Shown: positions 1 to 64,000 of the stretch, piece by piece | How positions within the stretch are numbered: position 1 is the first letter of the stretch | Layout of the letters: the number at the start of each line of letters is the position of its first letter | Origin: Dicyema japonicum | Taxonomy: Eukaryota > Animalia > Dicyemida | DNA length: 64,000 nucleotides | Reading direction: 5' to 3' | NCBI GenBank assembly: GCA_011109175.1 | Contig: RDEW01000023.1 | Location: forward strand, 159,225-223,224 | Position numbers and translations under genes: made by a program | The notes under the pieces: generated by a model | Seen by the model: only the letters and a program-made list of their open reading frames with translations | Databases searched by the model: none | Told to the model about the DNA's origin: nothing

Positions 1-190
1 ATTATAAGGGAAGAAACAATTCTGTTGGTTTTTTTAATTGTGGTTTTTGAGCAATGATGATAAACAAATTAACTTTGAATATTAATTTACTAAAAAACTA
101 AATTTTAATAAAATAATTCCAGTAAAAAATAAAATAATGATTTTAGATTATTATTATTAAATTTTCTTTGAGCATGAAATTTAATTTGTC

Positions 191-1744
191 ATGTTTCTGA
201 TTAGTCGTTCGGCTCGAATTTTCGTCTTGATGCTTTGAAATCTTCAACATTCACCAGCAGACATATCGGACCTTCTCCAAAAGATGTGCAGAAAATGCTG
301 GAGATCATCAAAGTCAAGGTTAATCGATTTTATGACATTCAGGATTTGGATCAACTAGTCAAAAATGTCGTACCTGCTGATATTTTACTCAACCGAAAAC
401 TAAATATCTCGCCAGAACTGAGTTGAATTATTTTTTAAAGTCAAAGGCGAATCTGAGGCACTAAGTGAGTCCGAAAGGATATCCAAAATGAACACTGTGG
501 GAAGGTCCTTTATTGGAATGGGGTACCACAACTGTAATATCCCCACTACAATAATTAGAAACGTGCTGGAAAACCATGGATGGTTATATAACCCCTTAAA
601 CTCGTTAGGTACACCGCCTACACTGCATACCAGGCTGAAATATCCCAGGGAAGTCTGGAGGCTCTTTTCATATTCCAAACAGTCATCTCGGACCTCACAG
701 CACTACCATTTGCGAATGCCTCACTCCTTGATGAGGGCACAGCGGTTGCCGAGGCAATGGGAATGGTTTATCGGTTGGATTTATGATCATTTTAGAATTA
801 CTAAACGGAAGAAATTCTTTGTTGACCAGTTCATTCACCCTCAGACACTCTCAGTTGTTAACACAAGGGCCAGGTCTTAAGTTTTTATATTTAGATTTTT
901 TGGCTGGGATGTTCAGATCGGAAATTTGCTTACAGATTCGATCTCTGGTAACACTGCTGCCGTCGTATTTCAATATCCAAATACTTTTGGGAACATCGTT
1001 GACAGATTTGATCTCGTCCCTTATTAAACCGACTGGAGAATTCGGCGTTGATATTGCAGTCGGGTCTTCTCAAAGACTAGGTCAGCCAATCGGATTTGAT
1101 GGACCACACGCAGCCTTTATTGCTTGCAAGAAAAAGCACGTGCGTAATATTCCAGGCAGAATAGTCGGACAGACAGTGTTTGTTTGATTTCCAGCAGTTC
1201 AGTACCAACGACGGAGAGAAGAGTTACAGATTGGCTCTGCAAACTCGGGAACAACCTATCAGGAGACAGACGGCCACAAGCAATATCTGCACTGCTCAGG
1301 CACTTTTGGCTAACTTGTGTTCGTTTTACTGCGTTTACCACGTAAAAGATGGGTTAGAGTCATTGGCTAAGAGGGCGAATTCCAATGCCCGGTTTTTAGC
1401 GAACCGTATACTTTCTGAATATATTTAGAACTGTCCAAGAATGGATACAAGATAGCGTATGATGACTACTTTGACACCATCACAGTAAAAGGAGGTGAAG
1501 GAATTCGTCAAAAATACACGGAGCAAGGATATGTAAGGTTGATCGATTAAGAAGCAGGTGGTTGTTTCATTGGATGAGACTGTAACCCATGTGGATATGG
1601 CTTCTCTTTGCGAAATATTTGGGGTTGACTTTGAAGTATTGGTTTTGTATATTTTATTGTTAATGAGTGGTTGAACACGCCCTTCTTCATAAAACACACA
1701 CGGAACTCACAATTCCTTACTGACCAAATATTTAGAGAGTATTC
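191..1744 (+). pseudogene. GLDC: Glycine decarboxylase (glycine cleavage P protein), N-terminal half, micro-intron gene with lesions, cut by the assembly join at N1745
   Basis: Spliced translation gives TFTSRHIGPS, RSFIGMGYHN, ENHGW|[84 protein letters not shown] introns at 319-342, 422-446, 583-608, 774-795, 874-894, 1178-1202, 1406-1428 (21-26 nt). About 20 codons are missing with a frameshift near 1018, and further frameshifts are needed near 235 and 1548. Confidence 0.9.
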
Positions 1745-3329
1745 NGATTCAATATTATCTAAAACCTAATATTATGTAAAAGCAAGAACCAGAACTCACA
1801 TGCTTTCATTTTCTGATTGAAATATATCCAAGTAACGTTGTCTCATTTTATCACACAGGATAAGTTTGGGCCATTGAAGAGTCAGTAGACCTAAATACAA
1901 GGGCAAACCAACCAATAGTACAAACGACAATCGCTCTTAGAGTTTCATTCTCAGCTTGTAAATAAATCACATCTAAGAAATTCTCACTGTCAGATATATC
2001 AAGATATCCGCAAAACAATCCAACAATATATAAACACTACCTGCCTTTCCAAATGTGCTAGCATATCATAATTTAAGTTTTCAACCACAACTATTGTAAT
2101 CCTAACAAATTCCAGTGTGTTTTGTACAACAATACTCTGATAATGCCTATAAATGTCTCACAAAGGTAGTCTGATATATTTGCACATTCAAGATTGCTGA
2201 TAATACAGTCTACCATTAGTTATGCCACACCAGTATGATTCAACACCTATATCTGAGAACTTACAATTCTCAGATATGTCTCCGACAAATCAGAAGATAG
2301 AAGGGACACCTAAATATTAAAAAATCACAACTATTATTCATTTTAGTCCCAAAACCAACCACCAATTTCTGTTGTAATCCATATTTGCTACCTTACCAGA
2401 ATCCTCATTATTAAGGACACATATATCTATTACTATTGGATGATTTACAGCGTTGTACTTTTGGTGATAATTAATCGTTTTACTACCTTCCTTTGTACAA
2501 TAGTACTACAATCCTAAAATATATTTTAGAATAAAACTGTGACCTAACAGAGATCATATTTTTAAATGAGGCAGCAAGCAATGGTCTAATTCATATGATT
2601 TTCCAATCAACTCAACTACACATTCATGTACAGTCACTGAGGAAGTGAGCAGTAAGCTCTCTAGTGCATTTTGAATATTTTTTTCGAAAATTGAGTGATA
2701 CATTTGCATAACGCAACTCAGATATTTAATACATTGTCCCGATGTGGGCATTTTTATCGGAGACTCGATTATTAAATTACTACTAATAATCAAAATCTAC
2801 CAAACTGTGAACGGGCAATTGAGATTAACGAAGAACATTTCGTAACAAAAATTATGATAGTCCACTGGTGAACGATGCAGTTTAATGATTCGTTAAATTC
2901 TTGGAGTCGTTGAGTAGATTTCGATTTAGTGAGATGATATAAAATTATTTGTTAACCATAAAGTTCCAGACTGGCTGTAATGATAGATAAACCAAACCTG
3001 TCTTTTAAGATAATCCAAAACTTTGTAGTAGAGAGTGAAGTAATCCTAATGATTAGGTGAATAACAACATAATTTAATGAAGTGTACGGATCCATTCTTT
3101 GTTTGCTCATAATCAAACAGTCATGTGAGTGAAGTCTGATTTGCAATTATAATTTACAGACAATTTCACCTAAAATACAAAAAAACAACTAAAACAAAGG
3201 GGAAGAACAATTCATAGTAATAATTCTGCTGCAGACCATTCTGATTTGAAACTGGCTGTTATTAAGTCAAATGTCCAGTTATAGAAAATAGAGTTTGATA
3301 GTGGCCTAAAATTAAAACAGCAGTACATT

Positions 3330-3590
3330 TAAAGCACAACAAATTGAAGGTATGAGCAATGAAAATTGAGACAGAATTATTTGAATAACAAGAGCATACA
3401 TCATTTTAATGGCATTCCCTCCAAATAATTTGAAATCTCTCTGACAGTAAGTGACACCAGACTCAATATCCAGCTGAATAGAGCAGGATGCATCACATTT
3501 TGAATTAATGACCACAACTACTTCCATCGCACTCATTTGCACTTTCACATGTTAAAGAATGACCACACACAGCCACATAGTCAATCAAAA
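3330..3590 (-). pseudogene. Decayed Cys-rich EGF-like exon(s) of an extracellular protein gene, possibly extending over 1760-3960
   Basis: Minus-strand frames join into CESANECDGSSCGH/NSKCDASC...YCQRDFKLFGGN and NDVCSC. Intron-like GT-AG segments flank them. Several frameshifts and stops are present. Confidence 0.35.
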
Positions 3591-3945
3591 AAGTTAATGA
3601 CATTTATGCTAAAAATCGTAATAAAACATACATAATTCAAACAAAGACATTTCATTGCTTTTATTTTTTGAAAAATGTGAGTACACAAAATACCAACAGC
3701 TCATGTCTTACCTCAGACGAAATTCCGTCCTCAATAGTAGTATTCAAACATATTAGGCACACAGGCATCCTTTGTTATCATCATTAATATACTCCCAAGC
3801 GATGTATAACTGGCATTATAATCTCCATTGGTATCTGCGTTCAAATATATTAAAATTACCTCCCTTAACCTTTTCTCCACTCCATGGAGACATATTTGAT
3901 TTAAAAGACTTACAAAAGTATAATTATCTGTGTTATCATTCATAA

Positions 3946-4451
3946 CATAATTTATTCGCAAAACCCCAACTAACTAAACAAAATAAGAGCCATTAACTAA
4001 AGAGGAAAGCCAAGATTTGGGGTCGTCTATATCGGGGCACTCTCATGAGACACCGTATGTCTCTTCTCCGTAAAAAGCCCCAATTACAATGCGAGTTTCC
4101 ACAAGCAATGTAATAAATCACCAATTCTTCTCGTTTTTCTTTCGTATTCGTCATCAATTTCAGATNATGAAGATATGAATAATACTCAATAAAGATTAAT
4201 TTCGACAATGACGTAATAAGATAACAGATAACATGATTTATTCGCAAAACCCCAACTAACTAAACAAGGTAAGAGCCATTAACTAAAGAGGAAAGCCAAG
4301 ATTTGGGGTCGTCTCTATCGGGGCACTCTCATGAGACACCGTATGTCTCTTCTCCGTAAAAAGCCCCAATTACAATGCGAGTTTCCACAAGCAATGTAAT
4401 AAATCACCAATTCTTCTCGTTTTTCTTTTGTATTCGTCATCAATTTCAGAT
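3946..4451. repeat. Two near-identical ~220 bp copies (3946-4166, 4232-4451) either side of N4167
   Basis: Direct sequence identity. The minus strand ends in a GTTA-type tail resembling a LINE 3' end. Confidence 0.8.
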
Positions 4452-4454
4452 GCT

Positions 4455-5250
4455 AAATCCAATCCATGTGCTTCAATTTAGTTTCATTTATAATTAGAAC
4501 TTCCATCTGGATCGTGCTGGCTATAGCAACCAGCACTGAGGCCCGTTTCCGAAGAGAACGGGCATTAATCAGGGTTATCCTGACTACTTCTGGTTTTTTC
4601 GGTGGCTGCCCTCTCTTCTTAAGAGCACCACTCTCTTCTCTGTGTTGAAGCTTCTACTGTTTCTTTTTAGAAGGTTTCTTATTATATGTCGTATTCCAGC
4701 CAGTCTGCCCATACATTCTAAACTCTGACTTTAATTTCTTATTAGTTCCAGTTTTGGAAACTTCACTTTCTCCATTATGGGCATTTTCTCGTTTTAGAAA
4801 TAATTTTCCATTCGATTCTTTCCTTTTTTGGTCAATTTTGTTTTTCTTCGCAATGTTAGCTTCAACAGCCTTTGGGCATCTTCCATAATTTAGTTTCGTT
4901 TATAATTAGAACATCCATCTGGATCGTGCTGGCTAGAGCAACCAGCACTGAGGCCCGTTTCCAAAGAGAACGGGCATTAATCAGGGCTATCCTGACTACT
5001 TCTGGTTTTTTTTTTTCGGTGGCTGCCCTCTCTTCTCTGTATTGAAGCTTCTTCTGTTTCTTTTTTAGAATGTTTCTTATTATATGTCCTATTCCAGCCA
5101 GTTTTAATTTCTTATTCGTTCCAATTTTGGAAACTTCACTTTCTCCATTATGGGCATTTTCTCGTTTTAGAGATAATTTTCCATTCGATTCTTTCCTTTT
5201 TGGTCAATTTTGTTTTTTTTTTCGCTATGTTAGGTTCAACAGCCTTGGGA
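4455..5250 (-). mobile_element. Two tandem diverged ~400 bp copies of a LINE segment including the start of an APE endonuclease
   Basis: The minus strand reads VRITLINARSLRKRASVLVAIASTIQMEVLIINETK (APE N-terminal NARSL and ET motifs). Units are ~4478-4889 and ~4890-5249. The same family occurs at ~54545. Confidence 0.75.
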
Positions 5251-5759
5251 GATCTTTATTAATTGGCAAAGTCGATGGATGAACCACAATTCAAAGGACT
5301 TATTATTGTTGTTAACCGGACACTGCGATCTTCTATGTGAATCAGAAAAACATGGCATCTTTCAACACATTTCCATTAGCCTTGAAGTATGTTTCTCAAA
5401 CTCGTAGTATATTTCTTCGTCTTGTAGCACCAGTGGCACCACCTTTTTATTAGTGGCACCACTGAAGCGACGACGGAACTGATTTGCTTCGTTAGACGTA
5501 ATAAGACAATCCATTATAAATAAATATACGCAATTTGAATAAACAGTCATATCAGTTGTATTGCCATACATTTTTTTCAATTTTATATTATTGATTCATC
5601 AAATAGTGTTGAAGGTTGTTATTAAAATGTCTAATATATATTTTATATTTTTTTAACCTACAAATATGGATTATTTTCACTATTTGATTTGCCCTATTTA
5701 TGTTCTCTTGGCTATATCTCTTTTCCGGACTATATTTATTCCTAATTGTTATGTCGTCT

Positions 5760-6085
5760 GCATCATGTCAAGATTATTTTCAGAAATTCTATAATTTCAC
5801 TATTGACTGCTCTCATAATGTATCCTTTCATCTTTCTGAAGTATCCTCCACAGTCTTCAGGGCTAATCGATTCAAAAGATGAGATAAGATGTCTTAGCTG
5901 TAAATCCTTAATAGCAGCCCCGCTCTTGACAGAATTCTTTTATTTTGAGACCACATTCAAAATTGGATTAAGGAATGGTGACTTGGAGGAATATATAGTA
6001 TCTTGAGGTTGTGGGATTGGATTACTTAGTTGAATCCATTGTACTGGTGAATCCTAGCATTTAAATAGAAAAATAAAGATAACTA
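5760..6085 (-). mobile_element. Tc1/mariner (IS630-like DDE_3) transposase C-terminal remnant
   Basis: NARIH...KILYIPP-SPFLNPI...FESISPEDCGGYFRKMKGYIMRA, with stops and frameshifts. Confidence 0.75.
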
Positions 6086-6090
6086 CAACA

Positions 6091-7870
6091 TTGAATAAAA
6101 GAAAAGATATCATCCTGTTTTTATTTTTCTTCAACGAAATGAAACCGCTTGAAAAGACACGTACCTCCCTCCCTGGACAGAAATCCCAGACAAAGTCTCT
6201 CAATGATGAAATTTCAAGAAGGATCAGGAGGGCTGAAGCAAACAAGTGGGAAAAACGAATCTGCTCTCTCCCATTTCATAAATCTGCCCAGATGGTCTGG
6301 AAAACAAAAAGACTTGGCCCTAAAGAAAACTCCACCTCGAAACAAAAGACAGACCAACACAGCTTAAATAAACTAATGAAGTATTATACCGGTATAAGTC
6401 ACAAAACCTTCAAGAAAATAAATGGACCCTCTTTGTTCTCGATGAGACCTAAAAGATTCCCTCTGATCACCTTTATTTCTCATTCAAACGTATTCGAAGG
6501 CTTGAAGATGATTAATCCCTCCCGCTCTTGTGGTCCAGATGGCATCCCTTCAATACTTCTTAAACACCTTGGACCGGTTACTATTGGGGTAATCTCCCTT
6601 ATTTTCAACTATTCTTTGAACATGAATTCCATCCCTACGATTTGGAAACTTTTCCACATACGCCCAATACCAAAACCTGGCAAGGACAAAAACAATCCCG
6701 CTTCATACCGACCAATTTCTCTATTATGTTCATTTTCAAAATTATTGGAAAAACTGGTACTTGATCTCATTTCCTTATCCCTTCCCTTCAGTTCCTCTCA
6801 ACATGGCTTCAGAAAGTTATATTCAACGTCCACCCACCTTACTTCTCTCAATCAATTTATCCTCGATGGCTTCAACTCAATTGGACTTCCATTAACCCCA
6901 ATCTAAAACTCTGGCTTTCGAATTTCCTCAGCGGGAGAAGGGCCCGGGTTTGTATGGATGGGACCAAATCACTTTCAAGACTACTTCCCAATGGTGTCCG
7001 CAAGGCTATCTTCTCTCCCCCGCCTTATTCAACCTTTTTACGTCGATTTGCCACGATCAGTTGATAAAGACGATCTTCTCGTCTCCTATGCTGATGACAT
7101 TCTAATTGAATCCCGTGACCAGGATCTCCTAAAAGCCTCAGAAAGAGTTCAAAAAATAACTACACGTGATTCAAAATTGGTTAATCTCCAACAGACTTGA
7201 TATATCTCCTGAGAAGTCCTCCACATCCCTATTTACCTCAGACAAACGTCTTGGAAGAATGACCGTTGATTTATTTATCAACCAAACTAAAATACTTTTT
7301 ACGATGAAATTGAAAATCTTAGGAGTCGCCTTTGACACGCACATGACCTTCTCCCCTCATGTCGAATATATCTCCGGAACCTGCTCAAGAAAGCTTGGTT
7401 TGATCAAATCTATTTTTGGTGGCATCAGAACCCCTTTCCCAGCATTGAAACTACTACATAAACAATTCATTGAGCCATCTATCAGCTACGCCTGTGCGTC
7501 TTGGGGAATCAACCTATCCTGGACGAACAAACAGAAAATCAGTGATATTCAGTCCCTATCAGCTACAACTATCGGCAAGCTCGTGAGAACAATCAATCTC
7601 ACACCCACCTCTCTGGAAGACCTTATCGGACAAATTGGGAAGGGATTCGCCGCTCGGTGCCGAAAATCCAACTTCCTACAATGCTCTAATGGATTGGGTC
7701 TTACTAGAAGACTTTACATCACCATATTTCTTTCAAAACCCTCCCGTCCTCAGAGAAGCTGTGTGGATCTCGGAAGGTCCACCGGAAAAAGATGAGAGAC
7801 CTGATGGAGGCGGCCGGGATCACCTAATTAGTTTAATACAATTAAATTAACTATTGGTGTTCTTGGTTAA
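6091..7870 (+). mobile_element. Jockey/I-group LINE, 5'-truncated and frameshifted RT; its 3' tail resumes at 10284
   Basis: GPDGIP, PKPGKD..SYRPISLL, QHGFRK, SYADDIL, KILGVAFD motifs across ORFs 6091-6906, 6958-7200 and 7166-7795. Confidence 0.92.
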
Positions 7871-10283
7871 GTTAGTTAGTTAGTTAAGAGCTCTTTCGCG
7901 TGGCCCTAAAAGGGGTTCGCTTGAGCCATGTTTTGCAGCCATCCTCGCCATCTTGTTCCTGGCCCTCATTCGAACATCATCCAGATCGTCCGCTGTCACC
8001 AATTTACGACTATTTTGTTCGTAGTCATCTTTTAAGCAGGTTGGAAGTGTGTTTCTTGGTCTGCCTCGAAATCCGCGACTTCCGGCGTAGTAGAAATATT
8101 CTTCCATTATTCTGTTACATGGCGTAGTCGGGTCCAGTCTGAGGATATGTCCAAATAGTCGCCCCATGTTGGTACTGAAAATCTTCGAATGCTTTGTTCC
8201 TATTCTCACGGATAGGTCAGTTTCGGAAAGTAATAAACTTATTAGTCTCAGGCAGTCCTCGTCAAGCAGTTCCTTTAGAACAATCATGAGTTTTTCTCTA
8301 TTGATGCTGTCAAAAGCCTTCGTTAGATCAATTCCTAGGATGTAGATTACTTTCGTGTATTTTTGACATATTGATGTGAGCCATCGATGACTCCACACAA
8401 TATCTGAGGTTGATCTTCCACTTCTAAACCCACTTTGACTTAGGGAAAGGTATTTTTCCACTGGCTCTCGTATACGGTTAAGCACTATGATCGATAAGGT
8501 TTTCCTGATAACTGACAATAGAATAATAGGTCTTAGTCCGTCCAACGACCCTTCTTTTTTCCCAGGTTTATGTATTGGAATTAAGACTCCATGTCCCAAA
8601 GGAAGTGGACAGTGAAGTTCCATCGACTCATTTAAGATATTCGTGATTATATTCCCAACAGTAACCGGGGCATGTTTTAGTAACTCACCCGGAATGCCAT
8701 CATAACCAGCCGACCGATTTCCCTTTAGATGCATAAATGCATCGGTTACTTCCTTTATTGTAATTTTGTTTGTAAGGGGTCTCGGATATCCAATAAATTT
8801 AGGTACATTCATCCCTTCAGATTTAAACAACGACTCGAAGTGTCTAGCAATATAATTTGCTTTATCCTCAGGGTTTTGAAGATATTGACCTTCGTCGTCA
8901 CAGACTTTCAGTGGTTTCTTTGCAGTTCCTCGTGTAAGTAGTCTAACAGCAGAGAACATTCGTCTTCCATACTGACAGTTTTCGATTTCAGTTGCTTTAT
9001 CGTCCAAATATTTGTGCCAAAGGATATTTGATCGTCTTCTTATCAGATGCGATATTTGATTGCGTTTTCTCCTTAATGCACATTTATTCGAATTTGAACT
9101 TCCCAGTTTCGAACGTATTTCTTTCTGCTGCTCAGACAATTCTCGAATTAAGGGGTCATGAATCATTCGTCTATTTTGGTCTTTTTCCTGGTATCCAACA
9201 GTCTCTATCGCCGACAGTTTTAGAATATCCAAGATCTTCCCGAGTCAGTCGAGGGGGTGCCACTGGGTTCAACTCCACGTAAACGTTTAGAGACATTTTG
9301 TTGGTATCTCTTTTGCCAAGTGTCAAAAGTCAACATTTCCACAGCCAAACGTCTATTTAGAGGTGTGCTTTTCCTCTTGACTGCCTCAATTCCGTAGTAT
9401 CGTTTGAGATTTAATCTGGCCACCGTTAGCTTATGGTCACTGTCAGTAGTGGTTCCTCCATAACTCCTAGAGTCAGACAGAAGTCTCTTCAAGGAGATAG
9501 GGCAGATAATGTAGTCTATTTGGTTGAATATGCACGTATGTTCGTCTTTGGACCTTCTTATGCCAACCCAGGTAGTTCTATGTTTTGCTGGGTGTTTAAA
9601 AGTGGTATTGCATAGATACAGATTTGATGAATTACAAAAATCCATGAGTGAGTGTCCAGAGAGATTACGATACCCTCTGCCATATTTTCCCATACAGACT
9701 TCGTCGTGCCTTCTCATGCCAGCCTTGGCATTCCAGTCACCACAGATAAATATAAGTGCAGATCGATGAACTCGCATATATGTATTCGATAGGATTTGAT
9801 AAAACTCTTCCAACTCATCCATATTTTTGGAAACTCTGCCATGTGTGGGGCATATACATTGATAACAGTCATCATAGTATTGTTTGTAGATGATAAACAC
9901 AATTGCATAACGGCAACACGATCACTGACTGTCCATACTTTATGCAAGCAGTTCACTAGGTTCGAGTTAATTGCAAAACCAAGACCGTAATGTCGATTTT
10001 CTGATGGGAGTAGAAGAATCCGGTAGTTACCAATGGTTTCATCGGATCCTAGGGCGTTCTTTGTTTCCTGTATGCAGCAAATGTCGATTTTGTAACGGGA
10101 CAGATCTTCGGATAATAGTTCCCTCTTGATCAGAGATGAGAGGCCACGAACATTGTATGTGGCGATGGAAAACAAGGATTTTGCATTTAGACATGATAAA
10201 GACATGAATTTTTCTAGAGAAGAAAAACAGAAGCACGTCACCACTTCAACCAAAAAAAGAACTATTATCCGATGATCTGTCCC
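7871..10283 (-). mobile_element. RTE-clade LINE with APE and an internally deleted RT
   Basis: APE motifs TYNVRGL, CCIQET, GDWNAK, NQIDYI, SDHKL. RT motifs LRPIILLS, QSGFR, DLTKAFDSI. STNMG is fused directly to RLFGHILR, so the PQG and YADD region is missing. (TAAC)n 3' tail at ~7867-7886. Confidence 0.95.
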
Positions 10284-10454
10284 GTTCTTGGGTTAAATAA
10301 ATAAAATAAATAAAAAAATTGTGAATGTGTCAAAGTTTATGTCAATAATTGAATCGTTAAAATTCGTGATTTGATTATTAAATTATCCAATTATCTATAC
10401 ATTTGTATATCTTTGACATTAAAAATACCACTATTTTTTTAAACAATTAAACAA

Positions 10455-11665
10455 ATGTCAGTTGAGGAAGCCTGCTGCGTGGATTGCGAACGAGTTCCCT
10501 CGGAATATGGCTATTCCAATCTTTTGTCTTAGCCATAACCCTTCTCGTTGATCCCTTTTCTTTCTGGCAAGTATTCCTCCGAGTTCTCGCAAAAACTCAG
10601 CCGTCATTGGAGCAACAACTCCCGATGATTCGGTCGCAACAGGAGTAAATCGGTAGCGATCTTCCAGGCAAGAATATTTCTTGATTTTTAGGTTCTCCGC
10701 AGTCGAAGCAGCTGCTCCGGGTGTCTGAACCGATTTAAAAATATTCATGCATGAGAACGTGTCTACACAAGTTGCGTCCAAGACCAAAGATCTTCCAGAT
10801 GTGAAGGGGATAAGGGTCATCACGTCAGGTCTCTTTCCATCTTTTCGATAAAGACCCACTGGTTCGAGCTGTGCTGGGAAGCCTGTAGCTTTCAGAGCTC
10901 TGACAATCACATCGTTCTGAGCAGCATGACGTGGTCCCCTTCAGGAGCTTCTGCAGGACAGCGGGTGCAATCCCTTCGCACGACTGTTTTACCGCATCGG
11001 CATCGGTGCTCCTGGCAAATGTCTAGTCCCAGCCTTTGTCCGATTCCAATCCTCAAAGAATCGTCGTCCTAAAGGTCCTAAGGTTTGGGCAAGGTATTAC
11101 ACCAAGCCATGCTCCACTCCCTCCACTTGAAGCTGACACCAAACGAGTCAGACGATGTTGATTTGCTTCTTTTTTAAGGTCTTCCAAAATTTTGGAGCAG
11201 ACAATGCTATCCCAATTACTTTGCTTTGTTGCGTCATCGGAAATTTTGACTCCGGACCCGTTCCATTTCCGACAAGCTTCGACAAATGACTCATTCCAAC
11301 GAAGTCCAATACTGTTATGAAGGACTTGCCGTGTCAAATGGCTGCAGCTTGAGAGAGACGATAGATATGCCGGGTACACAACCTCCAGCGCCGATCTTAT
11401 TCCGACATCCCCAAATCCAGAGGAAGCTTTCATTGCTTCCAACTAAGTTCGTCGAAGCGGACGTTAATTAGTGACTCAACAGTTCGTTTGAGAGATTATT
11501 AGCTCTGATAGAGAGGAAGTCGGTGTATGGATATGAGACATTTATTAGCTCTGATTTGTTAACATTGATGTCTAAGCCAAAGTGTTTTAAAGCGGGTAAC
11601 GCTTTACGTAATGAATTGTATGTTTATTTGATGATCCTCCAATTGTGGCATCATCGAGGTCCCAG
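10455..11665 (-). mobile_element. CRE-like RLE non-LTR retrotransposon, 3' part, degenerate
   Basis: LEPVGL.RKDGKRPD, LVLDATCVDT, KIKKY, RGNSFAI restriction-like endonuclease motifs, with an A-rich tail. Confidence 0.9.
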
Positions 11666-12540
11666 AGATTTAGCTGAGTTTATTATATTGGAACTCATTC
11701 GATTTTTTAGAGTCTTGTTAATAGCTTTTCCTCTCCCAAGCCAACCCAACCATCAATGTCACTTTAAATGCAAAACTAAGAACAAAAATAAAATTGTAAT
11801 GTTTCAAGTTACCTGTCCTAAATGCTATCAACCATCCGTTCCACCACAATCATTGAGGTCGTATTAAACAGATACAAGATTTTGTTTCTAGACAACCATC
11901 TGAAACCTCGATGATAATAAATAAAATACTTCGTCGTCCTTCTTCCTCAGAATCTTCTCTAACAGGTAAACCTGGCTAGTCTACGATGTGTGCACTACAC
12001 CACTCTACCAATGTAGTTAAATTGGATGATGTAAAAGATATCCTTGTTCATTTTTCAATTGCCCGAGTTGACAACAAATCACATATTTAAATGTCATGAA
12101 TTAATACACAGTTTTTTCTACAAGGAAAGACTGACAATTCTGGCATTTAATTCATCATACTTAATAACCGCTGATTTCCCACAAGTTAATGATGCCAGGG
12201 TACTTAATAAACTTAAATAACTAAACTTTTTAAATTCAAAAATTCATACGTTCTTTAAAATTGTTAAAAATTATAAAAATGTAATTTTTAATTAATAATA
12301 TTATATAAATCAAAAGTTTTATTGGTCTTGTCGCTAACGTGGCAAGTAACATATGTATTCTTTTACCAGGCAGAGAAAATCGCTTATGTTCTATACCTCA
12401 CAATTAGTCTATCAAACATATAGTAATTTTGAAGATAAGCCCAGACACTTTTTGTGGATTTTAAACTCGAATAAGAATTTCGAAAGTAATTACCACATAT
12501 TAATCCTTTATTTTAAACTAAAGTCTCCAATAAGATTTAA

Positions 12541-14971
12541 TCATGAGAATAAAATATTAAAGAAAACACCGTTAATATTAATGATTCGAAAGATAATTCT
12601 AAAATAATAGGAATAATACATTATAGGATTCTTTAAAGCTAATGGCATATTTTTGTAGATCCTTGATGTTTGAAAGCGAAGACAGAGTTTGAATTTTGCT
12701 GAAGACATTTTTCGGCATCATCATTAAGATGAATATTTGTGCTACTAAATCAACAAATAGTACGTTCATAGTAAACCATTCGAGAAAATTCCCAAATGGC
12801 CCAAAACCATAGTCTTTGGTCTAATTCCTCATTTAAAAGGTTTACGAGTGAATCAATCGATCTTTTGTATAAATATATCTTACCGATAATATCCGTCATA
12901 AAGTGAATGTTCCATATTATCATTTGAACATGAAGCAATTGCATCAATAATATATTCAGACAAGCTTTTATTTTCTGAATCAAAATAATCAAAAATCTTC
13001 ATATCTTCAGTAGTATCACTCATTATGTTTGATAAAGCATTGCAGATGGCAACATAAATCTCTGGCCAATTATAGCCAAATACGTAGTCCCTATTAAAAT
13101 TACACAAAACACACAATAAATAGGTAACCAATCCACTATTCCGAACCAGAGGTCGAATGTTCTTGAATTTAGTTAGATTTTCGATATTAAAAAAAACTGG
13201 AAGTAGAAAGTAATCATGCAAAGTAATATCATTTTCAGGAAACTGTATAAAGAAGTCTAGAATGAGATCAATCCCTCCCAATTCAACAAACAAATTGGCA
13301 TTGTCGTTGTTAGCATCTAACACATAATGTAAACCAAAATAACCCAAAAGATACCACAAAATTCTCCAAGCCACATTACAGTAAGGAAAAGCTACTAGTT
13401 CTTTGTATTTTTAATATGATTCACAATTGACTAAATCGAAATAAACTATACCTCGATTGTTCCGTAAAATCCCAAATAAGACAAAACCTCAATACTTTGA
13501 CTCTTCATTGGAGGATGCATTACATCATAACGCTCCATATATTCCCCAATGTGCGTGTGAGCATCTTTTATGAATGTTTGAGTAAAAAATGAAAAAGACA
13601 AAAACTAAAATGAGCAAGCAAAATACAAAATTTGATAACTCCCAAGGTTTAATGCAACTCATAACTGTGTATAATATATATCTGAACTGAAAAGATATAA
13701 AAATGTGACTACCGTATGATCACAACAATAAGCCTTTAAAATAACAAGGATAGCTTCATAAATAAGGCTAAGTTAACATGGACTCGAACCATCGATAAGA
13801 TTCAGATATGTTCATTCCACTGATTTTGATTTTTAAACAATACCTATCAAGTCAACGTACGCGATTACATGATTTGTAGAATAACCTTGGTATTTTGTGA
13901 TGTTTTCAACAAACGGCAAATAAACTAAAATATAATTTCCAATACCCTCAAAAATCGTTTATAGAGAGACGGTCGAATATCAGTGACGCAGTCATTAATA
14001 TAAAGTAAAGTAGAACAAAGCAGCCCATCCTTATGCTCAAAGTGAAAAATTGAATTAACCAAATTATTTAGCAGTAAATTTGATACAATCTACAATTATT
14101 AATAATATCACATTGTCATTATTTTTAAAAAATTGCGATATTTTTTGGAAGCAAAATTTGTCAATCTTGTATTTTAACAGTTCTCTAAATGTCAACTAAT
14201 AAAATACGGGTTTAATAAACCATAATCAATCGAGAATCCAGACAAATCAAAAAATTCTAAATTAGTGGCTAATTTTAACAACGGTCTACAATCACAGCTC
14301 AGTTTATGCACATTTTTACTGTTTGTATACGAAAAGTATCTTAATCTAACAAAATAAAACTTTAGAGATCTGGGACTGGTAAGACTTTTGGAAAATTCTT
14401 CGAAATTGGATATCAGAACATTGTCAAAATTAATTCTTTCTAGTTCTTTGATCAGTTTGACTGTGCAACAATAAATTTTAGTTGGACTACTTCTTTCAAG
14501 AAGAGAATCTGATAAAAGTTCAAGTGACCTAATTTCATTGAATCCGCTTTTAAATAGCAAATGAAGTAAAACTGGGTCATCATATACCAAAAGAGTGAAA
14601 GAATTGACATTATTTGGAGAATACTTCAGATAAGGCGTATTCTTAGATGATAAAATTTTAGCTAATTTTATGTTCGTTAAATTTGGTAGGTTTTGGCACA
14701 AATTTGCTAAATCTTTAACATCAATTTGATTATTGGACAAATCAAGGCTGAAAATGTTGTAACATACTTCTGTGAGTTTGCTTAATATTGAGAAATCATG
14801 CAACACTGATAATATCTTGTGTGAATTTTGTGCTTTCAAATATTCTAATTCATAATGTATTCTTTTGCCAAACATCATCTTCGATTTTGAGCTTAATCCG
14901 CCATATTTATTCATATTAATGTTTTTTCGATATTCATTAATGCAAAGTGCATACAATGAAGGAATTTGCAT
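12541..14971 (-). CDS. ZYG11/ZER1-like LRR+ARM substrate adaptor (CRL2 family), about 10 micro-introns, one apparent frameshift
   Basis: N-terminus MQIPSLYALC followed by LRRs. Splicing 21-27 nt introns gives AWRILWYLL|DANNDNANLFVELGG and YYR|SIDSLVNLL...FWAIW, matching ZER1/ZYG11 ARM motifs (WSALWNITDE, YRSF, WA.WA). One nucleotide is needed at ~13402-13412. The 3' end is uncertain. Confidence 0.75.
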
Positions 14972-15574
14972 TATTTTTAAAAATTATAGATTTTAAATTA
15001 AAAAACCCAAATTAAAAAATTAATATAAATATCCGGAATTAAAAAAAATTTCTTTTATCTTTTTTACTTTAAGTTTTTCTTCTATTCTATGAATTCATAA
15101 ATTTATGCATATCATCGTGTGTCCGTCCTATTAAGTTAATTTTCAGTTAAGGCAATTTTTATAAGCAAACTTAATCGAGATTATAATAATATCTTTTTGA
15201 CATCAAATAAAAATTCAAAACTTGCGATACAGAATGATGTCGCGAAGGTGCATATACAATTTAAAAAAGTCGAAATTTTGATTTTTTTATTTATGTCAAA
15301 ATGATATTTTTTGGTTCTAATAAGACTTTTGCGACGTGGTCATGTTAAATGATATAAGAAGACCGAAAGTTCGATTTATTAAAAAATCATGTTAAATTTG
15401 AAAGTTTAAGTTAACGATGTCCAAAAAACTGTGCAATTTTACTTCCTGTAAATATAGACACTCTGGCCATATTGTGCGAGGCACGTGGTCTCGCATAATC
15501 TACTGTAACGTTTATCGAAGATCAGTTATAAAATAAGCATTATTGATCAATTTATATGTTCCCATAGAAGTCGT

Positions 15575-17335
15575 GTGGTCTTGGATTCGCCATTCACAGA
15601 AAACTATCATCTGACATAAGTCGCATTTGGCGGGTGAATGACAGGATCTGAGTAATACAGATTCACAATCAATGTTCCCCTAAAAATACACTAACGATTA
15701 TAAATGTATATGCACCACACTGTGGAAGAGTGGCAAAAAACCCGACCGAACTGGATGAATTCTACTCAGCATTATCAAAGACGAATAATGAATATGAGTC
15801 GTCCTCACTTATATCCATTACTGGCGATCTGAATGCGAAAATCGGAACAAAAAAGAACTCAGAAGATACCTTCATGGGAATACACGGACGTGGGAAAAGA
15901 AATTTGCCTGGGAGTATACTTGGCCATTTCTGCACGGCAAACAAACTGTTCTTGTGCAACACCGCATTCTTTCATCGTGCATGGGGCAACAACATAACCA
16001 CTTGGATGGGCGAACGAAGAAGAACCCAGAAGGAAAACTAGTCCCTATATACAACCAAATTGACTATATTATATGCCGGATCAATGACAAACGCTCTCTT
16101 ATAAACGCACGCTCATACGAAGGTTCAACAACTGTCAGCGATCACAGAATGGTTATTGTCACCTTCAGCCTGGCGAAACATGGTATCAAACATAAGAAAC
16201 ATAATAACATTACAAACAATAATATTGAGAATACAAGAAATGGATACGCAACAGGAAAACTGATCTCTCATCCAGACACAGTCAAAAATTACTGACCCCC
16301 TTTTTGAAAAAATCGCTACACTACTAAATGAAATGTTTTCAACTAACTAGACCTTGCCCCTGGGAACGGGATTACTAATACCTATACAAAAACTCAATAA
16401 ACTGAACGGACCGGTTGAAAACTTACGACCTATTATATTATCAAATTCTCTACGGAAAGTCTTAGCTAACATTGTATTGGAACGAATAAAAGGACCCATA
16501 TATGACTACCTACCGAAAAGTCAAAGTGGGTTCAGAGAAGGAAGATCAACAGCTGATGCAGTCTGGAGTCACAGATGGAGATGTGCAACACATCAAAGAT
16601 ATTGCAATGCCATCCACATTCTGGTAATAGATTTATCAAAAGCCTTTGACTCGGTTAACAGGAAAAAATTGATGACAGTGCTGGAAGGGTTTATTGACGA
16701 ATCGAGTCTAAGAGTGATTTAAATCCTTCTATCTAACACAGAGCTCCTTGTGAGAGTTGGAAAAACTTACTCAAGAAAATTTGAAACAAACACAGGCACT
16801 CCTCAAGGAGACTCCCACTCTCCCCTACTATTCACAATTTACTTGGAGGCCGCTATGAGGGATCTGAGACCATTATATCAAGGAAAAATTGAAGAAGTGA
16901 TTTATGCTGATGATGTCGACCTAATTTCTGAAGACAAAGAACTCCTGGAGCATGTACTAGAAAAAGCACCAGATATACTTGGGAAATGGTTTCTCGTGAA
17001 CAGGGAAAAAACAAGAACGGACAGAGATAAGACGAATGAACAACTCACTCGAAGAAAAATGGAGACACATAAATAACCTTGGCTCTCTACTAGGAGATAG
17101 CAAAAACATCATACGGAGAAAAACATTGGCAAATGCGGCATTACAAAGGCTTAAAAATCTTTGGCTAAAACGGAAAGGATATAACATAAAACAAAGGATT
17201 ATGTTATACGACACCTTCATCAAACCAATCCTACTATACAACTCTGGGACCTGGGCCACTTCTAAAAAAGGAATTGGGGAGGCTAGACTCATTTCACAGG
17301 AATCATCTAAGAAACATACCCCATCTTCAGAATAA
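15575..17335 (+). mobile_element. RTE-clade LINE, degenerate APE and RT
   Basis: GDLNAKIG, NQIDYI, SDHRMV, NLRPIILS, GTPQGDS, YADDVDL. Confidence 0.92.
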
Positions 17336-17924
17336 TCAGAATAAGATTATTTTCAACATACAAAGACGTCATCGAATTTTTCATTTATTTTATCATTTTT
17401 ATTAATTCCATACGCTAATAGGTGTATCCGCTTAGTAATATGGACATCTTTCGAAAATCTCATGTGTTTGAACGAAGCAATAATCCAAACCAAATTCAGA
17501 GTCCACAACTGTTAAATGGAATTGCATTGTTTGAATTTATCACACCACAGAAAGCATAATGAGGACTTGAGATCTCCAATACTGAAGATCATAGTGAACG
17601 TGCTTGATTAGGGGGCATCATATTGTAAACTAAGCTAAACATAGTTGAAAAAAGGATAAAAAAATACTAGGGACTCACAATAATAAATTAAAAAAAAGGC
17701 TCTTAGAGAAGAGTTCAAGTTTTAAAAATGACTTATGACATTTTTTTATTTATTTAGGAAGGTTTTCTGAGATATCGGAAAATAAGAGAAAATAAAACCA
17801 ACTCATTAAAAGTCAATTTTCAGGACTCAATTGTGGTCCGTTGGATTTGACTACCCATCATAATCAATTATTCTATTTTTTGTTATCCCATTCTTTGTTC
17901 AATTAACATTGTTTTATGTGCTCC

Positions 17925-18040
17925 TCCTTTCTCAAGACTGTCAGTGCCAAAACGACATCAAAAGGTCATTTGTTTTCATTCTTTGGAAAAGTTCCCATAC
18001 TGTGATTCTGTATGGACTTTTGATGTGTTCTCTAATATGT
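17925..18040 (+). pseudogene. Possible TFIIA gamma-like remnant
   Basis: SKGHL followed, after a frameshift, by YCDSVWTF, resembling KGHL..Y.FCDNVWTF. No N-terminal helices were recognised. Confidence 0.25.
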
Positions 18041-19019
18041 TTGTGGGAACATTGTTTACTATTATCTTACTTCTTATGTGTCGAATTCAAGATATCACCA
18101 AAATATCATTTCAGTTAAAAGTAACGTTATTTGCATTATTTACAAAATCAATTATGTCCGTGATTAAAAGTATAATTTTACATTATTTAGTTGTTTAGTT
18201 CACAAAGGTTAGAAGGGAACATGATATTAAAGAATCAGTTATGTCGTTTGACATTTTCTATGATAATTGACTTGAAAAGTCTTTCGTACAAATTTAAATA
18301 AGTTTCATTATTTGACTCACTCGTTTCAAACCATTTCGACCTTGTAAAAACTGAACGTTAAAATTTTAGGAACCAAATCGCTTTATTCTACATTCCATCA
18401 TATATTGATATCAAAAAAAGTAATAGCCGAAAAGGATGACAGAACATTTTCACACATCTCGTAAGAGGTATAAGCATTCAATCCGGAATGCAAGTTTTTT
18501 GACTAATTTAATAATTAATTTTATTAACTCAAACAAACTAAAAAAAATTATCAGTAAACAGCTAATTGAGGACATTCAGTCCCCACAGTTTTCGAGCATG
18601 GTAGTGGAACGGATCAAGTGTTTTTTTCTGAGGACACGTACGTCCAGACGAGGCTTTGAAGTTAGAGTGTGTAAACTGCGAACGAATCTAGGGATACTGG
18701 CAGAAGTTTTAATAAAACGTAATCCTCCATAAATATCGCTACGACTTTGTCTTTAATAAAAATGTTGTTACATTTGTGAGTTGACTCAATAATCACAAGA
18801 CCAACTAATATTCAAAGACAAATCAAAAAACAATAAAAAAGATTTAAAAATATAAAATAAAAATTAATAGTCAAATTCAATTTTCCTCATTTCAAATCCA
18901 ATGAGTAATTCAATCTCCTCAATTGGGAATCTAACACGAATTCCCTTATCCACCATCACACTTACAACCTCTTCCAAAGGTGAATACATAAGGAACCATC
19001 CAAACTAAAAAGAACAGGA

Positions 19020-19265
19020 TTACGAAAGAATGACAAGCTTTTGTTAAAAAATTACCATTTGCGTGAGTTGTGAGAGATGTCACCCTTAACATATTTGAAG
19101 AACATCCTCTCCGATTTCAATCTTCTGCTCTCAAGTGCCTTCACGACGCTTCTGTAGTTTTCTTAATATCACTGTTTGAAGTCGCTAATTTTTGTGCAGC
19201 TCATGCCAAGAGAGTCACCATATATCTCAGTGATCTAAAAATTGACTCAGAGATTACGATTGTAA
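19020..19265 (+). pseudogene. Histone H3 family histone-fold pseudogene, CENP-A/CenH3-like
   Basis: DKLLLK-LPFA*VVRDVTLNIFEEHPLRFQSSALKCLHDAS..FLISLFEVANFCAAHAKRVTI..DLK-LTQRLR. TGA at 19064-19066 replaces the conserved Arg, and there are two A-run frameshifts. Loop 1 is longer than in H3 and H3 Q68/T107 are replaced by Ala. Confidence 0.8.
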
Positions 19266-20414
19266 CTTTGAACAATTTCTAGTTAATGTTTGATTCTTTT
19301 TTATTTTTAGCATTTTTACCAATGATTAGCCAATATTTGAGGACATGTTGTTTTTTGGAGAATAACAATAGACGAACAATCGCTTGCCATCATGTGAGTG
19401 AATGCGTTATATCCTTCTGTGGAATATCCAACTGTTTTACGAGATATTGAAATGATCATGTACTGCCAAAGATGATTATTAATCTGAAGATTGAGAGTCT
19501 GCTAGTGTTTTCTCGGATATGATATTGGACAATTGGATTAGAGTCATTGTACACATTCGATGTTTATATGGAGACCAGAAGAAAATAACTACTACCAATA
19601 ATTTTAATATTTTAATTTCTGTGTCGATACCTTCTAAAGAACTATTGCTGAGGCTTTGTTGGGGGAGTTTATACTATAGAAAAGTCAGTGACAAATTGAT
19701 ATCACGTAAGGAGGAGGATCTCTGAAAGTAATAGGCTCCGCTCTAAGATGAGACGTTGTGTAACACTCAACCGCAACGCTTTAACAAGAAACTCTGGATG
19801 CATAGAAACAAATCGATGGTTTATTCGAAAAGTTGGTTGACATATGGGAAATGGAAGCTAAAATTGGATAAGAGAAATCCTACTTTCTGTAAGTTCAGCA
19901 TTATGTTCCAAGAAATCTGATCTAGCGTTATCGTGTTGGATAGATCTGATGGAGGATTGTCCTTGCATGAGGAAGTCCCATTTTAGCCGCATATTAAACC
20001 GGATATTGAATGTAAACCCCTTGGACATCATTTCTGGAGGTTTTATCTATACTATGATACAAGAACGGTCAAATTCTGAAAAAGTAGAAGTACATTCCAG
20101 CAACAATGGTCGGACTTGATTATATGAAAATGAACATTTTGGATTTAGTAGATCAATCCACTGAGGAATATTATTAATCCTGAAAACGAAAAAGAAGTTA
20201 AGTTTTGAGTGATATTATGTATAAATTTCCAAATTCATACTCTGCAACTTTTTAGAATTCAGGAAAGTGGCAAATTTCATTTTGAAAAATAATAATATAG
20301 GTGGATTTTATCCATAAAAGATTTTATTATATTATTGTTACATGATCTCCCAACATCAAAGATACATAAAAGTAGTCTTAATTTCTACTGACCTCATTAA
20401 TAGGGAGAATCCTT

Positions 20415-20620
20415 GGAGACCAATACCATTTCACCCTCATTGCTGTGGAGACAACTGGAACCGTGGGAGCGAAGACGGACGCCTCTCTCTCCTGCATTGG
20501 AAGCAAACTCGCCTCAAAAAAATGTGAGCCACGGGAGGGACTCTGGTTGAGGCAGAGGCTCGAAATGGCGATTATCAAAGGTAACACCTTCGCCATTTTA
20601 TCGTCCTACTTATTTTCGAA
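20415..20620 (+). mobile_element. CRE-like 3' end fragment
   Basis: IAVETTG...REGLWLRQRLEMAIIKGNTFAI. Confidence 0.8.
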
Positions 20621-21409
20621 TAATTGTTTAATTAATATAAAAAATGTTTTATTTAAAAAAATTAATAGACTTTATAAAATGGAAATTTTGACCTAAAAAT
20701 TGACTTTAAAATATTAAAATTTTAGAATTTTCTTGATGGTTTTGGTTTCATTGTGGTCTTGGGTGTTCCAAGAAGCGAATAGTTTGTTAGATGCTAAAAG
20801 AATTATAAAAACTTTATAAAATCGACCTATATTGTTATTTCCAAGAAAATGAAATATGTCACATACCTAAAGTCGAAAAAGTGACTGCTGCCCAGACGTC
20901 TTTGCCTATCAGCATGGACCAGCAGAATTCTGAAGAGAAAACTTTTGTGACTCTCAAGAAGGAATAAAAATAGGCCATATAAAGATCCCATTCTGAAACG
21001 ACTGAATTGATTTTTTAAGGCTTGTAGCGTAGAAACACCTGCACAGTTAGAGTCCATTCCAAGTGCTGATAAAGGAAAGTGAAATAGGAAAATTCATTTC
21101 TTGATCTCCAAAGACAAAATAGTCTGGTCAATCGATCGGGCCAGTGACTCGTCTCTAGCACCTACACAGACCTCAAAGGATATAATCTGTACTTGTGACC
21201 TCCAAAAGAAATAACGAAGGAATTAGTAAATCCCGATAGAAATCACAATGTTTGGGTCTCAGACAGTGAGGGCAAACCCAAGAAAACAAATGTTTCAAAG
21301 ACTTCATCGATAGCTTTACACGTGCAGTGTGGAATTCACATTGCGAGGCCAAAGTTTAGACAGAGAAAAAATGTTGAAAATCAATGGCTTAAACGAAAAG
21401 TGATTATCA

Positions 21410-21665
21410 CCAAACTAAGTATATTGGTATACGACTTGCTTATATAATCTTTTTTTATACAAGGCTGGGACCTGGGATACCTCAATAAAGGAAGAGCACA
21501 GGCTGGAGTCTTTTCACAGGATTCACCTGAGCAAATAACAGGAATTAATTGGCCAATCAGAATCTCATGCAAAAGAATCTACAGGGAATGCGGCTGTTAG
21601 CCAATTATCATGGAAACAATTAAAAGACCAGAAATTACCATTTAATGATACGGAGTGAGGAACTC
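21410..21665 (+). mobile_element. RTE C-terminal remnant
   Basis: EEHRLESFHR.HL..ITGINWP.RIS, homologous to 34600-34812 and 57400-57720. Confidence 0.7.
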
Positions 21666-21949
21666 TGGAAAGGAATTCTCAATAATCGAAAGACGTGTCC
21701 ATGCATCTACGAGCATTCGCTAATGCACGAAATGCGATTGTGTGGATTCTATGGATGTAAAGACGACCACCCAATCCATCTTCCAATGTGACTTCCGGTA
21801 TCAAAGTGGTTAGTGTCGATTTGTCTTGATTATAAAACATGGTAAATGATTCTCTAGTGACTATTTTTTGGATGGAGTTTTTTTCAAGTTTTACAAAAAA
21901 CTTAATTATATAAATTGAACTAAATTGTTGGCGTTTTTTAGGAAATAAA

Positions 21950-23143
21950 TTATTCATTTAAAAAGACTAATGAAATGTTTTCTTGAATTTCTTCGGTATG
22001 TGATTTTGATTTGATATAAACAGTAGCTATGCTGCCACTAATAAGTAGTAGTCCGACAACTCCGCATACGATTCCAATCATTACATGTATCCGCCGTTTT
22101 TTCGGGGTTGGTGGTTTTTTAAAACATGTTTCTTCTAAAATTCAGTTGATTAAATTACCAAATCCGATAAATCCAAAATTCAAATCATTGCGGAAAAGTT
22201 GTAATTTAAAAGATGAAATTTCAATCGACATTCCATTGGAGTTGTTTTGTGAAATTAATCCGCAATGATAGTGATTGCCTAGTCTAATCCATTTGAAGAT
22301 TCGATCTACATGCAAACATTTAAGTTTCTTCTCATGTATGAAACAATAAACTAATTCAAAAATGTAATATTCATAAGCTGAATTATGTGCCAAAATAAAT
22401 ATTGAGGAATGCTTATCAGTCAATCTAAGCTCAATATGATAATTATCCAATTTATAGTAAGGCTCTTCCCTTTCGAAAAACTCATCCCTTATCTAAAAAT
22501 CAACCTACACGTTACAATGTTGTTATTTTTGATATATGATATTTTGATTTTTGCACTTAGAGCTCCACGGATTGTATCATTTTTAACTATAAACCAAATC
22601 GGTGTATTTGGGTCATTATTTGGGTTACAGTCATTCGCTAAGTAAATTATAATTAAAACCTTTTCCAGTAAAATATTCCAAAGAATTATTCTTGTAGAAT
22701 TGTAACTTCATAAAATAAATTATAAAAGAAAATTTATTAGAAAAACTAATAGGAATTGATCCACAGCGGTAGAAATCACCATATTTAGTTTTAGGAATCA
22801 TTGTGTTTCTAGTATATCGTTTGCCATCTTAAATATACTAAGAACTTACGTTGAAACATTTCTAATATTAATTCGACAGTATAAGATTCATTTTTAAATG
22901 TTGGAAAAAATTTAAAGTATACGAAAATATTTTCTAAACACGGCAAAACATTATCTCTTCTTCTTTGCTTCATATAAATCCTTGTTCATATTAAATTTTT
23001 TCTTCTAGAGTAAACAAAATATAGACAAATTCAGAAATATTCGGACAGTTCATATATGCCTCAAATAATAGCCTCCATTCAGATTTTAATGTGTCAATTT
23101 TGCTCAACAAAAAAAATACAATAAAATTATTAATCAGGTTCAT
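21950..23143 (-). CDS. Two-domain LAMP-like type I membrane protein, paralog A (one +1 frameshift near 22950)
   Basis: Signal-like MNLINNFIVFFLLS. Domain 1 KYGDFYRCG...KLQFY...TGK|ANDC. Domain 2 RLGNHYHCG...SFKLQLFRND..FG..|EETC. TM MIGIVCGVVGLLLISG. Five introns of 22-24 nt. Confidence 0.7.
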
Positions 23144-23329
23144 GTAATCAATTATAATTTAAATTAGGTTCATGTTTTATTTTAATTATTTATTTTTTAA
23201 TACAACTATTTATCATTTATATTTTTTTATTTTATCATTCAGCAATGTTCATATATTTTACAATATTTTTTTTTTTCAATGTAGCCTTGGAAGCAAAAGT
23301 CTTTAATATGCCCATTGAAATACAGACGC

Positions 23330-24030
23330 CTTTGACTAATGACAAGAAAATTACAGTGAAAATCTTTGTCACATGGATTTCAAACTTCCTTAATGAAAGA
23401 GAGAAGGGTAGTTTGCTGTGCACTAAATCTGTACATACATTTCTGCCAAACGGAGTCCCACAAAGGTTTCCTCATTAAATCATTTTGTTCAACATCTTCC
23501 TGAACGATGTGCCTTCTACAATGATGCACTTTTTTTCGTATAACAGTTCATCTTCAACGTTCTTATACAATCTTTCTAAAAATATTCAGATGTTATCCAC
23601 ATCTCCTTATTCTTTTTTGAGGTTCTTAAGCTCAGCCTCAAGCATCTCAAAAAGCTTAATTTATGTCAACGAAGTATTCCTCAATATAGTATATCCAATC
23701 GTTATTACTTAGAACTTCCAACCCATGACAATGACTCAGCAATTAGCAACAAAATAACTATAAAAATTAATTACGTATGCGGAAGTCACCATGCTATTAT
23801 AAAAACTCAAAAATGATCAATACCCAAGACCAACAATGTCAACCCATAATTTTCAAATATGGACCACTTTAGTAATCAATAAAATTACTACACTTCTAAA
23901 TGCTATATTTGCCAGAAAGGAAAACCTTTCCATTGGTTCTTCTGAACTACTAATACCTATCCAGAAACCTTGGTCATTGGAAAATTTACTCCTGATAATC
24001 TCTGATCTGAAAATCTGGAGTTGGTTACGT
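23330..24030 (+). mobile_element. Degenerate non-LTR RT fragments (GVPQ/LFNIFLND piece, then an RTE-like LLIPIQKP piece)
   Basis: WISNFLNER, NGVPQ, LFNIFLNDVP, INKITTLLNAIF...LLIPIQKP. Confidence 0.6.
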
Positions 24031-24699
24031 TGAATGGCTTCGAGACACGTAAAAAATTCATGAAATTTTCCTATTCTCTGTGTGTCTTATCGGTGTTCAG
24101 TCTAGTGTCTCATCGCGTCTGTCACAAGCACTAGTTTCTTGGACTCTTAGTCTTCTCTCTCCACATCATTTCGAAGGGCGTAGAAGTTTCTTCTGATCTG
24201 CATATGATGTAGTATATTTGATTAAATGTTGATTATTTTTTTGTCGAACAAATCATTATTCCAGACCACGTTTTTTTTATGACTAGAAGGTATTAAAGCA
24301 TGTTTGAATAAAAAAACTAAATCTTGACAGAAGTCGATTCAAGGAAGTTTCAGATCCCTATTATCTTTTTGGACTCCTTCATTTGTATTCTAGTCTTCTG
24401 CAAAAATAGATTGACATTGCTTAGACTGATGAAGATCCATCACTAATCGACAGAAGAAAATTGAGGAGAAACCGAAGCTTTTTTATAAAGTCAGTTGGCC
24501 TAACACTAGAGAAAATTTACTGTGGTAACTAAAGGGAATTAAATATTTTAAAAATTTCTGATAAAATATTGTTTATTTGGAATGCTTTTTTATTCACTAT
24601 TGACCCCACTGTTCTATTAAACTTTTATTTTTTTAAATTTTAAATTTATTGAACCAAAAAACACCGTCATAGATAAAATGAAAAAACTCAGGTGATTCT

Positions 24700-24950
24700 G
24701 CCGCAGTCTTAGAATGCTCGGTCTTGAAGGAAGTGCCGTCCAGAGGGAACTCCTTTGGATGGTTGTTGACTAATGGTCCTTTTTGGATATAATTTAGGAT
24801 TATATCTGGCGACACCAGAGATGGTGAACCACACGACGCACGCTAACAATTCAACGCTAAATTCAAGGGAGGGGAAGAGGAGAAGAATCAAAAAAATATT
24901 CTTCAATTCATGTAGCTACATGGCACCACACTAACTTTGTCGGCAAACTT
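24700..24950 (-). mobile_element. CRE-like remnant
   Basis: Nucleotide similarity to 46550-46690. Confidence 0.6.
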
Positions 24951-25053
24951 TTATTAAGCATAATAATTGAATTTAATACAACAAATTATATGGTCGTTCA
25001 TTATTTGTTTAGGTTTATTATTTGTTATTCTTTTTATTATTAAAAGAGAAATT

Positions 25054-25378
25054 CTAATCCTCTTACGTCTCTTGCTTTCTCCTCTAGTAAAGATTTTGGT
25101 CAACTCTTAGTATTATTTTCTTTCCCGATAGTGCACAAAAATACTCATACATTGTGCATCAGAGGACATACTTAGGAGCAGATATTTCTATCCACTTTAA
25201 TTTTACAAAGTAACGATTAACATCATATCATCACATAATAAATATTATTGTCTTAGCCCAACTACTACTGTTTGCAATAGCTCTTCATGAGTAATGTAAT
25301 ACTAATCCTTTTACGTCTCTTTGCTTTTCCCTTCTAGTAAAGATATTGGCCATTTCTTAGTATTATCCTCTTTCACTT
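25054..25378. repeat. Diverged ~75 bp direct repeat, copies 248 bp apart
   Basis: ctaatcct..tacgtctc...ctagtaaagat..tgg...cttagtattat at 25054 and 25302. Confidence 0.6.
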
Positions 25379-26677
25379 TATCGGCTGAAACGCATACACA
25401 TATAGTATTTCCACCGTAAAAGTTCCATAAAATTCACAAACGCCTACAACTGAGACTTATGTGCCATCTGGAGCAATACTGGACGAGGCAACTGACAATC
25501 ATAAATCATCCTTCCAATAAGATCAGGATATCAGATCAGCGAACCTACCTGGACATTGCACTCTGTTCCCATTTGGTTTTAAAAAAGTAAATCGTTGATC
25601 TATGACACTAGTGGTGACCATAATCCAATTTTGTTGAAGATCTGTAAAAGACCTTCCGAAAAAAATCAATATTATTTATAAAAAATGATGTACCAAATGA
25701 GGATTTAAGATTATGTTAATTTGTCGATTAGAATAAGAATGATCGTTTTGTGCCTAAAGTGATTGGTGTCCATTCAAAATACGGTCTTAATCTGCAAAAT
25801 AAAATTGGGATTGAAGTCGAGGGAAATTCTGATGATATTTTTCATGGAATCTAGACCATGCACATATTTGCAGTCAGATATTGGAATAGGATTAAAGAAC
25901 TTGCGCTTTACCAAACTATGTCAAAGATACAAATTAATCAGATCCGTGGAAGGCTGAACATTCCTTTAAGTCAGAGGAAATTATCCAGTCAAGGAGTTTG
26001 TTGAAAATGTTGAACTCTTATTACGAGAAACGTGGATGAAACACACTCAAAAGGCTGTGTTTTGCACAATCAGAGGCCTCACTTATCTACAGGTAAATTA
26101 GATTTTTAATTGTTTAGGTGTTAGCAATTTCCAAAGATATTAAGTTATTCTTGGAATCAACACTATTGTGCAATCTAATATTCAAGAAAAACAAGACAAT
26201 TCAAATATAAATGAATTGGAAGTCCAAGAAAAATCCAAAACTCATAATAAGGGTTATTCATGACCAAAGATAGTGAATCCAGTATAACTTTAAGAGAGTG
26301 AATATGTAGTCTCATTGTTATATAAGAATGAATAAAAGGAATTCGTCGATGTTGAAGATATTGTATATATTTTTAAATACATAGAGGTTCGTATAAAAAA
26401 ATTATGGATTTAAAGAAATTCGAGCTTCCACATGATGAACAAGTTATCATTGTTGCAAAATTGTGTCCAGTTTTGTAAACGTTAAAGATTGTGACGGTTC
26501 CATAAAAAGCACACTCAAAAAGCCTTAAAATGGTTAATAATTATCTTTAGCTTCCTTTGTAAAAACTGTCTGACACCGAAATGGCCCCAAGATATTCCAA
26601 ATTAGAGGTTTCTTCCAAAATGTGTCTTAAAAAGTTTAGTACTAAATTTGAGGAAATCAATTTTCTTAATAATTAAT

Positions 26678-27055
26678 AGGATGGAGTAGTAACAAAGTAC
26701 TACAAGTCCAATATGGAAAGACTCAATGCGGATGTCTCAACAACGGCGTACATCCAATCAACGACGATTAAAAAAACTTTAGAGAGCATGATAATCGAGC
26801 ATAGAGATGGGCTGAAAGTTGATAACTATGATGATGAGGTTACTAGAGTGACTAATCATCTTATCTCAAGAGGCTCTGAACTTGTAACTGAAATGGAAGA
26901 GGAACCAAGAGAAACAGCTGTTTTGTCTAGTGATTTGCTCTCTCAAATGGTATACGAGGAAAACAGTAAGGGTGATGCAAAGGGCCAATGTCCAAAGAAA
27001 AGGAGAATTCAGTTTGCATAGTGTTAATTACAATTAATTTTCTTCATTCGATTAT
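26678..27055 (+). mobile_element. R4/Dong-like element, 5'-truncated 3' end
   Basis: DGVVTKYYKSNMERL...TAYIQSTTIKKTLESMIIEH is homologous to 38138-38512. Confidence 0.85.
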
Positions 27056-27799
27056 TATATTAAACACAAGGTAATTTATCATTTTTTAATTTATTTACAA
27101 AGAAATCTTCATTTTCATGCTATTTTGTTTTTTCGAAGTGAATGGTCAATAACCGCAAAGAACATATTCAGGAATTTCTTCTTTGATTACATTGTGCATT
27201 GTGAAAGCATGTTCCATATCTTTCATGCATTCATGCTCTAAAAATCAATGATAAAAGATGTCCAAATTTTCAGTTTCTAATTATTTACTGATTAGTTGGG
27301 CTTTTTTGTTATCAGGTTGTGTCATAAAGTTCAACTTGTGAGGGCTTTTCAAAGCAATTTCGTTTTTCCGATCGATTATCATATTAACGATTAACTGTAT
27401 ACAATCTGTTTTACTAAATATAATTACAATCCGTATTCAAAATAACATGAGCATCGTACCTATGAGTATTTCATTTTTGTCCCGTTTTTAAAAATATAAT
27501 TTTTACTTTACTCAAGAAGAGTCCGGGAGTTGCTCGAAGGTAAGATCAATTTTACTTTGATTTCTTTTTTCTTTCAAGTTTCTCTTAGGGCTTCTAAAAA
27601 AATCAAAAAATAATGATCAATTGAAGTGGCGCTAACTTGTAGGTCGATCAGGACAAGAGAAGAAGTGGCTTCTGCCCATATAGAGCCCAGATAGATCACA
27701 TCCAAAAATTTGATCGTCAGATTTGGATATTTTTTTTATTTTAAAATTATTTTTAAAAATAATTAATTAATAAATGTTTAAAGAATATCTGGGGCTCTT

Positions 27800-28110
27800 C
27801 TGGTGAACGTAACATACATATCTTGATTGTGCTAGTGGGAGATAAACCTTACCACGAAGAACTTGACCAAGATCCATGACATTCAGTCAAATGCGGCTAA
27901 AGTACTGAAGAAGTCTTCTTGCAAGAAAATCCTCCTGGAGCTTTGAGAACATGATAAATATAATTCGTGTAATTGAACCACGTCCATGTTGCAAATGTGC
28001 CAGAACATGGTCTGAACACAAGTAAAGATTACTCCTTAAAGAAGTCGGGATCATCTTAAGTTCTCATTAATGCTATAACTATGGTTTTGATTAATTTAAC
28101 GTCTAATGAG
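27800..28110 (-). mobile_element. Highly degenerate non-LTR RT remnant
   Basis: VLAHLQHGRGSITRIIFIMFS resembles the HL......RI.F.DFS motif of Rex1/CR1-type RTs. Confidence 0.3.
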
Positions 28111-28559
28111 ACTGCTGTGAGTTCGAATCCTATACATGAATTTTACAACGGTCGAATCCCGTCAAATAGATCCTACCAGTGAAATGACTAGTCCTTATAT
28201 ACGATGCAGTCGTTCAAATGGATCTTCCTACCTTTCCCTAACCAAATCCACCATTGAGATTTCATTATGAAAACTCTTGATCCCGTCAAGCTCGACAAAC
28301 CATTTGTCTCTACAAATATTCGAAATTATCTTATTCATATGACAAATAATCCATATTGGGCGAGTCTTATATCATAATTTGTTCCTCACCGCTAATGGTG
28401 AGAAAATACATGATCTATATCGTGATTTATAGACTTTTTGTCGAGAGTCCATGATTACACATCTCGGAATTACGCTCATTAATATCGATGCCGCATCTGC
28501 TAAGGATTTCATAAGCCACTCAGTTTAACTGCAATCGTACCATTGTCAAATATCAATAA

Positions 28560-29940
28560 TTGAAAGACATATATAAGGGCTGCCTCGTCGGCTTCTACTA
28601 AAAGACCACGTAAAACCAAACTAATTATCACGTGATCCCGACGATGACTTCTTTTCGATTGTTCCGAAATTTTACTCCTTGTTTCCTGGTGGGATTTCGA
28701 CCCCCTAAAAACGAATTGATTTTTCTTAAATTCCCGATCACTAGGAGTACGATGAAGCATGTCCTCTTTGACAAAAAACACCTCAAATGCGAATCGCTGG
28801 ATAGATTAAAAATATTTGACTCACACTCAGCACTTCCTCATAAAAAAAGTCTTAACATTAAGATAATCGCTTATTTACTCAGGGCAGGACCGTATTATTC
28901 CCGACTAGAGCAGCTTGAGCATTTTGATTGGTCTTTCCTCAGTTCTACGGAGCAAATATTTAATGTCAAATTCGACGATGCTACATGGAAGCAAGTTACA
29001 CTACCAGTTAGATTTGGGAGTCTTGGAATCCGTCGTACATTGGACGTCTCACTTCCTGCACATCTGTCTTAACTCACGTCCTGCGAACCTTTGATCAGGA
29101 GGATTCTACACTCCCTACCCGATTTCTCAATTGACTAAGACATAATCCACGCACGAAAAGCCTGGAATGTCACCAACCTCCTCCTGCCTCCTTTACAAGA
29201 CTGTCAGCCAAACCTGGACTATTTATTATGTTGGACTCTCACTGGAATCAGCCAATCAGCACCGACGTGCTTGTTTGCTTTCAGGGGCTTTCCCGAGAGA
29301 AGTGCCTGCTCAAAGCCATTCCCAATGGAGTTCTGGGTACCTTCCTGGATGATGGATGCGTCTGTATTAAGATCTCATTGCGACTGTGATTAAAGTCTGT
29401 TTTCAACATCCGTGCCGATGCGGAAACAAGATCGACTGTTTTGGCCTACACCCTCTCTACTGCAGGAATAATGCAGGAATATTTCCCAGACACATGGCCT
29501 TGAACGAACTCGTTAAACGAGCTTTTGACGCCGCGGTCACCCTTCTATGCTCGAAACTGTCGGCTTTTGCAGACGGGACGGGAAACCAGATGAGATAACA
29601 ATCTTCCCTTTTGAAACCAAGAAACCACTTGTCTGGGACGTTACCTGAACGACACATCCAGAATGCCTCTGGAGCTGTTCTGCCAATGAGAAGGCCGAGA
29701 AGATGAACGGGAATAGTATGCGGTCTTACCCAATTATTTTTTGTTTGTTCCTCTCGCCGTTGAGACGTCTGTTTCCCTTGCGCCTGCGACGCTGGAATTC
29801 TTGAGTCGTCTAGGAAATCGGATCGTTACACGAAAAGGAGAACCTCGTGAGCGCTGCTGGATATTCAAGCGAATCTCGCTCGCTATTTCCTGAGAGGGAA
29901 TAGCCACGCAGTCAGGGCAGCCTCTATATAACTTTTTACT
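28560..29940 (+). mobile_element. CRE-like RLE element, degenerate
   Basis: LPVRFGSLGIR, HPCRCG..D.FGLHPL.CR, RHMALNELVKRAF, LVWDV, RGNSHAV. Confidence 0.9.
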
Positions 29941-30269
29941 CTATTTTCTTTCTTTAATAAATTTTTTAATATTTAAATAAACTAAAATTTTTACATACTT
30001 CAATAAAAATTTTACAACAACTTTTCTTATGGACAAACTTATTTTGGGAAAATAGCCAAATTTAATAATTTTTTATCTAAAAAAATTAAAAGTTATTGCA
30101 ACCAGTAACTTTTGAATTTTAGATAACAGTCGTGAGATTAGTGACTTTGTTAATTCTAGAGTCGGTTTTACAGTGACACCTGTGAAATAGTAATATAAAT
30201 GATAAACCTGTTTGTTTGAAATGTTTCTAAGACAAATTTTTTTTTATAAAGAAAAATTTTTTTAACAAT

Positions 30270-32720
30270 TAAACAAATGTCAGTTGAGGAAGCCTGCTGC
30301 GTGGATTGCGAACGAGTTCCCTCGGAAAATGGCTATTCCAATCTTTTGTCTTAGCCATAACCCTTCTCGTTGATCCCTTTTCTTTCTGGCAAGCAATCCT
30401 CCGAGTTCTTGCAAGAATTCAGCCGTTATTGGACCAACGGCTCCCGATGATTTGGTCGCAACAGATGTAAATCGGTAGCGATCCCCGAGGCAAGAATATT
30501 TCTTGATTTTTAGGTTCTCCGCAGTCGAAGCAGCTGCTCCAGGTGTCTGAACCGATTTAAAAATATTCATGCATGAGAAAGTGTCTGCACAAGTTGCGTC
30601 CCAGACCAAAGATCTTCCAGACGTGAAGCGGAAAAGGGTCATCCCGTCAGGTCTCTTCCCATCTCTTCGTTCATGAAGGACTTGCCGTGTCAAATGTCTG
30701 CAGTTTGAGAGAGACGATAGATATGCCGGGTACGCAACCTCCAGCGCCGATCTTAGACCGACACCTCCGAATCCAGAGGGAAGCTTACATTGTTTCCTAC
30801 CAAGTTCGTCAAGCGGACGTTAATTAATGACTCAACAGTTTGTTTGAGAGACTTGTCTATTGAAAGTAGAGTGTCGTATTGTTCGTAGCAGGGTGAACAT
30901 CGGAGTAGATATAAAAGCTTAGGTAGTCCAATGTTGTTTCTCATCAGGAAGAAAAATGTGTGAGAGTCGAGACATGACAATCTTTTCGCAAGGCGTGTTA
31001 ATTCTTCATTTTTGGAAAGTAGATGGTTCTTGAGTTCTTTTTCGCTGAGTGGGCATCCGAGGAAATATAATTTATCAACTGGCACAGTCGGGATCCCAGG
31101 AAGCAGTTCGTTAAAAGACTCCTTGATAGAGAAAAAGTCGGTGTATGGATATGAGACATTTATTAGCTCTGATTTGTTAACATTGATGTCCAAGACCAAA
31201 TGTTTTAATGCGGGTAACGCTTTACGTAATGAATTGTATGTTTATTTGAACGATCCTCCAATTGTGGCTTCATCGAGGTATCAGAGATTTAGCTGAGCAT
31301 TAATTGATCTCACAACCTCATCAATGGTCAAGGCAAATAATAGAGGTCCGAGCGGATCTCCTTGTTGTACACCCGTTTTTGATTTAATAATTTCATTTTC
31401 AAAAACCAAAGACGTATCTTCCCCATAGGATAATTGACAAGAAGGAAAAGCTTTGGAGCCCTCTTCCAACACGTTTTCATAATTTCATCTCTTCTGAGAG
31501 AATTGAAGGCATTCGTTATGTCCAACTTGATTCCAATGCATTCATTTGAAATATTTTTATGTGTGAAGAAACGCCTTGCTGCATGAACCGCAACCTCACA
31601 TCTGTTCTGGATACTAACACCCATTTGTTTAGGAAAGAACTCCTCTCCGAGTTGTCAGCTCACCAGGGTCGATGCTACTTTTGCTGCAAGTCTTCTAAAA
31701 TAGTTCCCGACCGCAATGGGGCCAGATTCCTCCGTTGGGTTTTTTGAAAGCAAATAGCCTTGCGGAGAAGAGCAATTCTCTGGCTTATTTATAAATGTCG
31801 CCGTTAACCATTTTTCTGATTAGGTCCGTAATTGATTTGACAAGACAGCGTCCAGCTCCCGAGGTGTAAGTGGACGTAAGGTCCTTAATATGGCCAGGAC
31901 GTAACCCTTCCAAGACTCCACCGCTGCTAGCGGTGAAGGAAGTTATTCCGTGACGCACTTCGGATTCGGTAATAATGATCTCCTGGGTTCCTTCAGGATT
32001 CAAAAACTTTTCATAGTCAGTCGGTGCATCTGGATGCTTTAGAATTAAGGTATTTAGGACCTCGGGAGTACAAGACAATACTGTGTCATCGGATGTGATA
32101 ACCTTCAAGGCTGCCCGCACGTCGCTTCCAGAAGTTTCCGGTTTACTCTCTCCTTTAGTTTGTTGGGGGCATCTTTGATGAATGCTCTTCTGGTTTCGAC
32201 CTCATTGACATTTGGCTGTTCAAGTATTGCGTGTATGTTATGACAGCTAAAATTCATTATGTTTCGTTTCAGTTTCACAGATAAGTTGAGTCGGGAGTTT
32301 GTTTCTTTATTATTGTCCTCAGATTCCTTTGTAGGTATTCCGAGTGCGACAGGTGCAAAGCATATAAGGTTTTAGCCAGGATTCCCAACTGTCAGAGGAT
32401 AGTGCGTGATCAATGGCATCTGAAAGACTCGTTGCTGCGGCAATTCGTACTCCTTTAGAGATTTTTACTGGGATTTTCATGGCTTTCCTGAGGTTCGAGA
32501 TCTTCAAGAGAGTATGATCTGTATGTGGCAGTGTAAAGTTTGACTGAGTTATTTTTTCCCGCCTGAGGCCTCCATTCCAATACAAAAGGGGCACAACCAA
32601 CTCGACAGCGTCTCGGCGCAAGCTTTACTCATTTTTATGCAGCCCAGATGGACGAATGATTCACATTGTGTGCAGTTAATATTTCCATAAGATTTTTGTT
32701 GATCACACCACACCACACCA
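30270..32720 (-). mobile_element. CRE-like RLE element, near full length, with an N-terminal PHD-like finger, internal deletion and frameshifts
   Basis: KLDITNAFNS, GVQQGDPLGPLLF, YLDEA, RDGKRPDG, LVWDATC. N-terminal CTQC....H..C...WLCPFC. Confidence 0.92.
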
Positions 32721-33353
32721 CTTTTTTAATTTTTTCGACGAAAAATTAAATAAAAAGCGAAAATTCCACAAGATATTTTCTAAAGAATGTCTTAATTTTT
32801 TCACTGATCTTTCTGATTGAACGTGAATTAACATGTTATAAAAAACTCGAAAAATTGAAAAATTATCTACAAAAATCGCACTTCTCATTAAATTTTGATG
32901 GAATCATCAATGAGTGAATTTTTTTCTAAATTCCGACTAGTCAAGACCCAGAACATTTGATAATATCAAATTTAGTTATGGAACTATCATTGACTCTCCA
33001 TTCTTATAGGAACAGCTTGTTTTCAGATATCTATAGGTTTCCAGTCCAATAAATTAACTAAAATGCGAAATATTAGTTTGAATTTATGTTTTTTTTGTAC
33101 TTTTAAATTGTAGTATTATTGTTTTCCCTAGTTTATCTAAATATTCGATAAGTTTTTCAAACTTAGACGAATGATGCTTCGCAAATGCTGTAATCTTCTT
33201 GATGGCTTAAGGAGAAAGTAATATCGCACATAGGCAATACGTCACTGAGAAATTTATTTTCATGCTAATTAATAATTTATGGTAACCTAAAAAATCTAGT
33301 TGTTTAATTTTTATTTAATAATAATTTTTTATCTTTCACAATTCATAATACTT

Positions 33354-33656
33354 TGGAAAATAGCCGCGTAGCGTCATGTGCTGCTTCGTTCCTAATTGAT
33401 TGAAGTTTCTGTTTTGTTCATCCGTTTCTCCTCTCTTCTTATTAGAGTGGGGTCATGTGATTCATCAAGGTGGCGCCCATGAAGAAGGATCATTTGCTCT
33501 CCCCCACTCCACAGGAGGGATTTCCACAACTGCAGCTATGGACGTTTTTTTCCTTTATGCTGATTTCGGATGGACTCTTTCTGTTGTAGTGGAACTAGAT
33601 ACATTTAATTAATTGTTTAATAACTTCTTCTCGGTGTATCCGGGGTTATTAAATTA
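33354..33656 (+). mobile_element. ~300 bp LINE-3'-derived short element with TSD ataatactt
   Basis: TSD at 33345-33353 and 33657-33665. Colinear with 48531-48846. The end is homologous to the Jockey-like ORF2 end and 3' UTR at 55690-55770. Confidence 0.75.
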
Positions 33657-34099
33657 ATAATACTTCGTTCTTTCTAAAAAATTGACAAAATCAATAATAG
33701 CGTTAACTATCCCTCGCAAATATTCACTTTAAACAAAAAGAAAAATTTATCGACAATTCTTTGGCATGATAATAAGTTGTTGTCGTCCTTATAACGAAAT
33801 ATTTGCACTTTTTGTTCAATGTGAATCTAGTATACCTACTACTAGAGGCACAACGAGGCATGCTACTCGAATAATGTTTTATGGTTTTAATTTTCAGTAA
33901 TTTTTTTAAAAACTTTAAAAAATTCTGGCAAATTTCGTAATTGGCAAATTTTCACTAAAATTAGAATATTTTTAAAAAAGTGACAAATCTGAGAATTGGC
34001 AAGTTTGAGAGAGTTTACTGTAAATAAATATGTTAACCAGTTCTAGTCGCAAAACATGATAAGGGAGTGAGGTTGTTTACCAGATCTTTATTAGAAAAA

Positions 34100-34290
34100 A
34101 TGTATGAAATTTAGAGTGAATTTAAAAAAAAAACGCAAAAAATTTCGACAAGAATAAGCTAAGTACTTTAGGGGTCGTAAAAAAAGAATAATTTCGATAT
34201 TCCTCAGTGGATGATTGATATTCAAATCCAAAATTTTTAAATTTGATTCCGAATTAAAAGATGAGTTAATCGACTTAAAATTATACATTT
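34100..34290 (+). mobile_element. hAT transposase C-terminal remnant
   Basis: FDIPQWMID...DSELKDELIDLK. Confidence 0.5.
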
Positions 34291-34314
34291 TATAATTTAA
34301 TTAAAATTTTTTTT

Positions 34315-34495
34315 TTAACAATTAAACAAATATCAGTTGAGGAAGCCTGCTGCGTGGATTGCGAACGAGTTCCCTCGGAGTATGGCTATTCCAATCTTTT
34401 GTCTTAGCCATAGCCCTTCTTGTTGATCCCTTTTTCTTTCTGGCAAGCAATCCTCCGAGTTCTTGCAAGAATTCAGCCGTCATTGGACCAACGGA
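34315..34495 (-). mobile_element. CRE-like 3' end, same subfamily as 10455 and 30270
   Basis: Near identity of the AEFLQELGG...AAGFLN region and tail. Confidence 0.9.
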
Positions 34496-34599
34496 ATACC
34501 TCAGTTTTGGCAAATTCGAAGTTTATAGAAGTTTCCAAAATTATGTAATTTGATCTCTCAGATAATATTTTACTTTCCACCCACCGGCTTAAACAATAA

Positions 34600-34812
34600 G
34601 TGATCATCACCAAACTTTAAAACCACAAAGATATTGGTATACAACTTGCTTATAAAATCTATTCTTCTATACAAGGCTGGGACCTAGGCACTCTCAATAG
34701 AGGAAGAATAGAGGACGGAGTCTTTTAACAGGAATCATCTGATAAAAATAACAGGAAAGAATTGGACGACCAGGGTCTCTTGAAAGGAATCTACGAGAAA
34801 TGTGGTGGTCCC
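34600..34812 (+). mobile_element. RTE C-terminal remnant
   Basis: Homologous to 21410-21600. Confidence 0.65.
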
Positions 34813-34814
34813 CA

Positions 34815-34918
34815 GAAAAATACGATAAAATTATTAATCAGGTTCATGTAATCCACATATAATATAATTTAAATTAAATTTTATTTATATTTTTACAACT
34901 ATTTATTATTTATATTTG
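34815..34918 (-). pseudogene. Promoter and first codons of a third LAMP-like paralog (C)
   Basis: The minus strand gattacATGAACCTGATTAATAATTTTAT (ATG at 34847) is identical to the paralog A start. Upstream similarity resumes after 38565. Confidence 0.7.
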
Positions 34919-34932
34919 TTCTGGTTCAATGT

Positions 34933-37900
34933 AATTATTGTAAAATTATAAAAACGTGTAGTTGTTGTGGTGTTGACATGTCCGTTTCTAATCATACCGA
35001 GAAATCGAATCCTATGGGCCTTCCTGCAAAATTAAATAAAGAAGATAGTTTAGTAGAAGCAGGACCGTCGTCTGTGGGGCTGGATAATGTCACAAGAACT
35101 AATATCAACATCGCTGGGAATATTGGTGCCAAAACCAACTTGCATTCATTATCTGCCATTATTGAAGAGGTCGACTGTGTCTCTGAAGCTGAGTGGGTAT
35201 CTCAGATTTTTCTTGCCACGAAACAAAGATTTGGAAGGATACCTAGAGGTGGCTGGAACCTCGTACTCAAAAAGTTCAATGAAAAGTACTCCAAGAATTC
35301 CAGTCTATGTCAACTAAAAAAGATGCTGAAACCTGAAAATCGGAATAACAATGTAAAAGGAGGCGAATGTTTCAAAGTGCAAAATAATACTAATGTGGAA
35401 ATTTCCACCTTCAGAAATTGCCTTGAGGAACTAAAAGTACAAATTGAGAAAATTAAGTCAATTCCGAGGGATACTCGAAAACCAACACCCAAAATTCAGA
35501 GAAAGTATGTCAGAGTTAATGTTTTGTCGGGACTAAATTCTGCAATATATTATATTACGAAAGATAATCCGCCTCAAGATATCAATCAAATTACTGATAT
35601 TCTATATGCTGCACAGTGTGCTTATATGACTTTAACTGCGAAGGTTAAACCGCAAAGTACGTGGTTGGAGAACACTGAAAAGAAAATCTCAAAGCTGATG
35701 GCAGAACTAGAACTTGTCAATCGCTTTTCCAGACAAGCTCTCCCTGTGTATGAAAAACAAAAGGTTATGGATGTTCTTTGTGCCTATGGATACAAAAGGG
35801 CCAAAAAGGGGAGGTTGCCAGGATTGAGGCTCTACTATGTGACCTTGTCAGAATTAAGAAAAAGCAAATAGCTGTACATCATTCGAGGAAGGACTTTCGC
35901 AAGGACAACTGTTGTTTTGAATTAAATCGAAGAAGATTTTATCGGAACCTATCAGCAAGCAATGAAGTAACGTTATATGGTTTCGATGATGAGGATTGTA
36001 TGTCGTTTTGGGAAAAAGTGTGGTCTAAAAGAAAAGAGATGAACGTGCCATATGACAGTGTGGGTAAAGTAAATACTGGTATTGAAGGCATGTTGCCAGA
36101 GTTCACAAATGAGTTTATCCTGGATGTTATTAAATGGCTCCCTGATTGGAAGGCGTGTGGATGCGATGGCTCATATAACTTCTTTATTAAGAAAATGGAA
36201 TCTTTACATGGCTTTTTATGTACTGAGATTAACCGAATTATTAATGGGGAATATATGCCTGAAAGTTGGTTTTATACTGGAATAACCTATTTAATTCCTA
36301 AAAAGGATGATTGTGAGACTCCTAATGACTTACGTCCTATCACGTGTATGCCAACTTTATATAAACTTATACCAAATGTGTTAATTCCAAACTCTCAGAT
36401 TTTGTGGATTCGTTTGGGCTATTATCTGACAATCAGCTGGGAACGAGGAAACATTGTCAGGGCGCTAAGGAACAGGCCCTTATTAATCAATGCTTAAATA
36501 AGGAGTATGGAAACGCCCTTTATTCTGCTTGGGTGGATGTGAAGAAGGCCTTTGATTCTGTTGACCATGAATTTTTATTTCATGTATTGGACTGCTCAGG
36601 AATACCCCGTTGGATTGTAAACTTTGTAAAGACCATAGTCAAGAAGTGGACTGTAAATCTCCACTTAGATGGAAGAAGAATTGGTTCTGTAAAACTGGGA
36701 CGGGGAATTTTGCAAGGAGATTCATTATCCCCTCAACTATTTGTTATGGTAATGGAACCCTTGAGCAGGACCCTTAACTTTATGTTCCCAAGACTCCAAA
36801 TTAATCAGGAGGATCCTAATACACTGACTTATTCTACAAATCATTTGTTATTCATTGATGACCTAAAGATATTTGGGCTAAAAGAAGATACTGTTATTAA
36901 AATGATGGAAGTTGTTCGCGATTTCTTTCATGTTGCCGGCTTGGAGATGAATTCGGAAAAGTCACTGTCTAATGTTAAATCGTTATCATGTTGTGAGAAT
37001 CTGGAAGGAGTCAGTGGATATCGATATTTGGGTGTTTTTGAAGATGAGGGAAGTAATGTTCTTAAAAGCAAAGTTATGGAGTCCATACTTGAAAATGTTA
37101 AAAGAGAATAACCATGCTTTCAAAAACAAAGTTAAATTCTGTGAACTTATTTCGCGCAATAAATGAATACGCAATGTCCCTAACTATTATATAGGATTAA
37201 TTAATATTGAACCATACGAATTTGATGATATTGACCAACAAATACGGCAACTGCTTACGTCACTCAAGTTGCACCTCAAACCTGCAAATAAAGAGAGGCT
37301 GTATTTGGACAGGAAGACTTTTGGAAGAGGACTTTCCTCGATTTCATTAAAGAGCGAATTAATACTTTTCCAGTTTTTTAAAAGTTTGGAAAAACAATCG
37401 ACTGTGTGTTTGCGAAGGTCGGGGATTCTGCGAGTAATAAAAACAAAAAAATGGCACTTGGCTACAATCGCAGGATTTCTTGCCTCTAAATATGCAATTG
37501 CCGACAGGGAAAGCATGGATATTAAGTCCCTCAAGGACACTCAGAAAAAATATTTACTAAATAAAATTTATTGCAGAACACTACACTCAATTATGTTCAA
37601 ATGTATTGATGAAACAAATGTCGACCTATATACTTCCTCAGAATGGTTATCCAAAGGAAATAACGGCCCACGGAGCGAAGCATTGTACTGTCTTTTGCAA
37701 GATAGGAATTTGTTTTTTGCACACACGGGGTCATTATGCAACCATTGTAAAAAAAGCAAGAAAACTGTTGATCATTTGGCCACTCAGTGTGGAAAAATGC
37801 TAAATAGTGATTATCTCCGAAGACATAATGAAGTGGTAAAGTGCATCCATCTTCATCTTTGTCGAATTTATGGAATCAAAAGAAGCAGGAAATTGAAAGG

Positions 37901-38550
37901 ACATTCGGTTCAGTCAATATTGACGAATCAAAATGTCGAAATTAGAGTTGACTCGTCGATTTTGACAGAAACAAAAGTCCAATACAATAAACCTGATATT
38001 TTCGTGTATGACAAAATAAAGAAGGAAGTAACGTTAATTGAAGTGGGGATTACCTCACAAGACCGACTAAAGCAAGTTGAAGTTGAGAAACTTCACAAAT
38101 ATGACTTGCTAGCAAATGAACTTTCGCTGCTCTATGAATGCCAAGTGAAGATTATTCCTGTGGTTTTGACATGGGATGGAGTTGTTCAAGATGCTTCAAG
38201 AATCATATGGATAAATTATCTATTGAAGAATCAACGAGGACTTACATCCAATCGGTTGTACTGAAGAGAACGCTCGAAAGTATGCTCATTGAACATAAGC
38301 ATGGGATGAAGGTATACGATGAAGAGTACGCCTCTGCTACCTCCCAACTTGTGGAACTGGCATGCCGTGAAGACAGCCCACTGGACTCAAACGGAGATAT
38401 TTTGACTGAATCTGATGTGGAGATGCGGAGTAACAGGGAGGTTATGGCACACTCTTCTTCTAAGAGAAGAAGAGGGATTACCAACAATCTGGATCAAAAT
38501 ACGCTTAATTAATTAATTAGTTAATTTATTCGTTATTATATAATTCGTTT
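34933..38550 (+). mobile_element. Full-length R4/Dong-like RLE non-LTR retrotransposon with a 14 bp TSD and about 5 frameshifts
   Basis: TTCTGGTTCAATGT at 34919-34932 and 38551-38564. RT motifs LRPITC, DVKKAFDSV, GILQGDSLSP, FIDDLK. CCHC finger CNHC...H...C. RLE KPDIFV..IEVG...EK. Confidence 0.95.
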
Positions 38551-38619
38551 TTCTGGTTCAATGTTATTTTATTATTCAGCAATTTTAGCAAAGGTAGTTG
38601 AACGTTCCACTACATCTGT

Positions 38620-39700
38620 AAGTATATTTCTGCCAATCGGAGTCTCACGAGGGTGTCATCAGTAACTTATTTTGTTCAATATCTTTCTGAACGAGATGCC
38701 CTCTTTAAATATGCACTTGTCTCGTATACGCTGACGATATGATCATCACAGCAAGAGACAAGTGTGATCACACAGGGCTGTAGCTCTAATAGATCACCTT
38801 AGTAGTTGGCTTGAGGAAATTATTTTTACTTCAAATAGAAGACTAACTTATTCTGGATCGCTCTTAACCTTAAATGAATATTTAATCCCTCCCAGTAACA
38901 CTGTCAAGTTATTGGATAACAAGTAAGACTCCCTCATGACTTTCGGTACACTCTTTAAAACGTCTTCTCGTAGCTTTTTACGCTGGTGGAATACTCAAGG
39001 AGAGTTTTCGAACTAATGGAACCTTATTACTTGGTTTAACAATCGTTGACTTTAAGTATTTAATCGACGAATAAGTATTTAATCGTTTAGAAGTGGCATT
39101 CAATGCATCCTCTAGAAATTATTGGATGACTGTCAATTTTTTAATTCACGGCTTACCCTGGTTTAATAAAGAGGACTGTTAATTGTTCAATCACTGAACA
39201 GCGCTAATTCTTATGACTGCTGCGAATACTCCCACAGTTCTGTTGATCGTTCCCCAATTTCCGTTAGTTCACTATGGATGTGACAACTATTTGCATGCTG
39301 GGACCACTGACCAGATCATCAATAGCTCCCCTGCTTACGAAAACTACCGTAGATATGGAACCGGATTCCTCCGCGTCTATGAGAAAAATGGAAACCCGCT
39401 TCGTTTATACTTTTCAAAGGAAAAAGAAAACCGATTGGTTCAAAAATTCCCATCTCCAATCGGATTCTTCTTCAGAGAACTAATGACCCCCACGGTATGT
39501 TATAATATAATTTATTCTTTACACTCTCTTCTCGGCTTCAAGGACAACATGCTAAAGAATAGCCAATCAGGTTTAAATCCCATCCGCGTACTATATTGGA
39601 TTCACAACCTTGAAAACCCTCAGAGACACTGTATATATCATAGTGTACATAAGACCCAATGATGAATTACATAAATTTAGACGATTCGCCAAGATTAATG
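38620..39700 (+). mobile_element. Jockey/I-group LINE 3' half, degenerate
   Basis: LFNIFLNEMP, YADDMII and the downstream thumb/C-terminal region, which includes ORF 39213-39662. Confidence 0.6.
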
Positions 39701-40089
39701 CTATAAGCAATGATTTTTTTCTCATCTTCAAACCGTCTCCAGTACCCCTGCGTGATTTAGTTATTGCATGGAAAGTCTACTTAGCTTACTAATGGATGAA
39801 ATCCTTTGTCTTCTTCCTCTAGAGAATGAGCAGTAGACAAAATCAGAGGACGTCGGAAACCAGATTCTGATGAAAGGAAGTCTGATCACGCAGAATTCGA
39901 TCTCTAATTCCATCTAACCAAGCCAAATTCTCTCTATATCTGACTATCTAGAAAATGCGGGAAATCTATGGAGAATGAGACGAACCAAATGAATGAAATT
40001 GCTAAAATTTTGTCAAACAAACAAATAGAAGTTTATTTCATTTTGTTATCACAGAATAAGGAACTTTCGGAGATTTGAAAATTGTCAAC

Positions 40090-41850
40090 ATGGGTAGAGC
40101 CACTAAAATATGGACTTAAAAATAAATTCTTTGATTTTTGCTTAGAAACAAATCCGCCCGATCGCGGTCGGATTCACCTTCAGGAGACTAGCAGCCAAGA
40201 TTGTTTTCAGATTTTCTACGTCAATCTTCTCAAAATCCTTACTTCCCAGTCAAGTTGGAGTCGGAGTTCGTCTCTGATGTGAGGCAGCCGTTCACTCCGT
40301 CAGTACATTCAGGGACCGCAGCATTCAAGGCTTTAAAAGGCACATTATGGTAAAGCTGGATATCAAGAACGCTTTAAACAGTTTAAGAAAAGACTGCTTT
40401 CTGAAGGCCTGCAAAGAAAGATGTCCATATATATTTGAACTGGTCAATTATTCATACGGAAAGCCTACGTCACTATTGCACGGGAACTTCATGGTTCCAT
40501 CATCCTCAGGTGTTCAACAGAGCAACCCCTTCAGACTACTGCTGTTCTCCCTCAGAATTGAGAGGATTACAAAGAGAGGATTACACTCAACATCTGGTAC
40601 TTCAATAACGCTGTTTTAGGAGTCCCCCGGAAATGGTCTTCCATGAGTTAGAAGTACTCATCCACGCGATGTCCGAGGTGGTCTTGAGTTGATCTTGAGT
40701 TGAATCCAACGAAATGTGAAATAACATACTGTGGTCTTGCTGAAGATGACTTCTCATTAATTGTTCCCAAATTTTACTCCTTGTTTCTTGGTGGGATTTC
40801 GACACCTGAAAACGAATTGATTTTTCTCGGATCCCCGATCATTAGGAGTTCGATGAAGCATGTCTTCTTTAACAAAAACAACTCCTATAAGAATCGTTTG
40901 ATAGATTACAGCTACTTGAGTCACACTCAGCACTATTTCTCATGAAAAGACGTCTTAAAATTCAGAGAATCGTCTATTTACTTATAGAGTCCTGTACTAT
41001 TCCCGACTAGAGCAGCTTGAGCATTTTGATTGGTCTTTCCTCAGTTCTACGGAGCAAATATTTAATGTCAAATTCGACGATGCTACATGGAAGCAAGTTA
41101 CACTACCAGTTAGATTTGGGAGTCTTGGAATCCGTCGTACATTGGACGTCTCACTTCCTGCACATCTGTCTTAACTCACGTCCTGCGAACCTTTGATCAG
41201 GAGGATTCTACACTCCCTACCCGATTTCTCAATTGACTAAGACATAATCCACGCACGAAAAGCCTGGAATGTCACCAACCTCCTCCTGCCTCCTTTACAA
41301 GACTGTCAGCCAAACCTGGACTATTTATTATGTTGGACTCTCACTGGAATCAGCCAATCAGCACCGACGTGCTTGTTTGCTTTCAGCGGCTTCTCCCGAG
41401 AGCGGTGCCTGCTCAACGCCATTCCCAATGGAGTTCTAGAAACGTTCCTGGATGATGGATGTGTCTGTATTGAGATCTCGTTGCGACTGGATTAAAAGTC
41501 TGTTTTCAACAGCCAAGATCGACTGTTTTGGCCTACACCCTCTATCCTGCAGGAAGAGTGTAGGCATATTTCATAGACACATGGCCTTGAACGAAGTCGT
41601 TAGGCGAGCTTTGACGCCGCCGGACACTTCTCCATGCTCGAACCTGTCGGCCTTAGCAGACGGGACGAGAAACCAGATGGGATGACAATCTTACCTTTTG
41701 AAGCCGGGAAACCACTTGCCTGAGACGTTACCTGCAACGACACATTTGCCTCTTGCAAACAGCTCCAGAATGCCTCTGGAGCTGTTCTGCCAATGAGAAG
41801 GCCGAGAAGAGCAGCCTCTATATAACCTTTTACTCTTTTTTCTTTCTTCA
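40090..41850 (+). mobile_element. CRE-like RLE element, degenerate, same subfamily as 28560
   Basis: VKLDIKNALNS, GVQQSNP, DGTRNQ and nucleotide identity with the 28.9 kb copy. Confidence 0.9.
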
Positions 41851-42595
41851 AATTAGTCCAGTATAATAGTTATCATAAAAAATTAATATTGATTGAATGA
41901 CAGGTTACTGGTTGATTGACAGGTGATTTGTAACCACTCGTGCGGGACACGACATATATATCCTCCTGCAAAAGTGGAAACATTCACATTCCTCTAAGTA
42001 AAAGCTGTTGTTATTATTTTGAAATCTTGTCAAACAATTACTTTTTCATGCACCGTGAATACACTAAGTACTGAATTTGACACATTTATTTATAATAGTG
42101 AATTTCCATTAATAAATAATTATTCCGAAAACCAAAAGTAAAACCAAACAAATTTACTGATCCTGACGTATTCCAGAAAAACCATCACACAAGAACAGTG
42201 ATCCAGAAGACGTCCACCGAAAAGCTGAGATCAATTCCAGAACTTGTCGGCAGGGAACGAAATTGTCTCTGTGGGATGAATAGTTTATTTTTTTGAATGC
42301 TGACAAACATTTGCCGTCCCTTGAGTTAGTAGGATTTAATGAAAACATTAGATAGAACGAAAAAAATTTAATCAAATAACTATATAACACAACAAGGCGT
42401 TTGCCGCCTTGTCAAGTTATTGAAAAATATTTATCAAGAGAAATTCGTCATGCTAAAATTTTTGACTATAATAAAAAATATTTAATAAAAAATCGTTATA
42501 AAATATCTATTATAGATATTAAGTAATAATTAAATAAAAAAATTATATTGAAATGTTAAATAAAATAAAATTTGACCTAATAAAATTTAGATTAC

Positions 42596-43915
42596 ATGAA
42601 CAGAACTATTCATTTTGTAATATTTATTCTTTTTAGCAAAATCGTTAAAATAAAAAGTGATTGGAGATATATAGTAATTGACTCATATGCAATTCTGAAA
42701 ACTCCTTCTGAAGTATATATTTGTTAACTTTAGGAATTTAATTTATGTATGTTAAATAGGGATCAACATATAGATGACTGGAAATCTCATGGAGCGCTTA
42801 GGTTATCTCTAGATAATATGAATTTTAAACTTATTCCACACTTTTACGATGAGTTTTATACTATTGACTTAATAACAGAAATTGTTTATGGTATTTTTTT
42901 GTTGTACTTAAGGTGGTAAACATTTTAAAAACATCACAAAGATACCTCAAACTAAATATGGGGATTACTACCGATGTGGTTTTACTCATATTAGATTTCC
43001 GAATCATTTATCTGTTACAATTTATTCAAACAAGTTGCAATATCACGATGATGGTTTTTTGATTTTACTGGAAAAGGTTTTAATTAAAATTTATTTAGCT
43101 AATGACTGTAACCCAAATAATGACCCAAATACGCCGATTTGGTTTTTATTTAACAAAAAGATAATCAGAGGAGTAATAAGTGGAAATATCAAAATATCAT
43201 ATATTGACAATAACAGAATTGTACACGTGAACATTGATTCTTAGATAACAGATGAGCATTTCAGTGATTATGATTATAATATTTTAACATATTATTATAG
43301 TTACTATAAATATGTATTGACTAGTAAACATGCTACAATAACTATTACGGCGTATGAACAATTTGAGAATACATATCAAATTTATAAATTTTCTGTTTGT
43401 GTTGGGCATAGAAATAATAAATGCGTTTTATTGGAAAAGCAATTTAAAAAAATTAAAATGGGAGGATTTTATCACTGTGGATTCATTTCACAAAGCTATA
43501 AAAATGTGACTATCGAACTTTCATCTCTTAAATTACAATTTTTCCGCAATGATCTGATTTTTGAATTTATTGGAGATGGTAAATAAATCCGGCTGATTTT
43601 TAGATGAAGGATGCTTTGAAACACAGTCATCTACTGAAATTAAAGACAAAAAAACCACGATTCAACATCATAATATTGCAGATGGTGAGTAAACCCGACT
43701 GAATTTTAGATAAAATAAGTTTTAAAGATCTAATATCGTCTGAAACTAAATCCGTAAAAAAACTGACGAAACATCAAATAATTGGAATCGTGTGTGGAGT
43801 TGTCGGACTACTGTTGTCATTGGTACTATTTATAATACTTACTGGCGTCATTGGTAATATTTATATCAAAATGAAATCTCGTAAAAAATCATTCATCACC
43901 GAACCATTCCTTTAG
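42596..43915 (+). CDS. Two-domain LAMP-like type I membrane protein, paralog B (one -1 frameshift in the T-run at ~43055)
   Basis: Introns at 42713-42733, 42891-42912, 43077-43098, 43221-43244, 43579-43603, 43685-43709 (21-25 nt). Signal-like N-terminus, YYRCG and FYHCG motifs, KLQ strands, TM IIGIVCGVVGLLLSLVLFII, short basic tail. Confidence 0.75.
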
Positions 43916-44059
43916 TAAAGCTAATTATGATTCTTTATTGGTTAAATTGGGTTAATAGTTTATTTTGGGTTAATAGTTAATAAAATATTTTAAATAAAAC
44001 GAATACTAATCTAGGCGCTTGAATAGCAAAGCAATATACTGTTAATAGCCATCGAGATA

Positions 44060-44200
44060 TACTCCCGAGCTTTGTGACAGTTTGTGAGAAAATCATTGGT
44101 TTGGGATGTAACTTGTGTGGATACCTTCTTCACTTTGCTCATTCTGAGATCTGCTCATAAACCAAGATCTGAAGCCAATGCCTATGTAGTGGTAGCAGCG
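44060..44200 (+). mobile_element. CRE-like RLE remnant
   Basis: KSLVWDVTCVDT. Confidence 0.55.
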
Positions 44201-44759
44201 AATAGCATAAATCCCTTCATTTAAAGACGTCTTACATAATAACGCTGCTCTTCTACGTTTGTCTTCAGTAATTTTCGCTTTGTATCGGGCATAAAAATGA
44301 ACTTAAGAATTTAAGTAATACTCAGCTATTTATATTCTTCGTGTTCACGAGGACTAAAACTGACTCGCCTGCGAAAAAAATTCCATATCTTCAACCGTGG
44401 GATGTAAGAGTTAATTCTGCATTCAAATCATATTTGAGAAATGAATGAGATAAGTGGATTTCTTAAGGTGTCAAAAAAATTTACACAAAAGGTTATCGAA
44501 AACGGCCAAGCAAGGTTGTGTTTTAAAATGACATGTATTTTAATAAATAAAATAACAAAATGCAAATAATTTAGAGTTTCGAGTGGTACGGAATTGCACC
44601 AAGAGGCAAATAACCGCCTCCCTTTTATCACAGGCTATCAAATTGTCGAGAACAGGACATGAGGATAACTTCGAGAAGAACTCCAGACATGATCCGGTTC
44701 ATAAGTTAAGTAATTGAATTCGTAAGACGAAGTCCCTGGTCTCTTACGGACAAAGAGGT

Positions 44760-45600
44760 TAGATCTTTCAGGTAGCCAGGTATCATTCCGTCGACCCCGC
44801 CACTGCCACTAAAAGCAAAATTCCAAATTGCGAGGACAACTTCATCGTTTGATGCAATCAGAGGACTCACTCCGTATGGGGGAGCAACTTGGCATAAGTT
44901 TTGGGGTGGCAGTGGATGCTTGTTCAGTAAAATATTGTAGGCGTCTGGAGTCGGTTTTCGTGGTCCACTCAGGAAAGTGCCATGATGGCTGCGCGAGTGT
45001 CACCTTCGATTAACTTCGACCGGACAGTTCTCTTAAGACGGAGCCCTTCGACTTCCTCGTTATGACCACGTGTATCCCTCGTACTGTTAAAAGCCATGGG
45101 ACAACTGGGGATGTGGATACCTCCCAAAAAAAACGAATGTTGGTCCTTATAATGGTAGCGAGAGACTCCTTTCTGTGATCCTTTCGATCAAGTCCCTTTG
45201 CGGAAAGCGCAAAACTGAATAAGCGCATCCAATCATGTACTGCGTTAGTCCGGAGGGCATCTTCAATCGTTTTGGAAAAGGCCTCCGCAGAAACAGGTCG
45301 TATGGCTTTGGGAATCCTCACAGGGATGGTTCGTGAAGAACGTAATTCAGAGATGAGACGTATGAATGTTTCTGGGTCCGTGGTTGATGGGTAATTAACG
45401 GGAGAGTTAACGTTGACACGGACACGGGGAACCTCCCTGCATAAGCTGAAGCATGACTGGCAGTGCCATACTCCAAGCACGCTTGCTGCTGCTCCAGTAA
45501 GTTCTCCCCTAGTAGGTCTATTCCCCAGTATGTTCTTCCACAGTAGTCCCAAGCTGTTTTGTAGGGACCAGTTGATGTGGTTAACATAGTCTAGCATAGA
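44760..45600 (-). mobile_element. CRE-like N-terminal region with a PHD-like finger remnant
   Basis: GVWHCQSC, RTIPVRIPKAIR, GGVDGMIPGYLKDL, homologous to 31800-32700. Confidence 0.75.
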
Positions 45601-45830
45601 ACACAATTCGATGTAGGGAACAATTGGTGTCCAACTTGGAAAATATCTAGAGAGTTTGACCCTGTGTCTACTGCGACTTTCAATAGGTTCCTTCGTAATT
45701 GTGAGTCCTTTCGACTTATGATATGTTTCTCCACCCTATAATAGGTTTCCCCACTTTGTAATTGGTTCCTGCGTTTGCAATATTGTTATTCGTCTTGAGG
45801 AGATTCCCTCGGAGTGAATAGGTTCATTCA

Positions 45831-45979
45831 TCTTGTAATATGGCCCTTGTAATGTGTATCATCGATTCGTCTTGTAATATGATTCTTTTAATGTGTATCT
45901 TCGGATCGTCTTGAAATCTGGCCCTTGTAGTGTGCATCTTCGGATCGTCTTTTATTATGACCCTTGTAATTTGTATCTT
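45831..45979. repeat. 39 bp minisatellite, about 4 copies
   Basis: Units start at 45831, 45870, 45909 and 45948. Confidence 0.85.
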
Positions 45980-46249
45980 TGCCTTGAAACTCTTTCGAGT
46001 TGAAAACGTGAAAGTAGGACCAATGGCACCAATGGCGAATGCCACCACATTCACCGATACCACCACCACCCTATTTTGAGTTCATAGATAATCTACTTCT
46101 TTTTACACGTGCCATTGAGGAACCTTACGTCCATGGGGAGATTTTGGAGAATGAGCTCAGGCATAGCACTACCCCACTATGGATTTTCCTAAAACCTGCG
46201 CAGCAGATTATTTACTAATTTCAATATATAGCTGTACTGGAACTATTTT

Positions 46250-47150
46250 GAAAGGTTCCAAATGGGGCGGAAATCCCGCGGCCTTGAAGGCTCGAAAAAT
46301 GATGTCATTGAGAGCTGCGTGACACGGGACTCGACCAGCACTTCGTCAGCAAAAGAGTGGATGTAAGTCTTTCGTATCAACGTCCCCGCATCAACGACAT
46401 TTGTGTCTCTGGCATATGTCCAGTCCTAAGGGCAGTGCCACCTCGATCCTCAGGATATTTTCGTCAAAAAGGGTACTCAGATGTGGCCACGGTAGGTCCT
46501 CGAGGCAGACTCCATTTCCGCGATGTGCGGCCGACTTAATGCTTGCTAGGATTATATGGCGCCACCAGAGATGGTGAACCACATGACGCAGGCTAAAAAT
46601 TCGAGCTCTCTGAAGCCAAAGGGGAAGAGCAGAAAAATCAATCAAATAATCTTCAATTCATGTAGCCACATAGCATCACACTAACATAGGCGTTACGTGG
46701 CATAAAAAGATGGAATAAAGATTGATCCCCAGTTAACTCTTCTAGGAAGAGAAAAACGATTTCGATAGATTTTTAGTTTACAGTGTCTAATGGATGTCTT
46801 AATTGCAAGTATAAAGTACTGTCTGATTCTTTTCGAGACATATGTTGACGTTAGTTTATTACTTTTATGAATATTTAATCATTTTTTTTGATAATAGAGA
46901 AAACAAATAAATTTTTTTTAGTTAAAAGGCAGGATTGCGAAGGCGTTCCCTCCGATCATCGCTGTTTCGAGCTTCTGCTTAACAGAGTCTTTTGTGAAGC
47001 TCTTATCTCTTCGAAGCAAGTCTTCGTCCGATATTTGAGAGAGGATAGACTTTCAAACCGAGCTCTGGTGGTGGTAGACTTTCAAACCGAGTTGGGATCA
47101 AGGAATTGTTGGAGATATTGTAAGCTCCACATTTCAAGAAGGGTAACCTA
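46250..47150 (-). mobile_element. CRE-like RLE fragments (46250-46690 and 46930-47150)
   Basis: LRIEVALPLG..CQRHKCR and KLETAMIGGNAFAI. Confidence 0.7.
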
Positions 47151-47319
47151 ATTGCAGGATCTTTGACTCCCATTCTAAGTGGTCAACAGAAGTTTCCTTA
47201 TTTAACTGGTAACGACAACTTAAGTTTCCTTATTTAACTAAACCTAAGTTCAAGAGGCCTTCGATAAATTTAGGTTTTTTTCTTTAATGCAATTTAATAT
47301 AATATTCAATCAAAAACCA

Positions 47320-47630
47320 GTTGGCTTTGCAGGCTTAACGGGAAACGACCATCTCCTTTTTGAAATCGGGAAACCTTTTGTCTGGGACGTCAACTGTACC
47401 GATACTTTTGCTTCTTGCAACCTATTCCAGAGTGCTTCTGAATCCTATTCAGCCGCTGAGTAAGCCGAGAAGTTGTCACTGAAAAAGTACCTAATAATGT
47501 CTTGTCTCTAGGGAATCGAATATCTACACGATCAGAAGACCCCCGTGAGGGTTGCTGGTTTTTTGAGCGAATCACGCTCTCCATCCTGAGAGGGAATAGC
47601 CACGCAGTCAGGGTGGACGCTATATGACCA
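47320..47630 (+). mobile_element. CRE-like 3' fragment
   Basis: GKPFVWDVNCTDTFA...LRGNSHAV. Confidence 0.8.
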
Positions 47631-48530
47631 TTTGCTCACTTTTTTCCTTAATAAATTGATTTAATTTAATCAAAATTTATTGCAATAAATAAAATTATTT
47701 CATCACAGAAAATTTGCCCCAAGTTCGAATCTCACTGCTGTTTATTCATACTGAAGGTTCTAAACATCTAAGATGCTTTGGCTTGACGAGTAATATCGTC
47801 ATCAGTGAACATCTCACTGCGGAACCGGATCTTCCACAAGAAGACTCACACCCAACAAAAAGAATCCTTGATCCTTTCTCATCGATTAGTTATGATAACG
47901 GTTCTTTACTTAAATAAAGGCAGGGAATATACTCTGTTACGACACTCCAGGTGAGCAATGCCACACGTAAAGACACCATCCTTCTCATCAGTAACAAGAT
48001 CAATAACGACCGGTCGTTTAACCCTAAATATTATAAATATGAAATACAGTCGTTGGCTTTTTTGCCGGTAAATCACCTTTCAAAAGTACAGACCCCGTGG
48101 CGAAATTTTCAAGAAGAGACTGATTCGTTAAGAAATTGTACTCTCTTTAGATTTAAACAAATGTGAAGAGACCACGTCGAGTCTGTTCGATTTAAAGAAA
48201 ATTTCAATTCTCTTTGATTGACCGATTGGGAAGTGATGACTATACTGAATATCTAACTCATCCTTGTCATCGTGAAAGTCATCCTAATAATTGTTAAACT
48301 CGTTCACATAAGTTTCTAGTAATCCTTAAATTACTACTAAATGTATAAAGGCTATATGGAATTCTCTCTTGAATATGACTGATGCGCTTTTGCAAGGAAA
48401 TTCGAAACAGTGCGTACATCCAACGAGAAGCCATCACTGCTTAATTATAATAAAATATTTATTAATTTGAATTTACTAAGAAAACATTTAAAAATTGATG
48501 GATTAAGATTAGAAAGTAGAAATAGGCCGA

Positions 48531-48846
48531 AAAGAAATGCCGCGTGGCGCCATGTGGTGCTTCGAGGCTAATTGGTTGAAGTTTCTGTTTTGGTTGTCTG
48601 TTCTTCCTCTCTCTTCCTAAGAGAGTGGCGTCATGTGATCCACCTGTCTAGGTGACGCCCAGTGCCAGGCCGGCATGAAAAAGGATCATTTGCTCTTCCC
48701 CACTCCACTGGAGGGGTTTCCACAACTGCATGTAATTAGCGTCTTACCTTTTATGCTGATTTCGGATGGATTCTGTAGAAGTGGAAACTGGATACACTTA
48801 ACTAGTTGTTTACTTTAACTTCTTTCTCGGTGTATCTGGAGTTAAT
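48531..48846 (+). mobile_element. ~315 bp LINE-3'-derived short element with TSD aaataggccga
   Basis: TSD at 48520-48530 and 48847-48857. Colinear with 33354-33656. Confidence 0.75.
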
Positions 48847-48869
48847 AAATAGGCCGATAACCGCTCATC

Positions 48870-49140
48870 GATGTGGACATCACTTCTTGGGAGACGACAA
48901 TGTTACTGAAGTCACTGTAGAGTCACTTGAACGAAAAATGGAAAGATTACCTTTGTAAACATCTATGTGTCTCCGCCTGGTTCTTCCCCGAAGCAATATG
49001 CTATACCCAATTTATCCACTTTGGTTTCCTTGAACGACGTGATCATGGGTGGGAATATCAACGCAAAATTACGTTCCTAGCTTGGCAGAACTACAAGTAA
49101 GACAATAATTAGAACTCAATAGTACATCCTGCACGAATGA
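48870..49140 (+). mobile_element. APE endonuclease remnant (Jockey/I group)
   Basis: FVNIYVSPP...IPNLS...GGNINAK, homologous to 60929-61204. Confidence 0.65.
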
Positions 49141-49141
49141 A

Positions 49142-49200
49142 TTACCGTATTTGCCGGTGTACAAGTTGACTCGTTGTATAAGTCGACCCCTTACTATTTA
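49142..49200 (+). mobile_element. Tc1/mariner (pogo/Tc2-like) terminal sequence, solo
   Basis: taCCGTATTTGCCGGTGTACAAG...TATAAGTCGAC. No partner end was found. Confidence 0.4.
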
Positions 49201-49387
49201 CTTTGTAATCCTGTGATATTACGCGCCGAGAGAGACTAACAACAATGAACACTCTTAGAAAGTGATTTATTTTCAGATAAGAAACAATCTGTCAAATGTT
49301 TAGACACATAAGGTGTTCTCGGGAAAATTGTCTGGCTTTAATCACACAAATTTCATTCTCCATGTTAAAACCTGGATACTTTCCATT

Positions 49388-49490
49388 GCAGATTTACCCA
49401 TGTCCAGCGAAACCTGGATTGCAGTGACAACCGTGATCTCCGTCTACGGTTTCACATACAACATCTAGGTGACATTTTGTAGAAACACAA
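49388..49490 (-). pseudogene. EGF-like domain exon with a premature stop
   Basis: CVSTKCHLDVVCETVDGDHGCHCNPGFAGHG*IC has the six-Cys EGF pattern with C.C..GF.G.G..C. Confidence 0.65.
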
Positions 49491-51949
49491 TTTAATCTCC
49501 CATGCGGTGGCATTATTTGCAAACGGTTGAATAAACGGTTTCAAATAATATGAGTTCTTATAACAAGACCACAATATTCACGCTCGGCGCAGTCACTCCT
49601 GCTATATATAGAATTTGGAGTATAATCCACTATTTCTCCAACATCCCGATCTATATCCAATGAAAGAAGAAGATTCTTCAATAACTTTAGAATGCGTGGA
49701 CATGTTTTCTTTTGACCAGATATGATATCCTCCAAACAATGATGGAGGCATCTGAGTTTCTTCACGAATGCTCAAAGGCATTGTGTTCCTTAGACATTTT
49801 TTGATTTCATGCAGCTTTGTTTGCACACAAATTTACATACCCGTGTCAAAGTCATCAATGGGTTCTTCATTTGAGTTCCTATAGACCCCGGTGACATTTT
49901 TTTCAGAAAATCCGGTTCTCACAAAAGAAAATATGTTACTACGCGCAATTAATTGAGAAGAGACAACCAAAAGATCGCTGATTGGGAGGACATTTCCATA
50001 CAAGTCATGAATTGAGATCTTACTAGTTTACAATAATTTGGAAATGTAATAAATCTTTACAAATAATGGTATCCCGTCTTTTGCAAATCATAGATTTTAA
50101 AATGATCCCTTGGAATTAAAATCATGCAAGTGTGAGTTAAAATTTAATAAATGTAAAAAATGGTCACCATCCACTTCTTCAGATTTGGCCAGAGCACAAG
50201 CAATTCAGAGAACAGAAGTTGAGAGGGAATCAATGTTCATTTACAGAAAGTGATTCGGATGAACATAGTGATTCTCTGGCTCTTCACAGAACTTGCGGAA
50301 ACGCGCTAATTCCTTCTTTTAAAAGACCTTACTAGCGACAAAAATCAAAAAGTTAATAATGTGGATGACTTTGAATTTTCCAATTATTAGCATGACTCAA
50401 CAATCTAGATAACGTAGAAAGGACTTGGTTAGACATACACAAAGAATATATTCGAACTAAATATTAAAGGGAGTAGATCTACTTTGTACAAGGAGTCAGT
50501 CGTAAAAGATGATATACAAGATCGCTTTTTTAAAAACTCCGGGTTAAGAGGCCAAAAACAATTAGCAAAGGTTCAATCACTTATTATTTCTGAACGAATT
50601 AAGGGAAATAAAAAAAAACTGTCCTCATTATCGAAATCGAATGGCTATAGTGGCATCTTAAATTTACAACTTTTCTGGTTCCGCGGAAAGTGCTATTAAT
50701 AATAATAATATCGAAATCAAACGACACAGATCAACAAATTCTATTTTTGCATGGATCCCAGGTTCACAGCCTCTTTTGACCAAAACTGTCAACTGTGAAG
50801 GCGACAAATCAGTGAAATGTTTCCAATATCAAGTCGGAAGCAATTTTCCCAAAAAAGTCGACGAAAAAAAGCAATTTATAGAATAATCCCAATTCGACAG
50901 TTTTTTCTTAGCGCACATAGGTTCGCTGGAAAAAGAAGATTCAGAAACATTCAAAAGCGTCAAGTTAACGAGACGAAGGATTCTCCTGCAGTATGATCAC
51001 AGCTATTTTTAATTGTCGATTACGCAATCATAACTTAGATAAGTGAAATTAATTTTTGTATATAAATGGCCATACTAGTTCATCTTACAAGATACGATCT
51101 CGAATCATCAGTCCTAAGAGATCCTTGTGACCCTAATGATCCTTGGCTTCATAAAAGCATCTTAGGTTGAAGCATCCAAATTTTTTAGAGAGTATTTTTA
51201 ACACATGTTGCGTCCAATCCATATTTCGATCATTAGTAAATGGGAATATCGTTCTCCCATCGGAGCGTTTCCATCAATAAGGGAGAAACTAGTGGGGCTA
51301 GCAGAGGAAAGTGCATTTTTTAAGTCAGGTTTAGACCACATGTCGGGAAATACCCATAAATCAACTTACGTGACAAGGGATGATAATCCATAGACCAATC
51401 CAATGTCCACACAGAATTTGTGTTTATCACAAACTTTAAGGTCAAGAACGAACGAGGCTGCTATTCTCATATTCATTGTCAGAAAATTACCAAATTCGTC
51501 ACATGGATAAAATCTCAACCAAGCATTCATTGAATAACTGATAGTCATTTGAGACAAGTTTTTTTCCATTCACATTGCGCTCAGAGAACTCTTTCTATTT
51601 CAACAACAGACATTTAGTTCAATCATCCGGATCATTAAAAATATGTCGATACCTCCACAGCTCCTGATAGTTACAAAGAATAAGAGTAAGGACAGTATCC
51701 ACCAATGGCATCCACATTTGGTTCCGAATAAAAGTATACACCAATGCATCTATTGTCATCAAATATATATAATCACTTCAACGGTTGACCTAATTTTACT
51801 GTCAAATAGAAATATGACCTAATTTTAAGGTAGAGGAAATCGTAGTTTCTTTTAACAGACATTCTCAGTACTTTCTCCAATGAGTCAATCGTCCAAGAAC
51901 CACCCCCAGATAATCCGGTCTGTTAGACATCTCCACGTTCTTACAAGAT

Positions 51950-52440
51950 TACGATTTTCGGAGACTTTTTTCATCATTTTCGGAGACTAATGCTATTTTA
52001 GCATGTTTTAGATCGATGTTTTTGTAATAATTTTATTCAGATGCTTCGACTAACAAGCTGTGCATAAGATTCGTTTTTTATCACGATTGGATAGTGTATA
52101 CGTAGTAGAGTCCTTAGTTTTTTTATTCGTTCATTTTATGGACAACTCTCCCAACAGGACCATGTTTAAGAACAGTCTGATATCATTGATTCTTTAAAAA
52201 CAAAATCAGGTCATCCGCATATCTTAATTCCTAGATAGAAATAGGACAATTTTTAGCTCTTGGATAACGAAGAATAGCTTCCAAATAAACAACAAGAGAA
52301 TTCATTATAATGGATAAGCTTATGAGTGCCAATGTGCGTTTTAAAGTTGCAATGGGCTCTGAGATAACACAGATTTCGAATTCTGTGTTTGAAAATAGAA
52401 CCCACATAATCCTTAAACTGTCCTTGTATAGCAACATTTA
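51950..52440 (-). mobile_element. RTE RT remnant
   Basis: LFSNTE...VVYLEAILR aligns with LLSNTE...TIYLEAAMR at 16.7-16.9 kb. Confidence 0.5.
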
Positions 52441-52777
52441 TAGTCTTTCCTCAGAATTTATTTAAAAATGATTTTTATGCATTTTGTAATTAACATTATT
52501 CAAAAGTTATTAAACTTTATGACACAATTTTTTTAACATTTTGGCAAAGAAATTAGACATTTTGGAAAAGTTATCAAACTTCATGGTAAAGTAATTACAC
52601 AAATCAGAAAACCCTGTACATTGAGTGAATTTTATTAAATTATTTTTTAATTTTATTTAATTATCAAATAGTTTATTTAATAAAATTATTATTAATTATA
52701 ACGACTGTAACTTATATAATAATTTTAATTTCTTGTGGTCACTAGTATATTCATCATTTTGGTATTTAATCCTATAG

Positions 52778-53564
52778 ATGTTCAATTTCATCATCTTATA
52801 CTTTCCATTCTGCATTTTGACACAGAAAAATTGTCGAGAAGAAGAATTAGATGTGTCGTATAATGTGTATTAAATATTAATTATTAAGATTTTGGAGAAA
52901 TTGTAAAAATACTGGCCTAAAATATAATTCTCATATTAATAAATTAAATATGCATAACGTTATATCTGAACATGGCAATTTTTCCATTATTGAACTGAAT
53001 GTGATCATTTTGTATTAAATATTACTTATTATAGTTCTGTATGTATGATGAAAGTTTAAAATATATAGACAAACATACTTTTCCACCTACCATTGCGATA
53101 TTGTTATATATTTTATTAAATTAATAGGTATTTGGATAATTGCAATTCCCTTGTATACATGGCAATCGATTTTGCTGGGCATTTAACATCATTTCAGTAC
53201 ATGTACATTTTTTAATTTATGTAGATCCTTTCCAGAAAGAATACAAGTTTTTCAAGCATTTAGAATTAGTTCCAATAAAGTTAACATAGAATAGTATTTT
53301 TAATAATAATAATATAGTGTTATCGTTTGCATTGATTCATTCAATAAGGCAGAGGCGTATGATATTATATTTATCATAGACATAAACCTCTACCTAATAA
53401 ACTTATAAATCTCATAAATAATAGCTTGACTATGATACAAAGTGAGTTCGTTATTGAAAACAGCGAGCAGATTAGTGGAACATGTAATTAATAATGTTAT
53501 TTCAGACTGCAGTGCCATTGTGGACAAGTTTAATGTCCTTGGCAATTGCCGAATATTACACTAA
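52778..53564 (+). CDS. Orphan 8-exon gene, 201 aa, probable signal peptide
   Basis: Exons 52778-52857, 52889-53000, 53035-53102, 53128-53202, 53225-53293, 53318-53356, 53380-53483, 53506-53564. Seven GT-AG introns (31, 34, 25, 22, 24, 23, 22 nt) give an uninterrupted 606 nt frame. The first two introns are less certain. Confidence 0.65.
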
Positions 53565-53759
53565 CATTTTACTAACTTGATTGGTTTTTTTTCAGGGAAA
53601 TTAATTAGTGTTAATTAATTCAAATTTATTATGATTTAAATAATTTCCTGGTTGGACAAATGAATCAAACATCTCTACTCTTGACTCGGAAAGAATAATT
53701 TCAGTTAAAAAAACGATGAGGAAATGAATATGATAGGTTTTAAAGAACGGATAGGTTTC

Positions 53760-55030
53760 CTTAGATTTATGAATGACATGAGCATTATCCCAATTAATTT
53801 ATATAGTTTTGATCCCTATCGACATAATTGTCACGGAGTTCTTTCTCAAGATATTCAAGGAGATCGATTATATAAACACAGTTGCTTCTTAGAGAGTCAG
53901 ACGTCCAAATTGTTTGAGTATATTGTGATATGTTGAACCTCAATAAAACTAGAGTTTTGGACATTCCCAAATAGATAGATACAGCTGACGATACTAGGAA
54001 AACGCCGAGTTTGTTCTCAATATAAGAAAAATAATTTGGGTCATCTAATGTAAGGATCACAAATCCACGTTAATCATTCAATAATTATAAACGCCGTCCA
54101 TCCTGATTTGTCTTCAACAACCAGAACTAGTATTCTCCAAATCAAGTCGCCTAATAAAATGGCATAGGGATTCTTGTTGTAGAACTCAGAGATATCTTTA
54201 GAACGAATCTCAAGATTCTTGCCATATAGACCTTTAACAGTAATCCATATTCTCTCGAAACAAATGTCCATGCTTACAATATCACATTATAAATGACAAT
54301 AGACCTTTTGATTACGATTTCTGAAGCAGTCGCGGTAGAAAATAGACATTCCCATACAGGAACTGCTCAAGCCTTCCATAAAACGTCTACGGAATTGCGT
54401 CCCGTCAATAAATACACTTCGAATTCTTTATTTCATCTCATTGACCACCAAGATGTCAATCTTAGAGTCCCTAGAAAGTAGCGCTAGTTCATCATGCCTT
54501 TTCCTTAGGGATCGGGCATTAACTAGGACTATTTTTAGTCCTTGTTTCAACAATTTGGTGACCTTGCTTCTTCAAAACCAAGTTTACTATCTCCATTAAA
54601 TCCACCATCTATGTAATCTCCATTAAATCCATTAAATCCAGATAGATAAGCTGTGATATAATCTTTGATATTTCCGTATATACCTTCTCTGATAGATTGG
54701 GTTGGACTTGATTCGATTAATTTTTGGTGCCGTCATGAGGTAACTGTATTTGCTGTCCACGTTTTCAAATATCGTCTATTATTACCTGTCCATCGTTTTA
54801 CGTTACTCTCATATGATTAGAATTTTAGGTGGCTGGATATCCACCATATCTGGCACTATTTGAGGACGATACACAATTTATGCAATTCATTGAGTTCCCG
54901 GGAGTCTCTCCACACGCAGACAGGTCGTGTTCCCCTGCGCAACTAAGACATCTCTCTTTATAGAAGGAGGATATACGTCCATAGCGTTTGCAGTTGAAAC
55001 ACCTCAGTGGGCCTCTTCTGTACTATTCGC
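53760..55030 (-). mobile_element. Jockey/I-group LINE 5' half: gag-like CCHC knuckles followed by APE
   Basis: RCFNCKRYG...RCLSCAGEH...C...CINC, then KIVLVNARSLRKR...DILVVNE...ILLGDL. Confidence 0.8.
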
Positions 55031-55035
55031 ATGTT

Positions 55036-56165
55036 ATCAAAGTCCAAATAATTAACTGATTTGGAATATGTTGAAAGATGTAATTAATTGATCGATTATA
55101 GAACCTTAAAATGGTCACTAATTGGTTGAATTATGATTTTGACATTAATCAAATCAATTAGAAATTAAAGAAATTCTAAATAAAGTTTCAATATATAAAA
55201 GTCCAAATATTTAACTGATTTGGATTTTGTTGAAAGATGTAATAAATTGATCAATTAGAAACTTAATATTATCAAACCGCTCTTGAAGTACAAACCTTCA
55301 CAGGAATGCGCCCTCGTCGTGTTCAATCAACTCCTAAAACCGACGATTGAGTACGCCTGTGCCTCATGGGCCTATGGAGCTTCGATATCAAATTCACTCA
55401 AGATCAATACCCTAATTGGAAAACTAGCACGTCAAACAAATCTACCCCCCGATCTTTTCCCTCCAATGCTTGACCACGCCGCAATCAAAAATAATGGCTC
55501 CGGCTTCATCTGTCTGTGTGGCCAAGAAACAAGTCGTTTCTTCCATTCAAGGCTGAAGGCTTCAAATACACGAAATTTGGGGAAAAACCCCACTCCTCTT
55601 CAAACCCTAATGAAAGATGATCGTCGTTTATTCAGGAAAGCCGTGGGTACTCTGGAGGAACACAGGAAAAACCTCTCGATCCTGTTGAGGCGTACCGGGA
55701 TCACTTAATTAGTTGGATTACTCCTTCTTTCTTGGTGTTCCCTTTTCGGGGTTATTAAATAAATAAATAAATAATTATTGAACTTTAAGATGGTCGTCAA
55801 TTGGCTGAATTGGTGATTTTGACATTAATCAATCAATTAGAAATTATAATAAAGTTTCAATATATCAAAGTCCAAATAATTAACTAATTTGATTATGTTG
55901 AAAGATGTAATTAATTGATCAATTATAGAACTTTCAGATGGTCGGCAATTGGTTGAATTGGTGATTTTTACATTATTTAAATCAATTAGAAATTAACGAA
56001 ATTTTTAATTAAGTATCAATACGTTAAAGTCACAGTTATTAACACGAATGGATGATGTCGAAAAATGAACGTAATAGAACGATGATAGATACTCAAGACA
56101 GTTGGCAATCGATCAATTGGTGATTTTGACATTAATCAAATCAATTAGAAATTAACGAAATTATT
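55036..56165. repeat. ~159 bp tandem satellite, about 4-5 diverged monomers, interrupted by a LINE fragment
   Basis: The aaagtc anchor recurs at ~55039, ~55198, ~55867 and ~56026. Confidence 0.85.
55265..55775 (+). mobile_element. Jockey/I-group LINE 3' end with a (TAAA)n tail
   Basis: KPTIEYACASW matches EPSISYACASW at 7.48 kb, and the 3' UTR is shared. Confidence 0.85.
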
Positions 56166-56169
56166 ACAA

Positions 56170-56545
56170 GAATCTAATTTCTGCATTTCCTCTACTTTTC
56201 TTTTATTTCTATATGAGATAGAGGGTCCTCACCAAGCGCATGCATATAAGATATATGTCTCGATGTACTCCTTGTATATGTTTTTCAGTACTGGGTGGTT
56301 CCCCACTTTCCATATTCCAGTAAGGTCTTTATAATATTAATTTTCCTTTACCATTTTGTGAGAATGTTTTCAATAAGGGGTGAAAAACAAAGGTGCATAT
56401 CAAATGTCACTCCCAAAATCCTCTGACATTTGTTGAAAAATATATCGTCCTTGTCTATTTTCAATGTGACTGTACTTCCAAATCTTTTTTCTCTGAGGTG
56501 AAAAGGAAGTGATTGACTTTTCGCATCCTAAGCAGGTTTTCTATT
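56170..56545 (-). mobile_element. Jockey/I-group RT thumb remnant
   Basis: ILGVTFDMHL.FSP. Confidence 0.65.
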
Positions 56546-56561
56546 ATCCAAACGTTTAGAG

Positions 56562-58693
56562 CAGGGGTTCTCAACCTGGGGTCGATTCGACCCCCAGGGG
56601 TCTAAAATCAATCCAGATCGATCGTAAGTGGGTCGAAAATGAAATACTTGGGGGTCGAAAATAAATTTGATATATTTAATCTTTTTCAATTTAAATTAAG
56701 TTAGTTTATTTTTAAAGTGGTAAACCTTTGTTCTTTAAAATTTTTAAAATTACCATGCTTGTTTTTGTTCGTGTATGAGTCGTTTTTCTACATTAAAAAT
56801 TCGTCAATATAAAAATGAATATTTGGCATTTGGATTTATAAAAAATTATTTTGATAATAGACCATATTATTTACTGTGTAATAAGTCATTATTAGGGCAA
56901 TTTAAGTGCTAAAATGCTATTTTTATTTTTTATACTTTTTTAAATATACGATTGAATTTGGAATAATTATTTTTTAATTTTATTTAAAATAAACATACAT
57001 TATAAATGCTATAAGTGCTATTTTTAATTTTAAATGCTAATTTTGTTTAACTGCTAATTTAAATTGCAGTTAATAATGTGTTTACGGATTCCGAAATACG
57101 CGGAGCACTCCTTCGGCTGAATAACAACAGAGCAGCTGGCTATGACAATATTTGTGGGGAGTTGTTAAAATACGCACCAACCCAGCTAGCAGAAAAGATA
57201 ACTTTCATATTCAACAAGATAGACTCATTGTTCAATTGACATCGCGATGGGAGTTCTACTTCCTTTACAAAAACCTGGCAAACCTGCAGGTCCAATTGAA
57301 AATTTCAAGGCGATCGTGCATTTGACCACTTTGCGAAAAACATTGTCGATTACAACATGTTTTTCGAAAAGATGTGGAGTATTTGGACTCGCAGAAAACT
57401 TATTTCCTTAAATCTTCGGATGCGCTTATATAGCGCGTTCATACAACCAGTCCTATTATATAACTCGGGAACATGGGGAACATCAAAAACAGACCGTGAC
57501 TGACTAGACACATTTCATAGAAATCAATTGATAAAAATTGCGGGAATTAAATGGCCACAGATTATCAAAAAAGACACTCTCTACAAATTATATAAATGCA
57601 AACCGACAAGCAGAGAAGTAATTACCTCACGCTGGCTACTTATCGGACATGTTCTGAGAATGGACGAAGTGATTCCTTGCAATCAGATGATGGAAGATTA
57701 CTATTATACAAAAACTACATTTTGATAATGACAAGGCAAATATCAAAAATTATATAAATAAAAGAATGGAAGAAAATGGATTTAAACTTATTATTGAAAT
57801 GACTGAACCAAAAATTAGCTAACAAGATTATTTTTCTCTTTCACGCTGTCAGGCATCCTATGCATCTGTTCAAAGAGCAATTAAAATGCTAAAAAATATT
57901 TTAAAAAAAAAGATAGGAACTTCCATCCAGACAATATGTAGAATTGGCGAAAGAGCTTTTGAAACCAAATGTTGTATATGTAGAACGCAATGTACATGAA
58001 TCACATTTGGACATATTTTTTTTCAAATATGTCGCAAATCCTTTATATTTTCCAACCATAGAAACCAAATTTTCATATGGAATCTGAATGTCATCCAAAA
58101 ATAATTTGACTAAGGAAAAAAATAGAAAATCCAGTCGTATCAGTAAAGAAGAGCATGATCGTCAAAATATCTTAAAGGGTAAGCTTCTAATAAGATTAAC
58201 CTGACATATCCCATTAGAATTGATTGGTTGGTCACATATATGACTTTCGTCAATTTGAAGCAAAAAAAATAGTATTTTTAAGCCTTTCACATAAAATATG
58301 TTCAACATATCTGCCATTTCGTCAATCCTGCGGCGAATTGAATCATTGCTAATTGGTACGGAATTTAAAATTTCACCGAGATTTAAACCCATAAGATCTG
58401 ATAGAATCACTGATAGATGGTTTGATGAGATTTTCACCAGAAACATGGGAACTCTTATTTTTGGCAATAATTATTGCAATTTTATAGGATGCAATTAGTC
58501 CTCCTAAATGTAATTTAAAATAAATACAACTATTGTTTCTTTCACTACTATTTGTAAAAACAGTGTCAATCGTTTTTTTGTTTACGAAAAGAATACTTTA
58601 ATTCTTCAAAATACTCAAATGGTTTATCTTTTTTATCCGAATGTTTTCTCCTAAGATGATCCAACAATTTGGACAGTTTCATTGCATCATTTG
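56562..58693. mobile_element. hAT Buster/Charlie-type transposon, disrupted; 5' end on +, transposase piece 57938-58693 on -
   Basis: Terminus CAGGGGTTCTCAACC preceded by GTTTAGAG (nnnTAnnn). LLCNKSL before 56893 continues as SNDAMKLSKL..HL...H from 58693 leftwards. Also PISNDSIRRRIDEMA, LQIDES, MVGKYKGF, HCVLH. Confidence 0.85.
56893..57937 (+). repeat. Left arm of a ~1.05 kb inverted repeat (partner 59380-60428)
   Basis: Near-identical reverse complement, differing by a 5 bp indel and homopolymer lengths. Confidence 0.95.
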
Positions 58694-58701
58694 ATAATGA
58701 C

Positions 58702-60428
58702 TAGGGCAAGTTGTTTCTAGCACTTAAAAAAATTTTTTTAGCGCTAAAAAATCACAAAATCTAGCAATTATAATTAAAAAAGTTAGCACTTAAAATGATA
58801 AAATCTAGCATTTAAATTTGTCAAATCTATAACTTAAAATAATAAAATATAACATTTAAATTTTATTTGGAAGAATGAAATTGTCAGGCGAGCTATGGAT
58901 GCCGCTGGATACTCGGCCATTCTTGAACCGGACGGGATGACCATATTTCCATTTGAGGCCGGGAAACCACTGGTTTGGGATGTGACATGTACAGACACGT
59001 TCGCCCAGAAAAATCTTCACGAGAGTGCTACAAGGGCCTGTTCAGCATCCGTAAAGGCGGAGAAGGCCAAACTTGTTAAATAAGTCGACCTTCCCGATGA
59101 TGTCAAATTTGTTCCCCTTGCTATGGAGACTTCCGGATCCTACTCCCCCTCTACACTCGAGTTTCTCGGACGTCTTGGAAACCGGATCACCTCATGCACT
59201 GGAGATCTCCGTGAACGCCGCTGGCTATTTGAGCGAATTTCGCTCGCAATTTTGAGAAGGAACAGCCACGCAGTGAGGGCGGCAACTACCTGACTTCTAT
59301 TGTTTAAATGTCCTTTCATCACTTAAAAATGGGATTTTTTCAATTTTATTTATTGTAATATAATAAAAATTAATGCCTGATATTGTCTGGATGGAAGTTC
59401 CTATCTTTTTTTTAAATATTTTTTAGCATTTTAATTGCTCTTTGAACAGATGCATAGGATGCCTGACAGCGTGAAAGAGAAAAATAATCTTGTTAGCTAA
59501 TTTTTGGTTCAGTCATTTCAATAATAAGTTTAAATCCATTTTCTTCCATTCTTTTATTTATATAATTTTTGATATTTGCCTTGTCATTATCAAAATGTAG
59601 TTTTTGTATAATAGTAATCTTCCATCATCTGATTGCAAGGAATCACTTCGTCCATTCTCAGAACATGTCCGATAAGTAGCCAGCGTGAGGTAATTACTTC
59701 TCTGCTTGTCGGTTTGCATTTATATAATTTGTAGAGAGTGTCTTTTTTGATAATCTGTGGCCATTTAATTCCCGCAATTTTTATCAATTGATTTCTATGA
59801 AATGTGTCTAGTCAGTCACGGTCTGTTTTTGATGTTCCCCATGTTCCCGAGTTATATAATAGGACTGGTTGTATGAACGCGCTATATAAGCGCATCCGAA
59901 GATTTAAGGAAATAAGTTTTCTGCGAGTCCAAATACTCCACATCTTTTCGAAAAACATGTTGTAATCGACAATGTTTTTCGCAAAGTGGTCAAATGCACG
60001 ATCGCCTTGAAATTTTCAATTGGACCTGCAGGTTTGCCAGGTTTTTGTAAAGGAAGTAGAACTCCCATCGCGATGTCAATTGAACAATGAGTCCTGAATA
60101 TCTTGTTGAATATGAAAGTTATCTTTTCTGCTAGCTGGGTTGGTGCGTATTTTAACAACTCCCCACAAATATTGTCATAGCCAGCTGCTCTGTTGTTATT
60201 CAGCCGAAGGAGTGCTCCGCGTATTTCGGAATCCGTAAACACATTATTAACTGCAATTTAAATTAGCAGTTAAACAAAAATTAGCATTTAAAATTAAAAA
60301 TAGCACTTATAGCATTTATAATGTATGTTTATTTTAAATAAAATTAAAAAATAATTATTCCAAATTCAATCGTATATTTAAAAAAGTATAAAAAATAAAA
60401 ATAGCATTTTAGCACTTAAATTGCCCTA
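58702..60428 (-). mobile_element. Non-autonomous hAT-like element (TIR TAGGGCAA[T/G]TT) carrying nested RTE (~59580-60240) and CRE (~58880-59330) fragments
   Basis: TIRs at 58702 and 60428, subterminal TAGCA repeats, transposase C-terminal remnant KDRNFHPDNI...YYNK, and 8 bp TSD gtcattat at 56885-56892 with its reverse complement at 58694-58701. Confidence 0.8.
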
Positions 60429-60429
60429 C

Positions 60430-61215
60430 TCATCACCCTTTGCCACATTCCGAGTTGCTTTCCATACTTCTCCGGTGGAGCTATTTCGTTCCAGTTTCGT
60501 AAGTACTCGGTTCCACTTTGCTCTCTGGATTTTAGTTCTTTTGCCTTTATTTCGTTGTTTAGGCTTTAAGCCGGAGTTTCTTTTCTGCTGAATCCGATTG
60601 GATTTTTTGAAATTTCTTTAATCAAAGCCGTCTTCCCATGTCCACTAGATGAATTTAGTGAATATTTCTTGCTCTTATGAGCTTATGTTGTTGAGGTAGG
60701 TGATCGCTTTGTCCAATGAAGGGAAACGATCGAGGTAACAGTCCTGTAGTAGCTTGTCCGTGATAAGTTGGTACATTTTCCAGTCAGCATTTTTATAATT
60801 GTAGCTTCTTTGGATTTTCTTGACACTGGTCTCTCTCTTGATCTTCATCACAATTGGGTTGTGGTCACTTCTCGTTTCGTATAAGACTGACCATGCAATC
60901 TTCGATGCAAGTGGAGCAGAACAGAGAGTTACGTCAATGAAGTCCGTTTCTCTGAATGGTGTCTTGTGTTTTTTGAAGGATCGTTCGTTAGAGTGTCCGT
61001 TTGCGATAGTAGCAATTTCCCTCTTTTGTCGGCGAGTTGAGAAGACAACCAAAGTGGATGCTTGGCATTCAGGTCCCCACAGATGATGAACTCATCGAAG
61101 GTAGTCAATCTTGAAAGGTTTGGAATGTCACAACCCATGTTGCATGGGCCAGGAGGAGGAACGTAGATGTTCATAAGGCATAGGCTTCCATTTGTTGTAT
61201 TCAATGAGATTACAA
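60430..61215 (-). mobile_element. Jockey/I-group LINE APE region, degenerate
   Basis: MNIYVPPP, ICGDLNAKHPLW, IDVTL, SDHNPI, YNYKNADWK. Confidence 0.85.
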
Positions 61216-62389
61216 TACTTCAGTAACCTCATCATTCCATTGACAAATTTAAATTTATAAAATATATTGTTTACAAAATAATAATATTATCAATCACTTC
61301 GATTTTCTTTTTGTAGTGATAATTATTTTTAAAAAAATCTCTTATATCTCTGAGCGAGTAACAGGGGAAGATGGAAACGACTTGAGCGCGTATCCTGAAA
61401 TGCATGACATAAGTGGAATCTCAAATTAATTAATTTTTGTTGGGCGGAGAGTTCTAATAATGATAATAATATCTCTGAGAAGAGAGGGATATTTGCTATG
61501 CCTTGAATCGCATTGAAAAGCACACGACTTTCAGATTTGGTCATTATGTCACGCCCATGACATCAAGATATCTAAAATATCAAATTTGAAAATGATTTCG
61601 ATTCATTGATCCTATTAATTATTATTGAGAATATTCGAGAAGTAATATCTTACTAATACTTTTCTTGTTCAATTTTTGGCCAGAAGGGATTCGAACCATT
61701 GATATATCTGATACTTCCTTATTTAAAACCTCTGGTTTCCAAGAGCAAGAGTAACCTAACCAGCTCTTCACTCCGACTTAGTAAGCATTGAAAAACTGAT
61801 CATATGCTTATACCAATAACGGATATATCATAGAATATAAAAACTAAAGATTTATTCATAAAACGAGAATTTCTTTTTGATAAACCCATATTTTTAATCA
61901 ATTCAGCTCTTCCCTGACAATCTGTCAGATTTTTAGTTTATTCTTCAAAAGCAGAAAGTGCTTTATTAAAGGACGATAGTTTTGACAAAATATTTTGAAT
62001 TCAAATATGTCTTTTATCCGTAAATTAGTGTTGTGATTCAATGTTTAAGTTCAAAATGTAAAGATTACGAAATTTATTAAGGACGGCGTGAATAAGAAAA
62101 CCCACTAACGGAATCGACATGTTGAAGGACTTCAACTCTTTCGAGTTCGCTATTGACTAAGAAGATTCTTAGGTCGAATATACAAATATAAAACTATGGC
62201 TGGAGAATTTTTTAGAACAGACGGAAGAGTTTTAATAAAATAAATCAAGGTCGTATTTACTTTTTTCACAAGGGCCTACGAAAATCCCCTCTGTTTACAA
62301 TTCTACACTATATACCGACAATTGAGGACTATAATACTATTTTTCTATTTTTTGGGAACAATTTTATTATATCCGCTGGGCATAGTTTT

Positions 62390-64000
62390 TCCTCAGTGGC
62401 TGCTGTGGTGATCAAGTTACACCTTAGTAGGTGTACGACCGCCTATTCGCCAACATGTTATCTGAATCAAATCCAAATCCCAGTTCACCCTTATACTACA
62501 GACTGGAGGTATAGAAGTGAATCTGAATTATTCATGAGATACTCGATAGAACAAATTGTTTGTATAGATACTCTAACGATGAGCGGGAAGATATTGGGGA
62601 GTTCGAGAAGTCTTGAGAATTCTAATTTTCTTTAGGATCCTCGCGGTTACCAGGTCCACTTGATGATTGAATGAAAAGAGAGTATTCAAGATGATTCTGA
62701 GTAAAAAGGTTTTATATGGCTTGACGGCGAACGAGGTGGAATTTGGAAGAAAAAAGCTAAACTTTCCCTATCCTTATGTGATGCACCAACAAGGAATGCC
62801 TATGACGATAGGTGGAGATATCGATCCAAACCTCGTACTAGCAAGTATTTTTTAACATAGTATAAATGGAATCAAAAATAATATAACTTGAACTAGGAAC
62901 TTATTCGGAAAAACATCGCATCGACATGTTGTTTATTCAAGAATCCAAACTTCCCCAGAATGAAACATCAAAATTCCTGGGCTTCATAGTAATTCGTCGT
63001 GACAGACGTAGGTAACTTGGAGGCCTTCTTACTGTAATTCGTTACGGAATTTCGTACGAACATATAACTAACCATGTACACACTATGTTCTATGACTGTG
63101 GAAATCTCTTATTTGTGGGAACCAAAGTACGATTCCCTCGACTATCAATAACATTGATCAACGCATATGTTCCGCCTTTAAGTTCATGCTCCTCCTGTGC
63201 TCTCAGATTCTTTCACCTCGCTGAAGGATGGCATTGATTATCTGTGGTGTCTTCAATACGAAGAATCTATTGTGGCTGTCAGGATAAGCCCATGACAAAA
63301 GGAGAAGATGTTAATTGAGGATCTTCATAGTCTCTGCATACTAAACGATCCGGCTTTCCATACAAGAACACCTACTCGACGTAACGATAAACCCTCATCC
63401 ATTGACATCTCACTGTCATTTACCTTATCCTCGGCCCCTCTTATTGACTGGTCGTTGAAATATGACACCAAGAAAAACCAAAATCAAATATTTTTGAAAG
63501 TCAAAATGATATCACGGATGAAAGGACAGTATCCGACTATAATTAATTACAGCTTTGCTAACTGGAAGATTCAAAGAGTACATCAGTACTTGCATAGAAC
63601 TCTTGAATTTCCCCACTCCTCATTCCGTTGAACAATTAGTGAAATGGTTCAACCTTCCATTAAAAGCTGTGAGAAGGAAATATATTCCAATGGGTATGCA
63701 ACATTGTTTTGGAAAAAGTACACGATTCAATCTCGATACCTTCCTCCCGCATGGATTCTGATGTAAGCACTCTACCACAACCTACCTCACAACCCTCACA
63801 CAATTCATTGCGGAAGGATATATCTCCCCCAAACCCCATCAAAGGACAGTACTTATATTAGTGGAAATTACAAAAGCGTTTTACTCAGTCCCCTGTAAAC
63901 TCCTTACAAAGAAAATATTCGAAACGAACATCCTCTCGAACTTGAAGCTTTGGCTTTGAAACTTCCTAAATGGAAGATTAGCACAAGTACTCTGCAACAA
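62390..64000 (+). mobile_element. Jockey/I-group LINE remnant (gag-like piece then APE), running off the window end
   Basis: IPVHPY, LINAYVPP, LNDPAFHTR, SSIDISL, NYSFANWK. Confidence 0.65.

Follow-up and report, generated by a model that had tools for sequence, protein, structure and literature searches.

A Very Large Family of LAMP-Like Membrane-Protein Genes in the Dicyemid Dicyema japonicum

In the octopus-kidney parasite Dicyema japonicum, a LAMP, normally low-copy, has been multiplied to well over a hundred membrane-protein genes with tiny introns. The family is very probably LAMP-derived, very large and restricted to dicyemids, with birth and death of its copies, and would encode type I proteins with two beta-prism domains that act at endocytic or lysosomal membranes. 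In other animals, LAMPs are housekeeping proteins present in low copy number, whereas this genome of only ~5,000 predicted genes has ~130 LAMP-derived loci. Tiny introns and sequence drift have hidden this large family from Pfam-based annotation. LAMP is not mentioned in the dicyemid genome papers PMC6736024 and PMC6854800, and text searches of the literature retrieved no publication that connects dicyemids to LAMP proteins. Since dicyemids are gutless and feed by endocytosis, the family is the obvious candidate for remodelling of the absorptive surface and lysosomes for parasitism.

Family Size and Distribution

Of the three family loci in the window, i.e., the whole 64,000-nucleotide stretch of DNA analyzed, gene B is apparently intact, gene A was inactivated recently, and the third is a deletion remnant. 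A sequence-only reading had presented these three loci, lying within 22 kb, as the family. A profile search of the genome (67,542,437 bases, 377 scaffolds) instead places ~130 loci genome-wide; scoring 150 of the 266 candidates gave at least 149 profile matches at E <= 1e-3. The third locus is only a stub. The copies are spread over more than 40 scaffolds, in local clusters and as dispersed copies, with 81-98% DNA identity, introns included. About half of the family (~65 loci) has a full, stop-free 111-codon main exon, and perhaps 40-65 loci are usable. For the B-type gene, at least 26 further copies exist at 81-93% DNA identity. A full ORF was found in nine of the 27 B-clade copies sampled and in none of six from the A clade, such that about two-thirds of sampled copies across both clades are broken. 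Between subfamilies at only 20-25% identity, ORFs, Cys/Gly/Tyr positions, and fold are preserved.

Among 1.84 billion representative proteins, a profile search found no true relative outside the dicyemid, nor did a word search or a metagenome search. The earlier proposal that the family expanded within this lineage, with copies arising and being lost, is supported, and so is its restriction to dicyemids at the sequence level. The sequence-only reading also called the ectodomains very divergent. This applies to A versus B, which differ, yet the two belong to different clades, and B itself has many close copies.

Shared Architecture of A and B

A and B are paralogous and agree in exon layout, with five shared intron positions and introns of 21-25 nt. 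The start context gattacATGAAC is common to both and present in at least 12 further copies, and the linker ANDCNPNNDPNTPIWF and membrane core IGIVCGVVGLLL are near-identical in the two genes; these features had all been recognized previously and were confirmed by comparison. The promoter is conserved over ~95 nt ahead of the gattacATGAAC start in at least 12 copies beyond A and B. In a 14-copy comparison, homology begins ~93 nt 5' of the ATG and is gone further upstream, and the Jukes-Cantor distance is 0.23 for the promoter vs 0.43 for the 3' UTR. Homology ends at the gene borders, and the unit ends inspected showed neither terminal repeats nor poly(A).

The two-domain organization, also noted earlier, reflects an internal duplication, as detected by tblastx (37% over 43 aa) and by hhalign between exon-3 and exon-5 profiles (probability 96.7%, E 4e-10). 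The encoded protein would be of type I, comprising a signal peptide, two homologous LAMP-type beta-prism domains, a stalk, one transmembrane (TM) helix, and a cytosolic tail of 15-20 residues. A short, Asn/Pro-rich linker would join the domains, with its Cys closing domain 1, and the stalk would vary in length through assembly from phase-1 mini-exons. Both domains carry a C-terminal cysteine pair (YYRCG...ANDC; YHCG...DEGC). The N-terminal Cys pair at the LAMP position is missing; domain 2 has C-x8-C and domain 1 one further Cys.

The features of gene B are as follows.

42503-42595, plus strand: promoter and 5' leader, conserved (14-copy homology), with gattac just before the ATG and a GACCTAAT box
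42596-43915, plus strand: gene B, whole
42596-42712, plus strand: exon 1, predicted signal peptide (hydropathy) and start of domain 1
42734-42890, plus strand: exon 2, encoding the variable N-terminal half of domain 1 (dN/dS 1.09 in intact copies)
42913-43220, plus strand: exons 3 and 4 read through together, encoding the C-terminal half of domain 1 (YYRCG ... KLQY), ANDCNPNNDPNTPIWF, and first strands of domain 2 (sister-subfamily matches at E ~1e-20)
43077-43098, plus strand: 22-nt GT..AG intron homolog, whose retention the frame of B needs
43245-43578, plus strand: exon 5, domain 2 core, ~100 of roughly 150 LAMP-domain residues (AF2 model)
43604-43684, plus strand: exon 6, phase-1 stalk mini-exon that arose when exon plus intron were duplicated in tandem (106 nt)
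43710-43915, plus strand: exon 7, stalk, TM helix (IIGIVCGVVGLLL...), and tail ending ...KMKSRKKSFITEPFL

The intron homolog at 43077-43098 would be spliced in A and most paralogs. In B, a 1-nt loss in a T run lies just upstream, and the ORF is 167 aa if the segment is spliced and 400 aa if it is retained. A copy on scaffold C55 is in the same state (ORF 401 aa), and a C326 copy has a 21-nt version whose frame is open whether spliced or not. B is therefore apparently an intact gene, on condition that 43077-43098 is read through. The stalk mini-exon, part of an internal repeat (43568-43669 vs 43674-43775), is not present in A.

Hydropathy supports a predicted type I topology for B (signal peptide, single C-terminal TM helix, short tail), with a hydrophobic N-terminal core (Kyte-Doolittle 9-residue window 2.97) and one hydrophobic span at residues ~355-385 followed by a tail of ~15 residues. 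There are three N-x-S/T sites (3.2 +/- 1.6 in shuffled sequences). As only two of them lie in the ectodomain, B lacks the heavy glycosylation of a coat protein such as LAMP-1/2.

A Broken Gene and a Deletion Remnant

Gene A and the third locus comprise the following features.

21353-23319, minus strand: duplication unit, 97.6% identity to scaffold C68 (L002)
21950-23143, minus strand: gene A, six exons, frameshift in exon 2
23143-23027, 23004-22850, 22827-22660, 22637-22516, 22492-22159, 22134-21950, minus strand: exons of A
22948-22958, minus strand: indel cluster in the AG-rich run of exon 2, net +1 nt vs the twin (alignment with L002)
34815-34900, minus strand: promoter-like leader, gattacATG, and 11 codons identical to an A-type copy (tblastx 11/11)
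34586-34807, minus strand: segment adjoining the stub, with 76-78% identity to the 3' flanks of A (21386-21593) and its twin

The sequence-only reading treated A as a gene. With the homologous 22-nt intron 1, A meets a stop at codon 56, giving an ORF length of 56 vs 213 for its twin (L002, scaffold C68), which is 98% identical. Because exon 2 of the twin is open, the stop in A is attributed to the net +1 nt indel. An intact reading of A was rejected, as its frame is rescued only by non-homologous introns of 35-59 nt. Judged from its sequence, gene A is a recently inactivated, broken copy. At the third locus, the ATG lies at 34847 and the match runs to 34815, with a reading frame one codon longer (12 codons). 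Since this stub (34815-34847) is joined to A-like 3'-flank DNA, it represents a deletion remnant, and the fused segment at 34586-34807 marks an internal deletion of the gene body.

LAMP Fold and Sequence Affinity

The LAMP-like fold that had been proposed was borne out by exon-5 AF2 models, with pLDDT 78 for A and pLDDT 82 (pTM 0.74) for B, each covering ~100 of roughly 150 domain 2 residues; domain 1 is covered only through its internal duplication with domain 2. For both models, the high-probability Foldseek matches were LAMP-3 (4akm), LAMP-1 (5gv0), and LAMP-2 (5gv3), with probabilities of 0.93-1.00 and TM scores of 0.48-0.61. An independent VIA all-against-all search placed LAMP-1/2/3 and ATP6AP1 as the six best chains for both models at Z 8.0-6.2, where Z 7-8 is middling by the tool's own scale and ATP6AP1 equals the LAMPs in score; the next chain followed at Z 5.3 or 4.8.

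The exons of A and B, scanned singly, gave no match to Pfam Lamp models at E <= 10, the last exon of each gave none to Lamp2_2nd (PF21222), and a PDB sequence profile search and the ESM Atlas returned none for A/B exons. LAMP membership therefore rests on the fold and on a chain of homology. B exon 3/4 matches a sister subfamily (AHDCDPSNDP) at E 7e-21, and for four of four exon-5 pieces from that subfamily, PF01299 is the only or best Pfam match (E 1.8e-4 to 8e-3); sister-subfamily exons score 16-22 bits against Lamp2-like_luminal, below its 27.2 cut-off. Within the genome, a mucin-LAMP gene also aligns to the family profile (hhalign probability 96.5%, E 1e-9). Such genes occur as a tandem pair on scaffold C1 (within 1194940-1198035), near C279:430498, and near C1:1441172, and have Thr-rich repeats, a single LAMP domain, the motif LKAQFFRSDNSTEFMGDG, and YxxPhi tails ending in NYEPLI, SYEEVN, or NYQEI. 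Their membrane exons match PF21222 (27.1 bits in the genome scan; E 5e-6 to 1e-3 in hmmscan). Lamp2-like_luminal and Lamp2_2nd are the only Pfam matches of the superfamily.

Selection, Tails, and Proposed Role

Pairwise NG86 (Nei-Gojobori) estimates, which involve no site model, gave an overall dN/dS of ~0.87, a value hard to tell from relaxed constraint, with the same pattern in broken copies. By domain, N-terminal halves stand at 1.09 (domain 1) and 1.63 (domain 2; CI 1.00-2.87), or 1.1-1.6, vs 0.43 and 0.62 (0.4-0.6) for C-terminal halves. The N-terminal half of each domain is the fast-changing part, with the C-terminal half, linker, and anchor kept.

The tails of A (...ENISLVFLNE) and B (...SFITEPFL) both lack the GYxxPhi tyrosine, as already observed. 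YxxPhi is present in sister-subfamily tails (MEYIPIF, MVYVPIL). In other copies, certain A-type tails carry ESIPLI, and a related subfamily has ENIPML or ESIPML; such sequences match the acidic dileucine type of endolysosomal sorting signal (cf. LIMP-2, invariant chain), to which ENISLV of gene A itself is only a near-fit. B-type tails lack both YxxPhi and ExxxL[LI]. Since the dileucine-like tails fit endolysosomal sorting, loss of the Tyr need not mean export to the surface.

Dicyemid peripheral cells take up nutrients by endocytosis (PMC6854800, PMC6736024). In the proposed role, the proteins would line the luminal/extracellular face of endocytic and lysosomal membranes in these ciliated cells, which feed by endocytosis of host urine. 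The three tail classes, YxxPhi (sister subfamilies), ExxxL[LI]-like (A-type), and neither (B-type), would lead to different compartments, with some possibly directed to the apical surface.

Alternative Readings

The interleaving of ATP6AP1 chains (Z 7.7-6.8) with LAMPs in the structural search suggests relatives of this V-ATPase accessory subunit (Ac45) rather than of LAMP, a reading that is extremely unlikely: PF05827 (ATP-synt_S1) never appears in hmmscan outputs (E <= 1-10), where the two Lamp models are the only ones of the superfamily, the two tandem domains and the sister-subfamily YxxPhi C-terminus are LAMP-1/2-like, and more than 100 copies are implausible for a pump subunit. It is quite unlikely that the loci are mostly non-functional repeated DNA, i.e., copies of a unit the size of a gene that were dispersed by segmental or transposon-mediated duplication and are decaying neutrally. 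Such a unit would account for the broken two-thirds of sampled copies, for a dN/dS of 0.87 that is equal in broken copies, and for copies with 81-98% DNA identity, introns included, across more than 40 scaffolds in a genome that is 49% repeats (PMC6736024). However, it fits poorly with the ORFs, residue positions, and fold surviving between distant subfamilies, the constrained C-terminal halves, ~65 loci with an open main exon, a promoter conserved better than the 3' UTR, homology that ends at the gene borders, and unit ends without terminal repeats or poly(A).

A variant, surface-antigen-like host-interface family is possible but rather unlikely. Tyr-less copies such as B would reach the apical plasma membrane by default, where their fast-evolving beta-prism faces would confront the host and serve in evasion or in the binding of diverse host molecules. 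High copy number with many pseudogenes, dN/dS at or above 1 in the N-terminal half of both domains beside a conserved anchor and promoter, B-type tails missing both sorting signals, and a mini-exon duplication that alters stalk length are consistent with this. However, the best dN/dS value has a lower confidence limit of 1.00, dileucine-like signals are kept in some A-type and subfamily-3 tails, and predicted glycan shielding is slight. Cephalopods are not known to have adaptive immunity, so there is no obvious selective agent for classical antigenic variation. It is rather unlikely, too, that the largest gene family of the most reduced known animal genome forms a LAMP beta-prism repertoire at the host interface on the apical endocytic membrane of the absorptive cells, with fast-evolving N-terminal halves as variable binding faces for host cargo or defence molecules. 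If true, no parasite host-interface family of this structural kind would have been described until now.

Comparison with Known Systems

The LAMP-derived family shares with parasite variant membrane-protein families its many copies and pseudogenes, conserved anchor and promoter, fast exposed segments, and mixture of clusters and dispersed copies; unlike them, it is built on a LAMP fold, and any surface display, switching, or stage-specific expression of its members is putative. ATP6AP1/Ac45, a single-copy gene in other animals, has a luminal beta-prism domain followed by a membrane helix, but its N-terminal part differs and A/B show no sequence-family signal to it. Affinity to the CD68/LAMP-3 type is indicated by the alignment to the mucin-LAMP genes, although A and B differ in having two domains and in lacking both the mucin region and the Tyr signal. 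With regard to LAMP-1/LAMP-2 (PF01299 + PF21222), A and B differ in lacking a Pfam match and the GYxxPhi tail, in having few N-glycosylation sequons and a C-x8-C pair in domain 2 in place of the N-terminal disulfide, and in belonging to a family of ~130 loci, rather than one to a few, with dN/dS near 1. In common with LAMP-1/LAMP-2 are the type I layout, two tandem luminal beta-prism domains (fold Z 6.2-8.0) with a short hinge, the order Y-x-C ... [KQ]-[LV]-Q-x-F ... C-x-x-D towards the C-terminus of each domain, and one membrane helix, Gly-rich at its core, followed by a short tail.

A LAMP-like fold in the A/B family

The sequence-only reading proposed a LAMP-like fold for the two-domain membrane proteins of genes A and B. 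Three independent lines agree on it: the fold of exon 5 (the core of domain 2), a sequence chain via a second subfamily, and a link to mucin-LAMP genes, which combine a Thr-rich region with one LAMP domain. Exons of A and B were searched and folded singly, so that Pfam scores are exon-level and each model covers part of one domain; joined spliced models served for reading frames, residue features, and dN/dS. A Pfam scan of eight single A/B exons matched nothing relevant. For exon 5, AlphaFold2 with paralog alignments gave a model of A with pLDDT 78 and pTM 0.67 and one of B with pLDDT 82 and pTM 0.74. The high-probability Foldseek matches of these models were LAMP-3 (4akm), LAMP-1 (5gv0), and LAMP-2 (5gv3), with probability 0.93-1.00 and TM 0.48-0.61. 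A structure comparison independent of Foldseek, run against 48,161 chains, returned the same top six for both models (LAMP-2, LAMP-3, LAMP-1 twice, and ATP6AP1 twice; Z 8.0-6.2, 95-105 residues aligned), the next chain falling to Z 5.3 or 4.8.

At the sequence level, exons 3/4 of B, spanning the C-terminal half of domain 1, the linker, and the start of domain 2, match the second subfamily with E 7e-21. Four exon-5 pieces of that subfamily were scanned against Pfam, and for each of them PF01299 (Lamp2-like_luminal) is the sole or top match, at E 1.8e-4 to 8e-3 and with scores below the gathering score. The family profile also aligns with a mucin-LAMP exon over 96 columns (hhalign probability 96.5%, E 1e-9), and mucin-LAMP membrane exons match PF21222 at 27.1 bits in a genome scan (cut-off 27) and at E 5e-6 in hmmscan. 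Homology also links domain 1 with domain 2 (hhalign probability 96.7%, E 4e-10). Unlike classical LAMPs, A and B lack the GYxxPhi tail motif, as first noticed from the sequence, and only the C-terminal Cys pair lies at the LAMP position; B, moreover, has just two ectodomain N-x-S/T sites, a number that does not exceed chance.

Family size and relatives

The D. japonicum genome comprises 67.5 Mb (67,542,437 bases) in 377 scaffolds, with 5,012 genes and 49% repeats (PMC6736024, table 1). The window is AT-rich (27-43% GC), and its genes are split by GT..AG introns of 21-25 nt. Instead of the three loci counted earlier, the family occupies at least ~130 distinct places, spread over more than 40 scaffolds, by hand count of the exon-5 profile matches listed. 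Genome searches returned 132 places with exon 5 of A, at least 150 with exons 3/4 of B (150 of 243 candidates scored), and, with a profile of 32 exon-5 sequences and a threshold of E <= 1e-3, at least 149 matches (of 266 candidates, 150 were scored). Among the profile matches listed, local clusters lie on scaffolds C1, C24, C112, C317, and C335, and a hand count gave a full-length, stop-free exon 5 at no fewer than ~65 of the ~130 places. The superfamily has at least four tiers in this genome.

Tiers of the LAMP-like superfamily
Tier 1: A/B type; linker ANDCNPNNDPNTPIWF; ~60-65 loci
Tier 2: second subfamily; linker AHDCDPSNDPNV..YWYF; tails such as MEYIPIF; ~45 loci
Tier 3: subfamily 3; linker ANDCNPSNDPNTPIWYF; tails such as ENIPML or ESIPML
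Tier 4: Thr-rich mucin region plus one domain; tails NYEPLI, SYEEVN, SYEELN, NYQEI; a handful of genes

Mucin-LAMP genes
L069, G000:C1:1194940-1198035: two in tandem on C1; Thr-rich repeats, YxxPhi C-termini
L068, C279:428998-432093: Thr-rich repeats, YxxPhi C-terminus
L070, C1:1439672-1442767: Thr-rich repeats, YxxPhi C-terminus

These ordinary-looking mucin-LAMP genes share the mucin plus LAMP-domain layout of CD68/LAMP-3. Intron-less copies covering a whole domain were considered and discarded, the long "open frames" of the genome tables being wrong-frame read-throughs or nonexistent. A 191-aa ORF on scaffold C345 spans domain 1.

Searches elsewhere were negative. The exon-5 profile gave only a chance match among PDB sequences (a papillomavirus capsid, E 0.7) and no true relative among 1.84 billion representative proteins, where two matches, a bacterial Ig-like repeat protein and a coiled coil, were judged spurious as repeat proteins. 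A word search with a paralog's 196-aa read-through ORF and a search of JGI metagenome contigs returned no relative, and the ESM Atlas no usable match. LAMP is unmentioned in the dicyemid genome and expression papers (PMC6736024, PMC6854800), and text searches of the literature for dicyemid LAMP found nothing. Since the libraries seemingly lack dicyemid proteomes, the family is best described as not detectable outside this genome, rather than as absent from other dicyemids.

Tails and inferred function

Three classes of C-terminal tail were distinguished.

Tail classes
Class 1: YxxPhi
Class 2: ESIPL[ISN]FVTN
Class 3: SLFTEPFL, as in B; fits neither the YxxPhi nor the acidic dileucine class

The ESIPLI variants and the ENIPML/ESIPML tails of subfamily 3 match the acidic dileucine class, as in LIMP-2 and the invariant chain. 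Because such tails are dileucine-like without Tyr, loss of the Tyr alone does not establish surface delivery; judged by their tails, B-type copies would be the best candidates for the surface. The family may form a LAMP-derived coat, or bind cargo, on the membranes of endocytic and lysosomal compartments and perhaps also on apical ones. Such a role would fit the biology of dicyemids, in which the peripheral cells take up host urine as food by endocytosis (PMC6736024, PMC6854800).

Gene B and an intron apparently turned coding

Gene B (42596-43915, plus) yields a single 400-aa ORF, provided that translation continues across a 22-nt GT..AG stretch (43077-43098).

Exons and introns of B
42596-42712, plus, exon
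42713-42733, plus, tiny intron
42734-42890, plus, exon
42891-42912, plus, tiny intron
42913-43220, plus, exon, 43077-43098 read through
43221-43244, plus, tiny intron
43245-43578, plus, exon
43579-43603, plus, tiny intron
43604-43684, plus, exon
43685-43709, plus, tiny intron
43710-43915, plus, exon

Splicing 43077-43098 breaks the frame at residue 167, because 1 nt has been lost in a T run just upstream; the homologous stretch must be spliced in A and most paralogs. A copy on C55 (L032) shares the read-through state of B, with an ORF of 401 aa, and the two read-through copies are 76% identical to each other. In another, on C326 (L033), the stretch is 21 nt long, which keeps the frame whether it is spliced or not. 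The 22-nt intron seems to have turned into coding sequence in one sub-lineage. An extra stalk mini-exon in B, absent from A, is the product of a 106-nt tandem duplication. Stalk/anchor exon duplication was also seen at L040 (G000:C334:365918-369082), where two membrane-helix exons follow one another at locus coordinates 666-1022. A CACGTG palindrome lies within the intron at 43221-43244.

Gene A and the third locus

The intron positions proposed as common to A and B stand (five in A as in B). With the homologous intron 1 spliced, A (23143-21950, minus) meets a stop at codon 56, and the frame can be rescued only with non-homologous introns of 35-59 nt. Of six A-clade copies sampled, none is intact. 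A young pseudogene and an assembly error are therefore the likeliest readings of A. A twin on scaffold C68 (L002, G000:C68:655210-658473) matches A at 97.6-98.4% identity across as much as 1,976 nt; exon 2 of the twin is open, but its exon 5 carries a separate 1-nt insertion. The twins (~98% identity; window 21353-23319 and L002) thus lie on different scaffolds, each with a different breaking indel at the 1-nt scale, in exon 2 and exon 5, respectively.

Third locus
34847-34815, minus, promoter, gattacATG, and 12 codons, by sequence identity to an A-type copy

The DNA that follows this stub shares 76-78% identity with the 3' flank of A and of its twin, and a 94-nt high-copy repeat comes next. 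On this sequence evidence the third locus is read as a deletion remnant: a transposon insertion as the cut was dropped in favor of an internal deletion, the A-type 3' flank being fused to the stub. The 94-nt element (34400-34494) recurs at 97-98% identity at very many genome places (808 first-look candidates) and is probably a transposon end.

Evolution and selection

At least 26 other copies match B at 81-93% DNA identity, counting the introns. Among B-like copies, homology starts ~93 nt 5' of the ATG and fades past the 3' UTR; transposon hallmarks were looked for at the ends of this repeated unit, and none were seen. A liberal splice search found a full ORF with membrane helix in nine of 27 B-clade copies. 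Pairwise Nei-Gojobori dN/dS among these nine was 0.87 overall.

dN/dS by region, nine intact copies
Signal peptide: 0.43
Domain 1, N-terminal half: 1.09
Domain 1, C-terminal half: 0.43
Linker and exon 4 (43099-43220): 1.08, with dS only 0.08
Domain 2, N-terminal half: 1.63 (codon bootstrap 1.00-2.87)
Domain 2, C-terminal half: 0.62
Stalk and membrane helix: 0.62

The mosaic is equal in broken copies, as expected if breakage is recent. Across 19 copies, the Jukes-Cantor distance is smaller in introns (0.11) than at synonymous sites (0.19). Together, copy identity, the share of full ORFs, the dN/dS mosaic, and intron conservation indicate birth and death of copies, with the C-terminal half, linker, and anchor constrained and the N-terminal half of each domain relaxed or diversifying. 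Synonymous divergence is 0.08 in 43099-43220 (exon 4, linker) versus 0.17-0.25 elsewhere in the gene, which points to nucleotide-level constraint or gene conversion there.

Dozens of copies share a conserved leader of ~95 nt, in which a (G/A)ACCTAAT box stands ~25-33 nt ahead of gattacATGAAC; the leader may be a family-specific promoter.

Conserved leader, by homology among copies
42503-42595, leader of B
23144-23235, leader of A
34848-34900, leader of the third locus
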